Source of the DNA: a virus
Taxonomy: Duplodnaviria; Caudoviricetes
Strand: one strand, 5' to 3'
Virus record (IMG/VR): IMGVR_UViG_2832928787_000001
Coordinates: 24,759-88,758 of that record
Length of the DNA stretch: 64,000 nt
The position numbers were made by a program, and so were the translations under genes. Positions 1 through 64,000 of this stretch are shown in pieces. Under the pieces are notes generated by a model. It made no database searches. It was not told the origin of the DNA and worked only from the letters and a program-made list of their open reading frames with translations. How positions within the stretch are numbered: the first letter of the stretch is position 1; each line of letters starts with the position of its first letter.

Positions 1-665
1 TTGATCAGGCTCGCCCCGTCGATGGTTGGCGAGCTGGAGTAGTAGATTTTCCCGTTGTGGCCGAACGTCGTCGCCCGGTTCTCGAACATCTTGATCGGAT
101 CGCCCTCGCCATTGAGGTTGCGTTCCCATCGGTCAATCTCGTCGCCGTACAGATAGCGGGCGGCGATTTCCGCCAGGTTGGCGGCGCTGCCGGCGGTGGT
201 GATGTACAGCGATCCGCCGGCGTATTCCTTGGTGTCAATCGTGTTCTTGCTGTCGCGGCTGCGCGGTGCGGCCACCTTGCCCTGCAGCACCGGCACGGCG
301 TCGATGGTCTTGCTGATGCGGCCGGACAGGCGCTTCGCCAGGTTCAGGCTGGGTTCCAGCGCCAGGATATTGCCCGGCGCCATGTGGATCAGCGCTCCCA
401 TCCAGTTCAGGAACACCTGAGTCTTGAGCATCTGCGATGCGCCCATCACCACCACGCGTCGGCAGGGGTGACTGGGGGACAGGCAGCGCATGACCTCCCG
501 TGCGTAGGGTGTGCGATCGGTCCGGTATTTGCCCGGCTCAGCAGCACCGACATCGGTCGGGATGCGCTGGTATTCGTCAGCCCATTCGTCCACCCACAGG
601 GCCGGGTCCGGGGTCAGGCCCGCAGAGAAGCCGTCCCGGTAGGCGGTAAATCCGCTGGCGTACAT
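1..665 (-). CDS. terL: Terminase large subunit, lambda gpA family (partial, runs off the window)
   Basis: Manual translation: MYASGFTAYRDGF...WVDEWADEYQRIP...AEPGKYRTDRTPYAREVMRCLSP...VVVMGASQMLKT, typical gpA N-terminus; absent from the ORF track because no stop lies in the window. Confidence 0.9.
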   Translation of the reverse strand, partial: MYASGFTAYRDGFSAGLTPDPALWVDEWADEYQRIPTDVGAAEPGKYRTDRTPYAREVMRCLSPSHPCRRVVVMGASQMLKTQVFLNWMGALIHMAPGNILALEPSLNLAKRLSGRISKTIDAVPVLQGKVAAPRSRDSKNTIDTKEYAGGSLYITTAGSAANLAEIAARYLYGDEIDRWERNLNGEGDPIKMFENRATTFGHNGKIYYSSSPTIDGASLI

Positions 666-1230
666 GGTCGGGGGTCACTTTCTTCAGGTCGTCGGCGCCA
701 ATCCGGGCCATGTCATTCAGCGACTGGCGCAGTCTGGCGGTCAGCACCTGTTCGAGTTCCCACGGATCGGTGATCGCCGCCAGGTCGCTGGAGATCTGTC
801 GTGGCAGCCCCAGCAGGGTGTCGCGCAGCAGCCGCGAATAGCGGTAGGCCGCGTCATGGACACCCTGCCGGTCAACCGTCATCGCCTCGGCCTTGTCGGC
901 CTCAATCCTGGCGAGCCGGGCCAGGTGCTTTTCTTTCTCGGCACGGTTGTGGTGGAAGTCGTTTTCGTTCCCGTTCCCGCCACTGCTCGATGTACCGGGG
1001 TTGAGGCTCCCGTAGACATCGCGCTGAATCCGGTGCTGCTCATGGCGCTTCTGCACGCCTGCCTTGGCCGGGTCGGCGGTCTTGCCGATCCGGGACAGCG
1101 TGGCATCCACATCCACCCGCTTGCCGTCCGGCGCCAGCACCAGCCGCCCACTGGTCAGCAGCTTGGTCACATAGCTGGGTGACCAGCCCTGACTGGCGGC
1201 AAAGCCGGATTTGCTGAGGTATTGGGCCAT
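577..1230 (-). CDS. terS: Terminase small subunit (Nu1-like)
   Basis: N-terminal HTH-like segment (SKSGFAASQGWSPSYVTKL), coiled C-terminus, directly upstream of gpA. Confidence 0.8.
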   Translation of the reverse strand: MAQYLSKSGFAASQGWSPSYVTKLLTSGRLVLAPDGKRVDVDATLSRIGKTADPAKAGVQKRHEQHRIQRDVYGSLNPGTSSSGGNGNENDFHHNRAEKEKHLARLARIEADKAEAMTVDRQGVHDAAYRYSRLLRDTLLGLPRQISSDLAAITDPWELEQVLTARLRQSLNDMARIGADDLKKVTPDHVRQRIYRLPGRLLCGPDPGPGPVGGRMG

Positions 1231-1235
1231 GGCTC

Positions 1236-1277
1236 TTTCACCGGATTTGACTGGATTTCACTGGAGTGAAATTTCAC
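1236..1277. repeat. 10-bp-period repeats plus palindrome, candidate terminase-binding (cosB-like) site
   Basis: TTTCACCGGA-TTTGACTGGA-TTTCACTGGA then palindrome GTGAAATTTCAC immediately upstream of terS. Confidence 0.4.
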
Positions 1278-1561
1278 TAACTTCCAGACCCAGCCGCTAG
1301 AAAAAAATCGCGCGTCCCCAGCCGCGTAAGTGGGACAAGGGGGTCAGGGTCCCCGGCCGATCCGGCGAGCCGGGGCAGGCATGGTGCCGTAACCCCCTGC
1401 ATTTGCTGGGGATTCCGTGGCTTCGACCCTACTGGCCCCGCCGTCTGACGTAACGTGCGGCCACGAAAAAGCCCGACCTGCAAGGGTCGGGCTTCGTCTG
1501 GACGCAGCTTCTTTAAGCTAGCGGATTCATGGTACTTCAGCGCAAAGTCAACGTCAACATT

Positions 1562-2026
1562 TCACGCTGCGAATCGTATTTCACCCGCGCCGCGCCGCTT
1601 GGCATACCAGCGGACCCGCAGCACATCGACATTGGCAGGCCCCACATCCAGCGCCGCCTGCAGTGCCATGTGGACCTTGCCGACCCGGTATTCAAACGTG
1701 CGGCGCGAGATACCGAGCGCCCTCGCCTTGTCTTCCGGTCTACCGCCTCGCTCGTAACGCTCGCGCACCACATCGCGCAATTCATCCGGCAGGCAGGACA
1801 CGGCCTGGTCGATGTCGATCATCAGGTCCGACGGGCTGTCGCGCAGCCGGACCGCATGGTCGATTTCGATATGGTCAGTCAGCAGCAGGCTGGACACCCC
1901 ACTACCACCACCATGCCAGCCCTGGGCGGTTGACCAGCGAGCCCACTTTTCCAGCAGCCGGTCGATCCAGGGCACCATCTTGCCGGGGCGAACCCCGACC
2001 ACGTCGATCACTTGCTTCATCATCAA
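1562..2026 (-). CDS. Late antiterminator Q-like protein
   Basis: IDRLLEKWARW N-terminus and C-terminal sigma-4-like HTH (KARALGISRRTFEYRV); lies upstream of packaging genes. Confidence 0.7.
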   Translation of the reverse strand: MMMKQVIDVVGVRPGKMVPWIDRLLEKWARWSTAQGWHGGGSGVSSLLLTDHIEIDHAVRLRDSPSDLMIDIDQAVSCLPDELRDVVRERYERGGRPEDKARALGISRRTFEYRVGKVHMALQAALDVGPANVDVLRVRWYAKRRGAGEIRFAA

Positions 2027-2089
2027 TCCCCTGATGAATCTGCCCCTGTGATCCCCTTCGGCCAGTCAATGCCAGCCGTTTTATTGTCT

Positions 2090-2370
2090 TGTGATGTAAC
2101 TCTTCCAGTTTGTGATGCAAATAACCGGAATGTGATGTTCAGTGTGATGTAGAGAATCTAATAACCATGCGGGTTTGTGATGCATGTGACGCAATTTCCG
2201 GCATTGCTCGCGCATGGGGAAAAAACTGAAGAGGGAGAGGGAGAACCTGTTTCGTTGCGCACACATGCGCGCGGGAGGGCCGAATTTGCATAACATGCAT
2301 CACAAACCCCCGTGGATACTGAATCGCGAGCATCACACGCTGCATCACATTTGCGATGCTGAGCATCACA
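2090..2370. repeat. Convergent TGTGATG/CATCACA iterons, candidate replication origin
   Basis: About 5 TGTGATG copies (2090-2182) facing about 4 CATCACA copies (2298-2370), at the 3' end of the helicase gene. Confidence 0.6.
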
Positions 2371-4081
2371 AACCCTCCTTTTTGGAGACGACACCGGCAT
2401 CCCGATACGTCTCCCAGCCCTCAACATCCCAGCCAGCATTCAGCGCAGCAGCTGAAAACCCCATGATGTGACGGCCAAACCAGTCCTGTTTCGGTTCACC
2501 CGGATCAGGACGCTGCTCGCGAGGGGTATAGATGGCTTCTTGCCCGGAGAGGTTTGCGCAGCGCCAGCGCTCGGTTGCGCTGCGCAAGCGGCCCGACAGC
2601 ATATTCAGAAACTTCCGTTTGGGCAAAATCGTTTTCTCCCGGCCGCGTTGGCACCATTCGCAATACAGCCCATATAGATGCCAACCCCGGCATGGCATGA
2701 ACGGCACGCCGAGCGCACCCCGCTCCCACTCATCAATGAACGCTTCCCAGCCGCTCATACCGAGCCGGATCAGCCGCATGCGTGCCTCGGTGTCCAATGG
2801 CTTGGTATGCGGCGTGAACGGCAGCACGGCGTTTTCTGCCGCGCCAGGCGCGCAATCCGGCAGAGCGAGAGGCAGGGAGAGAAGAAACGCATAGAACGCC
2901 GTCACCCCGCCCGCAGCCAATTCGACCTCGACAGCTTTCTGGTCGGCCTCCGGCAGCTTGCTGTCAGGCCAGATCACCATGAACCGCCGGTCGCTCGATT
3001 CGACGTGCGCCGGCATGTACAGGTTCGACAGCATGACGAAATTCGCGTGGTTGACCTCCTCCCAGGCATCGACGAATTTGCGCTCGACCACCTGCGTTTT
3101 GCCGGTCACCAGGTGCTTGAGCTTGCCGGCCTGCTTATACTTCTCGGTGTTGTTGCTGATTTCCTCGCCGAGCAGGAACAGCTTGCGCGACCGCCAGCCG
3201 GAAAAGCTGCCATCCAGCTGGTCCTGGCCAATCGTGGTCGCATACTCGCCATACAGCGGCTTGATGCATTCCTCGAAAAACAGCGACTTGCCCGAGCCAT
3301 GCACGTCCGAGTGCATCAGCACGCAGGTCGCCATTTTGGCGCCCGGATGCTGAAGCGGGTACGCCAGCCAGCACATCAGCCACATCCAGACCATTGGGTC
3401 GTTGTTGCACAGATGCAGCGACAGCCGGATTATCGCGGCGCAGTCCGGGAACGCGTCGACCAGATCTGTCGCCCACCGGGCATCGGGCGGGAGGGTGTCG
3501 GGGAACACAGCCTGCAGCGGCAGACCCCGGAACTGGTTGATGTGCGTGTCGGGGTCCACCCGCTGTGTCGGGTCAAACACCAGATTACGCTTGGCGATGA
3601 TTTTGCGCTGCGGGCTGTTCACCCACAGCTTGAACAGCTCGCCCATCGCGATCTTGGCTGCCGAGCTGGGGATGACCTCATCCAGCACCGCATCCCACAG
3701 CGTGTCGGAGCCATCGAGATACACATAGCGCTCGACCAGCGTCTGGAACGTCTGGTCATTCTGCACCCGGCGCTGCTCGGCATCGCGGCGGGCCAGTGCA
3801 ATGTCGGCCGGCAGTGCCGTGCGGCGGTCCTTGTGCGACTTCCATTCCTCGGCCAGCGGCTTGCCCACCAGCGCCACAAACGCCGGCCACGACATGTCCT
3901 GTTGCTGCTGGGTATCGAACACCCGCGTCTTGCCGTGGATCTGCACATAGCGACCGACCGCCTGCTTGACGTCGATGGGTTCGCTGGTCAGCAGCCCCAT
4001 GATCTTGCCGTCGCTGGCAATCCCGGTCGCCGCCTCGAATGCGGCCAGTTGCGGGTCCAGGGCGTTTTGCTCACTCATCAT
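2366..4081 (-). CDS. Phage replicative helicase/NTPase (D5/DUF5906-like)
   Basis: Walker A HGSGKS, Walker B LFLLGEE, KLKHLVTG and SN motif of superfamily-3-like phage helicases. Confidence 0.85.
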   Translation of the reverse strand: MMSEQNALDPQLAAFEAATGIASDGKIMGLLTSEPIDVKQAVGRYVQIHGKTRVFDTQQQQDMSWPAFVALVGKPLAEEWKSHKDRRTALPADIALARRDAEQRRVQNDQTFQTLVERYVYLDGSDTLWDAVLDEVIPSSAAKIAMGELFKLWVNSPQRKIIAKRNLVFDPTQRVDPDTHINQFRGLPLQAVFPDTLPPDARWATDLVDAFPDCAAIIRLSLHLCNNDPMVWMWLMCWLAYPLQHPGAKMATCVLMHSDVHGSGKSLFFEECIKPLYGEYATTIGQDQLDGSFSGWRSRKLFLLGEEISNNTEKYKQAGKLKHLVTGKTQVVERKFVDAWEEVNHANFVMLSNLYMPAHVESSDRRFMVIWPDSKLPEADQKAVEVELAAGGVTAFYAFLLSLPLALPDCAPGAAENAVLPFTPHTKPLDTEARMRLIRLGMSGWEAFIDEWERGALGVPFMPCRGWHLYGLYCEWCQRGREKTILPKRKFLNMLSGRLRSATERWRCANLSGQEAIYTPREQRPDPGEPKQDWFGRHIMGFSAAALNAGWDVEGWETYRDAGVVSKKEGL

Positions 4082-4568
4082 TACCCCCTCGCAGTTGCTC
4101 CATCATCGCCGCCAGCTGCGGCGACTCCCTGCCCTGCCAGATGCCCTGGCCGAACAGCGCCATCCGCTCGCGCTGACGCGCCAATGCCGCAGGAAAATCC
4201 CCGACACGAACCGGCGACAGCCCGAGCGGTACCGCCTCGCCGCCCAGCAGGGTCATTTCGTCCACCTGCACCCCGGACAGCCGCCAGACGGTATTGGCCC
4301 GCCCGGCCGTCAGCAGCGCTGCCGAGACAGCAGCGCCCCGGCCCACGAGTTCCGATTCATCGACAACCAGCACATCGAGCCCAGCCACGAAGTCGAGATT
4401 AGTCAGGGTCAGATCAAGATCATCCAGCACCACAATCCGGGCCAGATCCGGCCGGGCGAACAGCCCGTCACCGGCCTTCCAGCGCCCGACACCGACCACC
4501 AGCAACCACAAGACTTCGCGGGCTCGCCGGCGGGCGAATACAGCATTTCCATAGGCGGGACGCTTCAT
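4071..4568 (-). CDS. Hypothetical phage protein
   Basis: ORF translationally coupled to its neighbours; ATG at 4568. Confidence 0.6.
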   Translation of the reverse strand: MKRPAYGNAVFARRRAREVLWLLVVGVGRWKAGDGLFARPDLARIVVLDDLDLTLTNLDFVAGLDVLVVDESELVGRGAAVSAALLTAGRANTVWRLSGVQVDEMTLLGGEAVPLGLSPVRVGDFPAALARQRERMALFGQGIWQGRESPQLAAMMEQLRGGNDE

Positions 4569-4777
4569 GTCCGTTTCCTGTTCATTGCATTCCGCACCAG
4601 AGCCCGAATCCGCAACCGCTTGATCCACAGCAGCGTGTTCGGCATCTTGTCCCGCTCACGCTGCAGCTCCGCTTCGCGGGCCCGCCGGCACAGCACGGCG
4701 GCAGCATGTCGCTGCTGCGCTGCTTCCCGGCATGCGACCCGGTCAAATGTCGGATCTCTGTAGCTTTCATTCATCAC
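4565..4777 (-). CDS. Hypothetical phage protein
   Basis: Coupled ORF in the cro-side operon. Confidence 0.5.
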   Translation of the reverse strand: MMNESYRDPTFDRVACREAAQQRHAAAVLCRRAREAELQRERDKMPNTLLWIKRLRIRALVRNAMNRKRT

Positions 4778-4830
4778 CGTCAGCCCTCAATATTTGCAGC
4801 TCGACCTGCCAGAACCCCGAAGGAGGCCCC

Positions 4831-5346
4831 ATGGACATCGGATCAATCAGTGCAGCCCTTGCTGGCATCAAAGGAACTGTTGAACTCACCTCGGCCGCTA
4901 TCGCGGTACGCGACAATGCGAAGATCGCCGACGCGCTCAAGGGTCTGAATGACCGGATCATCGAGCTCCAGAACGTCTGCATTCAGGCTCAAGAGGAATA
5001 CTCGGCGGCAAAAGAGCAAGTGACTGCGCTCAAAGACGAGCGTCGCGAGCTGCAGGCTAAAATCGCTGAGCTTTCCCAGCAGGCGGATGACCGTGCGCAT
5101 TACCAGATTCATCAGCTTTCCGACGGTGCATTCGTTTATGCATTCCAGCACGCTGCAGATAACGGAACACCCATGCACTACCTTTGCCAGCCCTGCATGG
5201 ACAACAGAGGTCAGAAAGCGATACTCCAGCGCGTGCCAGACGGCACGCACCTGCGTTGCCCGGAATGTCACAATCACTACCTGACCGGCAAACGACTGAC
5301 CCTGACGCGAGCAGTCGCTCGCAGCCCCTATCTGGGCCGACGCTAA
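4831..5346 (+). CDS. Coiled-coil plus zinc-ribbon protein, antisense insertion
   Basis: AGGAGG RBS before ATG 4831; CQPC...CPEC motif. Confidence 0.7.
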   Translation: MDIGSISAALAGIKGTVELTSAAIAVRDNAKIADALKGLNDRIIELQNVCIQAQEEYSAAKEQVTALKDERRELQAKIAELSQQADDRAHYQIHQLSDGAFVYAFQHAADNGTPMHYLCQPCMDNRGQKAILQRVPDGTHLRCPECHNHYLTGKRLTLTRAVARSPYLGRR

Positions 5347-5622
5347 GCCGGCATGAGCTTGCAGAAGGGGCTGCAATACCTGGCGAGAGGCAAACGGCCG
5401 ATCAGCCGTCGTAAACAATCGCCGGGATGCCCAGCGCTGAATGGCATTGAAGAGTTCCATTTCACGTCCCTTTCTGGGGTTTGCTGACTTCTTTCAAAAT
5501 TCGCCGCATCTCGGCCAGGATCGCCCTGCCCTCGCTGCGCTTGTCCGGCGCGATCGGCAAATGCCGGATACGCCACTGCAGCGCTCGCCAGTCGTATCGA
5601 TCGATGACCGGCGGCATGGCCG

Positions 5623-6090
5623 TCAGTCCGGCTCGCGCATCGCATCGACCCGCTGCACCAGCTGATGCAACCGGGTTTCCGCCTGATGGACCACCACACG
5701 GAAATGATCCATTTCCGAACTGGTAATCCGCCCATCGGCCAGCATTTCGTGCAGCGCCTCGCCAACATCGCCCTGCCCCTGCCAGACCAGCGCAACCAGC
5801 TCCAGCACCGCCATGTCCGAGACCTCGACATCACGTTCCAAGCGCACGCAGACGTGCCCCTGACTGCGCGCCAGTGCATGCAGGATGCGCAGGTCTCCGG
5901 TGAACGACATCAGCTTGTCGGCCTCGACCAGCGTCAGGTGGTGGCTGTCTTTTTTCTGGTCGACCTTGCTGCACAGCACAGCCGGCGACATGGACCCGCC
6001 CGCCCGGGTGACGAAGCGCGGCGCCAGCGCATTTGCGCCCCCAGGGTGGTCATGGACGGTGGCATAAGCGGCATCAATTACGCTCATCAC
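5623..6090 (-). CDS. CII-like phage regulatory protein
   Basis: HDHPGGANALA...HHLTLVEA...ADGRITSSE motifs typical of this family. Confidence 0.8.
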   Translation of the reverse strand: MMSVIDAAYATVHDHPGGANALAPRFVTRAGGSMSPAVLCSKVDQKKDSHHLTLVEADKLMSFTGDLRILHALARSQGHVCVRLERDVEVSDMAVLELVALVWQGQGDVGEALHEMLADGRITSSEMDHFRVVVHQAETRLHQLVQRVDAMREPD

Positions 6091-6379
6091 GGCCCCCTGA
6101 AGTCACAGGGTCACCACCGCATTCAGGCGACACCGGTTCAAGCAACGTATCGATTGCCTGAAGGCCGCGGGGTGGTTGATAACCTTGGCTGATCGCCACC
6201 AGTGCCACAGCCGCAACCGAAGAAGGCAGCGGTCGATACACCTCAAGCGGCGGAATAGCCGAGTGCCCTGCTGCCGATGACAACCGCTTGATCCAGACAG
6301 CCCCGTCCTTGAACTCGACCAGCCAGGTCGAGTCCGGGCGGGCACCCTCTTTCGTGTTCCTGCCGATTACGCTCATCAC
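6074..6379 (-). CDS. Hypothetical protein
   Basis: ORF between cro and CII; shares its first codons (MMSVI) with the CII-like gene. Confidence 0.45.
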   Translation of the reverse strand: MMSVIGRNTKEGARPDSTWLVEFKDGAVWIKRLSSAAGHSAIPPLEVYRPLPSSVAAVALVAISQGYQPPRGLQAIDTLLEPVSPECGGDPVTSGGRDERN

Positions 6380-6494
6380 GGGGCCTCATAGACGTGTCAT
6401 CACGCCAGCGGTGATGACATAGTTGTAAAAAGACCGAACGGAACACGTCCGGCAAAAACTCCACGGGGGCAAAACGATCGTGGAGAGGGGGAGG

Positions 6495-6722
6495 TCAGCG
6501 ACCAGCAGGGTTTCCGGGTTGCAACGATGGGTTGCCTTCATCGGCTTGGCACTGAAGACCTACCCATGCGGCCCAAGCATCTGGACGCAAGCGGACAATC
6601 CGCCCGACGGCCGAGTCCGGTATGTCGTCAGGCCATCCGTGAACGCTGGGCGGCTTGATACCAATGGCCCTGGCTGTTCTAGATGGCCCTCCAAAATAAG
6701 AGAGGACAAATTGCTTTTTCAT
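6495..6722 (-). CDS. cro: Cro-like repressor
   Basis: MKKQFVLSYFGGPSRTARAIGIKPPSVHGW HTH, divergent from cI. Confidence 0.85.
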   Translation of the reverse strand: MKKQFVLSYFGGPSRTARAIGIKPPSVHGWPDDIPDSAVGRIVRLRPDAWAAWVGLQCQADEGNPSLQPGNPAGR

Positions 6723-6732
6723 GAGGCAATTA

Positions 6733-6793
6733 TAGGCACACCTACTAGCCACGCACAAGGTATACCTATCGAACAGCCTGTTAGGCTCACCTA
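6733..6793. promoter_or_regulatory. Three operators TAGG-N4-CCTA between cro and cI
   Basis: TAGGCACACCTA at 6733, AAGGTATACCTA at 6757, TAGGCTCACCTA at 6782. Confidence 0.8.
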
Positions 6794-6794
6794 C

Positions 6795-7499
6795 ATGACA
6801 TTGGCTGAACGGGTTACCCTCGCACTGCACGAGGAAGGAAAATCACAGACCGAGTTGGCGAAGGCCATCGGAGTACGGCCGCCATCAGTAAACGACTGGG
6901 TTTCCGGAAAGACCAAGACCATCAAGGGCGAGAATCTGCTGCGTGCCGCCAGCTACCTGCGCGTGCGGCCAGAGTGGTTATCCATGGGCCGGGGGCCAAT
7001 GCGCCAGGAAGACCTGGGCACCCCCATCACAACCCCACTTCGCCCAGTAAAGTTGATCGACTCTGACGACGAACTGGATGACGGTGCATTTGCCGTGCCC
7101 AGGTACACATTGAAGGCCAGCGCAGGAAACGGCGCACCAGTATTGGAAATCGACCAGAAAGGCCAATCCAACTACTGCCGGTACAACTGGGCAAACCGAA
7201 ACGGCTTTCGTAGAGAAGACCTGTTCAGCATCGTCACAATTGGCGACAGCATGGAGCCGACCATCCCAGATGGCGCCAGCCTCATCGTGCATAAGAGTCA
7301 GGACATCGTGAATGGGAAGGTCCACGTCATTTGTCGCGGTGACGAGTGTTTCGTGAAGCGCTTGTTCAAGCAGATGGATGGCTCGGTACTGATCAAGTCT
7401 GACAACCAGGCCAACTACAAAGACTCTGTTGCCAGACCTGACGACGCTGACCCCCTATACGTTGTCGGTCACGTGGTGTCCGTCAGCTTCAACCTGTAG
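6795..7499 (+). CDS. cI: CI repressor (HTH + S24 peptidase)
   Basis: SQTELAKAIGVRPPSVNDW HTH; GDSMEP and VKRL S24 catalytic motifs. Confidence 0.93.
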   Translation: MTLAERVTLALHEEGKSQTELAKAIGVRPPSVNDWVSGKTKTIKGENLLRAASYLRVRPEWLSMGRGPMRQEDLGTPITTPLRPVKLIDSDDELDDGAFAVPRYTLKASAGNGAPVLEIDQKGQSNYCRYNWANRNGFRREDLFSIVTIGDSMEPTIPDGASLIVHKSQDIVNGKVHVICRGDECFVKRLFKQMDGSVLIKSDNQANYKDSVARPDDADPLYVVGHVVSVSFNL

Positions 7500-7516
7500 C
7501 CAACGCCCTCCCCACA

Positions 7517-7543
7517 AGAGCCCTGTTCACACAGGGCTTTTCT
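7517..7543 (+). terminator. Intrinsic terminator after cI
   Basis: AGCCCTGT-TCAC-ACAGGGCT followed by a T run. Confidence 0.75.
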
Positions 7544-7579
7544 CATACCAGATTCCAGCAATTCTCCCCAAAGGCAAAT

Positions 7580-7630
7580 TAGGTTCACCTTCAAGTTTCG
7601 CTTGACCGGAACAGTAGGCGTGCCTATATT
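7580..7630 (+). promoter_or_regulatory. Early (pL-like) promoter with two operators
   Basis: TTGACC(7602)-N17-TATATT(7625); operators TAGGTTCACCTT at 7580 and TAGGCGTGCCTA at 7615. Confidence 0.8.
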
Positions 7631-7776
7631 TCACCTAACGCCACGGCAACACACCGCCGACCGATCTCAGGAGCCCCCACGTGGGACCAGACAATTGAGC
7701 AGGATACGGATCGATAGCAGGCGGAGAGCGCCTGTCGTAGACGGGGTCCCGCCGGCGCCCGAGAAGCCGAGCAAAA

Positions 7777-7944
7777 CCCGCCGAGAGCAACAAGGCGGGC
7801 AGTCGGGGGACGAAGCGCACAGATGGCGCCGAGGACGAGCCCGACAATCGCCGCCCCGTGGCGAGTAACGGGAAAAGGAACGGCCTCGCAAGAGGCCGGT
7901 CACCAAAGCAGGCACACGCTGCATGCCATGCCCGCTTTGGCGAC
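7777..7944 (+). repeat. Multi-hairpin repeat, copy 1 (candidate structured RNA)
   Basis: Near-identical to 8818-8975 and 10049-10186; stems CCCGCC/GGCGGG, GTCGGG/CCCGAC, CCCGT/ACGGG, CGGCCTC-GCAA-GAGGCCG, TCACCAAAGC/GCTTTGG. Confidence 0.9.
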
Positions 7945-7950
7945 ATTTTC

Positions 7951-8742
7951 CTATTTGACTTGCGTCGCCAGTACGGCAACGACTTCTTGAGCTGCGCGCC
8001 TTTGTTCTGTGGTCAGGCGCCCGCAGTACAGATCGACATTGCCCTTGTCGCTGTCGTTCACCTTCGGATTGCCGGAGAACAGAATAAGCGCATACCAAGC
8101 GCAAGCTCTGACAGGGTTGTACGGAGCGCCCTGGGCACCAGTTGCAAGACTGTAAGCCGTATTTCGCTGCGCCTGGTAGTCACCGCCCTTGGCTTTTTTC
8201 TCCAGTGCCGCGAATGCTTCGGCACCATCGGCCAGTCGCTTCTTTTCTGCCTCGTCCGCTTCTTGCTCTGATTCAAGTACGGACATATCCGAAACCGGAA
8301 TGAATTTCTCACCCTCAGGCGAAGAGCACAAAACAGCGCAAGAAGATTTTGATGTATAAATACCGGGCTTGAATCCGCCCCCCATATCAAAAGTGCAGAC
8401 ATGGCCGCTGGCCGTTCTCATGGCGTCGCCGGTTGTCGGGTCTCCTTTGACTTTCAACTCGACAGCGACCCCCTTATTCCAGCCATAGTCCGGCGTTTTT
8501 GGTAAAGCCGGGCCGGATTCAGCTTTGATGTATTCCAGATCATTGGCACCGCTCGCAATATGGCGGCATTCTTTGGCAAATATCTGCAACGCTTTTTCCG
8601 CCGGATCGCCCATGGCAGAAAATGATTCACTTTTTTGATATGGCAAATCGGCGGATTTACTGCATCCAAGTAACGATGCCGCAACAAGAGAAACAGGAAG
8701 CAACCATTGCACACGTGTCTTCAGAGATATTTCTTTAGCCAT
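7951..8742 (-). CDS. Lipoprotein with C-terminal Sel1-like repeat
   Basis: Lipobox LLGC after a hydrophobic leader; GDYQAQRNTAYSL...ACAWY segment. Confidence 0.75.
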   Translation of the reverse strand: MAKEISLKTRVQWLLPVSLVAASLLGCSKSADLPYQKSESFSAMGDPAEKALQIFAKECRHIASGANDLEYIKAESGPALPKTPDYGWNKGVAVELKVKGDPTTGDAMRTASGHVCTFDMGGGFKPGIYTSKSSCAVLCSSPEGEKFIPVSDMSVLESEQEADEAEKKRLADGAEAFAALEKKAKGGDYQAQRNTAYSLATGAQGAPYNPVRACAWYALILFSGNPKVNDSDKGNVDLYCGRLTTEQRRAAQEVVAVLATQVK

Positions 8743-8817
8743 GATTTCCCCAGGATGAGATAGCCTTCAGGCCATCATTTTATCACATCGGCATATCATG
8801 TAAAAACTGAGCGAATT

Positions 8818-8975
8818 CCCGCCGAGAGCAACAAGGCGGGCAGTCGGGGACGAAGCGCACCGAAGGCGCCAAGGACGAGCCCGACAATCGCCGCCCCGTG
8901 GCGAGTAACGGGAAGAGGAACGGCCTCGCAAGAGGCCGGTCACCAAAGCTGAATCAGGTGGCTTTGGTGATACAC
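8818..8975 (+). repeat. Multi-hairpin repeat, copy 2
   Basis: Direct repeat of 7777-7944. Confidence 0.9.
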
Positions 8976-9056
8976 AATGAAACACCTGCCCCTGCCCGGT
9001 TTGGCAGGACAGTCAAATCAGGCCAAAATGCCGTCATCATTCTTAGGAGACGCGGC

Positions 9057-10016
9057 ATGGCCCGGCACAGCAAGAACAGCGACAGTGCAATCTGGATCGG
9101 CGTATTTATCCTGGTCGTGGCCCCCATCGCCTTTTTCATCTGGCTTTATCAGCAGATCGGTGCATGGGGCATCATTGGCGTCGTAGGCATACTGGCGGCC
9201 CTCATTGCGACCGGATTCGCCGCTCACTTCTACAAGGAGAAAACCGAAGCGGAAGCGCGGACGCAGCGCATCCAGCGTGACCTAGCCGAGATTGAACAGA
9301 AGCTGATCGAGGCCCGCCGACTGGGCACAGCACCATCTCCGCGTGCCATCCCTGAACAGCCCACGCTCAGCGACTTCGAGTGGGTCGGGGGCGGAGAAGC
9401 GGTCTCAGCCAACCTGCGGCTCCAGTATAAGGATGCGGCCGGCAACGTCACTGAGCGCACAGTTGAGGTCAAAGCCTTCACCGAACACCCGGCCGGCGGC
9501 ATAGAAGCATTCTGCCACCTGCGCCAAAGCCGCCGCTCGTTCTACTACCACCGCATGCAGAAGGTCGTAGACCTGGACAGCGGCGAGGTCATCCACGAGC
9601 CGTGGGCCTGGCTGGATGCTCGCCGCAGGGCATCACCCGATTTCGCCCTGTCGGAAAACTTGTCCGCCATCTGGCCGGAACTGGAAGTGCTGGTCTATGT
9701 CTGCCGGGCAGACGGCCGCATGATGGCGCCTGAACGGGCGCTGGTTGTCAGCTATATGCAAAAGCGGAAACCTGAGCTATCAACCGTCTCCGTGGCAAAA
9801 CTGGAAAAGGTACTGAAGGACGACGTAGCAAACCTGAGCCCCGCGCAATTCAAGCACTGTGTCGCCCAGTGCCGGCAACTGGATGAAGAAGTCCGGTCAG
9901 ACCTGGTCAGCACGGCGGTAGCAGTTGTTGCGACACAAAGCAGTGTTGCCGAGGCAGAGGATGTGGCACTGGATTATCTGCATGAAAAATTGCTGGATCA
10001 TGCTGAGCAGCCATAA
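9057..10016 (+). CDS. Membrane protein with WYL-like and TerB-like domains
   Basis: AGGAGA RBS; 2 TM helices; LQYKDAAGNVTERTV...AFCHLRQSRRSF (WYL-like); LVYVCRADG..E (TerB-like). Confidence 0.75.
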   Translation: MARHSKNSDSAIWIGVFILVVAPIAFFIWLYQQIGAWGIIGVVGILAALIATGFAAHFYKEKTEAEARTQRIQRDLAEIEQKLIEARRLGTAPSPRAIPEQPTLSDFEWVGGGEAVSANLRLQYKDAAGNVTERTVEVKAFTEHPAGGIEAFCHLRQSRRSFYYHRMQKVVDLDSGEVIHEPWAWLDARRRASPDFALSENLSAIWPELEVLVYVCRADGRMMAPERALVVSYMQKRKPELSTVSVAKLEKVLKDDVANLSPAQFKHCVAQCRQLDEEVRSDLVSTAVAVVATQSSVAEAEDVALDYLHEKLLDHAEQP

Positions 10017-10048
10017 ATCGCCCGAGGAACAGAACAAGCCCCGCTGCA

Positions 10049-10186
10049 GGCAGTCGGGGGACGAAGCGCACAGAAGGCGCCGAGGAAGAGCCCGACAATC
10101 GTCGGCCCCTGGCGAGTAACGGGCAAAGGAACGGCCTCGCAAGAGGCCGGTCACCAAAGCTGAACCAGGTGGCTTTGGTGATACAC
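10049..10186 (+). repeat. Multi-hairpin repeat, copy 3 (lacks the first stem)
   Basis: Direct repeat of copies 1 and 2. Confidence 0.9.
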
Positions 10187-10322
10187 TTAGCATTTTATTG
10201 GTAGACTTGCTCGCACCCAACAGTTTGCTAAATGGCAGCTTGTACAAAAAAATCAGGCAGGTTTGGGTCAGCAACAGCCCGTTGTGACCGGCTGCTACCG
10301 ACCCGAAAGCAGACAGTCAAAT

Positions 10323-10383
10323 TGTTAACACCTGAGTTACGCCGCACCAAAAAGTGGCATCGGTTTTGAATGAATTGTTAGAT
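10323..10383 (-). other. attC: Integron attC site
   Basis: Minus strand ATCTAAC-aattcattcaaaaccgatgccac...gtgcggcgtaactcaggt-GTTAACA; overlaps the stop codon of 10378-11172. Confidence 0.85.
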
Positions 10384-11172
10384 CACACCGAGCAGCCGTA
10401 GCACGCCTGCCCCTGCCAGCACAAAGCCGAGAAGCCCATATAACCAATGCTCCTTCACAAGCTCCACGATGACAGAAGGATGAAAATGAATTCGATCTTG
10501 CCAAGGCGCCTGAATTGCGAGCGTACGGCTATGAGCACGGCCCGCGAGGTTGGCCATGACATCAACCTTTCGCAGAGTTGATTGATGCAGCTTTACAAAC
10601 TCCCGGCTATCCCACGCCGCAGCTTCCGCTTTACCTGAGAGGAAATCTTGGTGGGTAATTTGGTTGAACTTCATGATCGACTCAAGCCGCGGATGGCCAG
10701 CGTAGCGAACACCGTAAATTGAGATCAAAACCCTAGATAGATCCAGTTTCTTCTCGTCCTTGGTTTCATACGGAGCTCCACCTAGTACACGATGCCTATG
10801 CTCCAGCGCTTGGAACCCATAATTAATGTCTCTCATGCTCCAGTGCAGCCACGTACAATGCGTGTGGGTGGCTGCGAAGGCAAAAAACTCGTCAAGCATC
10901 TCGCGCTCAAGGCGATCATAGTGGCTTTCAATGTCCGCGAGATCGACCTTCTGAATCTCCGCAATCTTGTGAATCGAGAAAGACCTAGTCTGACCAGAAT
11001 CCAGCTGCCGGGCGGCGATGCTCGTGATGCGAGGGGTTCGGCCATCGACGCGATCGTAGAAGCTCTCGCATGAGTAGTGAATCACCAAGCAGTAATGGGC
11101 GTTCTTGAAGAGAACGTCGAGGGCTTCTGACGCCTTCTTTCTCTGCTTGTAGAGATCGAGGTATTTTCCCAT
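10378..11172 (-). CDS. Integron cassette gene: putative 3'-5' exonuclease-like fold + C-terminal TM
   Basis: Bounded by GTTAGATCACAC and GTGTGATCTAAC; VIHYSCESF/ITSIA/LHW spacing resembles DnaQ-like folds (inference). Confidence 0.75.
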   Translation of the reverse strand: MGKYLDLYKQRKKASEALDVLFKNAHYCLVIHYSCESFYDRVDGRTPRITSIAARQLDSGQTRSFSIHKIAEIQKVDLADIESHYDRLEREMLDEFFAFAATHTHCTWLHWSMRDINYGFQALEHRHRVLGGAPYETKDEKKLDLSRVLISIYGVRYAGHPRLESIMKFNQITHQDFLSGKAEAAAWDSREFVKLHQSTLRKVDVMANLAGRAHSRTLAIQAPWQDRIHFHPSVIVELVKEHWLYGLLGFVLAGAGVLRLLGVI

Positions 11173-11177
11173 GTGTG

Positions 11178-11234
11178 ATCTAACGTTTGAGTTCAACGGA
11201 CGCAAAGGTGGCCCGCTGGAACGAATGGTTATGT
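11178..11234 (-). other. attC: Integron attC site
   Basis: ACATAAC-cattcgttccagcgg...ccgttgaactcaaac-GTTAGAT, closely resembling aadA-type 57-60 bp attC sites. Confidence 0.92.
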
Positions 11235-11873
11235 ACCAAAAAACTTTCCACCCAACGCAAAAGCGCCGGCCATGAGCACTGCGACGGCAGCCAGAACGCT
11301 CCATAGCTGAGTGAGTCTCAAACCACCGACTAGCTCCGCCAACGTAAGCTCTGCAGGCCCCTTGGGCAGAGTTGATGTCTTCTTATCCGCAAGCATTTTT
11401 TGCTTCCAACTCGCAAGCACACCGTTGAACTCAGTCGTGCTGAGCGCAGCAGCTTCTGGTTTAACCCACTGTACATACCAATCATTGCCGGGTTCAAGCA
11501 ATCCTTCGCTCTTTAGACCACTCTCTACGATGACCATTAACGGGTGGTTTCGGCTATAGGCCATGGCTGCCTCAATTTGGTTCCATGGCGTTGGTAGTTT
11601 TATATTAGAAAGTGACACCTCTTTCGAGCCACCGCGTTTCTCGATGCCGGAAGAAAAATACATACGTTCAAGGGCAATCACAACTGTGCCTGAGCACTCA
11701 TCTAGAAGGTCGGACACGGTTTTAAGCGGTGCACCAGAACCAAACGTGTTTCTTCCAACAGTATAAGGAATCAACCCCTCGCTTCGAAGTCTGTCTTCAA
11801 CTGCGCGGACGAAGGCTTCCTGCGAGTCTGTAGCTGTGCCACCCACGCTAACAAAAACATTCAATTCATTCAT
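11229..11873 (-). CDS. Integron cassette gene: TIR-like domain + C-terminal TM
   Basis: NVFVS beta-A strand, PWNQIEAAMAY helix with a putative catalytic Glu, hydrophobic C-terminus. Confidence 0.75.
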   Translation of the reverse strand: MNELNVFVSVGGTATDSQEAFVRAVEDRLRSEGLIPYTVGRNTFGSGAPLKTVSDLLDECSGTVVIALERMYFSSGIEKRGGSKEVSLSNIKLPTPWNQIEAAMAYSRNHPLMVIVESGLKSEGLLEPGNDWYVQWVKPEAAALSTTEFNGVLASWKQKMLADKKTSTLPKGPAELTLAELVGGLRLTQLWSVLAAVAVLMAGAFALGGKFFGT

Positions 11874-11906
11874 GACAGGTCGTTCCGATTCATTGAATTG
11901 ATTTAT

Positions 11907-11966
11907 ACCTAACAAACAAGATAAGCCGACCGCCGAAGCCGGGTCGGCTTGAGCGCCGGGTTAGAC
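11907..11966 (-). other. attC: Integron attC site
   Basis: GTCTAAC-ccggcgctcaagccgacccggcttcggcggtcggcttatcttgttt-GTTAGGT; AAGCCGACC/GGTCGGCTT stem. Confidence 0.93.
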
Positions 11967-12035
11967 ATCATAAGATGCGACGGCAGCTCTCAGCCACGAT
12001 GTGCCTTCGGGTATGTATTTCTTAATGTTGCTCAT
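11961..12035 (-). pseudogene. 24-codon mini ORF in a very short (probably internally deleted) cassette
   Basis: GTTAGAG core (12045-12051), then MSNIKKYIPEGTSWLRAAVASYDV* whose stop lies inside R'' GTCTAAC. Confidence 0.5.
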
Positions 12036-12276
12036 GCTCAAAGTCTCTAACTAGCTTTAGAAGGCACGCAACCAGCATGTTCAGTTCGCCTAAGACTGTA
12101 TGAATTTTGGGTCAGTAGGCAAATTAGCTGTTTCGGCGTTTCGGTGTTTAGGCAAACCTAAAAATTATGACCCCAGCTTTTGATGACGAATTTAGATCAA
12201 TGTCTGAATGGCCACCATTGGCCGATAGCCGCCCCCGCTACCAAAACAGCCAAAGCCTCATCACACTTGCGTTTTA

Positions 12277-12309
12277 TTGACATAGGCATAGCCAATTTAT
12301 CACGACAAA
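12277..12309. promoter_or_regulatory. Conserved 33-bp promoter-like motif bordering cassette locus 1
   Basis: TTGACATAGGCATAGCCAATTTATCACGACAAA; 27/33 identical to 58899-58931. Confidence 0.6.
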
Positions 12310-12327
12310 CACCAATCGACTACCCCC

Positions 12328-12353
12328 CGCCCAGCCCTGTGCTGGGCTTTTTT
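12328..12353 (+). terminator. Intrinsic terminator
   Basis: GCCCAGC-CCTGT-GCTGGGC then TTTTTT. Confidence 0.7.
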
Positions 12354-12374
12354 CGCCTCCAAGGAGCACTGAAC

Positions 12375-12743
12375 ATGCGCATCGCAACTGAACAACTGGC
12401 CGACATCCGTGGCGGCCTGATGGTCGAGGAACTGACCGAGTCCCTGGCTGAAGTCGTCAACGCCGTCATCACCACCGGCAAGAAGGGCGCCGTGCAACTG
12501 AAGCTGGACATCAACCCCGCCAGCAAGGGCGACGCCGTGGTGACGGTGACTGACGAGATCAAGAAGACCGTACCGCAGGAGAAGCGCACCGGCACGCTGA
12601 TGTTCGCCACGCCGTCCGGCTCGCTCCAGCGGCAGGACCCGCGTCAGACCGATCTGCCCCTGGTCTCGACATCGGCCACGATGCCGACGCTGCAGTCCAC
12701 TCCCACCGAATCCCCGTCGCTGCGCGTCGTCGGCGGCAACTGA
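12375..12743 (+). CDS. Conserved phage early protein (typical neighbour of DUF2303 genes)
   Basis: AAGGAG RBS; ELTESLAEVVNAV..TGKKG.V.LKLDI motif. Confidence 0.75.
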   Translation: MRIATEQLADIRGGLMVEELTESLAEVVNAVITTGKKGAVQLKLDINPASKGDAVVTVTDEIKKTVPQEKRTGTLMFATPSGSLQRQDPRQTDLPLVSTSATMPTLQSTPTESPSLRVVGGN

Positions 12744-12770
12744 TTTCCCCACCCAACCGAAAGCCCCCCC

Positions 12771-13616
12771 ATGAACACCGAAAAGAACATTGTCGAATCG
12801 GCCATTCAGGCCGCAAGCAAGCCGTTTCTGATGGACATCAGCGGCACCCCGGTTCTGCTGATGCCCGATTGCAATGGTGGCTGGTCGCGCCAGGAACTGG
12901 ACAAATACCGTACCGAGCCGCTGCGCAAGACTGGCGCAGTGGTCCTGCATCAGCTCGACAGCCTGCTGGCCTTCATCAAGGAGCACAAGGAATCCGGTAC
13001 CCAACTGTTCGTCGATGCCGACTATGCGCAGGGCCGTGCGTCGTTCAAGGCCGTGCTCAACGGCCATACCGGCCCCCAGCCTGACTTCGGCGACTTCACG
13101 GCGCTGTACACCCCGATGAAGACGGTCGACTGGTCGAACTGGCTGGAAAGCAACGGCAAGAAGATGGACCAGGAAGAATTCGCCCGCTTCCTGCAGGACA
13201 ACATTGCCAACATCGTCAGTCAGGATCCGGCCAATAGCAGCCGCCAGTACCCGGCCGCAGCCGACCTGCTGGAATTCGCCAGCAATCTGGAAATGACCAG
13301 CACCGTGCGCTTCCGCAGCAGCACCAAGGTGCAGAACGGCCAGGTGCAGTTTGAGTACGTCGAAGAGGGCGACAACAACACCAAAGGCCGTCTGCAGATG
13401 TTTGAGCGCTTCGGCCTCGGTCTGCAGCCGTTCGCAGGCGGTGACGCCTACTTCATCGAGGCGTTCCTGCGCTTCCGCATCGACCGCAACAGCGGTGAAC
13501 TCAAGCTGTGGTACGACCTGAACCGCCCGGACAAGGCCCTGGAAAACGCCACAGAAAAGATGATCGAGCGCATCAAGGTCGAATCGGGCGTGCCGGTCTA
13601 TTTCGGCAAGGCGTGA
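12771..13616 (+). CDS. DUF2303/YfdQ family protein
   Basis: W..SNGKKMDQEEFARFLQDN, FRSSTKVQNGQVQF, AFLRFRI motifs. Confidence 0.85.
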   Translation: MNTEKNIVESAIQAASKPFLMDISGTPVLLMPDCNGGWSRQELDKYRTEPLRKTGAVVLHQLDSLLAFIKEHKESGTQLFVDADYAQGRASFKAVLNGHTGPQPDFGDFTALYTPMKTVDWSNWLESNGKKMDQEEFARFLQDNIANIVSQDPANSSRQYPAAADLLEFASNLEMTSTVRFRSSTKVQNGQVQFEYVEEGDNNTKGRLQMFERFGLGLQPFAGGDAYFIEAFLRFRIDRNSGELKLWYDLNRPDKALENATEKMIERIKVESGVPVYFGKA

Positions 13617-13956
13617 CAGTGTCCCCGCTGAAACTCACCTTCCTGTCCACCTGCGCCGGATTCGGCTTCGCCACTGGCGCAATCGCGGCGGTGGGCTGGG
13701 TCAAGGTTGCAGCCGATCTTTTCTCATAACCCCAGCCCGGCCCCGGCCGGGCCTACCGGATAGCCGCCCCACAGCTGCTACCCCGTGGGCCATGCCCCAA
13801 CCACCAGGAGACCCATCATGACCATGGAAGTGGTCGACATGACCGACGACGCCATCAACGAGCTGCGCGCCAGCGGCTGGATCATCAAGGCCCCGTTCTT
13901 CCGCGACGGGCAGGCCGTATTTCTGGTTATCAAACTGCCGGCTTAGCCGCGTCTCC

Positions 13957-14047
13957 CATGCTCATGAGCAGCACCAAAGCACGACATGAGCAGGTCATGA
14001 GCGGCACATGAGCGGCACATGAGCATGAAATGAGCACCCCATGAGCA
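13957..14047 (+). repeat. CATGAGC iteron cluster (centromere/operator-like)
   Basis: About 7 copies of (C)ATGAGC-like words directly upstream of and overlapping the start of the StbA-like gene. Confidence 0.7.
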
Positions 14048-14409
14048 ACCCTGACACCTGGCAACAGCAGGTCGCCGGGCAGTTGCGCCAGCTCGCGGCG
14101 GAACAGGCTGGCCCGAGCAAGGCTGCCCGGTTCCGGGCGCTGTTCCCTGACATCGAGGACGCCATGCGCCGTGGCTGTAGCCAGCGCGAGCTGATCGCCA
14201 CCCTGGCCGGCAGCGGACTGACGATGACCCTGGACGAGCTGCGCAACGCCCTGTACCGCGAACGCAAACGACGGAAAGCGAGGCCGCCCGATGCGGCAAC
14301 ACATCCCCCGCCGCGACTGGCGCCACCGCCGGCCACCCCGGCTGCACCGGGTGCACCACCCGGCAGCTTTGACTGGCAACGCCACCGCGACAAGAAACCC
14401 AACTGGTAA
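14041..14409 (+). CDS. StbA/TraK-like DNA-binding protein
   Basis: SKAARFRALFPDIEDAMRRGCSQRELIATL...LTMTLDELRNALYRERK resembles the StbA N-terminal domain. Confidence 0.65.
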   Translation: MSNPDTWQQQVAGQLRQLAAEQAGPSKAARFRALFPDIEDAMRRGCSQRELIATLAGSGLTMTLDELRNALYRERKRRKARPPDAATHPPPRLAPPPATPAAPGAPPGSFDWQRHRDKKPNW

Positions 14410-14428
14410 CCCCGAGGACCACCCCACC

Positions 14429-15175
14429 ATGAACAAAACCGTCCACATGGTCATGAACGGCAAAGGCGGCTGCGGCAAGAGCCTGATCGCCAGCCTGCTG
14501 GCGCAGATCCTGGCCGCACAAACGCCGGACCTGCTGTGCGTCGACGTCGACCCGACCAACCGCACCCTGAGCCGCTTTGCCGCGCTGAACGTGCACGGGC
14601 TCGAACTGCTGGATGCCACCCGCCAGATCAACCCGCGCCAGTTCGACACCCTGGTCGAATGGCTGCTCGACCACTCCGGCGATGCCGTCATCGACAACGG
14701 CGCCAGCGGCTTCGTGCCTCTGCTGGCCTATCTGTCCCGCTCCGGTGTGCTTGAGCTGCTGCGCGAACATGGCGTCGACGTGCTGCTGCATGTGCCGATC
14801 ATCGGTGGCGAGTCGCTGGACGACACCGCCAACGGCTTTACCGCCCTGATGGAAGAGACCGACGCCGATGCCGTGGTGTGGCTGAACCCGTTCTTTGGCC
14901 CGGTCGAGCGCGCCGGCAAGCGCTTCGTCGACAGCCCGATCTATACCGACGTCGCCCACCGAGTGCGCTGTGTGGTCAACCTGCAGGACTGGGACCGGGC
15001 CACCTACGGCCAGGACCTGGCCGACATGCGTGCCGCCGGGCTGACCTTTGCCGAGGCGCTGGCGCCGAACAGCACGCTGGGCGCTATGCCCCGCCATCGC
15101 CTGCACAAGGTATGGAACGACATCGCCGGCCAGTTGGCCGGCATCCGGCTGAATCATCAGGGAGCAGCAGCATGA
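14429..15175 (+). CDS. traL: TraL/StbB-like P-loop ATPase
   Basis: HMVMNGKGGCGKS, DVDPTN, IDNGASGFVPL, VVWLNPFFG and TYGQD match IncP TraL motifs. Confidence 0.8.
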   Translation: MNKTVHMVMNGKGGCGKSLIASLLAQILAAQTPDLLCVDVDPTNRTLSRFAALNVHGLELLDATRQINPRQFDTLVEWLLDHSGDAVIDNGASGFVPLLAYLSRSGVLELLREHGVDVLLHVPIIGGESLDDTANGFTALMEETDADAVVWLNPFFGPVERAGKRFVDSPIYTDVAHRVRCVVNLQDWDRATYGQDLADMRAAGLTFAEALAPNSTLGAMPRHRLHKVWNDIAGQLAGIRLNHQGAAA

Positions 15176-15465
15176 GCCATCTCGAAATCCACAGCAGCCA
15201 CGAACTGCCCGCAGCCGAATGCAAGATCGTCGCCGACATCGGCCTGGCGCTGATTGCGATGCATGAAGCCGGCGTGGACAAACCGGGCGAGCTGCCACGG
15301 CCTGCCGACGTCGCCCGGCAATTGATCGGCGCGCTGGCCGCCTGCAAGCCTGACAGCAAGATCGACGACATCTACAAGGACCTGATCATCGCCATCACGG
15401 CGTTGATGCTGGGGGATGGCGGCATCATCCAGACGCCGGCCCCGCCCACGCAGTCCATGCACTGA
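15172..15465 (+). CDS. Hypothetical protein
   Basis: ATGA-coupled to traL; followed by a hairpin plus T run at 15467-15489. Confidence 0.6.
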   Translation: MSHLEIHSSHELPAAECKIVADIGLALIAMHEAGVDKPGELPRPADVARQLIGALAACKPDSKIDDIYKDLIIAITALMLGDGGIIQTPAPPTQSMH

Positions 15466-15705
15466 CGCCGCCGACAGCGGCTTTTTTTTACGCGGATGCA
15501 TAATGCACATTCCACCGATTACCCCGCGACTGAGCGTGCCACGTCGCCCAGCCTGCCGCCGGCTTATGCCCCACAGCCCGTCGCCAGCGGCAGAACTGGC
15601 AAAGGACATGACCACCTGGGCGCTGCGCGGCTTCGCCGGCGCCAGCGGCGTGTTCACCTTCCTGTTCCTGCTCGACTTCCTCTATTCCCTTATTGGACAT
15701 TGACC

Positions 15706-16365
15706 ATGAGTGCCCTGATTTTTGACACCGAAACCACCGGCCTGCGCGAACCGCAGGTCATCGAGGCCGCCTGGCTGCGCATCACCAGCCTGACACCGCT
15801 GGCCACTGGCGACGCCTACGAGCAGCGCTTCCGCCCGAACAAACCGATCGACTTCGGTGCCATGGCCACCCACCACATCACCGACGAGGATCTGGCCAAC
15901 TGCCAGCCGTCGAACAGCTTCCGCCTGCCGGACGGCGTGCAGTACCTGATCGGCCACAACATCGACTACGACTGGGGCGTTATCGGCCAGCCGGACGTAC
16001 GCCGCATCGACACCCTGGTACTGAGCCGTCTGCTGTGGCCCGAGGCCGACTCGCACAAACAGACCGCGCTGCTGTACATGCTCGACCGGCCGTTCGCCCG
16101 ACAGCACGCCCCTGCAGCGCACAGCGCCGCCGCTGACGTGTTCATGCTGGCGCATCTGCTAACCCACATCCTGGACCGCCTCGGCAATCCGACGACGCTC
16201 GACGAGCTGTGGCGCCACTCCGAAGCCGCCCGCCTGCCGCGCACCATGACCTTCGGCAAGCACAAGGGCGAGCTGCTCGGCGATGTGCCGGTCGACTACC
16301 GGCGCTGGCTGCTGGGTCAGCCCGATCTGGACCCGTATCTGCGCCGGGCGCTGGAAGCGCTGTAG
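15706..16365 (+). CDS. DEDDh 3'-5' exonuclease (ExoX-like)
   Basis: IFDTETTG, IGHNIDYD, AHSAAADV, MTFGKHKG. Confidence 0.9.
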   Translation: MSALIFDTETTGLREPQVIEAAWLRITSLTPLATGDAYEQRFRPNKPIDFGAMATHHITDEDLANCQPSNSFRLPDGVQYLIGHNIDYDWGVIGQPDVRRIDTLVLSRLLWPEADSHKQTALLYMLDRPFARQHAPAAHSAAADVFMLAHLLTHILDRLGNPTTLDELWRHSEAARLPRTMTFGKHKGELLGDVPVDYRRWLLGQPDLDPYLRRALEAL

Positions 16366-16426
16366 GCCGCAAACCATTGACATGACAAACCGCCCGGCTG
16401 GGCGGTTTCGCCTTTCTGGAGTCACC

Positions 16427-16690
16427 ATGCCCACCATGTTCTATCGCGTCGGCCAGCGCGCCGAGTGCCATTCATTCACCCCGCTGGTCGACGATGCCGC
16501 CACCGACCTGGCCGAGCAAGCTGCCGCCGACTACTGGCAGCGTACCAGCATCGCCAACAGCCGCAGGCCACTGCACATTTCCCTGTTCGACGAGCGCGGT
16601 CAGCTCTACGGCACATTCAGCGTCGCCGTCGAGCAACCGCCGATCTACCGCGCCACGCCGACCACGGCCATGCAGCGAGCTGCTGCATGA
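16427..16690 (+). CDS. Hypothetical phage protein
   Basis: GGAG RBS, coupled to the downstream ORF. Confidence 0.55.
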   Translation: MPTMFYRVGQRAECHSFTPLVDDAATDLAEQAAADYWQRTSIANSRRPLHISLFDERGQLYGTFSVAVEQPPIYRATPTTAMQRAAA

Positions 16691-16856
16691 TCCTGACCGC
16701 TGACCAGGTCCGCCCCGGACCGCACTGGGTGCGGTTGAGCCCTGCGTCAGGGTGGGTGCTGATGGTCATAGAAAACCCATCAGCATTGCTGTACGGGCTG
16801 GCTGGCGCCGATTTCTGCCCAATCGCGATGCCTACTGACGCCAATGGAGATTTGCA

Positions 16857-17198
16857 ATGACTGATCCTGCAGACCTTGCCGGCTGCCAGTTCGGCCGGCT
16901 GACTGTATCCGGTCCGTCAGATGTCAGGATATTCCGCGGGCGCACCGTTCTCTGCCGGTGTCGCTGCGGCGGTTCTATCTGCGTCCGTCCCGGTGACCTG
17001 CGCAAAGGAAAGGTGAAGTCCTGCGGCTGCTACCGGCGCGAGCTGGCGCTTGCAGCGCTTCAGCGGGCGAACCAGCCCGAGGCCAGGTCAAGGCAACTGG
17101 TCTCGGCCAACAGGACGCGGCATCGAAAACAGATTTTGGCGCTGGGGTCCGTTACCACCACCCGCCAATACATCGACGGTCAACCTGCCCCGCTATGA
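16857..17198 (+). CDS. HNH/AP2-associated cysteine-rich DNA-binding protein
   Basis: DLAGCQFGRLTV...CRCRCG...KSCGC motif. Confidence 0.7.
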   Translation: MTDPADLAGCQFGRLTVSGPSDVRIFRGRTVLCRCRCGGSICVRPGDLRKGKVKSCGCYRRELALAALQRANQPEARSRQLVSANRTRHRKQILALGSVTTTRQYIDGQPAPL

Positions 17199-17317
17199 GC
17201 GGGGCGATTCATTTCCACACGATGCGGACAAAAGCAGCCAGCATGACGGCACGTTCGACGTCGCTCAGGAACCGATCGACTGAGCCACGCTGGTGACTGT
17301 TATCGACCAATTTCGGA

Positions 17318-17380
17318 CATTAACATAGAAGGTAAGCGGACTGCCGCTTGCTGCAGATTCGCTTGACTAAAAGGTTCGGT
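17318..17380 (-). other. attC: Integron attC site
   Basis: ACCGAAC-cttttagtcaagcgaatctgcagcaagcggcagtccgcttaccttctat-GTTAATG. Confidence 0.8.
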
Positions 17381-17424
17381 CTCTCGCTCCGAATGGCTGT
17401 TCAATAGAATATAAAAAATTGCCT

Positions 17425-17499
17425 GCCATTTAGACGGAAAAGCGCCGAATGGAACCAAAAAATATAGCTTTGGAGCGTCTGTTTGACGGATTTTTAGCC
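17425..17499 (-). other. Degenerate attC remnant
   Basis: GGCTAAA-aatccgtcaaacagacgctccaaagctatattttttggttcc resembles the first half of attC 57685-57772; R' not found. Confidence 0.55.
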
Positions 17500-17503
17500 A
17501 CTT

Positions 17504-17902
17504 TCATTTGATTCTCCGCTGCTTCAGCAGCTTGTCAATTTCATTGATGGCGTTTTTTTCTTCTATCTGAAAGGAGTTGGGCTCAATAGTCGCCTTCAAT
17601 GATTGAAATCCGAGAAAAATAGAGGCGACACCCAAGATAAAAGATGTAAGGTCGGCTTGGCCATTGAAGGCCGCCCAACCTGCTGCAGCGCAAAACAAGA
17701 CCAGGCTGAGACCGTAAATTGGTTTTAACTGTTTAACTTTCCGAGACTGCTCGAGGCGAATGTTTTCTTGCCTGAAAGGCCGTTCTTGCAATAATTCTTC
17801 ACTTGAACAGTGAACTAACAGCCTGTGCTGGTTTTGCGAATTATCGTTGACATTAAAATCGCCCTGGATATTTATTTGTCCATCATTGTTGAAATCGCGC
17901 AA
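17504..17902 (-). CDS. Cassette-like gene: two-TM-helix protein
   Basis: GAGGAGG RBS with TTG start, lower GC, two hydrophobic helices, GTTAGCA core at 17943-17949. Confidence 0.7.
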   Translation of the reverse strand: MRDFNNDGQINIQGDFNVNDNSQNQHRLLVHCSSEELLQERPFRQENIRLEQSRKVKQLKPIYGLSLVLFCAAAGWAAFNGQADLTSFILGVASIFLGFQSLKATIEPNSFQIEEKNAINEIDKLLKQRRIK

Positions 17903-18133
17903 TCGTGGCCTCCTCAGTCACGGATAAAGTGAATTTGCTTCATGCTAACGGCTATCGACCAGTTAGGCCATATCCCCTTACATCACCTCGTGGTTATGTG
18001 TGCAAAGAGTATTTGCGGCGAACGTTCAGCGTTTCCGACCTCCGCCTATTCGACGGTACCGTTGATCCAAACCTGTCGTTTTTTTGGTGGGTGTTCGAGC
18101 ATGTACTCAACAGCAACCATCAAATACCCACAG

Positions 18134-18166
18134 TTGACATTAGCATAACCACTCTACCACAACAAA
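18134..18166. promoter_or_regulatory. Conserved 33-bp promoter-like motif bordering cassette locus 2
   Basis: Minus strand reads TTGTTG-N17-TAATGT with an extended TGn; 31/33 identical to 58899-58931. Confidence 0.6.
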
Positions 18167-18288
18167 TTCCCAGCTTTCCACCCCGAACCCGCCCCCGATG
18201 GCGGGTTCGTCGTTTTCGACACCCCGCTGACACCCGGCACGCTCCCGGCGTGAGGTTGGGTACCGGCTGAACATATGGAGGTCATTGC

Positions 18289-19854
18289 ATGGACCGCGAT
18301 CAATTCCTGCTCGACATCAGCCATGAGCTGTTAATCGACAATTTCGCCGGCGGTGGCGGGGCCAGCACCGGCATCGAGCAGGCAACAGGCAGGTCCGTCG
18401 ACATTGCCATTAACCACGATCCCGAGACGGTGGCGATGCACGCCGCCAATCACCCGCAGACGCACCATTATTGCGAGGACGTGTATCACGTCGACCCGCG
18501 TACAGCGACGCAGGGGCGCCCGGTCGGATTGGTCTGGCTGTCTCCGGACTGCAAGCATCACTCGAAAGCAAAGGGCGGCAAGCCGCGCGAGAAGAAAATT
18601 CGTGGCCTTGCCTGGGTGGGCGTGAAATGGGCTGGCCAAACCCGTGCCCGGGTACTGATGTTGGAGAACGTCGAGGAATTCCAGGACTGGGGGCCGCTGG
18701 TTGCAAAGCGCGATGTCGCCACTGGCCGTGTGCTGACCATCGACGGTCGCGTGGCCGCCGTCGGCGAGCGCATTCCGGTCGAGCAACAGCACCTGGTGCC
18801 GGACCCGCGCCGGCGCGGGCAACACTTCCGGCAGTTTGTTGCCGCCCTGCGCCAGCTTGGCTACGCGGTTGAGTGGCGTGAATTGCGCGCATGTGACTAC
18901 GGCGCCCCGACCACACGCAAACGCCTGTTCCTGATTGCGCGGTGCGATAGCCGCCCCATCGTCTGGCCTGCGCCGACACATGGAGATCCGAAGGCGATCG
19001 GATTCAAGCGTCGCCAGCTCAAGCCATGGCGCACTGCTGGCGAGTGCATTGACTGGTCGATCCACTGCCCGAGCATTTTCGAGCGCGACCGGCCGCTGGC
19101 CGATGCCACGCTGCGCCGGATCGCCCGTGGCATCGTGCGCTACGTCCTGCAGACCGGCGAGCCGTACATCGTGAAGTCCTCGCAGAACAGCACCGGGCAT
19201 GGCCTTGGTGAGCCACTGCACACGGCAATGGCCGGGGCGACACGGTTCGGACTGGTCGAGCCATTCCTGACCGAGCATGCACTTGCCTGCGCCATGCTGA
19301 TCAAGCACTACGGTGGCAACTACACCGGGCACGGGTCTGATCTGGCAGAACCGATCCACACGATAACTGCCTCGGATCACCACTCGCTGGTGACGTCGCA
19401 TCTGCTCAAGCTGCGACACCACAGTGACGGCCAGCCTGCCACCGAGCCGATCGACGTTATCGCCGCTGGCGGGCAGCACTTCGGCGAGGTGCGGGCATTC
19501 CTGGTCAAGTACTACGGCAACGAGCGTGACGGCGTCAGTCTGTTCTCGCCGATGCACACCCTGCCGACGCGCGACCGCATGGGGCTGGTCACCGTCCAGA
19601 TTAACGGCGAGCCCTACGCGATCGCCGACATCGGCATGCGCATGCTGGAACCGCACGAGCTGTATGCCGCCCAGGGATTTCCGCGCTGGTACCGGCATGC
19701 ACTGACCATCGACGGACGACGTCTGCCGAAATACGCCCAGGTCCGCATGTGCGGTAACAGTGTCAGCCCGGTCATGCCGAAAGCGCTGGTCAGAGCCAAC
19801 CTGCCCGAACTGACCATGATCGGGCGGAAACAACGAGAGGAGCTTGCAGCATGA
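18289..19854 (+). CDS. DNA cytosine (C5) methyltransferase
   Basis: FAGGGG, SPDC, ENV, RKRLF and CGNSV motifs. Confidence 0.93.
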   Translation: MDRDQFLLDISHELLIDNFAGGGGASTGIEQATGRSVDIAINHDPETVAMHAANHPQTHHYCEDVYHVDPRTATQGRPVGLVWLSPDCKHHSKAKGGKPREKKIRGLAWVGVKWAGQTRARVLMLENVEEFQDWGPLVAKRDVATGRVLTIDGRVAAVGERIPVEQQHLVPDPRRRGQHFRQFVAALRQLGYAVEWRELRACDYGAPTTRKRLFLIARCDSRPIVWPAPTHGDPKAIGFKRRQLKPWRTAGECIDWSIHCPSIFERDRPLADATLRRIARGIVRYVLQTGEPYIVKSSQNSTGHGLGEPLHTAMAGATRFGLVEPFLTEHALACAMLIKHYGGNYTGHGSDLAEPIHTITASDHHSLVTSHLLKLRHHSDGQPATEPIDVIAAGGQHFGEVRAFLVKYYGNERDGVSLFSPMHTLPTRDRMGLVTVQINGEPYAIADIGMRMLEPHELYAAQGFPRWYRHALTIDGRRLPKYAQVRMCGNSVSPVMPKALVRANLPELTMIGRKQREELAA

Positions 19855-19890
19855 GCCATCGAGCGATGGCTGCAGCAACCAATTCCGGGA

Positions 19891-20205
19891 TCATTGATTG
19901 GTGATTGCCGCCAGCCGCTCTGTAATCAGCTCATAAACCTGCTTGCGCTTGCGTGGATTTTTAATCTCCGTGCAGCACGCATTCAAAATATCAACGGCCT
20001 GGGCTGCCGTGATAACACCAGAATTGACTTCACGCCTTAGTTTCCGCTCATAGATATAGCCAAGTTCATTATATGAGCCACATTGGCCGCATGAAACCAG
20101 CAGCCGATCCCGCTTGCCGCCTGGATTTTTATCCTCATAGCGATACCGGGAATTGATTTTTTTGATGCCATCGAATACTTCAATGTCTTCTTGGGTAATA
20201 GGCAT
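19891..20205 (-). CDS. Antisense low-GC hypothetical protein (moron)
   Basis: AT-rich ORF with CGQC; absent at the equivalent position in prophage 2. Confidence 0.6.
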   Translation of the reverse strand: MPITQEDIEVFDGIKKINSRYRYEDKNPGGKRDRLLVSCGQCGSYNELGYIYERKLRREVNSGVITAAQAVDILNACCTEIKNPRKRKQVYELITERLAAITNQ

Positions 20206-20572
20206 AAAAACCCCTATTGGTTTCTGTGTTTTCAATACAAAACCATCATAGGCAGGTGGCAAGGGGGGCCGTCAAATCCTGGCAAAAATTTGTTGCCGAA
20301 TTCACCACTAACCGAGAAATGCACCACATGACCCAATGCCACGACTACGGCCACTACCACCAGATAGTGGACAGGAGCGCTCACGATGAATGGAAACAGG
20401 CCAACCCCGGCACGCCTCTGGCGGCTGATCCGCACGCTGGCGCACTGGCAGGCGAGGATGCACCGCCGGCTGGTGGTGATACCGGCGATCAGGGCGAGGC
20501 ATAGCCATGACCCGCGATGAACACTCAACGAACCTCCCCACCCCGGGCGGTTCTGCATTTCAGGAGACAGGA

Positions 20573-21340
20573 ATGGATGACTATCTGACCCGCGTGGCCG
20601 AGGCGGTGCGAGATGCAACGCTGGCCTGCGCATGGCAAATCGGCGACAACGGGCCGCTGCGCAGCGCCGTCAAACTGCCGAAGATCATCGCCAGCGTGCC
20701 GAGGCCGGAGCCGGTGGCCGCTTGGGCCGCCGGCACAGCCGCTATCGAATTCGCACTAGAAGATGCGACCGGCGAAGGTATGGCTTTCCTAAGGTGCTGG
20801 CTGTACGGCGACTTCGATGTCATCCGCAACGAATGGCCCGAGGCGCCTGAATCCGTTTACATCGGTGCTGATCCGTTACACCCGGAAACTGTCGCTATGC
20901 TCGCCGCTGCACCCGAGGAGCCGCAGCCTGTTCTGGACCGTCCGGCATCCATCGGCGGAACCACATTCGGGGTCGGCATTCCCGTGCGCACACTGGTCGC
21001 AGCAGCTCAACGACGATATGAGGCCGAACAAACTCCGGCATCTCTGGCCGACCGTCAGGCGCTGATTGACGCGCTCCGACACCCCGTTGTGGATGCAGAA
21101 CTCACCACGCTGCGCGAGCAGAACGCTGCTCTCAAACAGGATGCGGCCAGATACCACGCGCTTCGTGCAGAACTGATCCGTGCCGCTGGACCCGTTGATG
21201 AGCGTGGAGAAATCGAAAAAGCCATAAAGGAGGTCATGCGCAAAGCATATGCGGAGCGTGGAGATCCTATGCCGACTGCGGCTGAATTCGACACCGCCAT
21301 CGACATTTCCATCGCCAGCGCGGAAGGCGGTGCAGCATGA
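20573..21340 (+). CDS. Modular Eaa-like early protein
   Basis: AGGAG RBS; EPVA and AMLAAAP linkers shared with 61790-62407. Confidence 0.7.
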   Translation: MDDYLTRVAEAVRDATLACAWQIGDNGPLRSAVKLPKIIASVPRPEPVAAWAAGTAAIEFALEDATGEGMAFLRCWLYGDFDVIRNEWPEAPESVYIGADPLHPETVAMLAAAPEEPQPVLDRPASIGGTTFGVGIPVRTLVAAAQRRYEAEQTPASLADRQALIDALRHPVVDAELTTLREQNAALKQDAARYHALRAELIRAAGPVDERGEIEKAIKEVMRKAYAERGDPMPTAAEFDTAIDISIASAEGGAA

Positions 21341-21696
21341 GCGCCGCAGCGAAGTATTGGGCTGGAGCCATAGCCAGTGACGCGGCGGTCTTCGGCGCGT
21401 TTTACCTGTGGCAGTTCGAGTCGAGCAAAGGCGCCAGCAACGTGTTCACCTTTCTCATGTGGGCGGTTATTGCGCATCGGATCTTTATGAGTTTCGTTGG
21501 CAATCGGACACACTTCGAGAGGCTGCCACGGCCGAATGGCTTCGGGACGTACCATTGGGTTTCTGAGTTCGCCATCATCTGCTGCATGGCCTGGGCCGGC
21601 ATGTTTTGGTGCGCGGGGTTCTACACGTTCGCGACGCTGGCCATTGAGGGCGCTCGCAACCGCGAGCTGCGCGACAGCAAGGCGGGTTCGGCATGA
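21337..21696 (+). CDS. Hypothetical membrane protein
   Basis: Several hydrophobic segments; coupled start. Confidence 0.6.
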   Translation: MSAAAKYWAGAIASDAAVFGAFYLWQFESSKGASNVFTFLMWAVIAHRIFMSFVGNRTHFERLPRPNGFGTYHWVSEFAIICCMAWAGMFWCAGFYTFATLAIEGARNRELRDSKAGSA

Positions 21697-21829
21697 CCTC
21701 ATCTTCAACAGAGTCACCGAAGCGAGGATACGCGGAGAAGGGTTTTTAAATCAGGCCCATAAGGTTGAACAATAAACACCAGAATACGCAGATTGCCTAC
21801 CACCGGAGAACTTGCATTAAGAGGCCAAC

Positions 21830-22081
21830 ATGACAACCGACGAAATCGTGCCATTTGACGAGCTGGCAACAGTTTCCGGCTACAAACGACCGCGCTGCAT
21901 AAGAGACTGGCTGGACGCCAACAGAATCCGCTACCTGCAGAACGCCAGCGGCAGACCAATTGTTGCCCGGTCCACGTTTATGCAAGCACTGGGTGTCAAA
22001 CCAATCACCATTGACCCCACGCCGTTACGCGGAATCAATACCGCCAACCTTGACCATCTCCACGCGCAGAAAAGAAAATGA
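21830..22081 (+). CDS. Excisionase-like protein (DUF4224-like)
   Basis: ELATVSGYKRP...WL..NRI.Y....GRPIVAR; overlaps the integrase start. Confidence 0.75.
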   Translation: MTTDEIVPFDELATVSGYKRPRCIRDWLDANRIRYLQNASGRPIVARSTFMQALGVKPITIDPTPLRGINTANLDHLHAQKRK

Positions 22082-23166
22082 CTCGCCCCAGAAAGAAAAA
22101 TCGCGATCTCCCACCGCGCATGTACCTGAAGCATGGCGCCTATTACTACGTCACCCCAGCAAAGAAATGGATACGTCTATCCAGCAATCTAGAGGAGGCC
22201 AAGAGAAAGTGGGTCGAACTGGAAGCGCCATGCATGATGCCGTCGCAAGGCATGCTGGCGTTATTAAATCGCTATTCTGTCGAGGTGCTGGCAAATAAAT
22301 CCCCCAAGACCAGACAATTGCAGGAACCGCAAATGAAGCCACTTGAAGCTGCGTTTGGCGATATGCGACCGGATGAAGTTAGACCGGTACACATTGCCCA
22401 ATATCTCGATTACAGAGCAAGCAAAGACGCCCCGGTCGCGGGAAACCGGGAAAAGCAGTTACTGTCTCACGTTTTCACCATGGCAATGCGCTGAGGTATC
22501 GTAGACACCAATCCGTGCAAAGGCGTAACCCGGAACAAGGAAGTGCCGCGCACCCGATATGTCTCCGACCAGGAACTGGGCGACTTTATACAGTTCGCAA
22601 GAGACCTGAAAGTGGGGATGCTGAAAATCCGGGTCGATGATGACGGGAATGTACTGATGCCACAGCGAACGGCGAAGCGCTATACACGGCCACTTGCAAG
22701 TGGGCAGGTGGTTTCCAGCGTGCTGGACATTGCCTATCACACTGCCCAGCGCCGCCAGGATGTCCTGGCGCTTACTCTCGATGACATCACTGATGCAGGC
22801 ATACTGTTCCGGCAGCGGAAAACGCAGGATACCGCGCCGGTCAAAGTCCTGGTCAGCTGGAAGCCGGGCTTGCGCGAGGCCGTCAGGGTCGCCATGACCC
22901 TACCCCGCCGAGCCGGGTTCCTGTTCGAGACCCGCGGGCATCCCTATACCGACGACGGGTTCAGTTCCCTGTTCCAGCGAATCATGCGCACCTGGGGTTT
23001 ACTGGGCCATGAGCGGTTCACGGTTCACGATCTGCGCGCCAAGGGCGCAACCGACCTACTCGATCAGGGGGCTCAGGCAATAGACACTACGGGGCACGCC
23101 TCGGACAGCATCCTGAGGAGGGTCTATGACCGGCGCAGAACGCGCCGAGGGACGGCTGTGAAGTGA
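22078..23166 (+). pseudogene. int: Tyrosine integrase with an in-frame nonsense codon at 22492-22494
   Basis: Both ORF halves are in the same frame: AMR*GIVDTNPCKGV; catalytic TAQRRQD, HDLRAK, GH, VYDR present. Confidence 0.9.
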
Positions 23167-23250
23167 CATATATTAGACAACAGTGTCTATTATCACGTCC
23201 AAATCAAGCAAAAGAAAATGGCTTGCAGTGATGCAAGCCATTGATATTAC

Positions 23251-23297
<47 letters not shown>

Positions 23298-23402
23298 CTA
23301 AGCGGCGCACGTAGCCGCCTGATTTCAATAGCAAAATCGCGCTCGGATTGTGCCATTCCTGCACGAGACTGCAACCACCTGCACTACGCCTGCACCCGCT
23401 GC

Positions 23403-23419
23403 GGCACAAATCCGGCACA
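23403..23419 (+). repeat. Candidate integrase arm-type site
   Basis: GGCACAAATCCGGCACA, identical at 63950-63966. Confidence 0.7.
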
Positions 23420-23505
23420 GTGTGCCGCGACCCTCTACGCCCATCGCTCGCAATGAGCGCTCGCCCGGGCTAATGTGCTTCTGATAGCCCTGATCAGAGG
23501 TTTCC

Positions 23506-23718
23506 ATGGAAAATTACCCCCCTGTACTTTCCCAATTCGAAGTTCAAGCCAAGATGCTGGACTTTGCTGAAGACTCATCCAACCTCGAAGATGCCATTGC
23601 TATGCTCGCAGGCTGGATTGAGATGGCGGAACCTCGTCTGCAGCAGCACGACATTGCGGCCCTGATCTGCATCGGTGGAACGCTGTATCGCGAAAGCCGA
23701 CGTCGGCGTCTCACGTGA
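23506..23718 (+). CDS. Small helical hypothetical protein (paralog of 24293-24556)
   Basis: GAGG RBS; shared QFE.QA..LD.AED....EDAIA.LA.WI...IGGTLYR. Confidence 0.7.
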   Translation: MENYPPVLSQFEVQAKMLDFAEDSSNLEDAIAMLAGWIEMAEPRLQQHDIAALICIGGTLYRESRRRRLT

Positions 23719-23855
23719 TCTCGTACCGCTCAGCAGACAACACCTTTTGTCGCTCGCGTCAGCGTCTCCCAGTAGCTAATCTTTCTCTATGCGGCACCGC
23801 CTCAAGAACACTGGCCGGCGGGACCAATGGCGCCAACAAAGGGGAAGCGGCCACC

Positions 23856-24248
23856 ATGTACCGTGTCTTTTTGCGTAATCCGGACCAACAAGTCGTCCCG
23901 AGCTCAGTCACCATCACAAAAGATGCATCTGCCGCAGCCCAAGCATTTGCGGCGCTCATAGAGCGTACTGACTTCGATGGCAAACCGTTCTCTGCTGTCT
24001 TGAACTGCAACCGAACCCAGCTCGCTCACCACCGCTTTCATCATCGACCGGGGCAAGAGCACTACTGGCGCGGCCGTCTGGATGAAATCAAGTGGCCTAA
24101 GACGGGGCACCCGAGGGTGCTAGAGGGCGGGAAGCGCATATCCGTCTATCTGGATGTCCCCAGCCATCAGCATGCGGTGGCGCTAGGTGGTGGCAACGCC
24201 AGCGAGGGAATCCGATTGGCCTTGGCCGCTATCGGTCGTAAGAGCTGA
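23856..24248 (+). CDS. Hypothetical protein with a C-terminal ribbon-helix-helix-like segment
   Basis: GGKRISVYLD...AVALGGGNASEGIRLAL. Confidence 0.6.
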   Translation: MYRVFLRNPDQQVVPSSVTITKDASAAAQAFAALIERTDFDGKPFSAVLNCNRTQLAHHRFHHRPGQEHYWRGRLDEIKWPKTGHPRVLEGGKRISVYLDVPSHQHAVALGGGNASEGIRLALAAIGRKS

Positions 24249-24292
24249 AGGAGCCGCGCAGCTTCTCCCCCGATGGACTTGGAGAAACAAAC

Positions 24293-24556
24293 ATGAATGA
24301 CCGGCATCCCATCATCGAGCAATTTGAGGCTCAGGCAGAGCTGCTGGATATGGCGGAGGACGAATCTGCCATTGAGGACGCCATTGCAGTCCTGGCAAGT
24401 TGGATTGATGTAACAGCGGAGCGCCTGTCAGATAATGACCTTGCTACTCTGGTGCACATCGGTGGAACCTTGTACCGGCAAGGCTTGCATGATCGCATTA
24501 ATAAGTTGCTGCAGGATCAGCGCTCCCTGCCGCCCGAAGATAGCCCAATCTGGTGA
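24293..24556 (+). CDS. Small helical hypothetical protein (paralog of 23506-23718)
   Basis: GGAG RBS; clear paralogy. Confidence 0.7.
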   Translation: MNDRHPIIEQFEAQAELLDMAEDESAIEDAIAVLASWIDVTAERLSDNDLATLVHIGGTLYRQGLHDRINKLLQDQRSLPPEDSPIW

Positions 24557-24633
24557 ACTCGCAAAGCCAGAAACTGGGTGCTGCCCCCCCCTTCTGAACG
24601 GTCCGGCGGGTCTGCATAGAGAGGGCATCAGCA

Positions 24634-24882
24634 TTATGGTGTGACGGCTTGTTGCAGCCCTGCCCGCTCCACGACACAGACCACATACTGTCGCACCAGA
24701 ACCAGATAGCGCTCGACCAGATCATCCGGGTTATCGCTGGTCGGGCGCTCAATCTGTGACGCCGGCGTCACCAGATTGGCCGGCAGCGATGGTCGCATTG
24801 GCATCGTCGACGGCGGACTGGATGCGGCGCAGGCGCTCAGCATCAAAACGGCAATCGGCAGGCAAGGGATTCTGCATCGCAT
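24634..24882 (-). CDS. Outer-membrane spanin (Rz1-like)
   Basis: Lipobox LSAC, Pro-rich, overlaps the i-spanin gene. Confidence 0.7.
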   Translation of the reverse strand: MRCRIPCLPIAVLMLSACAASSPPSTMPMRPSLPANLVTPASQIERPTSDNPDDLVERYLVLVRQYVVCVVERAGLQQAVTP

Positions 24883-25144
24883 AGGTACGGTACTCCGTGG
24901 TGTGCCGGGTGGCGTTGGTGTTGATCTGGTCGACGCGTTGCTGGATGTCGCCGGCGATGGAGTTCAGGCGGTTGGACTCGGTGCGGAAGTCGGCCAGGGC
25001 CTGACGGGCGTCGGCCAGCGCCCTGTCCTGAACGGCGCGCTCGGCCTGCAGGTCGCGGGTGTGCCAGCCGTGCCACCAGACGCCGGCCAGCAGCGCAAGG
25101 ACAGCCAGCGCGCCGGCAATCCATCGGATCAGTGCATCAGACAT
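24749..25144 (-). CDS. Inner-membrane spanin (Rz-like)
   Basis: N-terminal TM plus coiled coil, after the endolysin. Confidence 0.75.
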   Translation of the reverse strand: MSDALIRWIAGALAVLALLAGVWWHGWHTRDLQAERAVQDRALADARQALADFRTESNRLNSIAGDIQQRVDQINTNATRHTTEYRTYAMQNPLPADCRFDAERLRRIQSAVDDANATIAAGQSGDAGVTD

Positions 25145-25602
25145 AGTTCCCTCTCCGCCTCACGGCGTGCAGTCAGGCCGGGCAGCACCTGGCCGCCGGC
25201 ACGATTCCAGCGCAGCAGCTCGTTGCAGCCGCCGACAGTGTCACCGCCGTTCAGCCGGCGCAGCAGGGTCGAACGCTGGTATGCGCCCGGCCCGACGTTG
25301 TAGACGAACGACGCCAGCGCCGCCCGGCGGGTATCCGGCATCGGTACCCGCGCACTGCGGTCGACCACGGCCAGCGCCTGACCCAGCTCGCCGGCCAGCA
25401 GCCGGTCGCATTCAACCTGCGATTTGCGCTGACCGATTCGCACACCGGCCGTGCTGCCGTAGCAGATCGTCGGGATGCCGACCGGATCGAGATAGGCCGT
25501 GGGGCGCAGGCCCTCAAAATAGCCGGTCAGCGGCACGGCAATCGCCAGCGCGCCGCCGGCGACGGCAGCCGCAATACGTGCTTTCAGGGCGGGCGGCATC
25601 AT
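25129..25602 (-). CDS. Endolysin, GH24 lysozyme with SAR-like N-terminus
   Basis: FEGLRPTAYLDPVGIPTICYG catalytic motif; GLTARREAE. Confidence 0.93.
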   Translation of the reverse strand: MMPPALKARIAAAVAGGALAIAVPLTGYFEGLRPTAYLDPVGIPTICYGSTAGVRIGQRKSQVECDRLLAGELGQALAVVDRSARVPMPDTRRAALASFVYNVGPGAYQRSTLLRRLNGGDTVGGCNELLRWNRAGGQVLPGLTARREAERELCLMH

Positions 25603-25817
25603 GTCGCGTCCCCCGGAACGTCCGTTTCATCGCTGCCGTCTCTCCATGCCCGGTACTCGCGCCAGTAGCGCGGCACCAACAGGCCGACCTGCAGGCCGAT
25701 GTAGATGAACGTGGCGATCGATACCCACTCGGCCAGGCTCAGGCCGGCCAGGGATGCGGTAGTGACAGCGACCGGCGGCGCCGCCTTGATGGCCTCGGCC
25801 ATGATTTCCTTGCTCAT
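25599..25817 (-). CDS. Holin
   Basis: Small TM protein immediately upstream of the endolysin. Confidence 0.7.
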   Translation of the reverse strand: MSKEIMAEAIKAAPPVAVTTASLAGLSLAEWVSIATFIYIGLQVGLLVPRYWREYRAWRDGSDETDVPGDAT

Positions 25818-25930
25818 ACAGTCCCCTCGGACGTGAAAAAGCCCGCACGCGGCGGGCAAACAAAAAGGCCCGCTTTGTGCGGGCCTGAAGAAGTAATCCG
25901 CTCAAGGCGGGTTATGTGCTTGAGAAATAA

Positions 25931-26146
25931 TTACTCCGAAATAGGTATTACGCTTGGCACATTCGCCCACGCTCTTGGAGGACGAGCGACAAGGTCAGTT
26001 TGCTCGACCACCACGCGTGCGCCACGCACATCCAGAGAGGCGCAGAGCACAGGCTTGATGAATTCGTCAAATTTCACTTCGCGGAGAAAGACCAACTCGG
26101 CGCCTGACTCGGCATGCAACACATGATCACCTTCTTTCAACCCCAT
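25931..26146 (-). CDS. Hypothetical protein (moron-like)
   Basis: GAGGAGG RBS; hairpin terminators downstream. Confidence 0.55.
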   Translation of the reverse strand: MGLKEGDHVLHAESGAELVFLREVKFDEFIKPVLCASLDVRGARVVVEQTDLVARPPRAWANVPSVIPISE

Positions 26147-26378
26147 AGCGTGCCTCCTCTCGGTTGGAGATCTAATCTTGGCATAAGCCGGCAGGCCTTT
26201 CGGCCCCTACGCGCTAGAAACAACAGCCGCTGGTCAGCCCGCGCTGAGGGCACATGAAGAGGCCCCGATCTGCATCACAAACCGGGGCCACTTGACCTCG
26301 CTCCGGCCCATGCGGTGGGGTCACAGTGAATTTAGATAGCAACCCGGCGTGGCTCAAGTGGAACTGACAAGCGGCCCG

Positions 26379-26840
26379 TTACTCGGTGATGATCGGTGAC
26401 ATCGGCCAGTCGATGGCCTGCGGGAACCCCGCCTGCAATGGCACGTCGCGCAGCGCCTGGCGGTAGGCGCGCACTGCGGCCAGCCCCTCGGCGCCGATCG
26501 GGTAGTCCGGCATCAGCAGATAGTCAGTAGCGGCGATCAGTGCGTCGCGCTGCATGCGCACGACCCGAGCCGCCGCCGCATCGCGGGCCTCCATCTCTGC
26601 CACCTCGGCCGAGGCATGCTCTTCAGCGGTCAGCACACCCAGTACGCCCGGGATGTCGGTATCCGCATCGTCATCGCAGGTGCCGTAGAACATCGGGACG
26701 TTAGTGGGGTACTGCGATTCGAGAGCAAACCGGAATTGCAGGCCAGAAATAGCCGGATGATCCGGGCCGTTTCGGGCCGGGGCCTTCGTCACAGGGATGC
26801 GAGTAATGTAATCGACAGCGGTATACCTGATGTATTTCAT
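26379..26840 (-). CDS. Tail fibre assembly chaperone
   Basis: RDALIAATDY...YRQALRDVP..GFP..IDWP. Confidence 0.8.
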   Translation of the reverse strand: MKYIRYTAVDYITRIPVTKAPARNGPDHPAISGLQFRFALESQYPTNVPMFYGTCDDDADTDIPGVLGVLTAEEHASAEVAEMEARDAAAARVVRMQRDALIAATDYLLMPDYPIGAEGLAAVRAYRQALRDVPLQAGFPQAIDWPMSPIITE

Positions 26841-26844
26841 GATT

Positions 26845-28680
26845 TTATCCGATCTTTACGCGACGAATCGGGCGAACCAATCTAGAATCTGTCGTGGATG
26901 TAAAATCAATCGCACGGCCCGTATCCATACCAATGTAGCGCACGTTGTTCGCACCCGAGATTGAAGTCGATTCAAAATATCCACTATTTGCTGTTGAAAG
27001 AGCCTCTGATCCCCCATTTTTAAACGCGGCTGCCGCTGTTTGGGCAGGCGACGTCGCAGTGTACCCGACCCCCTCAGGAATAGAGTACGGATTGGATCCC
27101 GAGCCACCCAATACATAATTGACGGATGTTGATGGTTTCAAATTTCTATACAGGATTTCCATTTCATACACGGCCCCCAGATACCAATCATCAAATCCGT
27201 TAATGATCGCATCTAGGCAGTATTTTGCAGCGGGCCAGGCAGACGTCGCCATCGCCAATGTATTGGCAAGCCCATCGACCCAGTCAGTCGGTCCCTGCGT
27301 CGCAGTGGTCGCATATTGCCGCGTTACCTCCGCCATTTTCGGCGCCACGATCAGCGCATAGGTGTCCGCCCCAATTTTGATCCGCCCAAAATAATACCCG
27401 CCCCCAAACGGGGTTCCGGGCGCGCTAGGGACCGCCGACACGGCAATCACCCGCGTCGTGGGGGTGCTCTGCCCGCCTCGTGCATCGACAGCCACCACAT
27501 TGACCGTGGCCGACGTATCGACACTGGCTGCAGGCACACTGAACGTGACCTGCTCGCCAGAGGCGATGCCAGATGTTTTACTGAACACCAGCGCCAGCGC
27601 CCCACTTTGCGAGATGGAATAGGTGACTGCATCACCGTCAGAGTCCGTCGACCCGGAAGCCACCAGCACGTTGCCGGTTGATCCCTGCATGACCGTGTCG
27701 GCCACGGTGACGATCGGCGTGGTCGGCGGTTGATTGTTGCTGACAGTGATCGACTTCGTCACCGGCTTGCCACGGTTGCCGGCGTTGTCGATAGCCACCA
27801 CGGTCACGGCATATACAGCCCCCACGGCGCCGGTCGGCGTGACTGACCGCGTGGCGCTGCCGCTGGTGGCTGGCGTCGTCGATTTGCTGCCGTCAGGCAG
27901 GGTCCACTCGAACGACGCAATCGACCCGCCGGCCAGCAGGCTGATCGCACTGGCGGTCAGCGTCATGGCAACGCCTGCCGATCCGGTGGACGCTCCGGTG
28001 ACGGTCGGTGTGCCGACAACGACCGGCACATCCTGACCACCGGTGGTATCACCGGATGCGCTGGTCAGCACGAACGCATTGAGTGACGCAGAGTAGACCA
28101 TGCTGCAGATCGAGCCGGCGGCAATAGCGCCCGCAAGCAGCGGTTGGTGACGGATGGAAATCAGCGGGCGCTCGACCAAGGAGTCGATTTTGATCGTGGC
28201 AGCACCGGTATTGCCTGCAGCCGCGCGCCACCGCAGCGGCATGCCGTCGATCAGCGTGGTGATGGCCGGCAGGTAGGTCACGGTATAGGCGGTGCCGCCG
28301 CCCGCGGCAGAGGCAAACGATGCTGCGGCACGCTGCACATCGGATTGCGTCAGCCCCCACTGGACCCACGCCGCCGGGCTCGTTGAGGGGCGTGCCCCGG
28401 TATTGGCTACCATCGCCATCCAGGTGCGATCAGACTCCTGAACGGTGGCATATTGCGGATAGTCTTCAGTAGCAGACCACTCCGGCGTTCCACGCTGAAC
28501 CAGATAGCGAATCGCCTCATCCTGGCGCTTCACCAGCCCATTGGTAAACTCCAGCGGCGGAAATCCTCCGTTCAGATCGAACGTGATGCCCCACCCGCGC
28601 GGGATGTCAGGAAACTCAACCACCTCGCCGGCCAATGCTCGTTCTGCAAAAATCACTTCGTCAGGGCGCGGATAAATCAT
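26845..28680 (-). CDS. Tail fibre with Ig-like repeats and a DUF1566/CLec-like tip
   Basis: Baseplate-binding N-terminus; PGTPFGGGYY...DWYL...VRPIRR C-terminus. Confidence 0.8.
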   Translation of the reverse strand: MIYPRPDEVIFAERALAGEVVEFPDIPRGWGITFDLNGGFPPLEFTNGLVKRQDEAIRYLVQRGTPEWSATEDYPQYATVQESDRTWMAMVANTGARPSTSPAAWVQWGLTQSDVQRAAASFASAAGGGTAYTVTYLPAITTLIDGMPLRWRAAAGNTGAATIKIDSLVERPLISIRHQPLLAGAIAAGSICSMVYSASLNAFVLTSASGDTTGGQDVPVVVGTPTVTGASTGSAGVAMTLTASAISLLAGGSIASFEWTLPDGSKSTTPATSGSATRSVTPTGAVGAVYAVTVVAIDNAGNRGKPVTKSITVSNNQPPTTPIVTVADTVMQGSTGNVLVASGSTDSDGDAVTYSISQSGALALVFSKTSGIASGEQVTFSVPAASVDTSATVNVVAVDARGGQSTPTTRVIAVSAVPSAPGTPFGGGYYFGRIKIGADTYALIVAPKMAEVTRQYATTATQGPTDWVDGLANTLAMATSAWPAAKYCLDAIINGFDDWYLGAVYEMEILYRNLKPSTSVNYVLGGSGSNPYSIPEGVGYTATSPAQTAAAAFKNGGSEALSTANSGYFESTSISGANNVRYIGMDTGRAIDFTSTTDSRLVRPIRRVKIG

Positions 28681-29330
28681 AGCAACCTCGCAAACTTTCC
28701 TTTGTTGAATCCCATTGCACCAGGCGCACCGTAAAACCCGAACGCCTGGGTAGGAACCGAGTGGTAATAAGAGATACCGACGCCGGCAGGCCTGGGCAGA
28801 ATATCCAGTGTTTTTAATGCATACCGCGTGAATTCGCTCACGCTATCGGATCGAATCATGACCGACAGGCTCATATCGTATTGGTCAAATACGGTGCTGT
28901 TTTCGTCGAAAATGAATTCCAGAGCATCGGAAATGTCATCTACGGTGCCAACCTGATAATTTCGGGCAATGCGGCATTTGATCAGAAACCGATAATCCTC
29001 ATCTGACAGCGTGACCGATTCTGTCGTGGGGTCTCCATTCCGGTACCACATCCCACCAAATGCTGCGCGCCAGCGAAACGGGCCGGCACCGTGCGCACCG
29101 CGAAATCCGAATAGTCCGCGCGGCGCCAGCCCCTGCAGTACGCGGGATTGCCCAACGTGCTTGCCGCACAAGTCCAAGTTCACGCCCCTGGCCACGTCGA
29201 TGTTCAACGCATCTGGCAGCGATGCCATCCCATCCCATGTCGCGCCGAGCTGATCCGACAACAGTTTGGCCGTAGCCGCCGCACGCGGCTTGCCTTGGTA
29301 CTGCCAGATCAACAGCTTGTCGTAGCTCAT
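28677..29330 (-). CDS. Baseplate wedge protein (DUF2612-like)
   Basis: LLIWQYQGKP, LD..GKHVG.SR, ILPRPAGV. Confidence 0.8.
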   Translation of the reverse strand: MSYDKLLIWQYQGKPRAAATAKLLSDQLGATWDGMASLPDALNIDVARGVNLDLCGKHVGQSRVLQGLAPRGLFGFRGAHGAGPFRWRAAFGGMWYRNGDPTTESVTLSDEDYRFLIKCRIARNYQVGTVDDISDALEFIFDENSTVFDQYDMSLSVMIRSDSVSEFTRYALKTLDILPRPAGVGISYYHSVPTQAFGFYGAPGAMGFNKGKFARLL

Positions 29331-30486
29331 TTGGTCACCACCTGAATATCGGCCACGGCAAACCGGGCCAACTCGCGCACGCCAATGACGATGTTGTCAC
29401 CAGTCAGCGAGTCGCTGCGGCGGCCGATGCGCAGATCCGAGACCCAGAAGCCGGGCACGGTATTGATCGGGCTGTACAGGCGCGTCAGCAGCACGTCCTC
29501 GCCGATCCCGAACGGCTCATCCGCCATCGCCGCCTTAATGGACTCGGCATCAACAGCGGTGAACCCAACCTTCCGCGTCACCTCAATGTATGCCGCGCAT
29601 TCGATGATGTCCGGCCGGTCAAACCGCATCAGCCGGTTGCGGCCACGTGCATCCGGAACGGCCACAGAGACGTCGCCCATCAGCCCGGTGCCCCTGTTTT
29701 CCGTTCGAAGATCACCCGGGCAATCGCATCGTCCATGCCGCCATCCACGATCACGTTCAACGAATGGCCGGGCACGCCATCAGCGTCCGTCTCGTTGCCG
29801 GTGTTTTCGAGAACGATCACCTGCCGGACATCGGCCAGTTCTCCTATCGCAGACTCAATCCCCTCGGCACTGTTCTGCGCCGTGCGGGCACGGGCGCGAA
29901 AGAATCGCGCACGCAGGTCCGGATCCGTTTCCTCTTCAGTGCCGACCTCGGCCGCGGCCGAGGTGGTGGCGCCGGACCAGCCGAGGGTGATGGTCTCGAC
30001 AGTCAGGGACGTATCCGCCGGCACGGCAAATGCACCCAGTAGCTCACTGCGGAAATCGGCCCGCGCCGAACCATCGGCGCCCAGCACCACATCGGCGACC
30101 AGTCGCCAGCGAGCCTGGTTCCCGTCCGAGACAATGGCCCCGGCCGGCAGAATGGCACGCGCGGTGCCGGTCAGGATCACGCTGCGCAGGTAGCTGTAGC
30201 GGGCCCCGCGTCTCGTCAGTGCCGCGTAGGCCGCTCGTTGCTCCAGCCATGCGCCAGAGGCAGTATCCGGGTCCAGCGCCCGATAGATGGTCTCGCCCAG
30301 TTCCTCCATGTCGGCCAGCGCCTGGGAGAGCAGGCCGATCATCTGCCCATCAGGGCTGTCCGGGTCGGTATTGATGTCGCTGCCGTAGATGGAGCGAAAC
30401 CCAGCATCCAGCCCGGCGATGATCTCGTTGAGCCTCACCACGACGTAGCCCTGGCTCGTCAGTTGCCCCATGTCATGCTCCAACAA
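29327..30486 (-). pseudogene. Baseplate J-like protein split by a 1-nt frameshift near 29690
   Basis: Adding one G to the GGGG run joins 29680-30486 and 29327-29680 (KTGGTGLMGDV); could be a sequencing error. Confidence 0.75.
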
Positions 30487-30522
30487 AAAACCCGCCGTGG
30501 CGGGCGGGTTGCGTTTGTGCGG

Positions 30523-30876
30523 TTAGCGATCGACGTCCACGGTTGACTCGCCGCCGTAGACGTCGCGCAGCGTGGTCACGATCCGCAATTTTCGGGTGGC
30601 TGTGTCCTGCTCCATCTCGAACGACGTGATTTCGGCCACGCCCTCGGTTTTCAGGATCTGCCGTTTGATGTCGCGCTCGACCTGAGTCAGATCAGCGGGG
30701 CGTTCCATGTCGCCCAGCCACGGCAGGCCGTGATCAAGGTCCAGGAACCAGTCCATCATGAACGACAGCAGCCGGGTCCGGACCCGCTGCGCTACCGATT
30801 CCGATGTGCCGGCATAGCTGGCCCGGCCCTGGCCGAATGTCCAGTCGTTGTCGGCATCGACTCGTCGCACTCTCAT
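30523..30876 (-). CDS. Baseplate protein (sheath initiator-like)
   Basis: MRVRRVDADNDWTFG...WFLDLDHGLPW. Confidence 0.75.
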   Translation of the reverse strand: MRVRRVDADNDWTFGQGRASYAGTSESVAQRVRTRLLSFMMDWFLDLDHGLPWLGDMERPADLTQVERDIKRQILKTEGVAEITSFEMEQDTATRKLRIVTTLRDVYGGESTVDVDR

Positions 30877-31586
30877 GCCGGCCCTCCCGTATTCCCGCCG
30901 CCGGGCTGCACGCCGCTGTGGACGTGGTTGTCCAGCACTACCCCATTCGACGACAACGTCCCACCGGATTGCTCGAACGAGCCGGACACCTTGGTGCCAG
31001 CACCGCCACCGGTGCCGCTCATGCCGGCCATGTAGGTGAACAGTTTCTCGAAAAACACCGGGCATTTCACTGTCAGGTCAGTACCGTCCATGGTGATGTG
31101 ACCGGCGTCGTTAATCTTGATAAATGCCGCCCCGTCCAGCGTGCGGATGCTGACGCCGTCCATCTCGAAATTCGGGATGGCGTTCGGCCGGGAGCTGATC
31201 CCCGGGATGAACGAGGCATCGGAGTAGTCGTGCAGCCGGTAATCCATCGGCGGCCCTGACTGGCCGGACTGGTGCCAGCCGTCGATGCACCGTTCGTTGA
31301 AAATGATCTGCCCCTCGTCGCCCGGCTTGACCGGGAACGTGATGACGAACCCGCCAGCACGCGGGAACTGCACCGGCACGTCCACCAGTGGCGGCAACGG
31401 GGCAGCCGAGCCGCCGGTCAGCACCTGGTCAACCATGACCTGCACGGTCGCCGTCGGCCCGTCGGGGTCGAACGACACCACCCTACCCGGCAATGCTGTG
31501 TGCACGCGCAGGAGCGCGGCATCAATGGCCGCATCAGCAGCACCCTCGGCGGATGGGTTGTCCCAGTTGTATGCGCCACTGCTCAT
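30873..31586 (-). CDS. Baseplate spike (Gp138/gpV-like)
   Basis: TALPGRVVSFD, VPVQFP, C-terminal HVH metal-binding motif. Confidence 0.85.
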   Translation of the reverse strand: MSSGAYNWDNPSAEGAADAAIDAALLRVHTALPGRVVSFDPDGPTATVQVMVDQVLTGGSAAPLPPLVDVPVQFPRAGGFVITFPVKPGDEGQIIFNERCIDGWHQSGQSGPPMDYRLHDYSDASFIPGISSRPNAIPNFEMDGVSIRTLDGAAFIKINDAGHITMDGTDLTVKCPVFFEKLFTYMAGMSGTGGGAGTKVSGSFEQSGGTLSSNGVVLDNHVHSGVQPGGGNTGGPA

Positions 31587-32422
31587 TTTTTTGCCTCCGC
31601 CTTCTCGACCTTCTCGAACTTGCCGCCGACCACGACCAGTTTGCTGGTCCAGTCGCCCCCCATAATGTCGCCACTCGAACGCAGGTTGACGATCTTGTAG
31701 TCACCATCGAAATAGTCGAGGATCGACCGCACGGTCACCATCCCGCCCACGCGCAGTGCGGGGTTCAGAAGGCACGCCAGTTCCAGGCCGTTGTCGGTGG
31801 CCTCGGGCGCGCCGATCATGCCGGTTTCCTGCGACAGGAGTACCGACTCGCCGGGCAATACCCGGCCAGCTGGCAGCATGATCAGCTCACCATCCTGCAC
31901 CGACCAGTCGGCGCCGTTGTTGGTGGCCACCTTCGAGAGCACATCCCGGGTGTTGCCCACCAGCACCTTGCCGCGCGGGAGCGCGCGTGTGACCGGCACG
32001 TCGATGTCACCCTTGCTGGTTCTGGTCATGGTCTTGGCCAGCTCGCCGACGATCTGGGTATCCGTCGCGCCGGCCTTCAGCGTGGTTGCCACCCTGGCCG
32101 TCTGGTAGTCAATGTCGCCGTCGCCGCACTCCAGGTCGATGATGAAATCCAGCCCCTCCCGTTTCACCCTCGGTTTGATGATGTCGCCGGAGAATATCGT
32201 CCGCAGCTCGCTGTATCCGACTGCCAGCCGAGCTCGGTCGTACTGCCCGGTCAGGATCTGGTGCATATGGTCCCGGTTCAGGTTCCACACCCGGATCCGG
32301 CCCGGGTTCGGCTTGGCATCGATCGATTTCTGAAACTCGAACGCCACCCGCAGATTGCTGATGGCGATCCCTGACGTGGCATTGCCGATCTCCAGCCGCA
32401 GCTGGCGCCCGAATTGCCTCAT
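31583..32422 (-). CDS. Baseplate hub protein
   Basis: IRVWNLN, GMIGAP, LLNPALRVG motifs; synteny. Confidence 0.75.
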   Translation of the reverse strand: MRQFGRQLRLEIGNATSGIAISNLRVAFEFQKSIDAKPNPGRIRVWNLNRDHMHQILTGQYDRARLAVGYSELRTIFSGDIIKPRVKREGLDFIIDLECGDGDIDYQTARVATTLKAGATDTQIVGELAKTMTRTSKGDIDVPVTRALPRGKVLVGNTRDVLSKVATNNGADWSVQDGELIMLPAGRVLPGESVLLSQETGMIGAPEATDNGLELACLLNPALRVGGMVTVRSILDYFDGDYKIVNLRSSGDIMGGDWTSKLVVVGGKFEKVEKAEAKK

Positions 32423-32736
32423 AGGTTGACCTCCGATTTCTCGCCGATGTACAGCAGGCAGCGGCTGCCGAGGTCGTTGCCGCCGGTCGGGTCCAGCCCG
32501 ACGCCGCTTTCGTCGACCAGCAGGAAGAAATAGTCGACCTGCACCCGCCAGAGGATGGGTACGCCCACCATCAGCGCCTGGCCCTGAGCGATCCACCGTG
32601 CATCGGTCTCGTCGTAGACGTCGATGGCCCAGTGGTCGCCAATAGAGTTGTAGCGGATGGTCAGCTGCAGCGACCGGCCGGCAATCTCGACGGTCATGCC
32701 CTGCAACGGACTGGAATCTACGGGTAGCTGTCGCAT
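32419..32736 (-). CDS. Baseplate plug-like protein
   Basis: Synteny; LTIRYNS...W.IDV. Confidence 0.65.
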   Translation of the reverse strand: MRQLPVDSSPLQGMTVEIAGRSLQLTIRYNSIGDHWAIDVYDETDARWIAQGQALMVGVPILWRVQVDYFFLLVDESGVGLDPTGGNDLGSRCLLYIGEKSEVNL

Positions 32737-32945
32737 GGCGGGTCCATGAAAAAACCCGCTGGGTAGCGGGTTGAAATGTGATCGGCCCGCGCTCGCGGGA
32801 TGACAAAGCTCGCGCAGGATGCCGGTATGGGCCGAGAAAGCCTGTACAAAGCACTCACGCCTGGCGCCAACCTGCACGCCACGCCAGTGCATTGAGCTGT
32901 AACGAAAAGCCCGCCTATGTGGCGGGCTTTTGCGTTTCCAAGCTG

Positions 32946-33356
32946 TTACTTTGTGCTTTCCATCAACTGATGCAGTTCTCGGCGGAATGCTAGGGGATTG
33001 TCAATGCTCGGAACTGGAGCCGCTGGGTTGCCGGCGCCGCCGATCACCAAGGTTCCGAAACCGAGCATGCGCCCGAAAATTCCTTGATCAACTTGTACGC
33101 TCTCAACCTTTTCCAGCTTCAGTTCGATTGTTCGGCGACTGATGAATCCGAACTTCGCGATGACGCGCTTGTTCGTGATAGCCAGCTCGGTCGTCAAAAC
33201 GCGGACAACGGCGATTGCCAACGGGATGATTCCGATAAAGAAGACGAACAGCAGGATCACCCCCGAGATGATGAGGGCGATCTGAGAGAGCCACGACACC
33301 TTGGCGCGGTAGACTACTTGCTCTCCCGGCATCAGGTTGCTGTCGATATATGACAT
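32946..33356 (-). CDS. Bacterial PH-domain membrane protein (moron)
   Basis: TELAITNKRVIAKFGFISRRTIEL...QGIFGRMLGFG; terminator at 32906-32930. Confidence 0.8.
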   Translation of the reverse strand: MSYIDSNLMPGEQVVYRAKVSWLSQIALIISGVILLFVFFIGIIPLAIAVVRVLTTELAITNKRVIAKFGFISRRTIELKLEKVESVQVDQGIFGRMLGFGTLVIGGAGNPAAPVPSIDNPLAFRRELHQLMESTK

Positions 33357-33416
33357 TGACGGTTCCTTATCGGTAAAAATACATGATCATAATATCTTAC
33401 ACGATCAACGGCCTTC

Positions 33417-34208
33417 TCACTTCCCCCTAATCCATCCGTCAATGACCTTGATTACAGACCGGTTTCCGCTGGCATCTTTGGCCTGAACCTTCCCTTTTTG
33501 GGCCTTGGTGGCTGACTGTGCCGCCGCCCGCCCCGACTTCTTCGCCCCGCTGACAGGGTTGTGAACGCCAGCGATGGTCTCGGTGTCGACGATCATCACC
33601 TCGCGCGCTGCGATGTTGAATTCTGCAGACCCGTCCCGTGTCTGGCTTACAGACACAGACGTGACCATCATGTTCTGGTACAGCCGCAGCCCGGTTTCGA
33701 TCTCAATGGTCTCTCCGGATCGCTGTGCCGCTGTCAGCGCGTCGTACACCTGCTGAACCCGGTCTGCTGCTGCGCTCGACGGGCTCTCCGCCGCCCCCAG
33801 GGCGGCGAAGTTGGGCAGCCATGGGGCCAGCGCACGGGCGGTTGTGGTGGCTGTCGATATTGCGGTTTGCGCCGTAGCCGCGAACGAGCTCAGCTCACGC
33901 TGCATGCGCACCACCGTTTGCGGCGTCCGCATTGGCAAGGCCATCAGCGGCCGGATTTTGTCCAGGAAGTTCATTCCACGGATGCCGGGCGTCGCAGTGC
34001 TCGTCGGCCGTGTCGTCTGGCGCTCGTAATCCACCATCACACCTGTAATGGTGACGGTTTTCGGCTCCAGCACGGCATGGTCAGCGATCTGTGCGCCGGA
34101 CTCGACCGGATTCTCTGTGACCCGCAGGTCGGACTGGTGGCCCTCGGATACCACGGCATCCAGCTCCACCGTTCCGATCCTGCGATTGATCACTCTGGCC
34201 ATAACCAC
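33417..34208 (-). CDS. Tail/baseplate (Dit-like) protein
   Basis: LDAVVSEGH...TENPVESGAQIADHA. Confidence 0.75.
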   Translation of the reverse strand: MVMARVINRRIGTVELDAVVSEGHQSDLRVTENPVESGAQIADHAVLEPKTVTITGVMVDYERQTTRPTSTATPGIRGMNFLDKIRPLMALPMRTPQTVVRMQRELSSFAATAQTAISTATTTARALAPWLPNFAALGAAESPSSAAADRVQQVYDALTAAQRSGETIEIETGLRLYQNMMVTSVSVSQTRDGSAEFNIAAREVMIVDTETIAGVHNPVSGAKKSGRAAAQSATKAQKGKVQAKDASGNRSVIKVIDGWIRGK

Positions 34209-34211
34209 CTC

Positions 34212-35927
34212 TCAATATTTGACCGCACCGCCAGCGTTCCGCGTTGCCACCTGCTGTTGACGGCGCAGCTCGTTGGCAGCGGTCTTGCCGGCCTTCTCCG
34301 GGTCTGACGTGACAATGGTCATCTTCACGTCCTGGTTCACATTCCCGCCCTGCCCGCCGCCAAACTGGGCGGCACGAGGGGAGGCGCCCGGGTTTGTCGA
34401 CTGCGGACGGGCGGCATTCTGCGCGCCGGCCACTGCGCCCGGTGTTGCCGAGGCTGTCACGGCCACCTTTTGAGCCACTTCGATGGTCTTGCCATTGAGC
34501 AGGCCCAGAGACTGGCCTATCGACGTGAAGAAACCGATCACCTTCTGGACGCCGGCAGCGATGGCGCCGACCGTCTGGTCCCATAGGGCCGTGACACGGT
34601 TGAATGCACCTTCGAAGCTGCCGGAAATTAAATCGCCGATGACCCCGAAAATAGATGAAAGGATGCTCGTCAGTGGAGCAAAAATCTCTGCGATCGCGGC
34701 AATGACAGCCGCCGCCCCTGACTCGATGGTTTGCCATGCGGCGCTCGCAACGGCCGAGACAAGCGCGAATAACTGATCAAAGATGGCAGCCAGCGCTTCA
34801 GCCGTTTTGGCGCCAACATCCCCTAGCATTTCCCAATTGCCCGTCAGTAGGGCGAAAATCCCGCGAACTCCTTGCCACAGGAAGGACAGGAACGCGCCAA
34901 ACACGATCAGGGCACCAACAACAAACGTGGTGACGGCCTCCCCATTTTTAGCCCACCATTCGACCATCCACTGGCCGAGCTGAACGAGGGCGTCCTTCAT
35001 GGCGACCATGCCGTCGACCATGGGATCCCATATCCCCAGTGCAATCTTCTTGAGATGTTCGAACCAGGCCTCCACCATCGGGATAGCCTCGACAAACGGC
35101 TTCCAGAAATCACCCAACAGACTCTCGCCGCCCTCCATGTAAACCATGAAGTCGTCGACCAACAGGATTACGGCTGCAATAGCAGCAGCGATCCAGGTCA
35201 ACGGGTTCATCAGCAAGGCCAGGCCTTGAGCCGCTGCAGCCATGACCATCTGCCTTTTGAGGAAGATGAAACCTGCAGCAAGAAGCCCGAGCGCCACCTT
35301 CCACCCAGTGGTGTGGTCGATGACCTTGGCGATAAAACTGACGGTGTTACCGATGGCACCGCCGATCCGACCAATCACGTCTTTCAGTTTCGTCAGCGTC
35401 CCCTCGATCAGCGCCCGATTGGCGTCGTACCACTCGCTGATTTTGCTGACGATGGCGCCCAGATACGGCAGTACGGTCAGGATCGCCTGCCGTCGGATGT
35501 CATGGAACACGCCGGTGATCTGCTCGCCGGCCTCGGTCAGCCGGGTTTTGGCCTCCTCAACGGCGCTGCGCGCAGACTTGCCCGCCTCCTCGTCCAGATC
35601 CTCAACATTGCTGATGGCATCGTCAATGAACGACGACAGGCCGCTGGCCAGAACAGCGATTCCGGCGCCGACGCCGCTCAGCGCCGCCATCCACATGCCA
35701 AACGACGCCATGATCGATCCGGTACCGCGGCCCACATCAGATGCAGCCTGATTCACCGCACCCGCAGTGCTGGCGCCAGTAGCACCGGCAGCCTTGGCCT
35801 GATCGGCAATGGCCTTTACTGCGTCATCGGCGGCGCTGGTCACATGGGTCAGTGCCGCAGTCGCCGCCTGAGCCCCGGCCGTGTCAGCCAGGAACCCAAG
35901 TTTCCACAGGAATTCGTCGAGGATCAT
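34212..35927 (-). CDS. Tape measure protein
   Basis: Ala-rich helical protein after the tail chaperones; LLVDDFMVYMEGGESL motif. Confidence 0.8.
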   Translation of the reverse strand: MILDEFLWKLGFLADTAGAQAATAALTHVTSAADDAVKAIADQAKAAGATGASTAGAVNQAASDVGRGTGSIMASFGMWMAALSGVGAGIAVLASGLSSFIDDAISNVEDLDEEAGKSARSAVEEAKTRLTEAGEQITGVFHDIRRQAILTVLPYLGAIVSKISEWYDANRALIEGTLTKLKDVIGRIGGAIGNTVSFIAKVIDHTTGWKVALGLLAAGFIFLKRQMVMAAAAQGLALLMNPLTWIAAAIAAVILLVDDFMVYMEGGESLLGDFWKPFVEAIPMVEAWFEHLKKIALGIWDPMVDGMVAMKDALVQLGQWMVEWWAKNGEAVTTFVVGALIVFGAFLSFLWQGVRGIFALLTGNWEMLGDVGAKTAEALAAIFDQLFALVSAVASAAWQTIESGAAAVIAAIAEIFAPLTSILSSIFGVIGDLISGSFEGAFNRVTALWDQTVGAIAAGVQKVIGFFTSIGQSLGLLNGKTIEVAQKVAVTASATPGAVAGAQNAARPQSTNPGASPRAAQFGGGQGGNVNQDVKMTIVTSDPEKAGKTAANELRRQQQVATRNAGGAVKY

Positions 35928-36157
35928 GGTGCGGGTCTTTCTTGCGCCCGACGCTGTGCCTCATCCCATTCAGCCATGGCGTCGTGGAAATCGAGCAGAT
36001 CGGACAGGGTGTAGACGGTGCGCAGCTCGTGCAGGGTGCACAGGCGGCGCATCACGGGGGCGTACAGGAACCAGTCGACTACGGCGTCGGCGGCGTGACC
36101 AGCTGCGTCAGGTTCGGGAACAGCTGACCCAGCGCGGCCATGCCGCCGGCGAAAAAA
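35924..36157 (-). CDS. Tail chaperone C-terminal extension (probable -1 frameshift product)
   Basis: DWFLYAPV..RLCTLHELRTVYTLSDLLDFH, reachable by slippage at T TTT TTC (36151-36157). Confidence 0.6.
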   Translation of the reverse strand, partial: FFRRRHGRAGSAVPEPDAAGHAADAVVDWFLYAPVMRRLCTLHELRTVYTLSDLLDFHDAMAEWDEAQRRAQERPAP

Positions 36158-36504
36158 TCGCCGAACTGGTAGCTGGCGCCCTGCATCAGCAGCGGCATCA
36201 TGTGACCGCGATGGGCGTTGAAATGCTCGTTCAGCTTGTCCTGCAGTCGGAACGGATTGCCCACGGCCGGTGCCACGTTGATGTGGCCGAACACCAGGTT
36301 CTCGATGTCGGTCACAGCCGGATCGCCGAGGTTGCTCAGAATGGCGCCAATTGCGCGACTGGTGCCGGCCTTGTGGTCCTGCGACAGCTCGACCCCGTTC
36401 AGCAGCCGGCCCGCCTTCTTGAGGGCAGCCCACGCGGTTGCAGCATTGGCCGGCGTCATGACGTAGGTGACGTCGTCCAGGGTGATGCGCTTTTCGTTGT
36501 CCAT
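36079..36504 (-). CDS. Tail assembly chaperone
   Basis: Position between the tube and tape measure genes. Confidence 0.75.
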   Translation of the reverse strand: MDNEKRITLDDVTYVMTPANAATAWAALKKAGRLLNGVELSQDHKAGTSRAIGAILSNLGDPAVTDIENLVFGHINVAPAVGNPFRLQDKLNEHFNAHRGHMMPLLMQGASYQFGDFFAGGMAALGQLFPNLTQLVTPPTP

Positions 36505-36941
36505 CAGTTACCCCATCCCTTTTCCTGTTTGATGTCCCCGACCTCGAACACGATGGTCCAGGTGTGTGCGTTGTGTCCCGCACCACGGGTGAACTCGGTC
36601 GGCGTGGTGAAAAACCCGCCGGTGCCGGTGGCCACGTCCTCGTTCAGCAGGTCGCGGATTTCCAGCGTGAACGGTGTGAACCCCTTGATCTGCGCCCGCT
36701 GCTGGCGCAACAGATCGGACAGGTGCTTGTTGTCCGGGCTGTGCTGCTTGATCTTCAAAGTCAGCACATGGGACTTGTCAGGATTGACGACGAACACGCC
36801 GGTGCCATTGGCGCCCATCGTGAACGCGCCGGCGTCCGTGACGGCCTTGTACCCGATCACGTCGGAGCCATCGGCCCAGTCGCTGATCTCATGCCCATTG
36901 AGCAGGACGGATACCTGCCGCGGGTCAAATTTTGCTGCCAT
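36504..36941 (-). CDS. Tail tube protein (DUF3277-like)
   Basis: FDPRQVSVLLNG..I, follows the sheath gene. Confidence 0.8.
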   Translation of the reverse strand: MAAKFDPRQVSVLLNGHEISDWADGSDVIGYKAVTDAGAFTMGANGTGVFVVNPDKSHVLTLKIKQHSPDNKHLSDLLRQQRAQIKGFTPFTLEIRDLLNEDVATGTGGFFTTPTEFTRGAGHNAHTWTIVFEVGDIKQEKGWGN

Positions 36942-36953
36942 GTGTGGGCCTCA

Positions 36954-38459
36954 TTAGCGGTCGAAGTTGACGATGATGTCGACACCGTGGATGGCGCCGG
37001 CCAGCTTGAGCGCTACCTGCAGCGGCGGGGCCTTACGCTTCTCGCGGTCGGAGGTCGACAGGTTGTCGACGGTGTCGGCCCAGACATAGAAGCCATCGTC
37101 GAGGCGATCGCCGGTCTCCAGCGTGCCGAACGGGTCGCCGTTCCAGACGCCGGGGGCGAACGCGCCGTTCTTGACGCCTTCACGAGCGACCTTCTTCACG
37201 GCGGCGATCAGCTTGGCGGTACCGGCATCAGTCAGCGGGATCTTGGTCGGGCTACGCTTCAGTACCGCAAACACTTCCTTCTGCACAGCGTCGACGAACC
37301 AGTCGAGGATATGAATTTCGTCGAAGAACCGGCCACCGACGACTGTGCCCTCGGCCACCATCGCGGTGTCGTCGAAGTAGGTGTAGAAATTCAGCCCCAG
37401 CCGGGTGCACTTGTTCGCTTCGGTCAGCGTCAGGCTGTCGGCAGTGATGCCCGGCAAATCCTTGAACTTCATCGTCAGCGTGGAATTGTTGGCGGCAAAG
37501 TTGACCGACAGTGCGCGGGCCAGCCAGGACATGGCCGCGTAGTAGTCGTCCCGGTCGTACAGGGCGACGGTGCGGTACGCCTGCCGGTCGTAGAGCGCCT
37601 TGAACACGTTGCCCTGGACGAATTCGATATGGGACGCCTTCGAGGTCGTGTAGCCGAAGATCTTCTTGTCGGCCGCCTGAATCCAGCCGGATGCGGCTGC
37701 AATCTCGTCGTCATCGAGCTGGGCAGCCGGCACGGCGGCGTACCAACCGGGATTCTTGTCCTGCAGGCGGGCGAACGCCTCCGGCAGAGTCTCGGCCGGG
37801 AGCGTCACCGCATTCGCGCCAGAGGTGATGTCGGCCTGTCCAGCCTCCAGCTTCAACATGCCGCCGAGGTAGGTGCCGGCGCCGGTGCTGTCGGTCGCGT
37901 AGCCGAGGCGGGTCGCGTCATCGGCGCCAGCCTGATCGGCCTCGATGATGAAGCGGTTGCCGACCGCGTCATGCCGGCACGACACTTTCTTGGCAGTGAT
38001 CTTGGCATCAATGGCTGCGGCCACGCCCTGCAGGTCCACCGCGGCGGACAGGTCGAGGCCGGTCACGTCGTACTGGCTGCCGCCGATGGCCAGCGAGAAC
38101 CGGCCATCCGTCACTGCCTTCAGCTCGGCCAGCGTATTGCTCAGCGGCGAGCCGGACAGAGCAGATTTCACGGCAGGAATGGTGCGACCAGTGCGTACCC
38201 AGCGAGCCACCATCATGGATTTCGGGCGCGGGGTCTGGGCGAAGAACGGCCGGGTGGCTCGCGCGGTTTCCGAGTTGGTGCCGAACGCGGCCTCGACATC
38301 GCTCTGTTCTGCGCAGTCGATATACAGCGTGGATGCGTCGCCGAACACATTGCCCGATTCGGGCGTGAACAGCGCCAGCGTACCGAAATCCCTGCGCGCG
38401 GATGAGCGCGGCTGGATATTCAGCTGGACATTCACGATCTGGCTGAGGGGGAGAGACAT
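36954..38459 (-). CDS. Tail sheath protein (DUF3383-like)
   Basis: LPLSQIVNV, FFAQTPRP, KIPLTDAG, LAGAIH. Confidence 0.88.
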   Translation of the reverse strand: MSLPLSQIVNVQLNIQPRSSARRDFGTLALFTPESGNVFGDASTLYIDCAEQSDVEAAFGTNSETARATRPFFAQTPRPKSMMVARWVRTGRTIPAVKSALSGSPLSNTLAELKAVTDGRFSLAIGGSQYDVTGLDLSAAVDLQGVAAAIDAKITAKKVSCRHDAVGNRFIIEADQAGADDATRLGYATDSTGAGTYLGGMLKLEAGQADITSGANAVTLPAETLPEAFARLQDKNPGWYAAVPAAQLDDDEIAAASGWIQAADKKIFGYTTSKASHIEFVQGNVFKALYDRQAYRTVALYDRDDYYAAMSWLARALSVNFAANNSTLTMKFKDLPGITADSLTLTEANKCTRLGLNFYTYFDDTAMVAEGTVVGGRFFDEIHILDWFVDAVQKEVFAVLKRSPTKIPLTDAGTAKLIAAVKKVAREGVKNGAFAPGVWNGDPFGTLETGDRLDDGFYVWADTVDNLSTSDREKRKAPPLQVALKLAGAIHGVDIIVNFDR

Positions 38460-38460
38460 T

Positions 38461-38961
38461 TCAATGCTCCGTATGAACGATGACCTCCGCCTCAGCGATA
38501 TGGCGTTGGTCGATTTCTACGATGTGATCGTGGTTGATAGTCAGGTCGATATTGGCTCGTTCCTCGATACCGGCACCGATGACGCCGGTCAGGTTGCGAA
38601 CCGGGGTCATGCTCGGCACCGTGCAATGCAGCGAGCGGAGGCCGGCCATGCCAGCACTCGACTCCAGCAGCGCGCGCAGCTTCTGCATTAGTGCATAGGC
38701 GTTCGTGCCGAATGCCTGGACGCTGACCGTGCTCAGGCAGGCCTGCATGATCGTCTCGGTCTCGCGCGCACCGTCGAACACCCGCCGGGCCTGGCCGATC
38801 TCGACCGTGGTCACGATGCGAACAGTCACGAACGGCCCGTGCCGGTCTGCTGGCGCAGCCTGGTCGGCGGCACGTACCGATCCGTCAGGTAACGACAAAA
38901 GCCGAAGCAGCAGGCGCCGCAGGCCCGTCATGTCGAGTTGCGATAGCGTTGTAGAACCCAT
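38461..38961 (-). CDS. Neck/tail terminator protein
   Basis: Synteny. Confidence 0.65.
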   Translation of the reverse strand: MGSTTLSQLDMTGLRRLLLRLLSLPDGSVRAADQAAPADRHGPFVTVRIVTTVEIGQARRVFDGARETETIMQACLSTVSVQAFGTNAYALMQKLRALLESSAGMAGLRSLHCTVPSMTPVRNLTGVIGAGIEERANIDLTINHDHIVEIDQRHIAEAEVIVHTEH

Positions 38962-39250
38962 AGTCGGACCAGTCAGAACAGGCGGACACGCGCCAGCGCG
39001 CGCCCTGGTACAGCAGAAAATCGCCCACCGCGAGCGGACTGGGCGTTATGACCTTCTTGGCCGGCAAGTGCCGCTCGCCCTCGGGCAACAGCAGCAGGTC
39101 GTCGGGTTTGGTGGCATGCACGATGGCAACGAATGTCGCCGGGGTATATTCGTCGACCCATTCGCCATCGGCATCGAACGCGCCGCCGCGGATCTCGAAA
39201 TCAACCTCCTGCGCCAGGTCCGGGTCATCGAAGATTTCAGAGACAAGCAT
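38885..39250 (-). CDS. Head closure protein
   Basis: LLPEGER...DWSDYGF; synteny. Confidence 0.65.
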   Translation of the reverse strand: MLVSEIFDDPDLAQEVDFEIRGGAFDADGEWVDEYTPATFVAIVHATKPDDLLLLPEGERHLPAKKVITPSPLAVGDFLLYQGARWRVSACSDWSDYGFYNAIATRHDGPAAPAASAFVVT

Positions 39251-39698
39251 CGCGGACCTCGCTGGTGATGGACTGGCGTAGCTGCCCCTTGTCGATCAGC
39301 GGCTTGCTGCTGCCCTTGCGGCGGATTGTCTCCGGGGCCAGAGGGGCAAACTCACCTTGCTCGATGGTTTCCTGTACGTCGCTGGCCGCCGCCATGCCGA
39401 TCAGTTCAAGTCCTTGCTCGACCGTCATGTCGCCGGCCATCACTTTGCGCATCACCTTTGCGGCCAATTCCTGATAGGCCTGGCGCTTTTCTGCCATCGT
39501 CGACCGCAAGAACGAGCGTTCCGGCAGATCGCGCGCTGGGTCGCCCATCTCGTGAATGAACGCGATGTCGGCATTGCCCAGCTCGCCGTCCTGCCGACCA
39601 CTCTTGTTCTCCGGCACACCGACCACGACGAACTTCGCAGCAGCCTCGGCAATGGCCTGCTGCAACCGCAGCAGGCTGCTGAGATCCGGCGTACTCAT
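39237..39698 (-). CDS. Neck/tail completion protein
   Basis: HEMG...PERSFLRS, KGSSKPLIDKGQLRQSIT. Confidence 0.75.
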   Translation of the reverse strand: MSTPDLSSLLRLQQAIAEAAAKFVVVGVPENKSGRQDGELGNADIAFIHEMGDPARDLPERSFLRSTMAEKRQAYQELAAKVMRKVMAGDMTVEQGLELIGMAAASDVQETIEQGEFAPLAPETIRRKGSSKPLIDKGQLRQSITSEVRDACL

Positions 39699-40066
39699 GG
39701 CGTCACCACCCGGATGCCGAATGCGACCAGCCCACGCAACTGCAGATAGCGCTGGCCGTAGACGGTCGTCGCCAGTAGCGCGTCAGCCAGGGCAGCAACC
39801 GGCGCCGCCGCGTAGTTCAGCTGCACGTCGCCCGCCTTCTTGCCGGTCACCTGCCCGGATGCGGCCGCGGCACCCTTGGCGGTCTGCTTGGCCAGGGCCA
39901 GCAGGTGCGCCGCCAGGGCCATGACACCGGCGCAGCGGAACTTGCCCCAGGCGCCGGCATCGACCTCCAGTGCCGCCTCGGAAATCAGAAGGCCGACCTG
40001 GTTGGGGTCGGCCTTACTGAACTCCGGGTAGCGAGCGACGAGATCGTCGACAGTTGGTTCTGCCAT
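39695..40066 (-). CDS. Head-tail adaptor (DUF4054-like)
   Basis: YPEF, LAAHLL, TVYGQRY. Confidence 0.8.
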   Translation of the reverse strand: MAEPTVDDLVARYPEFSKADPNQVGLLISEAALEVDAGAWGKFRCAGVMALAAHLLALAKQTAKGAAAASGQVTGKKAGDVQLNYAAAPVAALADALLATTVYGQRYLQLRGLVAFGIRVVTP

Positions 40067-40078
40067 GGTGACCCCCGG

Positions 40079-41004
40079 TCAGTAGTCGATGTACTTGGCG
40101 CTCTGCGGTTCGAGGAACGACACACCGCCGAAATCGAGGCGCATGCCGGTCTGCCACGCCAGCAACCCCTTCGGCTGGACATCCAGCACTTCGGGGGCGA
40201 CGGGACGTCCATCACGACGTGCTGCGCGTCGTTGATGTAGGCAATCGCGCGTTTCTTGCCGCCGACGCCGGCCGTGTCCGCCAGCTTCAGCGGGATCGGC
40301 TTCAGGTTTACCGGCTTGCCGGCGATGCCAGCCAGCGCATCAGTCACGTATTTCAGCACCGTGGTGTCGCGGCCTTCGCCACGCGGCTGGCTGCCCAGGG
40401 TTACGTAGTCGAGCATCGGAATGGCGAGGGTGTCCGGGGCGGCGATCAGGTCGGTGCTGGTCAGTACGCGGGTGAACATGTCGATCAGCGCCGCGGCGTT
40501 CTCGTCGGCCGTGCCATTCGCGAACGGTTTGCCGCCCTTGATGCCGACGGCTTCGACCAGGTCGGAATTCAGCAGGCCCTTGATGCGCGTGTCGCGCGCA
40601 TGGCCGAGGAATGCGACCTTCTGCAGGGTCTGGTCCGCGTTCTGGCGTAGCACGCGCATTTTCTCGATGTTCACGTCGATCTTGAGGCGTGCACAAACTT
40701 CCAGCTCGCGCAGCGTGTAGGTGACGCTCTTGGCCCACGACACGATCGGTGCCGAGCCCGGTTTGAAGTCGACTTCAACGGTATCGAGCGAGGTGGTCTT
40801 GTCGCCCACCAGGCCATCGTCCAGATCGCTGGCCGACTCGACGCTGAAATGGAGCTTTTCCATCAGGCCGCGGCCACCGGAACTGTCGATCGTCACGAAC
40901 TGCGGGAACACGATTTCCGGGTACTTCTCGGTCACCATCTGCTCGCGGAACTGTGCCAGTGCCGGGGTCAGGATGTTGAGGCCGTCTTTGAGGGTGAATT
41001 GCAT
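40079..41004 (-). pseudogene. Major capsid protein with a 1-nt frameshift near 40195
   Basis: Adding one C to a C run restores ...EVLDVQPKGLLAWQTGMRLDFGGVSFLEPQSAKYIDY*; could be a sequencing error. Confidence 0.8.
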
Positions 41005-41014
41005 GGGGTGTCCT

Positions 41015-41461
41015 TTACAGGCGGCCGATTTCGGCCAGGCCGGCGGCAACGTTGATGATGTACAGGTCGGTCGGCACAGTCTTGTCGGTAACCTCGGCCG
41101 CCAGCACCTTGCCGGCCGGCTTGCCTGCCTGGGCAACGGCGCGAACGTGGACCTTGTCGCCACGGGCGGCTGCGCCTTCCAGTTCCACCCAGATGCCGTC
41201 ACCGTGGCCGATCTTGCCGACGCTCAGGTATTCATCCGGCGAGTAGCTGTCCTGCACCGGCGAACGCACGACCACGCCAGCCAGCACGTCGGTGACGGCC
41301 GACAATTCCTTGATGCCGGCGGCGGCCAGCGCCACGAAGCGGCCGGCCACCACCGGAGTGGTGCCGACGTTCTGCTCGCCGGTGGCCCGCGCCAGCGATT
41401 CACCGGCCTTGCTGATCTGGCCCGCGAAGGCGATACGGTTTTGTTGCGACTTGTAGGTCAT
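41015..41461 (-). CDS. Capsid cement/decoration protein
   Basis: Position between the protease/scaffold and capsid genes. Confidence 0.65.
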   Translation of the reverse strand: MTYKSQQNRIAFAGQISKAGESLARATGEQNVGTTPVVAGRFVALAAAGIKELSAVTDVLAGVVVRSPVQDSYSPDEYLSVGKIGHGDGIWVELEGAAARGDKVHVRAVAQAGKPAGKVLAAEVTDKTVPTDLYIINVAAGLAEIGRL

Positions 41462-42615
41462 TGCTTGCCCCCGTAGAGCTGGTTGTAATTGACGGCCGGC
41501 GCCTTTTCGCTGTCCCCCAGCAGGGCCTTGCCGAGGCCAGTGCCGTCCTGGTACTTGGCCAGTTGGTAGAGCGCCTTGACCTCGCAGTCGCTCATGCGCC
41601 GCAGGCCGTCCTTGTTCTCGATGCCCTTGTGCAGAATCACCTTCTCGCGGATCGAGCGGGCGCTGTCCTTCGCCGTCACCTGGATGCCGGGCACCACGCG
41701 TGCGGCATCGGACGCAACGGTCTGGGTCTCGGCCGTATCGGTGGCGGCTTGGGTCAGCTCGGCGATCTTGGCGTTCGCGGCCGCCAGTGCCTGCTGCAGC
41801 GCCGCGATCTGCTGCGCCGGGTCTTCGTCGGCCGGTTTGTTCGGGTCACCTTCATCGGTCGGCGCATCCGGTTTGTTCTGCGGCGGCACCGGGTTGGGCG
41901 GATTCGGCGGGGTGTCCTCGTCGGTCGGGGTGTTCGGATCATCCTCGTCGGTCGGATTTGCCGGATCCTCGTCGCGGGCGGTCAGCGCCAGTTTCGCGGC
42001 GGCCTTCTGCTGCTCGGTCGGCTTGTCGATGCCGAGCGCGCCCAGCAGGGCGTCCAGAAGATTGGTCTTCTTCATCGTTTTGCTGCTCCTGTTGTCTTGG
42101 TCTCCGAGCCTGCATTCCCCACCGCAGCGCCCCCTCGGTACGAGCGCAATGTGGTTGCCCCTGATCTGGGTCTGAATGAAATCCGCCTCGCCGGTGCCGG
42201 GGATCAGTTCGCACGCATAGCCTCCGGACAGCTCCTCAATGCCGTAGACCTCAACCTGACGGATCGCCTCGGCATCGCAGATCCAGATTTCGCCGGCGAG
42301 AAATTCGCCCTCGCGGTGGACGTCGCGCACCATGCCGACAGCCAGTTCGCGCCAGGTGTCGGCGGTGACGCCGTCGTCGGGGTGACCGACCGCGATCGGC
42401 ATGCCCTCGAATGACGCGATCGATTCGGGGGCGAATACCTCGCTCTCGGGGCGGTCGACCCGGTACGTCTGCCCGGGCGTCTCGCCGACCTCGGTGCCGT
42501 CGTAGTCCTGGATGCCGGTGCGCGCGAACAGCGCCGGCACGACCAGATAGCCCTGTGGCGTTTTTCGACGCTGTGACGCCGTAGAGGGCTGGAAATCGAA
42601 TGCAGTCAGTTTCAT
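41458..42615 (-). CDS. Prohead protease/scaffold (DUF2213-like)
   Basis: ARTGIQDY, ELSGGY, NHIALVPRGRCG. Confidence 0.88.
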   Translation of the reverse strand: MKLTAFDFQPSTASQRRKTPQGYLVVPALFARTGIQDYDGTEVGETPGQTYRVDRPESEVFAPESIASFEGMPIAVGHPDDGVTADTWRELAVGMVRDVHREGEFLAGEIWICDAEAIRQVEVYGIEELSGGYACELIPGTGEADFIQTQIRGNHIALVPRGRCGGECRLGDQDNRSSKTMKKTNLLDALLGALGIDKPTEQQKAAAKLALTARDEDPANPTDEDDPNTPTDEDTPPNPPNPVPPQNKPDAPTDEGDPNKPADEDPAQQIAALQQALAAANAKIAELTQAATDTAETQTVASDAARVVPGIQVTAKDSARSIREKVILHKGIENKDGLRRMSDCEVKALYQLAKYQDGTGLGKALLGDSEKAPAVNYNQLYGGKQ

Positions 42616-42643
42616 GGCATGAGAAAGCCCGCCGGGTGGCGGG

Positions 42644-43462
42644 CTAGTCCAGTTCGATAATCGGTATGGCAACGCATCGACAGTTGATGTCCTCGCCCGG
42701 GTGGCCTGTTGGTGGCGGGTCGTCCCAACTGAATGTTTTGCCGTTGTTCTCACGGTGCGTTTCCCGCTCCCGCTCATCGTTTGCACCGCTCCAGCGGTAG
42801 CGGCGCACACCGAGCGAGGTCTGGCGCGCCTTCGTCAGCGCGCCATTCAGTTTGCTGGTCTGGTCGCGGGCAATCAGCCGGGCCCGGCTCTCGGTCACGC
42901 CGCCAATCTCGCGGATCGATGCCACGATGGATTCATGCCGCTGACCACTGGTCACGGCTTGCATGACCGTGGTGCGGACCCGGTCCAGATACTGGCTCTG
43001 AATGCTGGTGATCAGGTTTGCGTTGTGGATCGTTGCCGCCTCGATCTGCGCGGCCACGGATGGCGTGCGCTCGATCATCTGACCGACGTCGATACCGATC
43101 GCGGCGTTGACAGCCTGAGTGGTCTGGCGGTGGTTCTGCTGGTTGGCCCGCCGCACCATGCCGACAGCCATTCGTTCCAGCATTGATTTAGGGATGAACC
43201 GCGAGATCCGTTCGATGGCACGCTCCATCGCGGTATTGATCGCCCGGGCAAACAAGCCGGTTGGCGGGTCGCCCTCCTTGTCCTGCATAGGGGGCGAGAC
43301 GTTGCTGATTTCCTCCTCAACAACGAGCCGCATCGTCTGCACCAGCTCAAGCAGTTGCTGCCGGTACCACACCTCGGTTCGCTTGCTGGGCGTTGCCGGC
43401 CGCAACTGGCGGTTTCGCCGGGTCTGCCGGCCCTGCGAGGCCAGTAGTTGGCGCAAATCCAT
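42644..43462 (-). CDS. Minor head protein (SPP1 gp7/Mu gpF family)
   Basis: RARLIARDQTSK...HPGEDINCRC. Confidence 0.9.
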   Translation of the reverse strand: MDLRQLLASQGRQTRRNRQLRPATPSKRTEVWYRQQLLELVQTMRLVVEEEISNVSPPMQDKEGDPPTGLFARAINTAMERAIERISRFIPKSMLERMAVGMVRRANQQNHRQTTQAVNAAIGIDVGQMIERTPSVAAQIEAATIHNANLITSIQSQYLDRVRTTVMQAVTSGQRHESIVASIREIGGVTESRARLIARDQTSKLNGALTKARQTSLGVRRYRWSGANDERERETHRENNGKTFSWDDPPPTGHPGEDINCRCVAIPIIELD

Positions 43463-44762
43463 ACGGGTCTCCCTCGTGGCTGCTGGCGATGCTCTTCGCC
43501 GCGGCAATGTCGGCCTGGGTGATGTTGTCGAACAGCTCGGACTGTTTGAGCTCGGACAGCACCTGGTCCTCGCGCAGGATGGCGCGGTCCACCAGGGCGC
43601 CGCATGCGGTTGCGGTGACGTTCAGCACGTTGGCACGCTGCTCGGCGGTCAGCTCGGTCAGCGGCGGGAAGTCGAACCACCAGTCGCTGGGCATCCCACC
43701 CCACAGCATGTGAGCCAATACCGGGTCCAGCCGATTGAATACCGGGCGCAGGCGGGATTCCTGCAGGCCGTGAATGGACTCGTGGTGGTTCTGAATGTCC
43801 TCCTGCCCACTGGCGAAACCAGCAGCAGACTGGCCGAACAGCACCGTGACCGGCATGTCAGCCGCGCCTGCCACCGTGTTGCGAAATTCAACCAGCAGGT
43901 CGCGCAGGCCGGCGAACGTCAACTCTTTCTGTTCGTACTCAGTATCACCGTCAATCAGCACACTGTTGGTGGTCGACTTGATCGCCTGAACGGCAGACAT
44001 CAGCGCAATGATTTCCGGCTCAAGACCCGCTGCGATTTTTCCAGCAAACCCACCCATCTTGAACACGTCGACCTTGCACTCGGTCACCAGGTCTCCGATG
44101 TTCAGGCTCATCATGTCGAACCGCTTGACGGCCTCGTACACGCCCTCCAGATCCGACGTACCCCATAGGCTCTCGGTATCGGACGGCGGCCGCTCGCCGG
44201 CATGCACCAGGATGATCCGACTGCGATGGACGGACTGCATGCCCTTGATCAGAAATCGTTCCGGCAGCCCGAAGTTTGGCGACAGTACGTTCAGCTCTTT
44301 GGAACCATCAGCGGAGATCGACCAGCGATCCAGCGCCACCAGTCGCATCAGCTTCTCATCTTCGCCCCACTCGATCGTCTGATCCGACCCGTTGCCTACC
44401 AACACGATAGCTCCGGTACCGTACAGGCTCGCCCACTGGTGCGCCTGGCGAACGATCTCGCGCACGTTGAGCCGCCGCTCCAGCCGCTCGAATTGCTCCA
44501 GCTGCTCGGCAGACAGGTCGTTTGATTTGACCGTCCGCCAGCGGCGCGTCATGTCGCGGCTTTTCTTGTCGCAGATTTTCCGGGAGCACCAGTCCTCGAA
44601 CCACAGCGCATCCAGTTGGTGGCGCTGGTCGGTCAGCAGATTGACCCGGCTGTAGCTCATGTCACGCTGCCGGGCGCCCAGGCGCATGGCCATGCTCTCC
44701 AGTCCGTCGTTCATCTCGCGTTTTGGCGCAGGCCGCCCGCGTTGTCGTGCTCGTTTGGTCAT
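43347..44762 (-). CDS. Portal protein (DUF1073-like)
   Basis: Follows terL; [15 protein letters not shown]. Confidence 0.85.
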
Positions 44763-46021
44763 AGGAGGTCCAGCATGCTGTGCTTTTTCAGGATGTAGCC
44801 GTCCAGGCCATACCGCACCCCGTCCCAGCAGTGATTGTGTTTGTCGACGATTACCGGCAGCACTTCATTGGTCTTCCGGTCGACTTTGTACGAGTACAGC
44901 AGCGCCTCGTCTGCCATGTGCGTACACCGGGGGTGGATGATGATTTGTTCAAACCCGCGCAAGTAGGTGATGCCGTCCTCGACGCTGCCCGGCCACTTCT
45001 TGGCAGCTGAAATGCGGAACCCTTGGCGTTTCATGTGGCTGATTGTCTCCGGCCGGCTGCTGTCGGCTTTGATTGGCCAGTCGCGTGCACCGGGGATGCC
45101 GGGAAATTTGACATCGTCCCCAGGATGCCATTGCTCCATCTGTTCGGGAGTCGCGCCCTGCTGACCTGCGTACAGCTTCCACATGTCGTCCAGTTCAACC
45201 CCGATGCCGTAGGCCTCGTACTCGATGTAGAGGCTGCGGCCGATGATGAACGAGCGAATCAGCGTGCTGGGGTCTTGGGCGAATCCGAAGTCGGCACCGA
45301 AGTACAGCCGGTCGGCCTGCTTCCACAGATCATCGTCGAACGACTCGACACGGCATTTGCCGCTGAAAATGACCGCCTCGCTGATCTTGCGCGGCTTCCC
45401 CCTCCAGATATGGAGGTAGGCGTCATAGTCGACCCGCTTGCAATACTCCATTTCCTGCCGGAGAACATCCGGGAACCATGGGTTGTCGTCATAGTTGACC
45501 TCCACCACAACGGCGTTGTCCGGCGGGTCAATGACGAACCGCTGGTATGTCGGGTCGGTTTCCTCAAGCGGGTTGAAGCTGATCCAGATTTCCGAGCCTT
45601 CCTTGCGGATGGTCGGGATCAGCACGTCCCACGAGTTGGCGCTGACCGTCTGAGCCTCTTCGACCCAGCAGATGTCGACGCCCTCGGTCGATTTCACGCC
45701 CTGCACGTCGTAGCGCAAGCCCTTGAAGATGAACTCGCTGCCGATGCTGCTGCGGATACTGTTTTCGGTAATCGTGAACCAGGGCAGCAGCCCCAGTGAT
45801 TCAATCTGGTCGCGCAGAAGCTTGTGCACCGAGTCGCGGATCGTGTTCTGGACTTCACGGGCGCATAGCACGCGCACCCGGCGGCTACTGGAGATCAGGA
45901 TCAGCGCACGGGCAATCTCCCAACTTTTCGCCCCACCCCGCCCGCCGTGGAACACCTTGTAGCGTTTCGGTTGAAACAGCGGCTTGAATTTTGGGGCAAA
46001 TTCAAGATTGATCGCCCCCAT
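44759..46021 (-). CDS. terL: Terminase large subunit, PBSX family
   Basis: [29 protein letters not shown]. Confidence 0.95.
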
Positions 46022-46463
46022 CTTTGCCGCCCCCGAACGTCACATTGAAAACCGGCGGCGCCAGCGGTGCCCCGCCCGCCCCGGTCAGTTCCTGCTGAAT
46101 CTTCTCGCCGTACTTCTTCGGCGCCAGTTTCCCTGCCAGCCATTTGCGCGCATCGACCCGCAGCTTGCTCCGGGCGATCACGTCATAGTTCGTGCGCTCT
46201 GCGCCTGACTCACCATCGACGTAGGTGTCGTTCTGCCCGTCATCGGCAATGTCCAGTATCTCGTCGACCAGCGTGTCTGCCTGGACCGACCTCGCGTGCG
46301 CGTATTGGTCGCGAAACGACTCGTGCTGCTGCATCCACCGGAACACTGTTGCCCTGTCCGGCATCCCGTCATCCAGGCAGATGCGACGCAGGCTCTCGCC
46401 CTGCATCAGGCGCGCGCAGATCTTCTCTGCGCAGACCTTGGTGAATTTGCTGGGTCTCGCCAT
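46002..46463 (-). CDS. terS: Terminase small subunit
   Basis: RPSKFT...[25 protein letters not shown]. Confidence 0.9.
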
Positions 46464-46672
46464 AGCGGCATTCCGCTCGTGGCGGCTCCAAATGAAAAAC
46501 CCGCCGGGTGGCGGGCTTGTGTTTGTGGGCTGCGCGGATCACCCCCTTTCTGAGGCGCCCGCGCGCAAATCTCACTGGGCCAAAGCTAGGGTCGTCAATT
46601 GGCCACCGGTGAACACGTCCATGGTCATGGCGATGCGGACAGCGTGTTCTCTGCTGTTGGCCAACAGGGGGG

Positions 46673-47485
46673 TTACTCTGCCGATGGCGCAGGCGAGCCC
46701 AAGGCATGATGTCGAGCATTGAACGTCTCAATCATCACCATAATATCGTCCCGAGGAAACACCACTCCAAGGGCCCCTAAGGCCGCGAGGAAGGCGCAAA
46801 TCGCCGCGCTCAGTACCTTTTCCATTCCATCCCGTTGCGGCGAAAAAATCAGCCTTTCCACTTGCCCGCTGTCGTTACGGCCGAAGTGCCTTTCAATTGA
46901 CGTAAGCGACGGATGGGCAGCATCACCCGACAAGGTTCGGTAAACCACCTCGTACAAGGGGTCCATCCCTACTTCTTTCGCCAAATCTCGCAAGTTTATG
47001 TTGAACCGAGCGAACCCCTGATCCTTCACGCTCTGTAATAGTTCGCGCAACTCTTCAGCGGCAGCAAGGTCCTCTTGAGCGCCATGCTCCTCCATCCGCT
47101 CTGCGATTGCCTTCGCCATTCCAAAGAAGTGCGCATTGTTCGATTCGGCCATACGCTTCGGAAAATCATCAATCAACGCCAAGCCACCAAGGAACACGGC
47201 AGATTCCACAATATTTCTCGCTAACGATCCGGCGTCGGCCAGCATGCCCCGCTCTGCCAGGATGACGGTTGCCTCGAAGCTCTGCAACGCCCGACCGAAC
47301 ATGGCTGCAGCAACAAGTTCCCGATCAGACCCCTTGGCCGGTCCCAGCGCCGTTAGCAGCGCGACCGCGCCCCGATTGATGTCTTGTATCAGCTCGAACC
47401 AGAGAGGCGCCGATAGCCGGGCTTGGCTGCGCCACTCGTCCATAACGATGGGAGACAGGAATGCATCTGGAGGAAGCTTCATCAA
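46673..47485 (-). CDS. DUF5677-like helical (HEPN-related) moron protein
   Basis: ARNIVE and YRTLSGDAAHPS motifs. Confidence 0.65.
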   Translation of the reverse strand: MMKLPPDAFLSPIVMDEWRSQARLSAPLWFELIQDINRGAVALLTALGPAKGSDRELVAAAMFGRALQSFEATVILAERGMLADAGSLARNIVESAVFLGGLALIDDFPKRMAESNNAHFFGMAKAIAERMEEHGAQEDLAAAEELRELLQSVKDQGFARFNINLRDLAKEVGMDPLYEVVYRTLSGDAAHPSLTSIERHFGRNDSGQVERLIFSPQRDGMEKVLSAAICAFLAALGALGVVFPRDDIMVMIETFNARHHALGSPAPSAE

Positions 47486-47745
47486 AGTACCCCTGTGATC
47501 GGCAAGCTCAAAAGATGGTCGCCCCCAAAGGCTGCCGATCCACAGTCACCTGCGCGTGAGCGTTCAGTTCATTGAGCTGCGCCTTGAGCTTATCGCGCTC
47601 GACGATGATCGCCTGCATGATGGAGCCAATGGCTGGGAATTACCAGGCCGTGGCCCATTCGTGGCTCCAATCCAGAAACACAAAACGCCCACCGAATGAC
47701 CGATGGGCGCACTGATTCACACTATGGATTTGAGTGTATTCTTAC

Positions 47746-48255
47746 TCACGCCGCAATGCAAGCATATCGATGCAGATTCTTGCGTGATGGGTGTCGAATG
47801 TAGTGCGTAAGCTGCAGTTCCAGCACATCCAACCCACGCTGCATGCCGATTCCAAGCGTTCTGCGGGCATCCTGCCAGCGCCGGCTGGTTGTCTGCTGGC
47901 TCAGCATAAACGTCTCCCCGATCAGCTCCTGACTGCGCGCCAGCTGCTCGCCATTGGCCCACCCGCGCGCCAGCTCCCGGCGCAGTGCCGTCGGCCAGCC
48001 GGCCGGCAGTAGATCGGCAGCAGCATTGATCGCCCGGATGTCACCGGTGAAATAGGCGGCGATCGCGGCCTGCTCGGCGGCCGGCAGCCGGCTGATCTTG
48101 GCGAGGATGTCGACCGCCATGTCCTTCAGCTCGCCCGGACTCATGCCACCGAACGCCGGCGCACTGAACTCACCGTAGCGCGCCGATTTGACCGGGATGG
48201 CCTCATTCATCTGGAACGCCCAGCCCACCAGTGCGCGGATCGTCGAAAACATCAT
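47746..48255 (-). CDS. Late antiterminator Q-like protein
   Basis: Last gene of the nin-like region, with a C-terminal HTH. Confidence 0.55.
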   Translation of the reverse strand: MMFSTIRALVGWAFQMNEAIPVKSARYGEFSAPAFGGMSPGELKDMAVDILAKISRLPAAEQAAIAAYFTGDIRAINAAADLLPAGWPTALRRELARGWANGEQLARSQELIGETFMLSQQTTSRRWQDARRTLGIGMQRGLDVLELQLTHYIRHPSRKNLHRYACIAA

Positions 48256-48632
48256 GCTGCAACCTCCCGTGCTAGTTGGCACCAATCATCCATTGTCATC
48301 GTGCAGCGGTGCCGGCCGCGCACCGGGAATGCGGCCGGGCTCACGTCGTGCAGGTCAACGTAGGCCACCCACGGCCGGCGGCTGGCGCGCCAGAACAGCA
48401 CCGGCCGGCAACCGGTCACCTCGGCCTGCTGCTGGGCCTGCCTCCAGTAGGCCTCAGCGAACACCTCGGTTCGTTTCGACTCGACCGCCCATCCCGGCAC
48501 ATCGATGTCGTGGCCACCATCCCGTGCGGCGCCGAGCCGGCGCTGAATGCTGATGCCCAGGCGCTCGGCCAGCAGACCGGCCAGCTCGCGTTCGCCTCTG
48601 GCGCCCTTGTCTCTGCTCATGCGTCCGGTCAT
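48252..48632 (-). CDS. PD-(D/E)XK Holliday-junction resolvase-like nuclease
   Basis: KGARGERE...DI...VESKR. Confidence 0.8.
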   Translation of the reverse strand: MTGRMSRDKGARGERELAGLLAERLGISIQRRLGAARDGGHDIDVPGWAVESKRTEVFAEAYWRQAQQQAEVTGCRPVLFWRASRRPWVAYVDLHDVSPAAFPVRGRHRCTMTMDDWCQLAREVAA

Positions 48633-49013
48633 GCGGCGTCATCCTCCCTGAACAGGCTGGGCAACTCGCGCCGCAGCCCTACGGTTACAGCATCGATCGC
48701 CCGCAGGCGCTTGTCCGGGTGTGCTGCACTCGGCTCGACCCGGGCGGCACGCTGCAGGCGGGCAATGGCCTCAGCCGGCAGCAGGGCGTGTGTCAGTTCA
48801 TTCGTGGTCATCCCCTGCCCCCATCCAGTTTTGCCACCCATGCCGCCCTGGCCGCGACCGTTTCGGCGTCGCATGCGATGTACCGCGCACAGACCAGCGC
48901 CAACTCTACAGACCGGTACCGGCCCGGATGGTCGCCGCTGCATTTGCCGAACCCGTGGCGGGCTATGCTGCCGGCGGCCTTGAGGTTGAATTCCTTGCAC
49001 TGCACGCATTTGT

Positions 49014-49292
49014 TCATGCCGGCACCACCAGTCCGCGTTCGGCCAGGCGCTCGATCGTCAGCACAATGGCGCGGTCCATGCGCTCCCGGCGCTCGTCGCG
49101 GGTCAGCGTGGTGCCGTTGTCGATTTCGTGGTGGCAGGATGGGCAGATCGCAGCAGTGAGCGCGTCGCTGACCTTGAGCCCCATGCCCTTGCCCTGATTC
49201 CGGTGAGCCACCTGCACGCCGAATGCGCCACACAGCACGCATTGCTCCAGTTGGCCGACGGCGGCGAGCCATTTGCGGGATCGGTAGGTCAT
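49014..49292 (-). CDS. DUF968-like zinc-binding nuclease protein
   Basis: YRSRKWLAAV..CVLCG...AH...CPSCH. Confidence 0.75.
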   Translation of the reverse strand: MTYRSRKWLAAVGQLEQCVLCGAFGVQVAHRNQGKGMGLKVSDALTAAICPSCHHEIDNGTTLTRDERRERMDRAIVLTIERLAERGLVVPA

Positions 49293-49735
49293 CGCGCCCA
49301 CTCCTGTTGCCATGCTGGCGCAGTGAACCGCACACCACGCTCCACCCCAAATGCCTGGATCAGCTCGATCATTTCGCCCATCTCCTGAATGCTCATGCGG
49401 CTGGTGCGAGCGCCCAGCACCACGAAACTGCCGGCGTCGACGCCCGGGACGACGCGCTGAACCCGGAGGCTGGCGCTCAGCACCTCCTTCCACTCTTCAG
49501 CCGCCAGCCGGTGCCCGTACCAGTCCACCTGCCGGCTGATGTCGGCCAGGTGAGCCCACATGCAGGCATTGGCCTGCAGGCTGCGGGTGTTGCGCTTCGG
49601 CTTCAGCGACAGTTCGAACGGCGTACCTGAATCAACGAGGTCTTTCGCCTTCTCCCAGAACCTGACGAATGCCCCGCGCACGTCGTCGCGCGGCGTCACG
49701 GTCTGTTCCAGCGGCTCGGTCAGCAGTTGGGTCAT
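49289..49735 (-). CDS. ninB: Recombination protein NinB
   Basis: RSLQANACMWAHLADISRQV...TSRMSIQEMGEMIELIQAFG. Confidence 0.85.
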   Translation of the reverse strand: MTQLLTEPLEQTVTPRDDVRGAFVRFWEKAKDLVDSGTPFELSLKPKRNTRSLQANACMWAHLADISRQVDWYGHRLAAEEWKEVLSASLRVQRVVPGVDAGSFVVLGARTSRMSIQEMGEMIELIQAFGVERGVRFTAPAWQQEWAR

Positions 49736-50052
49736 GCCGCAACTCCCGCAAACAGATCAACCTGCCCTGCCTCGGTCTCGTCCCACAGCAGCGCGGCCCG
49801 GTAGGTGTCGCATTCGACGCCGGTTGCGGGGTTCAGCCGCTTCTCGGCGACGATCACAGCACCTGCGGCGCGCAGCTCATCAAGCCGTCCACAGACGCTC
49901 GACTGGAACATGCCCAGGTTTCCGGCAACCTCAGCCCGCAGCAGCGGAACCCGGCTGCGGCGCAGCAGCGCGAGGATCTGCTCGCACTGTGTGCCGGCCC
50001 GGCCGCTGGCGCGGTGGTTGCGGTAGGCGTTGTTGCGTGTGGTGGTGGTCAT
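49732..50052 (-). CDS. Winged-HTH hypothetical protein
   Basis: AEVAGNLGMFQSSVCGRLDEL. Confidence 0.65.
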   Translation of the reverse strand: MTTTTRNNAYRNHRASGRAGTQCEQILALLRRSRVPLLRAEVAGNLGMFQSSVCGRLDELRAAGAVIVAEKRLNPATGVECDTYRAALLWDETEAGQVDLFAGVAA

Positions 50053-50804
50053 GCGGCCCTCCCGAGTTTTTCAGCAACCATGGACAGCTGCCGCTGGCGC
50101 TCTGCCTCGAATGCGGTCTGTTCCTGCCGCCGGCGCTCAGCAGCAGCGACCTCGCGCTCTGCTCGCCGGCGCTTGCCGGCCAGCAGCGTGGCCCGGGCCA
50201 GCTGCAGCCCGCCCTCATGCCCGGATGGCGAGGCAACCTTGCCGATCAGTGCGACCACCTCCGGCGCGGCATCCTGCGGCGGCATCAGCGCGGCCACCGT
50301 GGACGGGGCCAGCCGGCCAGTTCTGGCGGCGGACTCCAGTGCCACCTGGCGCAAGTCCTTGTCCCAGCCGAGAGACGCGGACCACCGGGCGGCCGTACCA
50401 CCGGCGCGGGCCGCAGCAATGATCCGGTTGTAGGCGTCACGGAACGCCATGCGGGCACCGATCTCGTCGCCGAGGTCCAGCACCGGCCGGCACACCGCAA
50501 ACGCCTCGGCGATCTCGTTGGTCCAGACCACGGTTTCCGCCTCGGGTTGCGAGCGAATGGCAATCGCCCACGCCTCGTCAGCCCCTGGCCGGCCGTCGGC
50601 GCCATTCAGCCGCTCAACGACAGCAGCCAGGGTCAGGCGCCCGGTCAGCTCCCGACGGCAGCGGTCCAGCGCAGTCAGGACGGCGGCCAGCGGGTACGTC
50701 ATCAGGTCGTCGACCATCGTCGCCAGCGCTCCGTCCGACAGTTGCGTGCCTGTCAGCTCAGCGGCCACAGTGACCGCCTGCAGGATTTGCTCATGCGGCA
50801 GCAT
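50049..50804 (-). CDS. Replication accessory protein (P-like position)
   Basis: Coupled downstream of the initiator; RPGADEAWA motif. Confidence 0.6.
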   Translation of the reverse strand: MLPHEQILQAVTVAAELTGTQLSDGALATMVDDLMTYPLAAVLTALDRCRRELTGRLTLAAVVERLNGADGRPGADEAWAIAIRSQPEAETVVWTNEIAEAFAVCRPVLDLGDEIGARMAFRDAYNRIIAAARAGGTAARWSASLGWDKDLRQVALESAARTGRLAPSTVAALMPPQDAAPEVVALIGKVASPSGHEGGLQLARATLLAGKRRRAEREVAAAERRRQEQTAFEAERQRQLSMVAEKLGRAA

Positions 50805-51654
50805 TCATGCCTCCGTATTTGGCGTTCAGCATGTCGAGTGCCGAGCGATGGGATTCGAGGTTTGATTGCGTGCGGTCGGCCTGCATGGCGGCGGTTTGCG
50901 TCACCCGACGACCGGTCTGCCATTCGGTGTGCAATTTCTCGGCATCCGACAGCAGGCAGTCGACGACGTGGCAGCGACCGACGTAGTAGGCGCTGTTGTG
51001 GTCGACGTAGAACCGGGCCACGTCAGGCGCGGCATTCCCGAGGCGCAGCACCAGCTGCTTGATCTGGCCGTTGACCTTGGCATTGCGAACGGGATCAGCC
51101 TGGTATCGCATCCGGTAGGCAACGGCGTAGGCCTTCCAGGTCTCCACGTTCAGCGGGTTCGGGTCGGCTTTGGCGGAGGGCTTCGACTTGGCGGGGAGCG
51201 TCGTGGGAACCACGTCGGCACCTAGTGATGGTTCAGACTGGTGGTTCAATGACGGTTCCTCCTTATACGAATGTGACACCGTGTCACTTTCAAGCGTCGC
51301 AGTTGTCACATTCGGGGGTGACACCGTGTCACATGCCAAATTGTCATGTGCCAAATTGGCATGTGACAGGTTGTCACTTTCCGGTTTGAACTGGTCCAGG
51401 GTCAGGGTGTAGCGATTCGACCGGCGGGCGTTGCCGGTTTGGCGCCGCTCGGAATGCAGTGCGCCGCGGGCCTCCAGCCAGTCGATCATCCGGATCACAT
51501 TGCGATTCGACATGCTGCATTTGCTCGCCAGCTCGGTCTGGCCGGGCCAGCACTCGCCGTCATCATTGGCACGGTCGGCCAGTGCCAGCAGTACCATTTT
51601 CTGGCTGGTCGGGATCGGCATTGACCATGCCCGGGACATCAGGTGGATGCTCAC
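50791..51654 (-). CDS. Replication initiator (O-like, N-terminal HTH)
   Basis: KMVLLALADRANDDGECWP..ELA; internal iterons. Confidence 0.85.
   Translation of the reverse strand: MSIHLMSRAWSMPIPTSQKMVLLALADRANDDGECWPGQTELASKCSMSNRNVIRMIDWLEARGALHSERRQTGNARRSNRYTLTLDQFKPESDNLSHANLAHDNLACDTVSPPNVTTATLESDTVSHSYKEEPSLNHQSEPSLGADVVPTTLPAKSKPSAKADPNPLNVETWKAYAVAYRMRYQADPVRNAKVNGQIKQLVLRLGNAAPDVARFYVDHNSAYYVGRCHVVDCLLSDAEKLHTEWQTGRRVTQTAAMQADRTQSNLESHRSALDMLNAKYGGMNAAA
51271..51377. repeat. Origin iterons inside the initiator gene
   Basis: GTGACA-N3-TGTCAC-type palindromes x3 plus TGCCAAATTG x2. Confidence 0.7.
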
Positions 51655-51657
51655 GCC

Positions 51658-52137
51658 CTACTCCTCCACCGCGTCACAGAACGCTGTCAGCTCGGGCAAT
51701 AGCGGGCGCAGCAGGTTGGCAATCTCCCGGTGCTCGCGGCGGTCCACGCGGCCATCAGCCACGGCCTCGGATTTGGCCCGGATCACATCGGCCAGCTCAC
51801 CGATCTGGCGCAGACAGAACGCTGCGCGATCGGCCTCGGTCATGCCCTGCTCGCTGAAATCGACTCGGTCACTGCCGTAGCCGGACAGGACGTTCTGCGC
51901 ATAGCCGGCGCGCAGGGTCTCCAGCATGTCGAGAATGTCTTTTGCCGTCGGCGAATGCCCGAGGTCATCAGGGTTAAATCGACCGGATAGCACCACATGC
52001 GCATTCACCCCAGTCCGCCCCATTTCGCTGGCCAGCGCGGGGTAACCGCCAGGGTGACGTCTGACGTCTTTGCGAAACGCGACGAACAGCGCCCGGTGAA
52101 CGACTTTGACGTGCTGCTCAGATTTCGGTTTTTCCAT
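51658..52137 (-). CDS. CII-like regulatory protein
   Basis: HPGGYPALA...ADGRVDRRE. Confidence 0.7.
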   Translation of the reverse strand: MEKPKSEQHVKVVHRALFVAFRKDVRRHPGGYPALASEMGRTGVNAHVVLSGRFNPDDLGHSPTAKDILDMLETLRAGYAQNVLSGYGSDRVDFSEQGMTEADRAAFCLRQIGELADVIRAKSEAVADGRVDRREHREIANLLRPLLPELTAFCDAVEE

Positions 52138-52173
52138 GATTTTGCTAAACCTTTGTCATAGCGCCGGGGGCGG

Positions 52174-52392
52174 TTACGATGCAGTGATGCTCTTCTCTGC
52201 GGCTTCGTAGGCAGCAAGCAGGCGCGCGAGCGGCAGTTTTGTTGCCTCGGAAACGCGTCGGCAGCGCTTGGGTGGGACGAACCCTTTCGCAACCCACTGC
52301 TGCACTGCCTGCGGGCTTACCCCGATTTTTTTTGCCAGATCAGACTGGCTGCCGCCGGCTCGGTCGACGGCCTCTTGTGCGATGTTGGTCAT
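52174..52392 (-). CDS. cro: Cro-like repressor
   Basis: GSQSDLAKKIGVSPQAVQQW. Confidence 0.88.
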   Translation of the reverse strand: MTNIAQEAVDRAGGSQSDLAKKIGVSPQAVQQWVAKGFVPPKRCRRVSEATKLPLARLLAAYEAAEKSITAS

Positions 52393-52417
52393 CTGACCCT
52401 CCTATTGGGAGCAGATT

Positions 52418-52477
52418 ACAAGATCGTCTTTCAATAAACAAGTATTTCTTGCAGTGAGGATGACAAGCTGCGCTTGT
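52418..52477. promoter_or_regulatory. Three operators ACAAG-N5-CTTGY between cro and cI
   Basis: Copies at 52418 (degenerate), 52438 and 52463. Confidence 0.8.
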
Positions 52478-52488
52478 AGAATTGCTCT

Positions 52489-53157
52489 ATGGATACCATC
52501 GGCTCACGCATTCGACAGGCCCGGGAAAAACTTGGCCTCTCGCAAACGGACATTGCTCACACCCTGAAAATCACCCCTCAGGCCGTTCAGCAATGGGAGG
52601 ACGGCAAGACCGCCCCGAGAGGCGCGCGCCTGGACGCTCTTGCAACGTACCTTGGCACGTCAAAGGCGTGGCTGTCGTTTGGCGACGAGAAGTCAATGCC
52701 GCCGGCAGCCAACTTCAGAGTGATTGACGACAATGATGACCTCGATCCCCTGTGCTACGTGAAGATCGAGCGGTTCAATGTGAAGCTGTCAGCAGGAAAC
52801 GGGACCGTTGAATGGATCCCGGAGAAGCTGGACCCACTAGTGTTTCGCCGGGCATGGTTCAGCAAGAAGGGCTTCCCCATCGAGCACTGCAAGGCGATGT
52901 ATGTCCGTGGAGACAGCATGATGCCGATGCTGATGGACTGGGACACAATCCTCATCGACACCAGCGACACGGAGCTGGTCGAGGGCGAGGTGTTCGCGGT
53001 TGCGTTCAAGGGGAAGCTGTACGTGAAGCAGATCGCCCATTACGAGGACGGGATCAAGCTGGTCAGCCTGAACGAGCGATACGACCCAGTCGTCGTCCCT
53101 GATGCCGAGGCAGAGCGGTTCAAGTGCCTGGGGCGCATGGTCTGGCGCGGAGGCTAG
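52489..53157 (+). CDS. cI: CI repressor (HTH + S24 peptidase)
   Basis: LSQTDIAHTLKITPQAVQQWE; GDSM and VK motifs. Confidence 0.93.
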   Translation: MDTIGSRIRQAREKLGLSQTDIAHTLKITPQAVQQWEDGKTAPRGARLDALATYLGTSKAWLSFGDEKSMPPAANFRVIDDNDDLDPLCYVKIERFNVKLSAGNGTVEWIPEKLDPLVFRRAWFSKKGFPIEHCKAMYVRGDSMMPMLMDWDTILIDTSDTELVEGEVFAVAFKGKLYVKQIAHYEDGIKLVSLNERYDPVVVPDAEAERFKCLGRMVWRGG

Positions 53158-53351
53158 CGGCCTGGCTTACGCTACCTAAGCCCCACCCTCCGTGGGGCTT
53201 TTTCACGCCCGCCGTTCTGGTCACCCCTTCCCCACCCATCAACAGCCCGCTATGCGCGGGCTTTGTTGCGTCTAGACCAACGCCGTTGCACTTCATTGCC
53301 TTCGGCTATCAGTTACGTCGTTTTAATTTAAAGTATTTCTTTAAATGAATA

Positions 53352-53392
53352 ACAAGTTTAACTTGCTTAAATACAAGAAACACTTGTATATT
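53352..53392 (+). promoter_or_regulatory. Early (pL-like) promoter with operators
   Basis: TTGCTT-N18-TATATT; ACAAG-N5-CTTG at 53352 and 53373. Confidence 0.7.
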
Positions 53393-53400
53393 TACCTCAC

Positions 53401-53663
53401 ACCACGGCAACACACCGTGGACCCACACCGACGTGGAAGTGAAGGCTCCGGGGGGCAGGCAAGGCCCGGCGGCAGGAAGCGAAAGAATGCGTCGGTTCAG
53501 CGGATGAAGCGTGGAGAGCGCGGACGCGGGGTGCCAGTCAAGGGCGGATGAGTAGCCGCCGCCCTCGCAAAGCCGCCACAGGGTGCGGTGCTGGTTGTGC
53601 TGATCTTTCGGAGCGGCTTCACCCGAGGCCGATCACCAAAGCCCCGTGACAGGCGGTTTTGGT
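53401..53663 (+). ncRNA. Candidate structured early leader RNA
   Basis: Series of hairpins sharing its 5' end, loop words and terminal double hairpin with the prophage 1 leader/repeat. Confidence 0.45.
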
Positions 53664-53696
53664 GAATGAACACCGGCATGGCCGGGAGGGGGAATT

Positions 53697-53993
53697 GTGA
53701 AGACCTACAAGCGCGGGCGCACATCGTCCGAGTTCATTGCCGCAGCACAGGCTGCCGGGATGGAGATCGAAACCACAAACTACAACCTCGGCGGCGACTG
53801 GATCACGGCGCACGGCACGCTGGAGAGTGTGAAGATCCGCATGCTGTTCAATGTCTGCACCGCGGCAGTCATCGGGAATTACGGCGGGGACGGCCGACCA
53901 TTCGCCACAGAAGACGGCTCGCATGATGGCGAGCCGTGGTTTGACGCGGTGCTTGATCTGGCAATGACCAACGAGCCGCCACAGAGGACGTGA
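53697..53993 (+). CDS. Hypothetical early protein
   Basis: GGAGG RBS, GTG start. Confidence 0.6.
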   Translation: MKTYKRGRTSSEFIAAAQAAGMEIETTNYNLGGDWITAHGTLESVKIRMLFNVCTAAVIGNYGGDGRPFATEDGSHDGEPWFDAVLDLAMTNEPPQRT

Positions 53994-54085
53994 GTCGGAA
54001 CGGCCTGTCGTTCCACATGTTCAACGTCAGCCCGGCAAATCTGCAGACACTGCACGCCGGGCTGCTTGATCAAGGAAGCAAGGAC

Positions 54086-54289
54086 TCAGCCCTTCGTAGC
54101 CCCTGACAGGAACCCGGCAAAAAGGCGCTCGCTCAAGGCCTTGGTGATTTCGTGGATCTCTTCAGGATGAAGGACATGCCCGCAGCCAACGCAGGCGTAG
54201 CTGTCCGGCCCTTCGCTTGTCTCGGCGTACTTGAGCTTATCGCCAGTGCATTCAGGGCAAGTGATGGGGGTGTTGATAGGAGTAGTCAT
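54086..54289 (-). CDS. Small zinc-ribbon protein
   Basis: CPEC...CVGC. Confidence 0.55.
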   Translation of the reverse strand: MTTPINTPITCPECTGDKLKYAETSEGPDSYACVGCGHVLHPEEIHEITKALSERLFAGFLSGATKG

Positions 54290-54400
54290 GAGCATTTCTC
54301 CCAATGATTAGTTAGATGGCATTGCTCATTTTATGCATCATGACGAAAATTTCTATCCGAATTTTCTGCCGCTGGTAAATTTTTTTCTCAAAGGATAGGC

Positions 54401-54637
54401 ATGTCAGAACAACGATTCCCGATCCCATTCGCGACTGTTGATGATGCCGTTGCATCGGCACAGGTGGTTGAAAGCCTGGTTGCAGATATGGACAAGGGGC
54501 GGTGGGAATTTCTGGTAGAGCCGTGGACGCGGGTCCGAGCCGGTGCCCACGTCGTCATCCCCTACTCAGCCTGGATGAAGATCGAGGCCGAGCTGAGACG
54601 CGGGCACAAAAACGGAAAGGCCCCGACTGCTGAGTAG
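54401..54637 (+). CDS. Hypothetical protein
   Basis: AAGGA RBS. Confidence 0.55.
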   Translation: MSEQRFPIPFATVDDAVASAQVVESLVADMDKGRWEFLVEPWTRVRAGAHVVIPYSAWMKIEAELRRGHKNGKAPTAE

Positions 54638-55605
54638 CAGCTGAGGCCTTCCCGGTCCCTACGGATGAGCTTTGCTTTCAACGCAGGGGCAATTTCAATA
54701 TAGCAGCACCGCTTTGTGGTGCAAGGTAAAGCAGTGCTGCTGAAAACGGGAAGGCCCCCGGGCATGCGTACCAGGGGCCTTCAGCCACTCCGGACCATCC
54801 GGCAGGGCTACGATGAATGTAGGAAACACTTAGTAACAATTCAAGAAATTGCCCGGCCCTGCGCCGGGCTTTCTCATTTAGGAGACCAACATGGTCATGA
54901 CCGAACTGGACGACGCCACGGTGCTGCGGCTCCGTGCTCAGGGCTATCGCGCGAAATGCATCATCCGGCGCGGCATGACCCTGTTTTTCATCTACCGCTG
55001 GAGGATGTGATGGGACCGATCCGCCGCCGCATTTTCACCCGCGACCCGGCCGACACACCGCTGGCCTTTGCCTGCGATGTTGCTCTCACCACGCTGGGCG
55101 CCCTGTTCTACGCCGCTGCTGCTGCCACTCTGGCCGCCATCTGCTACGACGCCGTGCCGCTGGACCTGCTGTGGAGGCTGCTGCCATGAGAATGATCGAG
55201 GCCCCTCTGGGTGTCGCCTGGCACTCGAACGACCCACGGTTGGGCACCGACCCGTGCCGGCAGGACGAGGCCGACGATCTGACCACGGCTGCCGACATGG
55301 CAGTGGCCGACATTGAGGCCGCTGCCGCCCTGGTGCGCTGCGGGCGGTTTGCCGAGGCCCGGCAAGCGCTGATCGACTCGGCGCACGGCCTGATGAGCAG
55401 CCTGCAATGAGGGCACCTCTCACACAGCGCCAACTGCAGGACTACATCCACCGGGCGCGGGAACGACGGGCGTCAGATGCCGGCGGGCCAGCACGCGGGA
55501 ACGAATACGACCGACGCCGGGCTGATGCTCGGCGTTTTCGCGAGGACACGGAAGAGCTGGTTTTGGCCGTGTTCGGGCCGAAACATCACTGAACAGAGGA
55601 ACACC

Positions 55606-56562
55606 ATGACCACGATGGACCGCGCCGAATGGCTGGCGCTTCGCAACACCGGCATTGGCGGCTCTGACGCCGGCACCGTACTCGGCGTCAACCCCTACAA
55701 GCAACCGCTGCAGCTCTACCACGAGAAGCGGGGCGAACTGGAGCCTGATGATCTGAGCGACAACGAAGCGGTGCATTTTGGCAATGCGCTGGAGGACGTC
55801 GTCGCGGCTGAGTTTTCGCAGCGCACCGGCCTCAAGGTCCAGCGGCACAACGACATGCTCCGCCACCCTGAGCATTCGTTCATGATCGCCAATCTGGACC
55901 GGCTGGTGTGGGATGGCGACAAGAAGCCGGCGCACAGAGGCGAGATCAGAACCAAGGCCCTGCTGGAATGCAAAACCGCGCTCGGCCGCTTTACCGACAA
56001 ATCGGCGTGGGGCCCGGATGGAACCGACGAGGTGCCGGAGTCATATTTCATGCAGTGCCAGCACTACATGGCCGTGGCTACCGCTGACCTCTGCTATCTG
56101 GCCGTCCTCATGGCTGGTCCGGAGTTCCGGATCTACACGATCACACGCGACGAGGAAATCATCGAAGTGATGATCGAGCGTGAGCGCGAATTCTGGAACG
56201 CCATCCAGGGCGGCACGCCACCAGGTCTGGATTACGAACACCGGACGACGCCCGACCTGCTCTCCCGCCTATATCCGGGCTCCGACGGTACAGCTATCGA
56301 CCTACCGGAATCCGCCGCGCACTGGCATGCGGTCCTGCAGGAGGCCAAAGGGCTGGAAGCCGAGTATGGCAAGCAAGCCGAGATCGCAAAAAACCACCTG
56401 CGGCGCCTGGCCGGGGCCAGCGCAATCGCTCGCCTGCCGGACGGTACGGCCTACACACGCAAGATCGTGAAGCGGAAGGGATACGAGGTCGGTGACGCCG
56501 AGTATGTGGACTTCCGGTTTACCAAGAAACCGAAGGGCGGTGATGACACCGCTGAGCAATAA
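55606..56562 (+). CDS. YqaJ-family phage exonuclease
   Basis: WLALRNTGIGGSD, ANLDR, LECKT, QCQHYM. Confidence 0.92.
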   Translation: MTTMDRAEWLALRNTGIGGSDAGTVLGVNPYKQPLQLYHEKRGELEPDDLSDNEAVHFGNALEDVVAAEFSQRTGLKVQRHNDMLRHPEHSFMIANLDRLVWDGDKKPAHRGEIRTKALLECKTALGRFTDKSAWGPDGTDEVPESYFMQCQHYMAVATADLCYLAVLMAGPEFRIYTITRDEEIIEVMIEREREFWNAIQGGTPPGLDYEHRTTPDLLSRLYPGSDGTAIDLPESAAHWHAVLQEAKGLEAEYGKQAEIAKNHLRRLAGASAIARLPDGTAYTRKIVKRKGYEVGDAEYVDFRFTKKPKGGDDTAEQ

Positions 56563-56572
56563 GGGGAACACC

Positions 56573-57550
56573 ATGAACGAAATCGCCCTCGGCGGTGGCA
56601 GCTTTGACCTGTCGCCCAAGAGCCTGGAAGAAGCGATGAAGCTCGCCGAGCTGCTGTCCGACTCGACCATTGTTCCGAAGGACTATCAGGGCCGACCCGG
56701 CAATGTTCTGGTCGCCGTGCAGTGGGGCATGGAAATCGGCCTCAAGCCGATGCAGGCCATGCAGAACATCGCCGTCATCAACGGCCGGCCGAGTCTGTGG
56801 GGCGACGCCATGTTGGCGCTGGTACGCAGCTCCCCCCTGTGCGAGTACGTCTACGAGTCAGACGATGGGGAAACGGCGACCTGCCGAGTGAAGCGTGTCG
56901 GCGAGGATGAGCAGGTCCGGACGTTCGGCATGGAAGATGCCAAAACGGCAGGATTGACTGGCAAGGCGGGCCCATGGTCCCAGTACCCGAAGCGCATGCG
57001 CCAAATGCGCGCACGCGGGTTTGCTCTGCGCGACGTGTTCCCGGATGTGCTCAAGGGCATGGCATCCGCCGAAGAAGTACGGGACACCGCAGCGGAAAAG
57101 GATGTAACGCCGGATGGCACCACCAGTGAGCCGCAGCGCACCAGCAGCCGAGCCGATGCACTGCGGAAGAAGCTGGGCACCGGCTCGACACAGAAGGCGT
57201 TGCCGAGCCAGCAATTCACGGCGGCAATGGATGCCATCGCCCTGGCCGCATGCGGTGCAGACATGCAGCGCGCCAAGCTGCTGGCCTCGCAAATCACCGA
57301 CGAGAAAGAGGTCGCGCTGGCGCTCAGCGCCTATCAGTCCAGGGTGACCGAACTGCGCGCTCGCGCATCAACGGTCGATGGCGAGACCGGGCAGGTCGTC
57401 GAATCGCTTGACAACCTGGTAGCCGAGGCTGCCCGCGCCGCATCTGCTGACGATCTGGACCTGATTGCCGACCGTGGCCGGTCACTGCCTGACGATGAGG
57501 CGTCCGTGCTGGCCGATGCCATTGCTGAACGCCGCAGTGAAATGGAGTGA
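56573..57550 (+). CDS. RecT-like single-strand annealing protein
   Basis: GLKPMQAMQNIAVINGRPSLWGD, PWSQYPKRM; adjacent to the YqaJ gene. Confidence 0.8.
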   Translation: MNEIALGGGSFDLSPKSLEEAMKLAELLSDSTIVPKDYQGRPGNVLVAVQWGMEIGLKPMQAMQNIAVINGRPSLWGDAMLALVRSSPLCEYVYESDDGETATCRVKRVGEDEQVRTFGMEDAKTAGLTGKAGPWSQYPKRMRQMRARGFALRDVFPDVLKGMASAEEVRDTAAEKDVTPDGTTSEPQRTSSRADALRKKLGTGSTQKALPSQQFTAAMDAIALAACGADMQRAKLLASQITDEKEVALALSAYQSRVTELRARASTVDGETGQVVESLDNLVAEAARAASADDLDLIADRGRSLPDDEASVLADAIAERRSEME

Positions 57551-57552
57551 TC

Positions 57553-57690
57553 ATGCCCGCCCCCATAGACCTGACTGGCCAGCAATTCGGCCGACTGACC
57601 GCCCTCCGCCGCGATGGCCACGACACCAGCGGCAAAACGCTGTGGCTGTTCTCCTGCTCATGCGGCGGATTGGTGCGCATCGCAGCCTAA
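57553..57690 (+). pseudogene. Truncated HNH/AP2-associated gene, cut at the attC core
   Basis: MPAPIDLTGQQFGRLT...WLFSCSCGG..RIAA*; the stop lies inside GCCTAAC; homolog 16857-17198 is longer. Confidence 0.7.
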
Positions 57691-57772
57691 CGTTTTAGGT
57701 AAGTGGAACCGAAGCGCAGTGAAGGGGACCAAAAGTATAGCTTTTGGCGTCCGATTGACTGAATTGTTATAC
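57685..57772 (-). other. attC: Integron attC site
   Basis: GTATAAC-aattcagtcaatcggacgccaaaagctatacttttgg...ttccacttacctaaaac-GTTAGGC; overlaps the stop of 57767-58648. Confidence 0.85.
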
Positions 57773-58648
57773 CCATGGCAGACCGGTTAGTTTGGCTGAT
57801 GTTCCAAGTCCTTGCTGGATTCTTGTAAGTACCCGCCTATCGAGTGTTACTCCTGAACCTTTTTGCATTCCATCAAGATAGTTTGCTGCTGCATCAACTA
57901 GCCATTTTGTAAAATCTTCGGCTTCTTTTTTCAAAAACATTTTAACGGAAGTTCCAAAACAATCCTTGTCAGGATCTACAATTTTACCAGCCTCTGCTTG
58001 TAGGCCAAGCATCTTGAATTTTGCCTGATCGCTACGAGTTATTAATCCATAATTGTGCGACAAGGTATGCCTGATTTGAAAAACAGCCTGAAGCTTAATG
58101 TTTTTGCTAGCTAACGGTGATTTTAGATTTGATTTGTTGTATCTTTTGTCTTGAACTATAGATTGAGTCGCAGCGTCGATGCTGTCTAAATCATGATATA
58201 ACTGGTGTTCGAAAATCAGTTCGGAAATTGATATTTTTCCCGATACCGACCAAAGAACTTTAGAATCTACAGCACCCTTTATCCTTTCTGGCGGAACATA
58301 GTTTCTAAGGGCTTTGGCTAGATTTATAGCCGATTGTTTGTAAAAAACTTCAAACGCATTGATCGCCTCCAGTAAAGAATTTTGCTCGGCGTACCACTTG
58401 TATTTTCTGTATGTTAAATCCTTTGGTGATCTCTCACCTGCGGCCCTTTTTAATTTAATTAGCGTGCTGTGCCGGCTTTCAATCCACTGAATATAATTTA
58501 TTTGATTATTAAGGACTTCTTTAAATTTCTCCAGTGCCGTAGCTGATGTGGCCTTTGCAAGGTGTTTTATTTCTGCATTGTCAGCAGACTCAACCTTGTT
58601 GCGTTTTTCGAATAATTTAATGTTCTTTGAGCCAGTGGTTCGTGTCAT
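57767..58648 (-). CDS. Integron cassette gene: HEPN-domain protein
   Basis: AT-rich; upstream FE motif and IRHTLSHNYG (RxxxxH); cassette starts GCTATACCC, pairing with R'' GGGTATAAC. Confidence 0.8.
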   Translation of the reverse strand: MTRTTGSKNIKLFEKRNKVESADNAEIKHLAKATSATALEKFKEVLNNQINYIQWIESRHSTLIKLKRAAGERSPKDLTYRKYKWYAEQNSLLEAINAFEVFYKQSAINLAKALRNYVPPERIKGAVDSKVLWSVSGKISISELIFEHQLYHDLDSIDAATQSIVQDKRYNKSNLKSPLASKNIKLQAVFQIRHTLSHNYGLITRSDQAKFKMLGLQAEAGKIVDPDKDCFGTSVKMFLKKEAEDFTKWLVDAAANYLDGMQKGSGVTLDRRVLTRIQQGLGTSAKLTGLPWV

Positions 58649-58898
58649 GAAAGCACCGAGAGGGTATAGCGTAAAGTCGGCACCAATTGGTGCCTGAAAA
58701 TTTTAAAATGTCATTTGTCGTTAAATGCACAGTGACAAGACACTTAAAACGGACAAACCCTGTATTCACAAGGTAGGCCGATAATTTCATGCATCGTATA
58801 AAACCCAGAAAAACGACATGCTGAACCAAACATTACACCAATCAGGTCGTGTGTGAAATGGCTGCTTACTGCCGACAGCAGCCATCACACACCCATAA

Positions 58899-58931
58899 TT
58901 GACATTTGCATAACCACTCTATCACAACAAA
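58899..58931. promoter_or_regulatory. Conserved 33-bp promoter-like motif bordering cassette locus 3
   Basis: TTGACATTTGCATAACCACTCTATCACAACAAA. Confidence 0.6.
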
Positions 58932-59053
58932 CTCCCAGCTTTCTACCCCAAACCCGCCTCCGATGGCGGGTTCGTCGTTTTCGACACCCCGCTGACACCC
59001 GACACGCTCCCGGCGTGCGGCTGGGTGCCGGCTGAACATATGGAGGTCATTGC

Positions 59054-60877
59054 ATGATCCGCGATCAATTCCTGCTCGGCATGGACAACGAAATCATCGT
59101 CGACCTGTTTGCCGGTGGCGGCGGCATGTCCACCGCAATCGAGCAGGCCCTCGGCCGGCACGTCGGCATCGCCATCAACCACGACATGGACGCCATCAGC
59201 ATGCACATGGCGAACCATCCGCAGACTGAGCACTATTGCGCCGACGTTTTCGAGGTCGATCCGCGTGAGGCCGTCAAAGGTCGCGCTGTCGGCCATCTGC
59301 ATGGCAGCCCGGACTGCACGCACCACAGTCAGGCCGCTGGCGGACAGCCTCGCAGCAAGAAAATCCGTGGGCTCGGCTGGGTGCTGCCCCGCTGGGCCGG
59401 CCAGGTCTCGCCGCGCAGCATCAGCATGGAGAACGTCAAACAGATGCAGCAGTGGGGCCCGCTGATCGCCAAGCGTGACAAGGCCTCCGGTCGCGTGCTG
59501 CGACTGGACGGAACCGTGGCGGGGCCGGGCGAGCATGTGCCGGTGCAGGACCAATACCTGATCCCCGACCCACGGCATGCCGGCCGCACCTGGCGCCGGT
59601 TCATCCGCACGTTCGAGCAGATGGGTTACACGGTCGAATGGCGCATTCTGGTCGCGGCTGACTACGGCGCCGCCACGACCCGGGAGCGGCTGTTCCTGTT
59701 CGCCCGCCGCGACGGCAGGCCCATCGTCTGGCCGGAGCCCACGCACCACAGGAACCCGACACGCCGGCAAAAAGCCTGGCGGCCGGCGGCGGATCACATC
59801 GACTGGTCGGTCCCGTGCCCGAGTATTTTCGAGCGCAAGCGCCCGCTGGCCGATGCCACGATGCGCCGTATCGCCAAGGGGATGAAAAAGTTCGTACTGG
59901 ACAGTGCCGACCCGTTCATCGTGCCGATCGCAAACTGGTCCGGTGAGAGCGTGCAGTCCGCCGCCGAGCCGCTGCGGACTATCACGGCATACCCGAAGGG
60001 CGGCTCGTTCGCTGCAGTCTCCCCGTCACTGGTTCCTCTGACACATCAGGGCGGGGACCGCGTCTATGACCCACAGGAACCGATCCGGACAATAACGGCG
60101 GCCAACCGTGGCGAGATCGCGTTGACAACAGCAACGCTTGTCACGATGGGGCATGGCGATGGATCGGGAAAAACGGCCCGGCGCGGTACCGGCACACGGC
60201 CAGTCACCACACCCGTCAATACGATCACGGCAAGTGGCGGCGGTGTTGGGCTGTCCACCGCCTACCTGATGCAGGCGAACGGCGGGTTCAACACCACGCC
60301 CGGGCATGACCTGCGCGAGCCGGCATCGACCATCACCAACACCGGCAGCCAGCAGCAGTTGATTACGGCCAATCTGGTCACGCTGCGGCGCAACTGCACC
60401 GGGCGCGACACCAACGAACCACTACCGACGCTCACTGCCGGCGCTGAGCATCACGGCATAGTGCAGTACACCCTGTGCCAGGAACACGAAGCCGGCGCCC
60501 TGCGCTGCGCCGCATTCTTGGTCAGCTACTACGGCACCGATAACATGCGCGGCCTGGACGAGCCGCTGGCCACCATCACCACTCGCGATCGTCTGGCACT
60601 GGTCACGGTCTGGATTCAAGGCGAACCGTGGGTAGTAGTCGACATCGGCCTGCGCATGCTGACGCCGCCCGAGCTGTATGGCTGCCAGGGGTTTCCGGCC
60701 GGCTACATCATCGACCACGGGCACGACGGGCGGACATTCACCAAATCGGCCCAGGTGCGGATGGTCGGCAACAGCGTCAGCCCGCCGCCGGCAACCGCAC
60801 TGTTGCGTGCCAACTGCACGGACCTGATGGCCTGGAGCCGTACGGAGCTGCGCGAGAGAGAAAGGATTGCGGCATGA
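59054..60877 (+). CDS. DNA cytosine (C5) methyltransferase
   Basis: FAGGGG, SPDC, ENV, RERLF, VGNSV. Confidence 0.93.
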   Translation: MIRDQFLLGMDNEIIVDLFAGGGGMSTAIEQALGRHVGIAINHDMDAISMHMANHPQTEHYCADVFEVDPREAVKGRAVGHLHGSPDCTHHSQAAGGQPRSKKIRGLGWVLPRWAGQVSPRSISMENVKQMQQWGPLIAKRDKASGRVLRLDGTVAGPGEHVPVQDQYLIPDPRHAGRTWRRFIRTFEQMGYTVEWRILVAADYGAATTRERLFLFARRDGRPIVWPEPTHHRNPTRRQKAWRPAADHIDWSVPCPSIFERKRPLADATMRRIAKGMKKFVLDSADPFIVPIANWSGESVQSAAEPLRTITAYPKGGSFAAVSPSLVPLTHQGGDRVYDPQEPIRTITAANRGEIALTTATLVTMGHGDGSGKTARRGTGTRPVTTPVNTITASGGGVGLSTAYLMQANGGFNTTPGHDLREPASTITNTGSQQQLITANLVTLRRNCTGRDTNEPLPTLTAGAEHHGIVQYTLCQEHEAGALRCAAFLVSYYGTDNMRGLDEPLATITTRDRLALVTVWIQGEPWVVVDIGLRMLTPPELYGCQGFPAGYIIDHGHDGRTFTKSAQVRMVGNSVSPPPATALLRANCTDLMAWSRTELRERERIAA

Positions 60878-61098
60878 ACACCTACCACGGCTACGGCCAG
60901 GACCATCACATCACCGAACGGAGCGGGGCCGATGTCTGGAAGCAATCGAATCCCAGTACGCCTCTGGCGGCTGATCCGCACGCTGGCGCTCTGGCAGGCG
61001 CGGATACACCGCCGGCTGGTGGTGATACCGGCGATCAGGGCGAGGAATAGCCATGACCCGCGATGAACACACAACGAACCGCCCCACCCCGGGCGGTT

Positions 61099-61797
61099 CT
61101 GCATTTCAGGAGACAGTACATGGCCATCAGTGAAACCGAGGCCCAGGCCCGCAAGCTGTTCGCGCGGGACATCGCAACCCATCGCATGCAGATCATCCGC
61201 GACGACGGCGCCTACCGGCATATCCATTTCCGCCGACAGGACGGCTGCTCCAGTGACTGGTTCGATCTGGTGACTTGGCCGGGTGTGCTGTGCATCAACG
61301 GCGATCACGGCACGTTCGTGTTCGCCCGCCTGACGGACATGTTCGAGTTTTTCAGGACGGATCGTCGCGATGACTCCGGCGGACCGTATATCAACCTCGG
61401 TTACTGGTCCGAAAAGCTGCTGGCCAGCGATGGGCAAGGCGGCCGGTGCGGCCGATCGGGGGACAGCGTCGAGGGATGGAGTTTCGAGATCTTCGCCGCG
61501 CGCATCAATGAGCGCGTCGACGAGTACATCGAATCCCATGAGCTCGACGAGGAACAGCAAGCCGATCTCCGCGAGCAGGTGCAAGACGAAATCCTTGATG
61601 TGGCCGAGAGCTGCGGCGAGGAATGCGCGATGAACGAGGTTCATCGGTTCGTATTCAACGGCAACAGCAAGGTCTTCCCCGACTTCTGGGAGACCTGCTG
61701 CCGCGAGTACACCCATCACTTCATCTGGTGCTGCCTGGCAATCGCGTGGGGCATCCAGCAGTACGACGAATCGAAGAAAGGCGGCAGCCATGGCTGA
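61099..61797 (+). CDS. Conserved phage hypothetical protein
   Basis: AGGAG RBS; FDLVTWPG.L.I.GD.GT.VF.R...INLGYWSEKL. Confidence 0.75.
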   Translation: MHFRRQYMAISETEAQARKLFARDIATHRMQIIRDDGAYRHIHFRRQDGCSSDWFDLVTWPGVLCINGDHGTFVFARLTDMFEFFRTDRRDDSGGPYINLGYWSEKLLASDGQGGRCGRSGDSVEGWSFEIFAARINERVDEYIESHELDEEQQADLREQVQDEILDVAESCGEECAMNEVHRFVFNGNSKVFPDFWETCCREYTHHFIWCCLAIAWGIQQYDESKKGGSHG

Positions 61798-62407
61798 CTA
61801 TCTGACCCGTGTGGCCGAGGCGGTGCGCGATGCGTGCGCTGCCGAGGCATTTATGGAAACCACGCTGGCGGTCGAGTACGTGAGCGTCGCTTGCCCCGGC
61901 GAGATTATCTCTAACATGATCCTCAATAATATTGACCTGCCGGCGGTCATCGCCAGCGTGCCGAGGCCGGAGCCGGTGGCGTGGATTATTGACTGGCCCG
62001 ACGAGCCTGAGCTTGGCCACCACCTGGCGGAAAATCCGAGCCGGTACGGGCGCAGCAGGGGGCTCTACGCCGAGCCGGTGGCCGCTCAGGTCGCCGTTCC
62101 GGAGCAGTGGCAGGCCGTCGCGCGGGAATGCGTTTCGCACATCAATGATGGGCGCACTCAGCCGGCCTTATCCAGAAGCCTGCGAAAGCTGAGCGCCATG
62201 CTCGCCGCCGCGCCCGAGGCGCCGCAGCCGGCCGGCGATGTCGCCACGCTGCACGAGCAGAACGCGGCGCTGGTGGCGGCATTGCAGGCATTCGTATCAT
62301 TTGCCGACGGGCGCCGTGCAGAACTCGGCGAACTGTCTCCGGAGAGGAGCGATGTCGTGGCATCGGCCCTAGCCGCCCTCGCCAGCGCGAAAGGCGGTGC
62401 CGAATGA
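61790..62407 (+). CDS. Modular Eaa-like early protein
   Basis: Linkers shared with 20573-21340. Confidence 0.7.
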   Translation: MADYLTRVAEAVRDACAAEAFMETTLAVEYVSVACPGEIISNMILNNIDLPAVIASVPRPEPVAWIIDWPDEPELGHHLAENPSRYGRSRGLYAEPVAAQVAVPEQWQAVARECVSHINDGRTQPALSRSLRKLSAMLAAAPEAPQPAGDVATLHEQNAALVAALQAFVSFADGRRAELGELSPERSDVVASALAALASAKGGAE

Positions 62408-62592
62408 CTGACCACACCTACGCCGGCTACACGGCTGAGCAGATCAGGGCGGCGGCTGAGTCTGGGCTGTGGAGCCAATTCATCAACGTGGCTAGGCCGG
62501 AGACCGTGCTCGCCCTGCTCGACCGCATCGCCGTACTGGAGGCGGATATGCCCGCCGCCCGGGACCAGCAAAAAAATCCGGCAGCACCGTGA
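62404..62592 (+). CDS. Ead/Ea22-like small protein
   Basis: ARPETVLALLDRIAVLE motif. Confidence 0.6.
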   Translation: MTDHTYAGYTAEQIRAAAESGLWSQFINVARPETVLALLDRIAVLEADMPAARDQQKNPAAP

Positions 62593-62693
62593 GAGGGATC
62601 GGCGCCGCCGGGTTTGAGATTCAACGATAGAAAACAGCACGCAAGAACTCACGTCCGCCCTGATGGGCGGCTTTGCTTTTATGGAGGCAGCAA

Positions 62694-63038
62694 ATGGCCA
62701 CGCTCGATCTGATGGAGGAAACGCTCCCCCTCAACGCAGCGGCTCGATTCCTGCAGGTCAGCGAGCGAAAGCTCCGCTACCTGGTCGCCGGCAACAAGAT
62801 CCCGTCGTCGAAACCCGGGAAGACCCGGGTCTTCCGTCGCTCGGCGCTTGTCGCCTACCTCGTCTCGCTCGAAAATGCAGGCGCGCACAATCCGGGCGCG
62901 CGAAAGGATGGAACATGGGTATCCGATTGCGCGGCTCAACATGGTGGGCCGATTACACGACGCCGAGTGGCAAGAGAGTTAGACGATCTCTTGAAACCAG
63001 CGACAAAAAATCCGCCCAGGAACTGTACGACCAACTGA
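62694..63038 (+). CDS. xis: Excisionase-like HTH protein
   Basis: AAARFLQVSERKLRYLV..NKIP..K; overlaps int. Confidence 0.75.
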   Translation: MATLDLMEETLPLNAAARFLQVSERKLRYLVAGNKIPSSKPGKTRVFRRSALVAYLVSLENAGAHNPGARKDGTWVSDCAAQHGGPITRRRVARELDDLLKPATKNPPRNCTTN

Positions 63039-64000
63039 AGGCGGGAGCATGGAGACAGGAACGGCTGGGCGACAAGCCCGACAAGACGTTTGATGAGGCG
63101 GCGCTGCGCTGGCTCAGAGAGAAGTCTGGCAAAAAGAGCCTGGACGACGACAAGTCGAAGATCAGGTACTTCCTGACCTATTTCGGTGGCCGGTCGTTGG
63201 CCGGCATCACAGCAGACGAGATCAAGGCGGCCGTGAGCGAACTGATTCATCGTCGCGGGAAAGGGAAAGGAGCGTCGCGGATCACTGGCCAGCCGGTGAC
63301 CGACTCGACCCGGAACCACTACCTGACGTGGATGCGATCGCTGATGCGCCGAGCGCAGGATGAATGGGGATGGCTGGACAAGGCCCCCGCCCTGGCCAAG
63401 GCCAAGACGCCGAATCGCCGGATTCGCTGGTTGACCAAGGAAGAGGCCGCCCGGTTGATCGAATGCGCGCCGCCGCACCTGGCTGCGATCATTCGGTTCG
63501 CTCTGGCCACCGGCCTGCGCCGCTCCAACATCATCAATCTGGAGTGGTCACAGGTCGACCTGCAGCGGCGGGTCGCGTGGATCCACCCGGATCAGGCCAA
63601 GGCCGGCCGGGCGATTGGCGTCGCGCTGAACGACTCGGCCTGCGCGGTCATTTCCGAACAGCTCGGCCGACACCGGCGGTTCGTGTTCACCTATGAGGGG
63701 CGGTTGATGCGACTGGATGCAAACACCGCCTGGCGCGCGAGCCTGCGCCGGGCTGGGATCACGGATTTCCGGTTCCACGACCTGCGGCATACCTGGGCCA
63801 GCTGGCTGGTTCAGGCCGGCGTGCCATTGTCGGCGCTACAGGAAATGGGGGGCTGGGAGAGCATCGAAATGGTCCGCCGTTACGCACACCTGGCGCCCGC
63901 TCACCTGGGCGAGCATGCCAAACGGCTGGATTCTATTTTGGGAGGGTTTGGCACAAATCCGGCACAAACGAAAAAGGGGTCAGACGTTGAGACCGTCTAA
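62915..64000 (+). CDS. int: Tyrosine integrase, intact
   Basis: TGLRRSN, FHDLRHTWASW, GGW, RYAH. Confidence 0.95.
   Translation: MGIRLRGSTWWADYTTPSGKRVRRSLETSDKKSAQELYDQLKAGAWRQERLGDKPDKTFDEAALRWLREKSGKKSLDDDKSKIRYFLTYFGGRSLAGITADEIKAAVSELIHRRGKGKGASRITGQPVTDSTRNHYLTWMRSLMRRAQDEWGWLDKAPALAKAKTPNRRIRWLTKEEAARLIECAPPHLAAIIRFALATGLRRSNIINLEWSQVDLQRRVAWIHPDQAKAGRAIGVALNDSACAVISEQLGRHRRFVFTYEGRLMRLDANTAWRASLRRAGITDFRFHDLRHTWASWLVQAGVPLSALQEMGGWESIEMVRRYAHLAPAHLGEHAKRLDSILGGFGTNPAQTKKGSDVETV

What the first reader, a model, noticed from the sequence alone, without database searches (positions are those of the whole stretch)
10323..12051. Integron cassette array with three attC sites inside a prophage, with no integron integrase
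Seen: three minus-strand 57-61 bp imperfect palindromes (11907-11966, 11178-11234, 10323-10383), each with an RYYTAAC-like R'' and a GTTRRR R', and each overlapping the stop codon of a promoterless ORF. The cassette circularisation rule holds: the 10378-11172 cassette starts GTTAGATCACAC and ends GTGTGATCTAAC (12/12 complementary), and the next starts GTTAGGTA and ends TACATAAC (7/8). The array head reads CTTCTAAAGCTA-GTTAGAG, loosely like attI1 CCCTAAAACAAA-GTT. Established: this layout defines IntI-mobilised cassettes. Inference: the phage acquired host-integron cassettes through IntI supplied in trans.
Basis: partly seen in the sequence, partly recalled or inferred. Interest (0 to 1): 0.9.

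Follow-up and report, generated by a model that had tools for sequence, protein, structure and literature searches.

The report
Integrase-less integron cassette array in prophage
A temperate phage integrated in a bacterial chromosome carries three genuine integron gene cassettes but no integron integrase; this kind of element has already been described in phages, so it is a clean new example and not a new kind of system.

Summary
I built a covariance model from 7 attC sites of two class 1 integrons, none from this window. Its three best hits in the 64-kb window are exactly the three claimed sites, all on the minus strand (51.5, 30.5 and 23.4 bits). Each site contains the TAA stop of an ORF. 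Cassettes 2 and 3 are widespread integron cassettes elsewhere. Homologues are flanked by attC in 9 of 74 and 30 of 80 loci, two sit in complete integrons with IntI, and DNA homology stops at the cassette ends.

The 88.7-kb record has no IntI. The array lies in the variable cargo slot between the CI repressor and the early operon of a lambdoid prophage. So it is a CALIN in a prophage.

Acquisition through a host IntI acting in trans is plausible but not shown. The host genome is not held. attC2 and attC3 fold poorly. Related phages in metagenomes differ by a 2.06-kb module that is wider than the array.

CALINs in phages are published (PMC9892861). This scan has also noted phage-borne cassette arrays on other DNA (98 notes). 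Verdict: a new member of a known kind.

The parts
11907..11966 (-). attC1. R'' is GTCTAAC and R' is GTTAGGT. It closes cassette 1.
   Evidence: R1 51.5 bits, E 5e-12. R2 41.6 bits. 84-88% identical to attC sites on 28 class 1 integron plasmids. Bottom strand folds at -13.4 kcal/mol, z -3.05.
11913..12050 (-). Cassette 1, 138 bp. Its only ORF is 24 aa (12035-11961), probably non-coding. The array head core GTTAGAG is at 12051-12045.
   Evidence: Sequence. Length. No family hit for the 24-aa ORF. Similarity to other loci is limited to its attC.
11184..11912 (-). Cassette 2, 729 bp. The ORF 11873-11229 encodes 214 aa: a possible TIR-like domain plus a C-terminal hydrophobic helix.
   Evidence: 1165 homologues at E<=0.001, the listed ones 72-100% identical, across many phyla. 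18 of 74 genome loci have attC on the gene strand, 9 of them adjacent to the gene. It sits in complete integrons in L012 and L017. The TIR-like reading is a lead only.
11178..11234 (-). attC2. R'' is ACATAAC and R' is GTTAGAT. It closes cassette 2.
   Evidence: R1 30.5 bits, E 4e-6. R2 43.9 bits, E 9e-8. It folds weakly: -6.5 kcal/mol, z -0.02.
10329..11183 (-). Cassette 3, 855 bp. The ORF 11172-10378 encodes 264 aa: an RNase H-like / DEDD-exonuclease-like fold plus a C-terminal hydrophobic helix.
   Evidence: phrog_8766, E 9e-64. 2653 homologues. Model pLDDT 83.3. Best PDB match is RNase T at E 8.9e-4, followed by DnaQ, ERI2 and TREX1, all with TM 0.45 or less. 30 of 80 metagenome loci have an adjacent attC. 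Homology to L094 spans 11185-10373 only.
10323..10383 (-). attC3. R'' is ATCTAAC and R' is GTTAACA (non-canonical). It is the last site of the array.
   Evidence: R1 23.4 bits, E 4e-4. Not listed by R2 at E<=2. About 77% identical by eye to the aadB attC of L003. Fold is -3.8 kcal/mol, z +1.12. 12 of 14 complementarity with the start of cassette 3.
12052..12243 (.). Head flank: 192 nt, AT-rich, non-coding, neither attC nor conserved phage DNA. It could be a remnant of an attI or collapsed attC, or the target DNA of an insertion.
   Evidence: No R1 or R2 hit on the minus strand. No promoter-like site. No similarity to 167 other loci apart from a 33-nt match at 12277-12309, which lies beyond this flank. 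Contig joints of related phages land at 12243/12244.
10187..10322 (.). Tail flank: 136 nt between the end of repeat D1-C and the R' of attC3.
   Evidence: No similarity elsewhere. It lies inside the variable module delimited.
10046..10186 (.). Repeat D1-C, third copy of a 130-170-nt repeat (also at 7777-7935 and 8818-8975). It carries a terminator-like hairpin for the minus strand, downstream of the array.
6480..7499 (+). CI-type repressor (HTH plus S24 peptidase), the left landmark of the cargo slot.
   Evidence: Pfam and PHROGs. Synteny in L080 and L081.
12375..13616 (+). First conserved early genes (phrog_204 and DUF2303), the right landmark. They are preceded by a promoter-like TTGACA..TATCAC at about 12277-12303 and a hairpin at 12329-12347.
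   Evidence: L079 DNA homology starts at 12330.
57685..58648 (-). Separate single cassette in the second prophage: a 293-aa ORF (58648-57767) ending in an 88-nt attC (57772-57685).
   Evidence: R2 28.1 bits, E 4e-4. R1 17.2 bits, E 0.023. Its R' GTTAGGC supplies the stop of a 45-aa remnant of a gene that is 113 aa in the first prophage.

Best explanation
The region is a three-cassette cluster of attC sites lacking an integron integrase (a CALIN). It sits in the accessory-gene slot of a lambdoid prophage, between the CI repressor gene and the early operon.

Shown:
- The three sites are attC sites of the kind found in class 1 integron cassettes.
- Cassettes 2 and 3 are independent mobile units that occur elsewhere in attC arrays, some with IntI beside them.
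- The record encodes no IntI.

Inferred:
- The array was put together by an integron integrase supplied from outside the phage. It would have recombined cassette circles at the G|TT of attC with a non-attC site: either an attG-type secondary site or an attI remnant.
- This happened either in this phage or in an earlier carrier of the 2.06-kb module 10187-12243.
- The array is now probably fixed or poorly mobile, because attC2 and attC3 fold weakly.
- Its two real genes encode proteins with a C-terminal hydrophobic helix: a possible TIR-like protein and a DEDD-exonuclease-like protein. I take them to be lysogen-benefit genes, most likely anti-phage or exclusion functions, but no test here shows that.

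The confidence of 0.7 is for the statement as a whole. I put the identity as a genuine CALIN in a prophage at about 0.9, and IntI having acted on this phage itself at about 0.4-0.5.
For: attC identity:
- R1 was trained only on 7 class 1 attCs. It ranks the three sites first of 27 matches in the window.
- R2 gives 43.9 and 41.6 bits for attC2 and attC1.
- attC1 matches attCs on 28 integron plasmids, including one beside intI1.
- attC3 keeps the aadB-type stem, including a G-C to A-T compensatory change (seen in the sequences).

Cassette status:
- Stop codons lie in R''.
- Cassette 3 shows 12 of 14 end complementarity.
- Cassette 3 homologues have an attC within 120 nt in 30 of 80 metagenome loci, on both sides in 11 of 80. 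76 of 83 hits are on the gene strand.
- Cassette 2 homologues have attC in 18 of 74 genome loci. IntI scores over the cut-off in 3 of 5 genomes tested, and in L012 and L017 it lies just upstream of the same array.
- Homologues start GTTATGCA.. and end ..TGCATAAC plus attC in L014, L017, L021 and L027; L009 and L019 show the same ends with one departure each.
- Homology to L094 and L095 begins at 11185, the cassette edge.
- Cassettes 2 and 3 never co-occur elsewhere: 0 of 80 and 0 of 74 loci.

Phage context.

No IntI.

Variable content at this slot:
- 0 of 5 related viral loci have attC.
- The gap between CI and phrog_204 is about 310 bp in L080 against 4.9 kb here.

Boundaries at recombination cores:
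- The head is non-attC DNA followed directly by GTTAGAG.
- The last attC is complete, but its R' tail is non-canonical (GTTAACA). That is expected if TT and what follows came from a non-cassette target.
- IntI-catalysed insertion into GWT genome sites, and small CALINs arising that way, are described in bioRxiv 10.1101/2022.09.11.507474 (passages read).
Against: - attC3 is weak. It scores 23.4 bits with R1 only and is absent from the R2 list at E<=2.
- attC2 and attC3 do not fold better than shuffles (z -0.02 and +1.12). Five of six control attCs give z -2.8 to -6.7; one control, L009, gives -0.76. Present-day recombination is therefore doubtful.
- End complementarity does not discriminate for cassettes 1 and 2.
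- No precise empty site (10322 joined to 12052) was found. Contigs of related phages join across wider spans instead: 7897 to 12293, 7899 to 12244 and 9041 to 12243. These were laid at 88% likeness with sides of 30-51 nt, so they are weak. They mean that arrival by phage-phage module exchange is at least as likely for the last step.
- No promoter-like site was found upstream of the array, so expression is unexplained.
- The functions of both proteins rest on weak or moderate fold and embedding hints. Pfam, NCBIfam and PADLOC gave no hit.
- The host genome could not be examined.
Confidence: 0.7

Rival explanations
1. The array is the remnant of a complete small integron whose intI was lost. The 192-nt head flank would then be the old attI and promoter region, and the whole block was captured by the phage.
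For: The head ends in an imperfect inverted repeat (TCTAA-6 nt-TTAGA) directly at the first cassette, and it is loosely alignable to the attI1 core of L004. The 192-nt flank is of the same order as the roughly 144 nt between intI1 and the first cassette in L004 (my estimate). CALINs have been proposed to arise by integrase loss, as stated in the passages read.
Against: The six-frame IntI search of the record found nothing near the array. The head flank has no similarity to the IntI-proximal regions of L012, L017, L086-L088 or L091, nor to L004. No promoter-like site is found in it. The non-canonical R' of attC3 fits an insertion better than a cut-out array.
Confidence: 0.15
2. IntI never acted on this phage. 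The 2.06-kb module (array plus both flanks) was built elsewhere and came in by ordinary phage recombination at the conserved D1 repeat and early-promoter sequences, as other cargo at this slot does.
For: Contigs of related phages join the D1 core or 9041 directly to 12243/12244/12293. Three D1 copies separate unrelated cargo. L079 homology resumes only at 12330. Related viral loci carry other cargo here.
Against: This explains only the last transfer. The array itself still needs an integron integrase at some stage. The joints were laid at 88% likeness with short sides, and the tool warns that such joints may come from other organisms or from repeats. No donor carrying the module was found.
Confidence: 0.3
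3. The three palindromes are ordinary terminators or repeat elements, and the cassette look is coincidence.
For: The bare core motif is not enriched. attC2 and attC3 fold no better than shuffles. Rfam gave no hit, though no family among its matches is an attC family.
Against: A model trained on unrelated class 1 attCs ranks exactly these three sites first, and on the right strand. attC1 is 84-88% identical to known attCs. Homologues of both genes lie in attC arrays with IntI. Homology stops at the cassette edges.
Confidence: 0.02

Closest known systems
[quoted passage not shown]
   Same: Two or more attC sites with single-ORF cassettes in one direction, inside a phage genome, with no intI. That paper reports 17 such CALINs in virulent, temperate and uncharacterised phages. 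It also shows that 5 of 6 tested phage attCs recombine with attI1 through IntI1.
   Different: This array sits in the immunity-region cargo slot of a lambdoid prophage. Its attCs closely resemble those of class 1 integron cassettes. The tandem second prophage carries a further single cassette. No recombination assay exists for these sites.
attC x attG insertion of cassettes into genome sites, giving SALINs and small CALINs: bioRxiv 10.1101/2022.09.11.507474 (passages read)
   Same: Cassettes outside any integron platform, bounded by the G|TT crossover, next to non-att DNA, in a small array. The target consensus reported there is 5'-GWT-3', and the putative target here reads G|TTAAC.
   Different: That work used bacterial chromosomes and experiments with IntI1. 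Here the target is phage DNA, the event is only inferred, and no empty site was recovered.
attC sites of class 1 integron cassettes, for example the aadB cassette and the DUF1010-annotated cassette on pMR0211 (L003), and the cassette between blaIMP-1 and aac(6')-Ib4 on p0801-IMP (L004)
   Same: attC1 is 84-88% identical to the DUF1010-type attC. attC3 shares both ends and the stem layout of the aadB attC.
   Different: The cassette bodies are unrelated and carry no resistance genes. attC2 and attC3 have much weaker stems than the plasmid sites.
Integron cassettes that encode anti-phage defence: bioRxiv 10.1101/2024.07.02.601686 and 10.1101/2024.07.02.601719 (search listings and abstract openings only)
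   Same: Small single-gene cassettes of unknown function, one of them possibly TIR-like.
   Different: No defence family matched either protein (PADLOC). The link is an inference.

Membership tests
Integron attC site / gene cassette | Inverted core sites R'' (RYYYAAC) and R' (GTTRRRY) at the two ends | tested here: met
   GTCTAAC/GTTAGGT, ACATAAC/GTTAGAT and ATCTAAC/GTTAACA. The R' of attC3 departs from RRRY at two positions. The consensus wording is recalled.
Integron attC site / gene cassette | Imperfect palindrome with an unpaired spacer, L''/L' stem and extrahelical bases, scored by a covariance model | tested here: met
   R1 gives 51.5, 30.5 and 23.4 bits, the top 3 of 27 matches. R2 gives 43.9 and 41.6 bits but does not list attC3. 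These are my own models, not IntegronFinder's.
Integron attC site / gene cassette | Stable folding of the bottom strand as single-stranded DNA | tested here: inconclusive
   attC1 z -3.05, attC2 z -0.02, attC3 z +1.12. Controls give z -2.8 to -6.7 in 5 of 6, and one gives -0.76.
Integron attC site / gene cassette | The start of a cassette is complementary to the R'' end of its own attC (circular form) | tested here: met
   Clear for cassette 3 (12 of 14, run of 12, against 9 and 8 for the other sites). Not discriminating for cassettes 1 and 2.
Integron attC site / gene cassette | The same gene occurs as an independent attC-bounded unit in other arrays, some with IntI | tested here: met
   Cassette 3: 30 of 80 loci have an adjacent attC. 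Cassette 2: 18 of 74 loci have attC, and it sits in complete integrons in L012 and L017. Homology ends at the cassette edges.
Integron attC site / gene cassette | Recombination by an integron integrase | not testable with these tools
   Needs an attC x attI assay or circle PCR.
Complete integron | An intI gene next to the array | tested here: not met
   In the whole 88,758-base record, TIGR02249 gives only 19.1 and 16.8 bits, at the phage integrase, against a cut-off of 265. That protein scores 35 bits.
Complete integron | An attI site and a Pc promoter upstream of the first cassette | tested here: inconclusive
   Only a loose alignment to attI1. No promoter-like site in 12052-12370 on the minus strand. 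attI sites are not conserved between integron classes (recalled).
CALIN | Two or more attC sites close together with no intI nearby | tested here: met
   Three sites within 1.73 kb and no intI in the record. IntegronFinder's exact distance thresholds are recalled and were not run.
Temperate (lambdoid) prophage | Repressor, replication, packaging and structural genes plus an integrase surround the locus, with synteny to other viral genomes | tested here: met
   Small terminase subunit, primase, CII-like, CI/S24, DUF2303 and exonuclease genes. The same order is seen in L080-L083. A short integrase-family ORF lies at 22543-23166. The second prophage has capsid, portal and large terminase subunit genes.

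The most novel reading that the evidence does not exclude
Host integron integrases repeatedly write cassettes into temperate-phage DNA at non-att GTT sites. On this reading, the accessory-gene slots of phages are partly stocked from the integron cassette pool.

Here that would have happened at two or three separate places in two tandem prophages: the three-cassette array, the single cassette at 57685-58648, and a possibly eroded site at 17322-17376. The cargo would be small membrane-anchored effectors (TIR-like and DEDD-nuclease-like) that protect the lysogen against other phages.
Probability: 0.3. Interest if true: 0.6.

Novelty: new member of a known kind. Interest (0 to 1): 0.4.

Why it matters
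It is a well-documented case of integron cassettes riding in a temperate phage, so phages are a route by which cassettes move between bacteria. The attC sites are close relatives of those on clinical class 1 integron plasmids, so a class 1 integrase in a new host could in principle pick these cassettes up. The array sits beside the repressor gene, and the two proteins end in a hydrophobic helix and have no assigned function. Both points make them reasonable candidates for lysogen-protecting genes, which is testable. The phenomenon itself is already in print, so the value lies in the example and in the cassette families, not in a new principle.

Tried and rejected
- Rfam at E<=10 over 9000-13500 gave 2 matches that I take as chance (mir-648 and GlsR5, far below their gathering scores). 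No attC family appeared among the matches.
- Close relatives of either cassette protein in viral contigs: none.
- Phage collection, blastn with 10200-12400: no match.
- Exact 25-nt and 27-nt flank words in viral contigs: 0 hits each. No empty site or donor was found by that route.
- blastn of the head flank, tail flank and cassette 1 against 167 fetched loci found only the attC1 similarities and a 33-nt match in L079.
- Pfam, PHROGs (for cassette 2), NCBIfam and PADLOC gave no hit for the cassette 2 and cassette 3 proteins, except phrog_8766 for cassette 3.
- The cassette 2 structure model was poor (pLDDT 55.6). Its fold search had no match at E<=0.001. TIR and nucleoside deoxyribosyltransferase chains appear only among non-significant rows. 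Atlas scores were 0.76-0.83, below the 0.9 lead level.
- I looked for an internal empty site by comparing the two prophages. DNA homology is limited to 18110-18383 against 58875-59148. The C-terminal half of the truncated gene is not found beyond the cassette. It is therefore not a simple insertion.
- Sequencing runs: no RNA holder is listed, so nothing can be said on expression.
- In one search all runs are contigs, so depth cannot rank parts. The thin cover over 10354-12041 is noted here only. I used only the joints as evidence, and weakly.
- The idea that the locus was an integrative conjugative element, from the DUF2303 and ParA-like genes, was dropped.
This report is the same with that field added.
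Full report
**What is there.** On the minus strand of 10323-12051 lie three imperfect palindromes with integron core sites: attC1 at 11966-11907, attC2 at 11234-11178 and attC3 at 10383-10323. Each contains the TAA stop of an ORF that runs in the same direction. Counting from the G|TT crossovers, the cassettes are 138, 729 and 855 bp. The region has 44-54% G+C, against 59-70% in the phage genes to its right.

**Are they attC sites?** None of the Rfam matches is an attC family, so I made my own test.

- A blastn of the region against plasmids returned 28 records. All of them match attC1 alone, at 84-88% identity.
- In two of those records that I opened, the match lies exactly at a cassette boundary of a class 1 integron, one of them beside intI1.
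- From these two plasmids I took 7 attC sites and aligned them. I wrote the canonical pairing (R''/R', L''/L', two unpaired single positions) and built model R1.
- I ran R1 over the whole window, both strands, with filters off. It listed 27 matches at E<=10. The first three are the three claimed sites, all on the minus strand: 51.5 bits (E 5e-12), 30.5 bits (E 4e-6) and 23.4 bits (E 4e-4). The fourth scores 17.8 bits.
- A second, broader model R2 was built from 34 matches in 12 loci, 3 of which were reverse-strand duplicates. Over the whole record it gave 43.9 bits for attC2 and 41.6 bits for attC1. It gave 28.1 bits for a further site at 57685-57772. It did not list attC3 at E<=2.
- attC3 is therefore the weakest site. 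It still shares both ends and the stem layout of the aadB attC.
- The bare core motif is not enriched over chance.

**Folding of the sites.** Single-strand folding supports only attC1 (z -3.05). attC2 gives z -0.02 and attC3 gives z +1.12. Five of six control attCs give z -2.8 to -6.7, and one gives -0.76. I read this as real attC sites, two of which are probably poor substrates today.

**Are the units real cassettes?**

- Cassette 3 shows the circular-form signature. Its first 14 bases match the reverse complement of its own R'' end at 12 positions, with a run of 12. They match the other two sites at 9 and 8 positions. For cassettes 1 and 2 the rule holds but does not discriminate.
- The cassette 2 protein (214 aa) has 1165 homologues at E<=0.001. 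The 120 listed are 72-100% identical and come from very different phyla.
- Of 74 genome loci that encode a cassette 2 homologue, 10 have an attC hit with R1 at E<=1 and 18 have one with R2 at E<=0.1. In 9 loci the attC is adjacent to the gene. R2 was trained on sites from 10 of these loci.
- IntI scores over the curated cut-off in 3 of 5 genomes tested. In L012 and L017 it lies on the same contig, directly upstream of the array that holds the homologue.
- The printed flanks show the homologues starting GTTATGCA.. and ending ..TGCATAAC followed by an attC in L014, L017, L021 and L027; L009 and L019 show the same ends with one departure each. The Variovorax, Methylibium and Pseudomonas fluorescens copies have no attC.
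- The cassette 3 protein (264 aa) has 2653 homologues.
- Of the best 80 of 534 metagenome loci, 36 have an attC on the gene strand. In 30 it lies within 120 nt of the gene, and in 11 on both sides. 76 of 83 hits are on the gene strand.
- DNA homology between the window and the closest locus (L094, 89% protein identity) runs from 11185 to 10373. That is the cassette and nothing more.
- The two genes are never neighbours elsewhere: 0 of 80 and 0 of 74 loci.
- Cassette 1 holds only a 24-aa ORF with no relatives. It is probably an empty cassette.

**Context.** The window is part of an 88,758-base provirus record, and no host genome is held.

- To the left of the array lie a small terminase subunit gene, a primase, a CII-like gene (all minus strand) and a CI/S24 repressor (plus strand).
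- To the right lie phrog_204, DUF2303, a ParA-like gene, an exonuclease and a cytosine methylase.
- Five related viral contigs keep the order primase, CII, CI, variable gap, phrog_204, DUF2303. The gap is about 310 bp in L080 and 4.9 kb here.
- None of the five has an attC hit.
- DNA homology to the closest relative resumes at 12330.
- A second prophage follows, with lysozyme, tail, capsid, portal and large terminase subunit genes, its own CI, and an integrase at the end of the record.

The array is therefore inside a phage genome, in its cargo slot, and not in host DNA between prophages.

**No integron integrase.** The six-frame search of the record with TIGR02249 found only two weak pieces (19.1 and 16.8 bits, cut-off 265), both in the terminal phage integrase. 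As a protein that integrase scores 35 bits.

**How the array got there.** This part is inference.

- The array starts with GTTAGAG directly after DNA that is not an attC.
- It ends with a complete attC whose R' tail, TTAACA, is not the usual TTRRRY.
- That is the pattern expected if cassette circles were recombined by IntI at G|TT with a non-cassette partner. A preprint I read in passages shows such attC x attG insertion into GWT genome sites, and proposes it as a source of small CALINs.
- The head also carries a short inverted repeat and can be loosely aligned to attI1. An attI remnant or a collapsed attC therefore cannot be excluded.
- Against insertion in place: contigs from four metagenome runs that hold relatives of this phage join 7897 to 12293, 7899 to 12244 and 9041 to 12243.
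- The unit that differs between phages therefore spans about 10187-12243: the array plus 136 and 192 nt of unexplained flanks.
- Those joints were laid at 88% likeness with sides of 30-51 nt, and the tool warns that such joints can come from other organisms or from repeats. No joint at the precise array ends was seen, and no donor was found.
- I conclude that an integron integrase assembled the array at some stage. Whether that happened on this phage is open.

**What it does.**

- Both proteins are full length relative to their families and end in a hydrophobic helix.
- The cassette 3 protein gives a confident model (pLDDT 83.3). That model resembles DEDD 3'-5' exonucleases of the RNase H-like fold, but only weakly: RNase T at E 8.9e-4, and TM no higher than 0.45.
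- The cassette 2 protein could not be modelled well. One source names a homologue as a TIR-domain protein, and embedding neighbours are TIR families at scores below the lead threshold.
- No promoter-like site precedes the array, and no RNA run is available.
- A role in protecting the lysogen is my inference. It rests on the position beside the repressor gene and on reports that integron cassettes encode defence systems (listings and abstract openings only).

**Comparison with what is known.** Qi et al. 2023 (PMC9892861; abstract, passages and section 3.4 read) report 3 complete integrons, one In0 and 17 CALINs in phage genomes. They also show IntI1-dependent recombination of phage attCs. This finding is another member of that kind. 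Earlier notes of this scan describe phage-borne cassette arrays on other DNA: 98 notes in at least 86 genomes. Other notes on this same record flagged the single cassette at 57685-58648, an eroded locus near 17300-17970 and the D1 repeats. I checked these only in part.

**Verdict.** The reading as an integrase-less cassette array in a prophage is supported. The claimed route of acquisition is untested. My confidence that this is a genuine CALIN in a prophage is about 0.9. My confidence that IntI acted on this phage itself is about 0.4-0.5. It is a new member of a known kind, of moderate interest.

Noticed in passing
window 7777-7935, 8818-8975, 10046-10186 (weaker copy at 53610-53665): Three direct copies (84-96% identical) of a 130-170-nt element separate unrelated cargo genes. 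Each carries a terminator-like hairpin on the minus strand. Metagenome contigs of related phages join the end of the repeat core (7897-7899), or 9041, straight to 12243-12293. One contig goes back from 10018 to 7756. Cargo therefore seems to be exchanged at these repeats. No Rfam hit covers copy C.
   Followed up: partly
window 57685-58648 (minus strand): A single cassette in the second prophage: a 293-aa ORF with no family hit, ending in an 88-nt attC (R2 28.1 bits, R1 17.2 bits). The R' GTTAGGC supplies the stop codon of a 45-aa remnant of a gene that is 113 aa in the first prophage (16857-17198). The missing C-terminal half is not found on the other side of the cassette.
   Followed up: partly
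window 17322-17376 and 17944-17968 (minus strand): Weak attC-like sites at the equivalent place in the first prophage (R2 14.8 bits at E 0.42; R1 8.2 and 9.5 bits). They flank a 131-aa ORF with no family hit. They could be eroded cassette sites or chance matches.
   Followed up: partly
L009, L015, L019, L027, L030, just downstream of the cassette 2 homologue: In five loci the gene is followed by a collapsed site in which R'' (..TAAC) and R' (GTTAG/GTTAA) are only 4-6 nt apart and the L''/L' stem is missing. The array head in the window (TTCTAAA-GCTA-GTTAGAG) has a similar look.
   Followed up: no
window ~12258-12313, ~18110-18170, ~58875-58935 (plus strand): A shared promoter-like motif (TTGACAT.(T/G)GCATA(A/G)CC...TA(T/C)CAC) precedes the early operon and both cytosine methylase genes. 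The last two copies are 84% identical over 274 nt.
   Followed up: no
window 9051-10016 (plus) and 7951-8742 (minus): These are the other two cargo genes of the slot. One is a membrane protein with a WYL-like stretch (PADLOC RTasWYL-YodC, E 8.6e-9, and WYL, E 2e-4). The other is a 263-aa protein that matches phrog_5882 (E 4e-18).
   Followed up: no
window 22543-23166 (plus): A short (207 aa) integrase-family ORF (PF00589, 37.6 bits) lies at the right end of the first prophage. It is about half the length of the 445-aa integrase of the second prophage, and may be truncated.
   Followed up: no
window 10378-11172 and 11229-11873 (minus strand): Both cassette proteins end in a single hydrophobic helix after a soluble domain. 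The helix-region motifs QLWS and GAF..G are invariant in the 17 aligned cassette 2 homologues.
   Followed up: partly

Follow-up and report, generated by a model that had tools for sequence, protein, structure and literature searches.

Phage morons and prophage defence hotspots hold accessory genes between conserved flanks. Integron cassettes that lack an integrase are, in turn, grouped as CALIN elements where attC sites are clustered and as SALIN elements where the site is single; Qi et al. (2023; PMC9892861) count 17 CALINs among 10,705 phage genomes, and Loot et al. (bioRxiv 10.1101/2022.09.11.507474) describe SALINs, CALINs and the insertion of cassettes at GWT secondary sites. Cassettes without an integrase are thus already a described category, phages included; an earlier note knew of no description of the architecture considered here.

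That architecture belongs to two temperate prophages lying in tandem in the window (64,000 nt, part of a record of 88,758 b that was analysed whole). Each carries a long plus-strand operon in which the repressor gene comes first and the integrase last, with recombination genes and a methyltransferase in between. The prophages are otherwise unrelated to each other; their methyltransferases are 49% identical and their repressors, the sole other shared item, 29%. The earlier note had reported antisense cassettes at three loci (A, B and C), each beside a copy of a 33-bp motif, and had taken the motif for a phage-encoded platform on which cassettes land and are expressed. A covariance model (R1), built from eight attC sites of plasmid class 1 integrons only and applied to the full 88,758 b with its filters disabled, found attC matches only at the three loci just upstream of the motif copies, each of them on the minus strand. 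The sites, with those seen by alignment or direct reading, are:

11907 to 11966, minus strand: attC A1, 60 nt, the best preserved (47.4 bits, E 2e-8)
11178 to 11234, minus strand: attC A2, between the two larger cassette ORFs, stem poorly preserved (32.2 bits)
10324 to 10383, minus strand: attC A3 (38.5 bits)
57685 to 57772, minus strand: attC C, 88 nt (28.9 bits, E 3e-4)
17430 to 17500, minus strand: partial attC B1, ends approximate, R' missing
17319 to 17380, minus strand: weak attC-like site B2 (13.9 bits, E 0.72)
17943 to 17968, minus strand: GCCTAAC-N12-GTTAGCA, possibly a collapsed attC 5' of cassette B, read directly and unmatched by the model

The four matches at E ≤ 3.1e-4 lie on the ORF strand directly after an ORF, and beyond the matches listed those at E ≤ 10 are a palindromic plus-strand reading of A1 and two at E 6.8 and 9.9. 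Site A3 aligns over its full length with the attC sites of the qacL and aac(6')-IIa cassettes of class 1 integrons and site C with that of the dfrA12 cassette; the first ~70 nt of B1 align with both C and the dfrA12 site. Searching the attC regions with blastn gave matches in 2,939 and 1,771 plasmid records, and in the three records inspected the matched positions were cassette attC sites beside intI1. At locus B, where one attC is partial and the other weak, no plasmid attC was matched. Folding energies of A1 and C are -13.4 and -10.9 kcal/mol (z about -2.6), the reference qacL attC giving -17.4, and those of A2 and the poorly folding A3 (-4.6 and -3.1 kcal/mol) are no better than shuffles. 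The model matches, full-length alignments and plasmid matches together bear out the earlier identification of the antisense ORFs as genuine integron-type cassettes with attC. The loci are also integrase-less as described, for the best six-frame match to TIGR02249 in the 88,758-b record has a score of 19.1 bits, where the cut-off is 265, and sits in the phage integrase of prophage 2. Real cassettes without an integron integrase are CALIN or SALIN elements. By definition, rather than by IntegronFinder, locus A is a CALIN (three attC within 1.7 kb, no intI in the record), locus C is a SALIN with a single well-preserved cassette and perhaps a second, eroded site, and locus B is an eroded cassette locus.

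The cassettes, and a truncated phage gene at locus C, are:

11961 to 12035, minus strand: cassette A1, 24-codon ORF ending in R'' of attC A1; 5' boundary GTTAGAG at 12051
11229 to 11873, minus strand: cassette A2 ORF, 214 aa, TIR-like as a lead only
10378 to 11172, minus strand: cassette A3 ORF, 264 aa, from the ATG after GTTAGATCACAC; phrog_8766, function unknown
17504 to 17902, minus strand: cassette B ORF, 132 aa, weak 2TM effector match only
57767 to 58648, minus strand: cassette C ORF, 293 aa, all-helical
57553 to 57690, plus strand: truncated HNH-like gene, 45 codons, corresponding to the N-terminus of a 113-aa gene at 16857-17198

The stop codons of the cassettes fall inside R'', and cassette A3 begins 11 nt past a GTTAGAT core and is hence promoterless. 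The longer frame of cassette A2 has no match in Pfam, PHROG or PADLOC. In the protein of cassette C, R193 and H194 are invariant and H198 near-invariant (RxxxxH), and a RiboL-PSP-HEPN-like product is a lead; the cargo as a whole looks defence-like at the same level of a lead. Mobility was examined for cassette C alone: four of 12 homologue loci have an attC at E ≤ 3.2e-4, and in one of them (L098) the homologous ORF is bracketed by two attC sites, so that this cassette is mobile elsewhere.

Three motif copies were confirmed; read directly, the other two agree with the last at 27/33 and 31/33 positions. Matches to the pattern TTGACATNNGCATANCCANTNTANCACNACAAA start at 12277, 18134 and 58899, without mismatch and all on the plus strand; the pattern has no match in 100 shuffles and none is expected by chance, and the whole 88,758-b record holds the same three forward copies, none in reverse and none for a backwards control. 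The GC hairpin said to back each copy is likewise present, on the plus strand 18-20 nt downstream and with a T-run. The copies and their surroundings are:

12277 to 12309, plus strand: motif copy 1, perfect TTGACA at the 5' end
18134 to 18166, plus strand: motif copy 2
58899 to 58931, plus strand: motif copy 3
12329 to 12347, plus strand: terminator-like hairpin of copy 1, followed by TTTTTT
18184 to 18209, plus strand: terminator-like hairpin of copy 2, within its leader
58951 to 58972, plus strand: terminator-like hairpin of copy 3, within its leader
12244 to 12374, plus strand: copy 1 module, with short upstream flank, motif, terminator-like hairpin and RBS of a phrog_204 gene
18110 to 18291, plus strand: conserved promoter-like leader module of the prophage 1 methyltransferase, with ~24 bp of upstream flank, motif, hairpin, 5' UTR and ATG
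58875 to 59056, plus strand: leader module of prophage 2, 92% identical to 18110-18291

Copies 2 and 3 precede C5 DNA methyltransferases and are not independent, since they lie in one homologous 182-bp stretch that is 92% identical through the start codon. Copy 1, as had been pointed out, adjoins a different gene, phrog_204 being downstream, and has in common with the other copies only a short stretch of upstream flank, similar by eye, and the 33-bp core.

Two further motif copies turned up in records of other phages (G001, a related phage, and L108). Both copies border the same variable slot and an antisense cargo, but neither slot has an attC (best model E-values 2.7 and 3.6), and each cargo has a leftward promoter-like site of its own (10/12). 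From about -25 to the ATG the leader is kept in four copies (mean column identity 86%), in L108 ahead of a non-methyltransferase gene. The slots delimited in the window are:

10151 to 12243, no strand assigned: variable slot A; a contig of a public run joins 10150 to 12244, what lies between being not known
17266 to 18109, no strand assigned: variable slot B; left flank 17212-17310 conserved in G001 and L108, right flank from 18110

By the joints of the public-run contigs, the slot boundaries lie where the conserved right flank begins, at 12244 and 18110; the joints do not demonstrate truly empty slots. Slot B of the window has its left flank in common with G001 and L108, while the right flank, a conserved element of ~60 bp that includes the motif, is shared by all motif-bearing loci. 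In all five of these the cargo between the conserved flanks differs and is antisense, as befits an accessory-gene hotspot. From the motif flank up to the first cassette boundary that can be recognised, no two loci have related DNA. The junctions do not fit a simple insertion by an integrase: locus C lacks the remainder of the HNH-like gene, whose premature stop coincides with the R' GTTAGGC of attC C, and slot A reaches 173 and 192 bp past the recognisable array.

The motif is most likely the core of a rightward start signal for the phage's own genes and not a special docking platform for cassettes. Its rightward -35, TTGACA, is perfect; there is no -10 with A2 and T6 at a spacing of 16-18 bp, the best being TAnCAC with a 15-bp spacer and without the final T, and a simple sigma-70 consensus scan lists a motif promoter on neither strand. 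These departures lower the case for a canonical promoter, not that for a regulated or activator-dependent one. The two variable bases of the motif fall within the spacer of the proposed rightward promoter.

The best explanation, and a fairly probable one, is a phage accessory-gene hotspot with conserved flanks that has gathered integron cassettes, the motif being a rightward promoter or regulatory core. The slot sits at boundaries between gene modules of the operon, its content varying by phage and always antisense to the operon; the motif would be the core of a promoter, probably recognised by the host, or of a regulatory site for the downstream phage genes; and the conserved flanks would supply the homology through which related phages exchange slot contents. 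In the methyltransferase version the flank runs on to the start codon as a leader of 180 bp that contains a terminator-like hairpin. The three slots of this host would have been filled from an integron cassette pool, either within swapped segments or by way of secondary sites at which an integron integrase of the host acted. Against the hotspot account, which draws on two kinds of slot only, every attC locus of the record adjoins a motif copy and every motif copy an attC locus, a closer match than the account can be demonstrated to predict. The non-canonical -10, the junctions and contig joints described above, and the want of a leftward promoter-like site in the spacers of cassettes B and C count against it as well, and a promoter directly before a terminator-like hairpin calls for an extra assumption of attenuation or antitermination.

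That assumption becomes the centre of the argument if motif and hairpin are read as a promoter-proximal termination unit, through which an antiterminator loaded at the promoter lets polymerase read, so that the downstream module is expressed on induction only and the cassettes are bystanders. Q- or AlpA-like antiterminators are loaded at a promoter and carry polymerase through a terminator. A terminator-like hairpin does follow the motif by ~20 nt on the plus strand in five of five copies (three in the window, G001 and L108), and conserved motif bases beyond the -35 could be a protein-binding element. The phrog_204 gene of G001 has upstream a hairpin of different stem sequence and the same shape, yet it stands there without the motif. 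The T-runs of the copy 2 and copy 3 hairpins are interrupted, and comparison of one prophage with the other gave no candidate for a common regulator; seven of ten small or nearby left-operon ORFs have no Pfam family and none of the three matches is a regulator. Covariation is not visible in the leader, where none of 37 predicted pairs changes on both sides, because the leader hardly varies. The termination unit is an improbable, if not negligible, reading. About as doubtful is the proposal that the motif is no promoter at all, rather a conserved boundary ('linker') or protein-binding site that offers homology for module exchange, for example by RecE/RecT-type phage recombinases. Homology patches of 92% at a module boundary between otherwise unrelated phages, the many public-run contig joints at 18110-18185, the RecE- and RecT-like proteins encoded just upstream in prophage 2 and the occurrence of the same leader ahead of different genes all speak for it. 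However, the perfect TTGACA and the conservation to the ribosome-binding site and ATG resemble an expression signal, and any sequence would serve for a pure homology arm, yet copy 1 has in common with the others little more than the core.

The model of the earlier note, a Pc-like leftward promoter in the motif with a GTT acceptor, loaded by a host integrase and expressing its cassettes in the lysogen, is unlikely. All three attC loci do lie about 90-250 bp from a motif copy and nowhere else in the record. The minus strand of copy 2 reads TTGTTG-N17-TAATGT with TGn exactly as described, and the TG and final T of this -10 are kept in all five copies. No leftward promoter-like site was detected in the spacers that belong to cassettes B and C, so that the proposed promoter is the only nearby candidate for their expression, and the promoterless cassette A3 is in keeping with it. 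Against it, positions -12/-11 of the leftward -10 are the very two unconserved bases of the motif, with the key A at -11 in three of five copies. As a promoter and acceptor dedicated to cassettes the motif is not supported, since it lies inside a rightward leader conserved to the downstream ATG, borders self-promoted cargo without attC in the two outside copies, and is absent, within seven mismatches, from all 12 cassette C homologue loci. Two of the proposed GTT cores stand, at 12051 and 17949, but on the minus strand the third, at 58670, is GCT; the unrelated spacers, and slot boundaries in other samples that differ from the cassette boundaries, weigh on the same side. Still less probable is the stronger version in which the ~60-bp flank is a bidirectional, phage-borne docking and expression site, whose leftward extended -10 would drive promoterless cassettes in lysogens and beside which a host integrase would insert preferentially. 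If true, a family of temperate phages would carry a device, integron-like but without an integrase, for sampling defence genes.

Set against a class 1 integron (intI1, attI1, Pc), the loci have a promoter-like element ~200 bp from the first cassette boundary and attC sites closely resembling those of the qacL, aac(6')-IIa and dfrA12 cassettes; unlike it, they have no intI in the record and no evident attI, their conserved -35 points in the direction opposite to the cassettes, and the motif is also found without cassettes. The candidate counterpart of Pc is a leftward TTGTTG-N17-NNATGT with TGn, variable at -12/-11 and outside the consensus-scan list. With CALIN and SALIN elements they share attC-bounded cassettes in one orientation, stops inside R'' and no intI nearby, whereas here three loci occur in two tandem prophages, each slot is flanked by the same conserved phage element, and several sites have eroded stems. 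Insertion at attG (GWT) sites, as treated in 10.1101/2022.09.11.507474, likewise yields isolated cassettes outside integrons, which need a resident promoter nearby for expression and may later lose their attC by slippage; of the three 5' boundaries proposed here, two have GTT, but there is no clean G|TT junction, locus C lacks the rest of a gene, the slots contain additional DNA of no known relation to the cassettes, and one core is GCT. From morons and prophage defence hotspots the loci differ in that part of the cargo consists of promoterless attC cassettes, not promoter-gene-terminator units. They resemble them in a variable, often lower-GC cargo reaching from a terminator to the next promoter, antisense to or independent of the operon, with conserved flanks and, in G001 and L108, its own promoters.

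The integron cassettes in this region would be best read as cargo of a phage accessory-gene hotspot, the right flank of which is a rightward promoter-like leader. Family scans recovered two prophages in the window, and prophage 2 starts ~1.5 kb beyond the integrase ORFs of prophage 1; hence the two are arranged in tandem. Only a repressor (29% identity) and a methyltransferase module (49% amino-acid identity) are common to both. The cassettes occupy three loci, locus A with the attC sites A1, A2 and A3, locus B with one eroded cassette, and locus C with a single cassette and its attC, and each locus lies beside one copy of a 33-bp motif (copies 1, 2 and 3, respectively). The genes are arranged as follows.

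Prophage 1, minus strand: small terminase, primase and CII-like genes
6480-7499: CI-type repressor of prophage 1, which opens a long plus-strand operon
Prophage 1, plus-strand operon, first half: cargo genes, locus A, motif copy 1, phrog_204, DUF2303, a ParA-like gene and an exonuclease
Prophage 1, plus-strand operon, second half: an HNH-like gene, locus B, motif copy 2, methyltransferase and integrase
22078-22494 (138 aa) and 22543-23166 (207 aa): prophage 1 integrase as two ORFs, both matching integrase families
From 24749, minus strand: lysis and tail genes of prophage 2
52489-53157: repressor of prophage 2
Prophage 2, plus-strand operon: RecE-like, RecT-like and truncated HNH-like genes, locus C, motif copy 3, methyltransferase, and integrase at the end of the record

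As the integrase of prophage 1 is read as two ORFs, it may be broken. The RecE-like (YqaJ) and RecT-like proteins of prophage 2 (55477-57550) are encoded directly upstream of the slot, i.e., the variable cargo region to the left of the motif, and such enzymes could drive the exchange of cargo via short conserved flanks. Between the plus-strand cargo genes that follow the prophage 1 repressor sit three direct copies of a ~130-170-bp element (7777-7944, 8818-8975 and 10049-10186; 84-100% identity over 130 nt). The left boundary of slot A coincides with the end of the third copy, within which the contig joint at 10150 falls. A cargo protein of 372 aa (8898-10016) between two of these copies carries a WYL-like stretch (weak PADLOC matches to WYL models).

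The antisense cassettes described in the earlier note are real, their attC sites being confirmed by plasmid matches and by a covariance model. For the ORF that ends at 10378, the 3' flank has matches in 2,939 plasmid records, and in both records inspected it corresponds to a cassette attC beside intI1 (qacL and aac(6')-IIa). Likewise, the 3' flank of the ORF that ends at 57767 has matches in 1,771 plasmid records; in the one inspected, it corresponds to the attC of the dfrA12 cassette. Both flanks align over the full length with their plasmid counterparts. The covariance model, built from eight plasmid attC sites only and run unfiltered over the whole 88,758-b record, placed three attC sites at locus A (47.4, 38.5 and 32.2 bits), a single site at locus C (28.9 bits) and a weak hit at locus B (13.9 bits, E 0.72), each of them on the minus strand; elsewhere in the record it gave none below E 1 except the palindromic opposite reading of the best site. 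The partial site of locus B aligns through its first ~70 nt with the attC of locus C and of dfrA12, lacks R', and has no match among the plasmid records. Folding is good for attC A1 and attC C, whereas the other two sites of locus A are no more stable than shuffled sequence when folded; hence part of this array looks eroded. The record contains no integron integrase; therefore, by definition, locus A fits a CALIN and locus C a SALIN, while locus B is a cassette locus that has eroded. Extra eroded attC sites picked by eye or regex at 58664-58726 and 12084-12157 receive no support from the model, and shuffled sequences fold as well as the stretch 12082-12159.

In a digester metagenome run (X6), the contigs match only the core of attC A1 (11922-11965) with unrelated DNA on both sides, as expected if the attC A1 type sits in other environmental cassette contexts. 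At locus C, a 45-codon HNH-like gene (57553-57690) stops exactly at the R' (GTTAGGC) of the attC. Its full-length relative in prophage 1 has 113 codons (16857-17198), and the remainder of the truncated gene is absent from the far side of cassette C.

Cassette C is mobile as a cassette in other contexts too. Among the 12 loci encoding its homologues (one viral, 11 metagenomic), four have an attC at E <= 3.2e-4 beside the ORF, and in one locus, L098, the ORF lies between two attC sites. The predicted structure of the 293-aa protein is all-helical (pLDDT 88.1), with R193/H194 invariant and H198 near-invariant among its residues. Its atlas neighbours are annotated as RiboL-PSP-HEPN (feature score 0.92, structure TM 0.50-0.67), and Foldseek returned no PDB match to the fold at E <= 0.001. 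Cassette A2 offers a lead, with TIR-type neighbours at scores of 0.80-0.83 only; cassette A3 is phrog_8766, of unknown function, and cassette B has a weak 2TM match. PADLOC, Pfam and PHROGs gave no confident function for any cassette ORF. A defence role for the cargo is plausible.

The motif pattern occurs at 12277, 18134 and 58899, all on the plus strand, with no match in 100 shuffles, and the whole provirus record, whose last 64 kb are the window, has the same three copies only. The identities claimed earlier for the first two copies against the last (27/33 and 31/33) are correct. The hairpins also hold: a GC-rich hairpin with a T-run on the plus strand follows every copy after 18-20 nt, and beyond each lies a plus-strand gene, which is phrog_204 for copy 1 and a C5 DNA methyltransferase for copies 2 and 3. 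Copies 2 and 3 are not independent, because both lie inside one 182-bp stretch of 92% identity that begins 24 bp before the motif and includes the start codon. This identity contrasts with the 49% protein identity of the methyltransferases behind the leaders (18110-18291 and 58875-59056), and the leader appears to be a patch with sharp limits that was either conserved or exchanged recently.

Two further copies of the motif were found in phage records of IMG/VR, one with the strict pattern (G001) and one with a looser pattern (L108). The four long versions of the leader align down to the ATG with a mean column identity of 86%, and the gene behind the leader in L108 is not a methyltransferase (a short ORF, 4806 onward). 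Copy 1 has in common with the others the 33-bp core plus, by eye, a short upstream flank. The phrog_204 gene of G001 keeps a hairpin of the same shape and of other stem sequence without any motif; hence the hairpin of copy 1 belongs to the phrog_204 gene. Judged by sequence, the motif would form the core of a leader module that points rightward and stands in front of different genes in phages with little else in common. Its reader is probably a host factor, since the motif-bearing phages share no regulator. Among species-representative genomes, a collection that may lack records close to the window, a looser pattern hit a single Chloroflexia MAG, and this was taken for chance. At the gathering score, Rfam matched nothing in the window; its matches within 58850-59070 were all sub-threshold.

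Other identities of the motif or leader were rejected. As a CI operator it would have to serve repressors of 29% identity, whereas copies 2 and 3 are alike at all but 2 of 33 bases. A shared CII-like regulator fails likewise, as the CII-like proteins are 27% identical (E 0.006) and the all-against-all comparison of the prophages shows no shared regulator. The G001 copy has an 11-bp deletion, which argues against a coding leader. Nor is the motif general to this methyltransferase family, with none of the 80 relative loci kept (of 523 found) having it within 6 mismatches.

Each of the five motif-bearing loci has its own, different DNA just upstream of the motif, with ORFs that run antisense to the phage operon. 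On the left, the flank of slot B (17212-17310) is found again in G001 and L108. Contigs from four public DNA runs break homology at 10150/12244 and 17260-17265/18110, and these breaks give slot boundaries rather than proven empty sites; the right-hand breakpoints, 12244 and 18110, lie where the conserved right flank starts. The same covariance model detects no attC in G001 and L108 (best E 2.7 and 3.6), and their spacers each have a 10/12 leftward promoter-like site of their own. No such site was found in the spacers of cassette loci B and C. Since the G001 and L108 slots hold self-promoted cargo without attC, the slot appears to be a general cargo hotspot, and the integron cassettes one kind of cargo. 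The cargo of the L108 slot is a 129-aa ORF (4096-4485, minus strand) with its own terminator-like hairpin and a C-terminus that looks helix-turn-helix-like by eye.

The earlier note had read the motif and an acceptor site as an integrase-less mini-integron, with a Pc-like promoter expressing the cassettes leftward. The observation beneath it stands, and strikingly every attC locus of the record sits beside a motif copy and every copy beside such a locus; the platform itself is not supported as stated, since neither of the outside copies, in G001 and L108, is accompanied by attC. Conversely, the motif is found within 7 mismatches in none of the 12 loci with cassette C homologues, nor within 6 in any of the 80 methyltransferase-relative loci kept. 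In the proposed leftward -10, TG and the final T are conserved, but the two unconserved bases of the motif fall at its -12/-11, with A at -11 in three of the five copies, and the same two bases would fall in the spacer of a rightward promoter. The putative rightward promoter is itself non-canonical, being absent from the sigma-70 scan listing, and its best -10 is TAnCAC after a 15-bp spacer; this, and the lack of a visible promoter for cassettes B and C, favours the leftward reading. With respect to the acceptor, the supposed GTT core at 58670 reads GCT, and from the flank to the first cassette boundary the loci have unrelated DNA. Locus C is no simple insertion either, because the R' of its attC lies on the premature stop of the HNH-like gene and the rest of that gene is missing.

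Accessory and anti-phage genes have two major reservoirs, integrons and prophage hotspots, which are usually considered separately. Here three slots in two co-resident prophages hold integron cassettes, and the attC sites at loci A and C look like those of clinical class 1 integrons. This suggests that temperate phages can draw on the integron pool for cassettes and transport them from host to host, and that such cargo settles where the modules of a phage operon meet at a conserved boundary. Hence it offers a concrete, testable locus in which the promoter-like element, the slots and the attC sites are all defined, and lets one ask how promoterless cassettes get expressed outside integrons, and whether a host integrase or phage recombination places them.

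Most of the components have been described. Loot et al. (bioRxiv 10.1101/2022.09.11.507474) describe CALIN and SALIN elements, as well as cassettes that insert at GWT secondary sites and rely on resident promoters for their expression. Qi et al. (2023; PMC9892861) report integrons and CALINs from phages, with 17 CALINs among 10,705 genomes, and defence systems within integron cassettes are the subject of preprints. A literature search not aimed at the flank found no description of a conserved leader as a hotspot flank. The new part may be modest, namely that two tandem prophages carry three cassette loci, each in a hotspot that has the same conserved leader element as its boundary.
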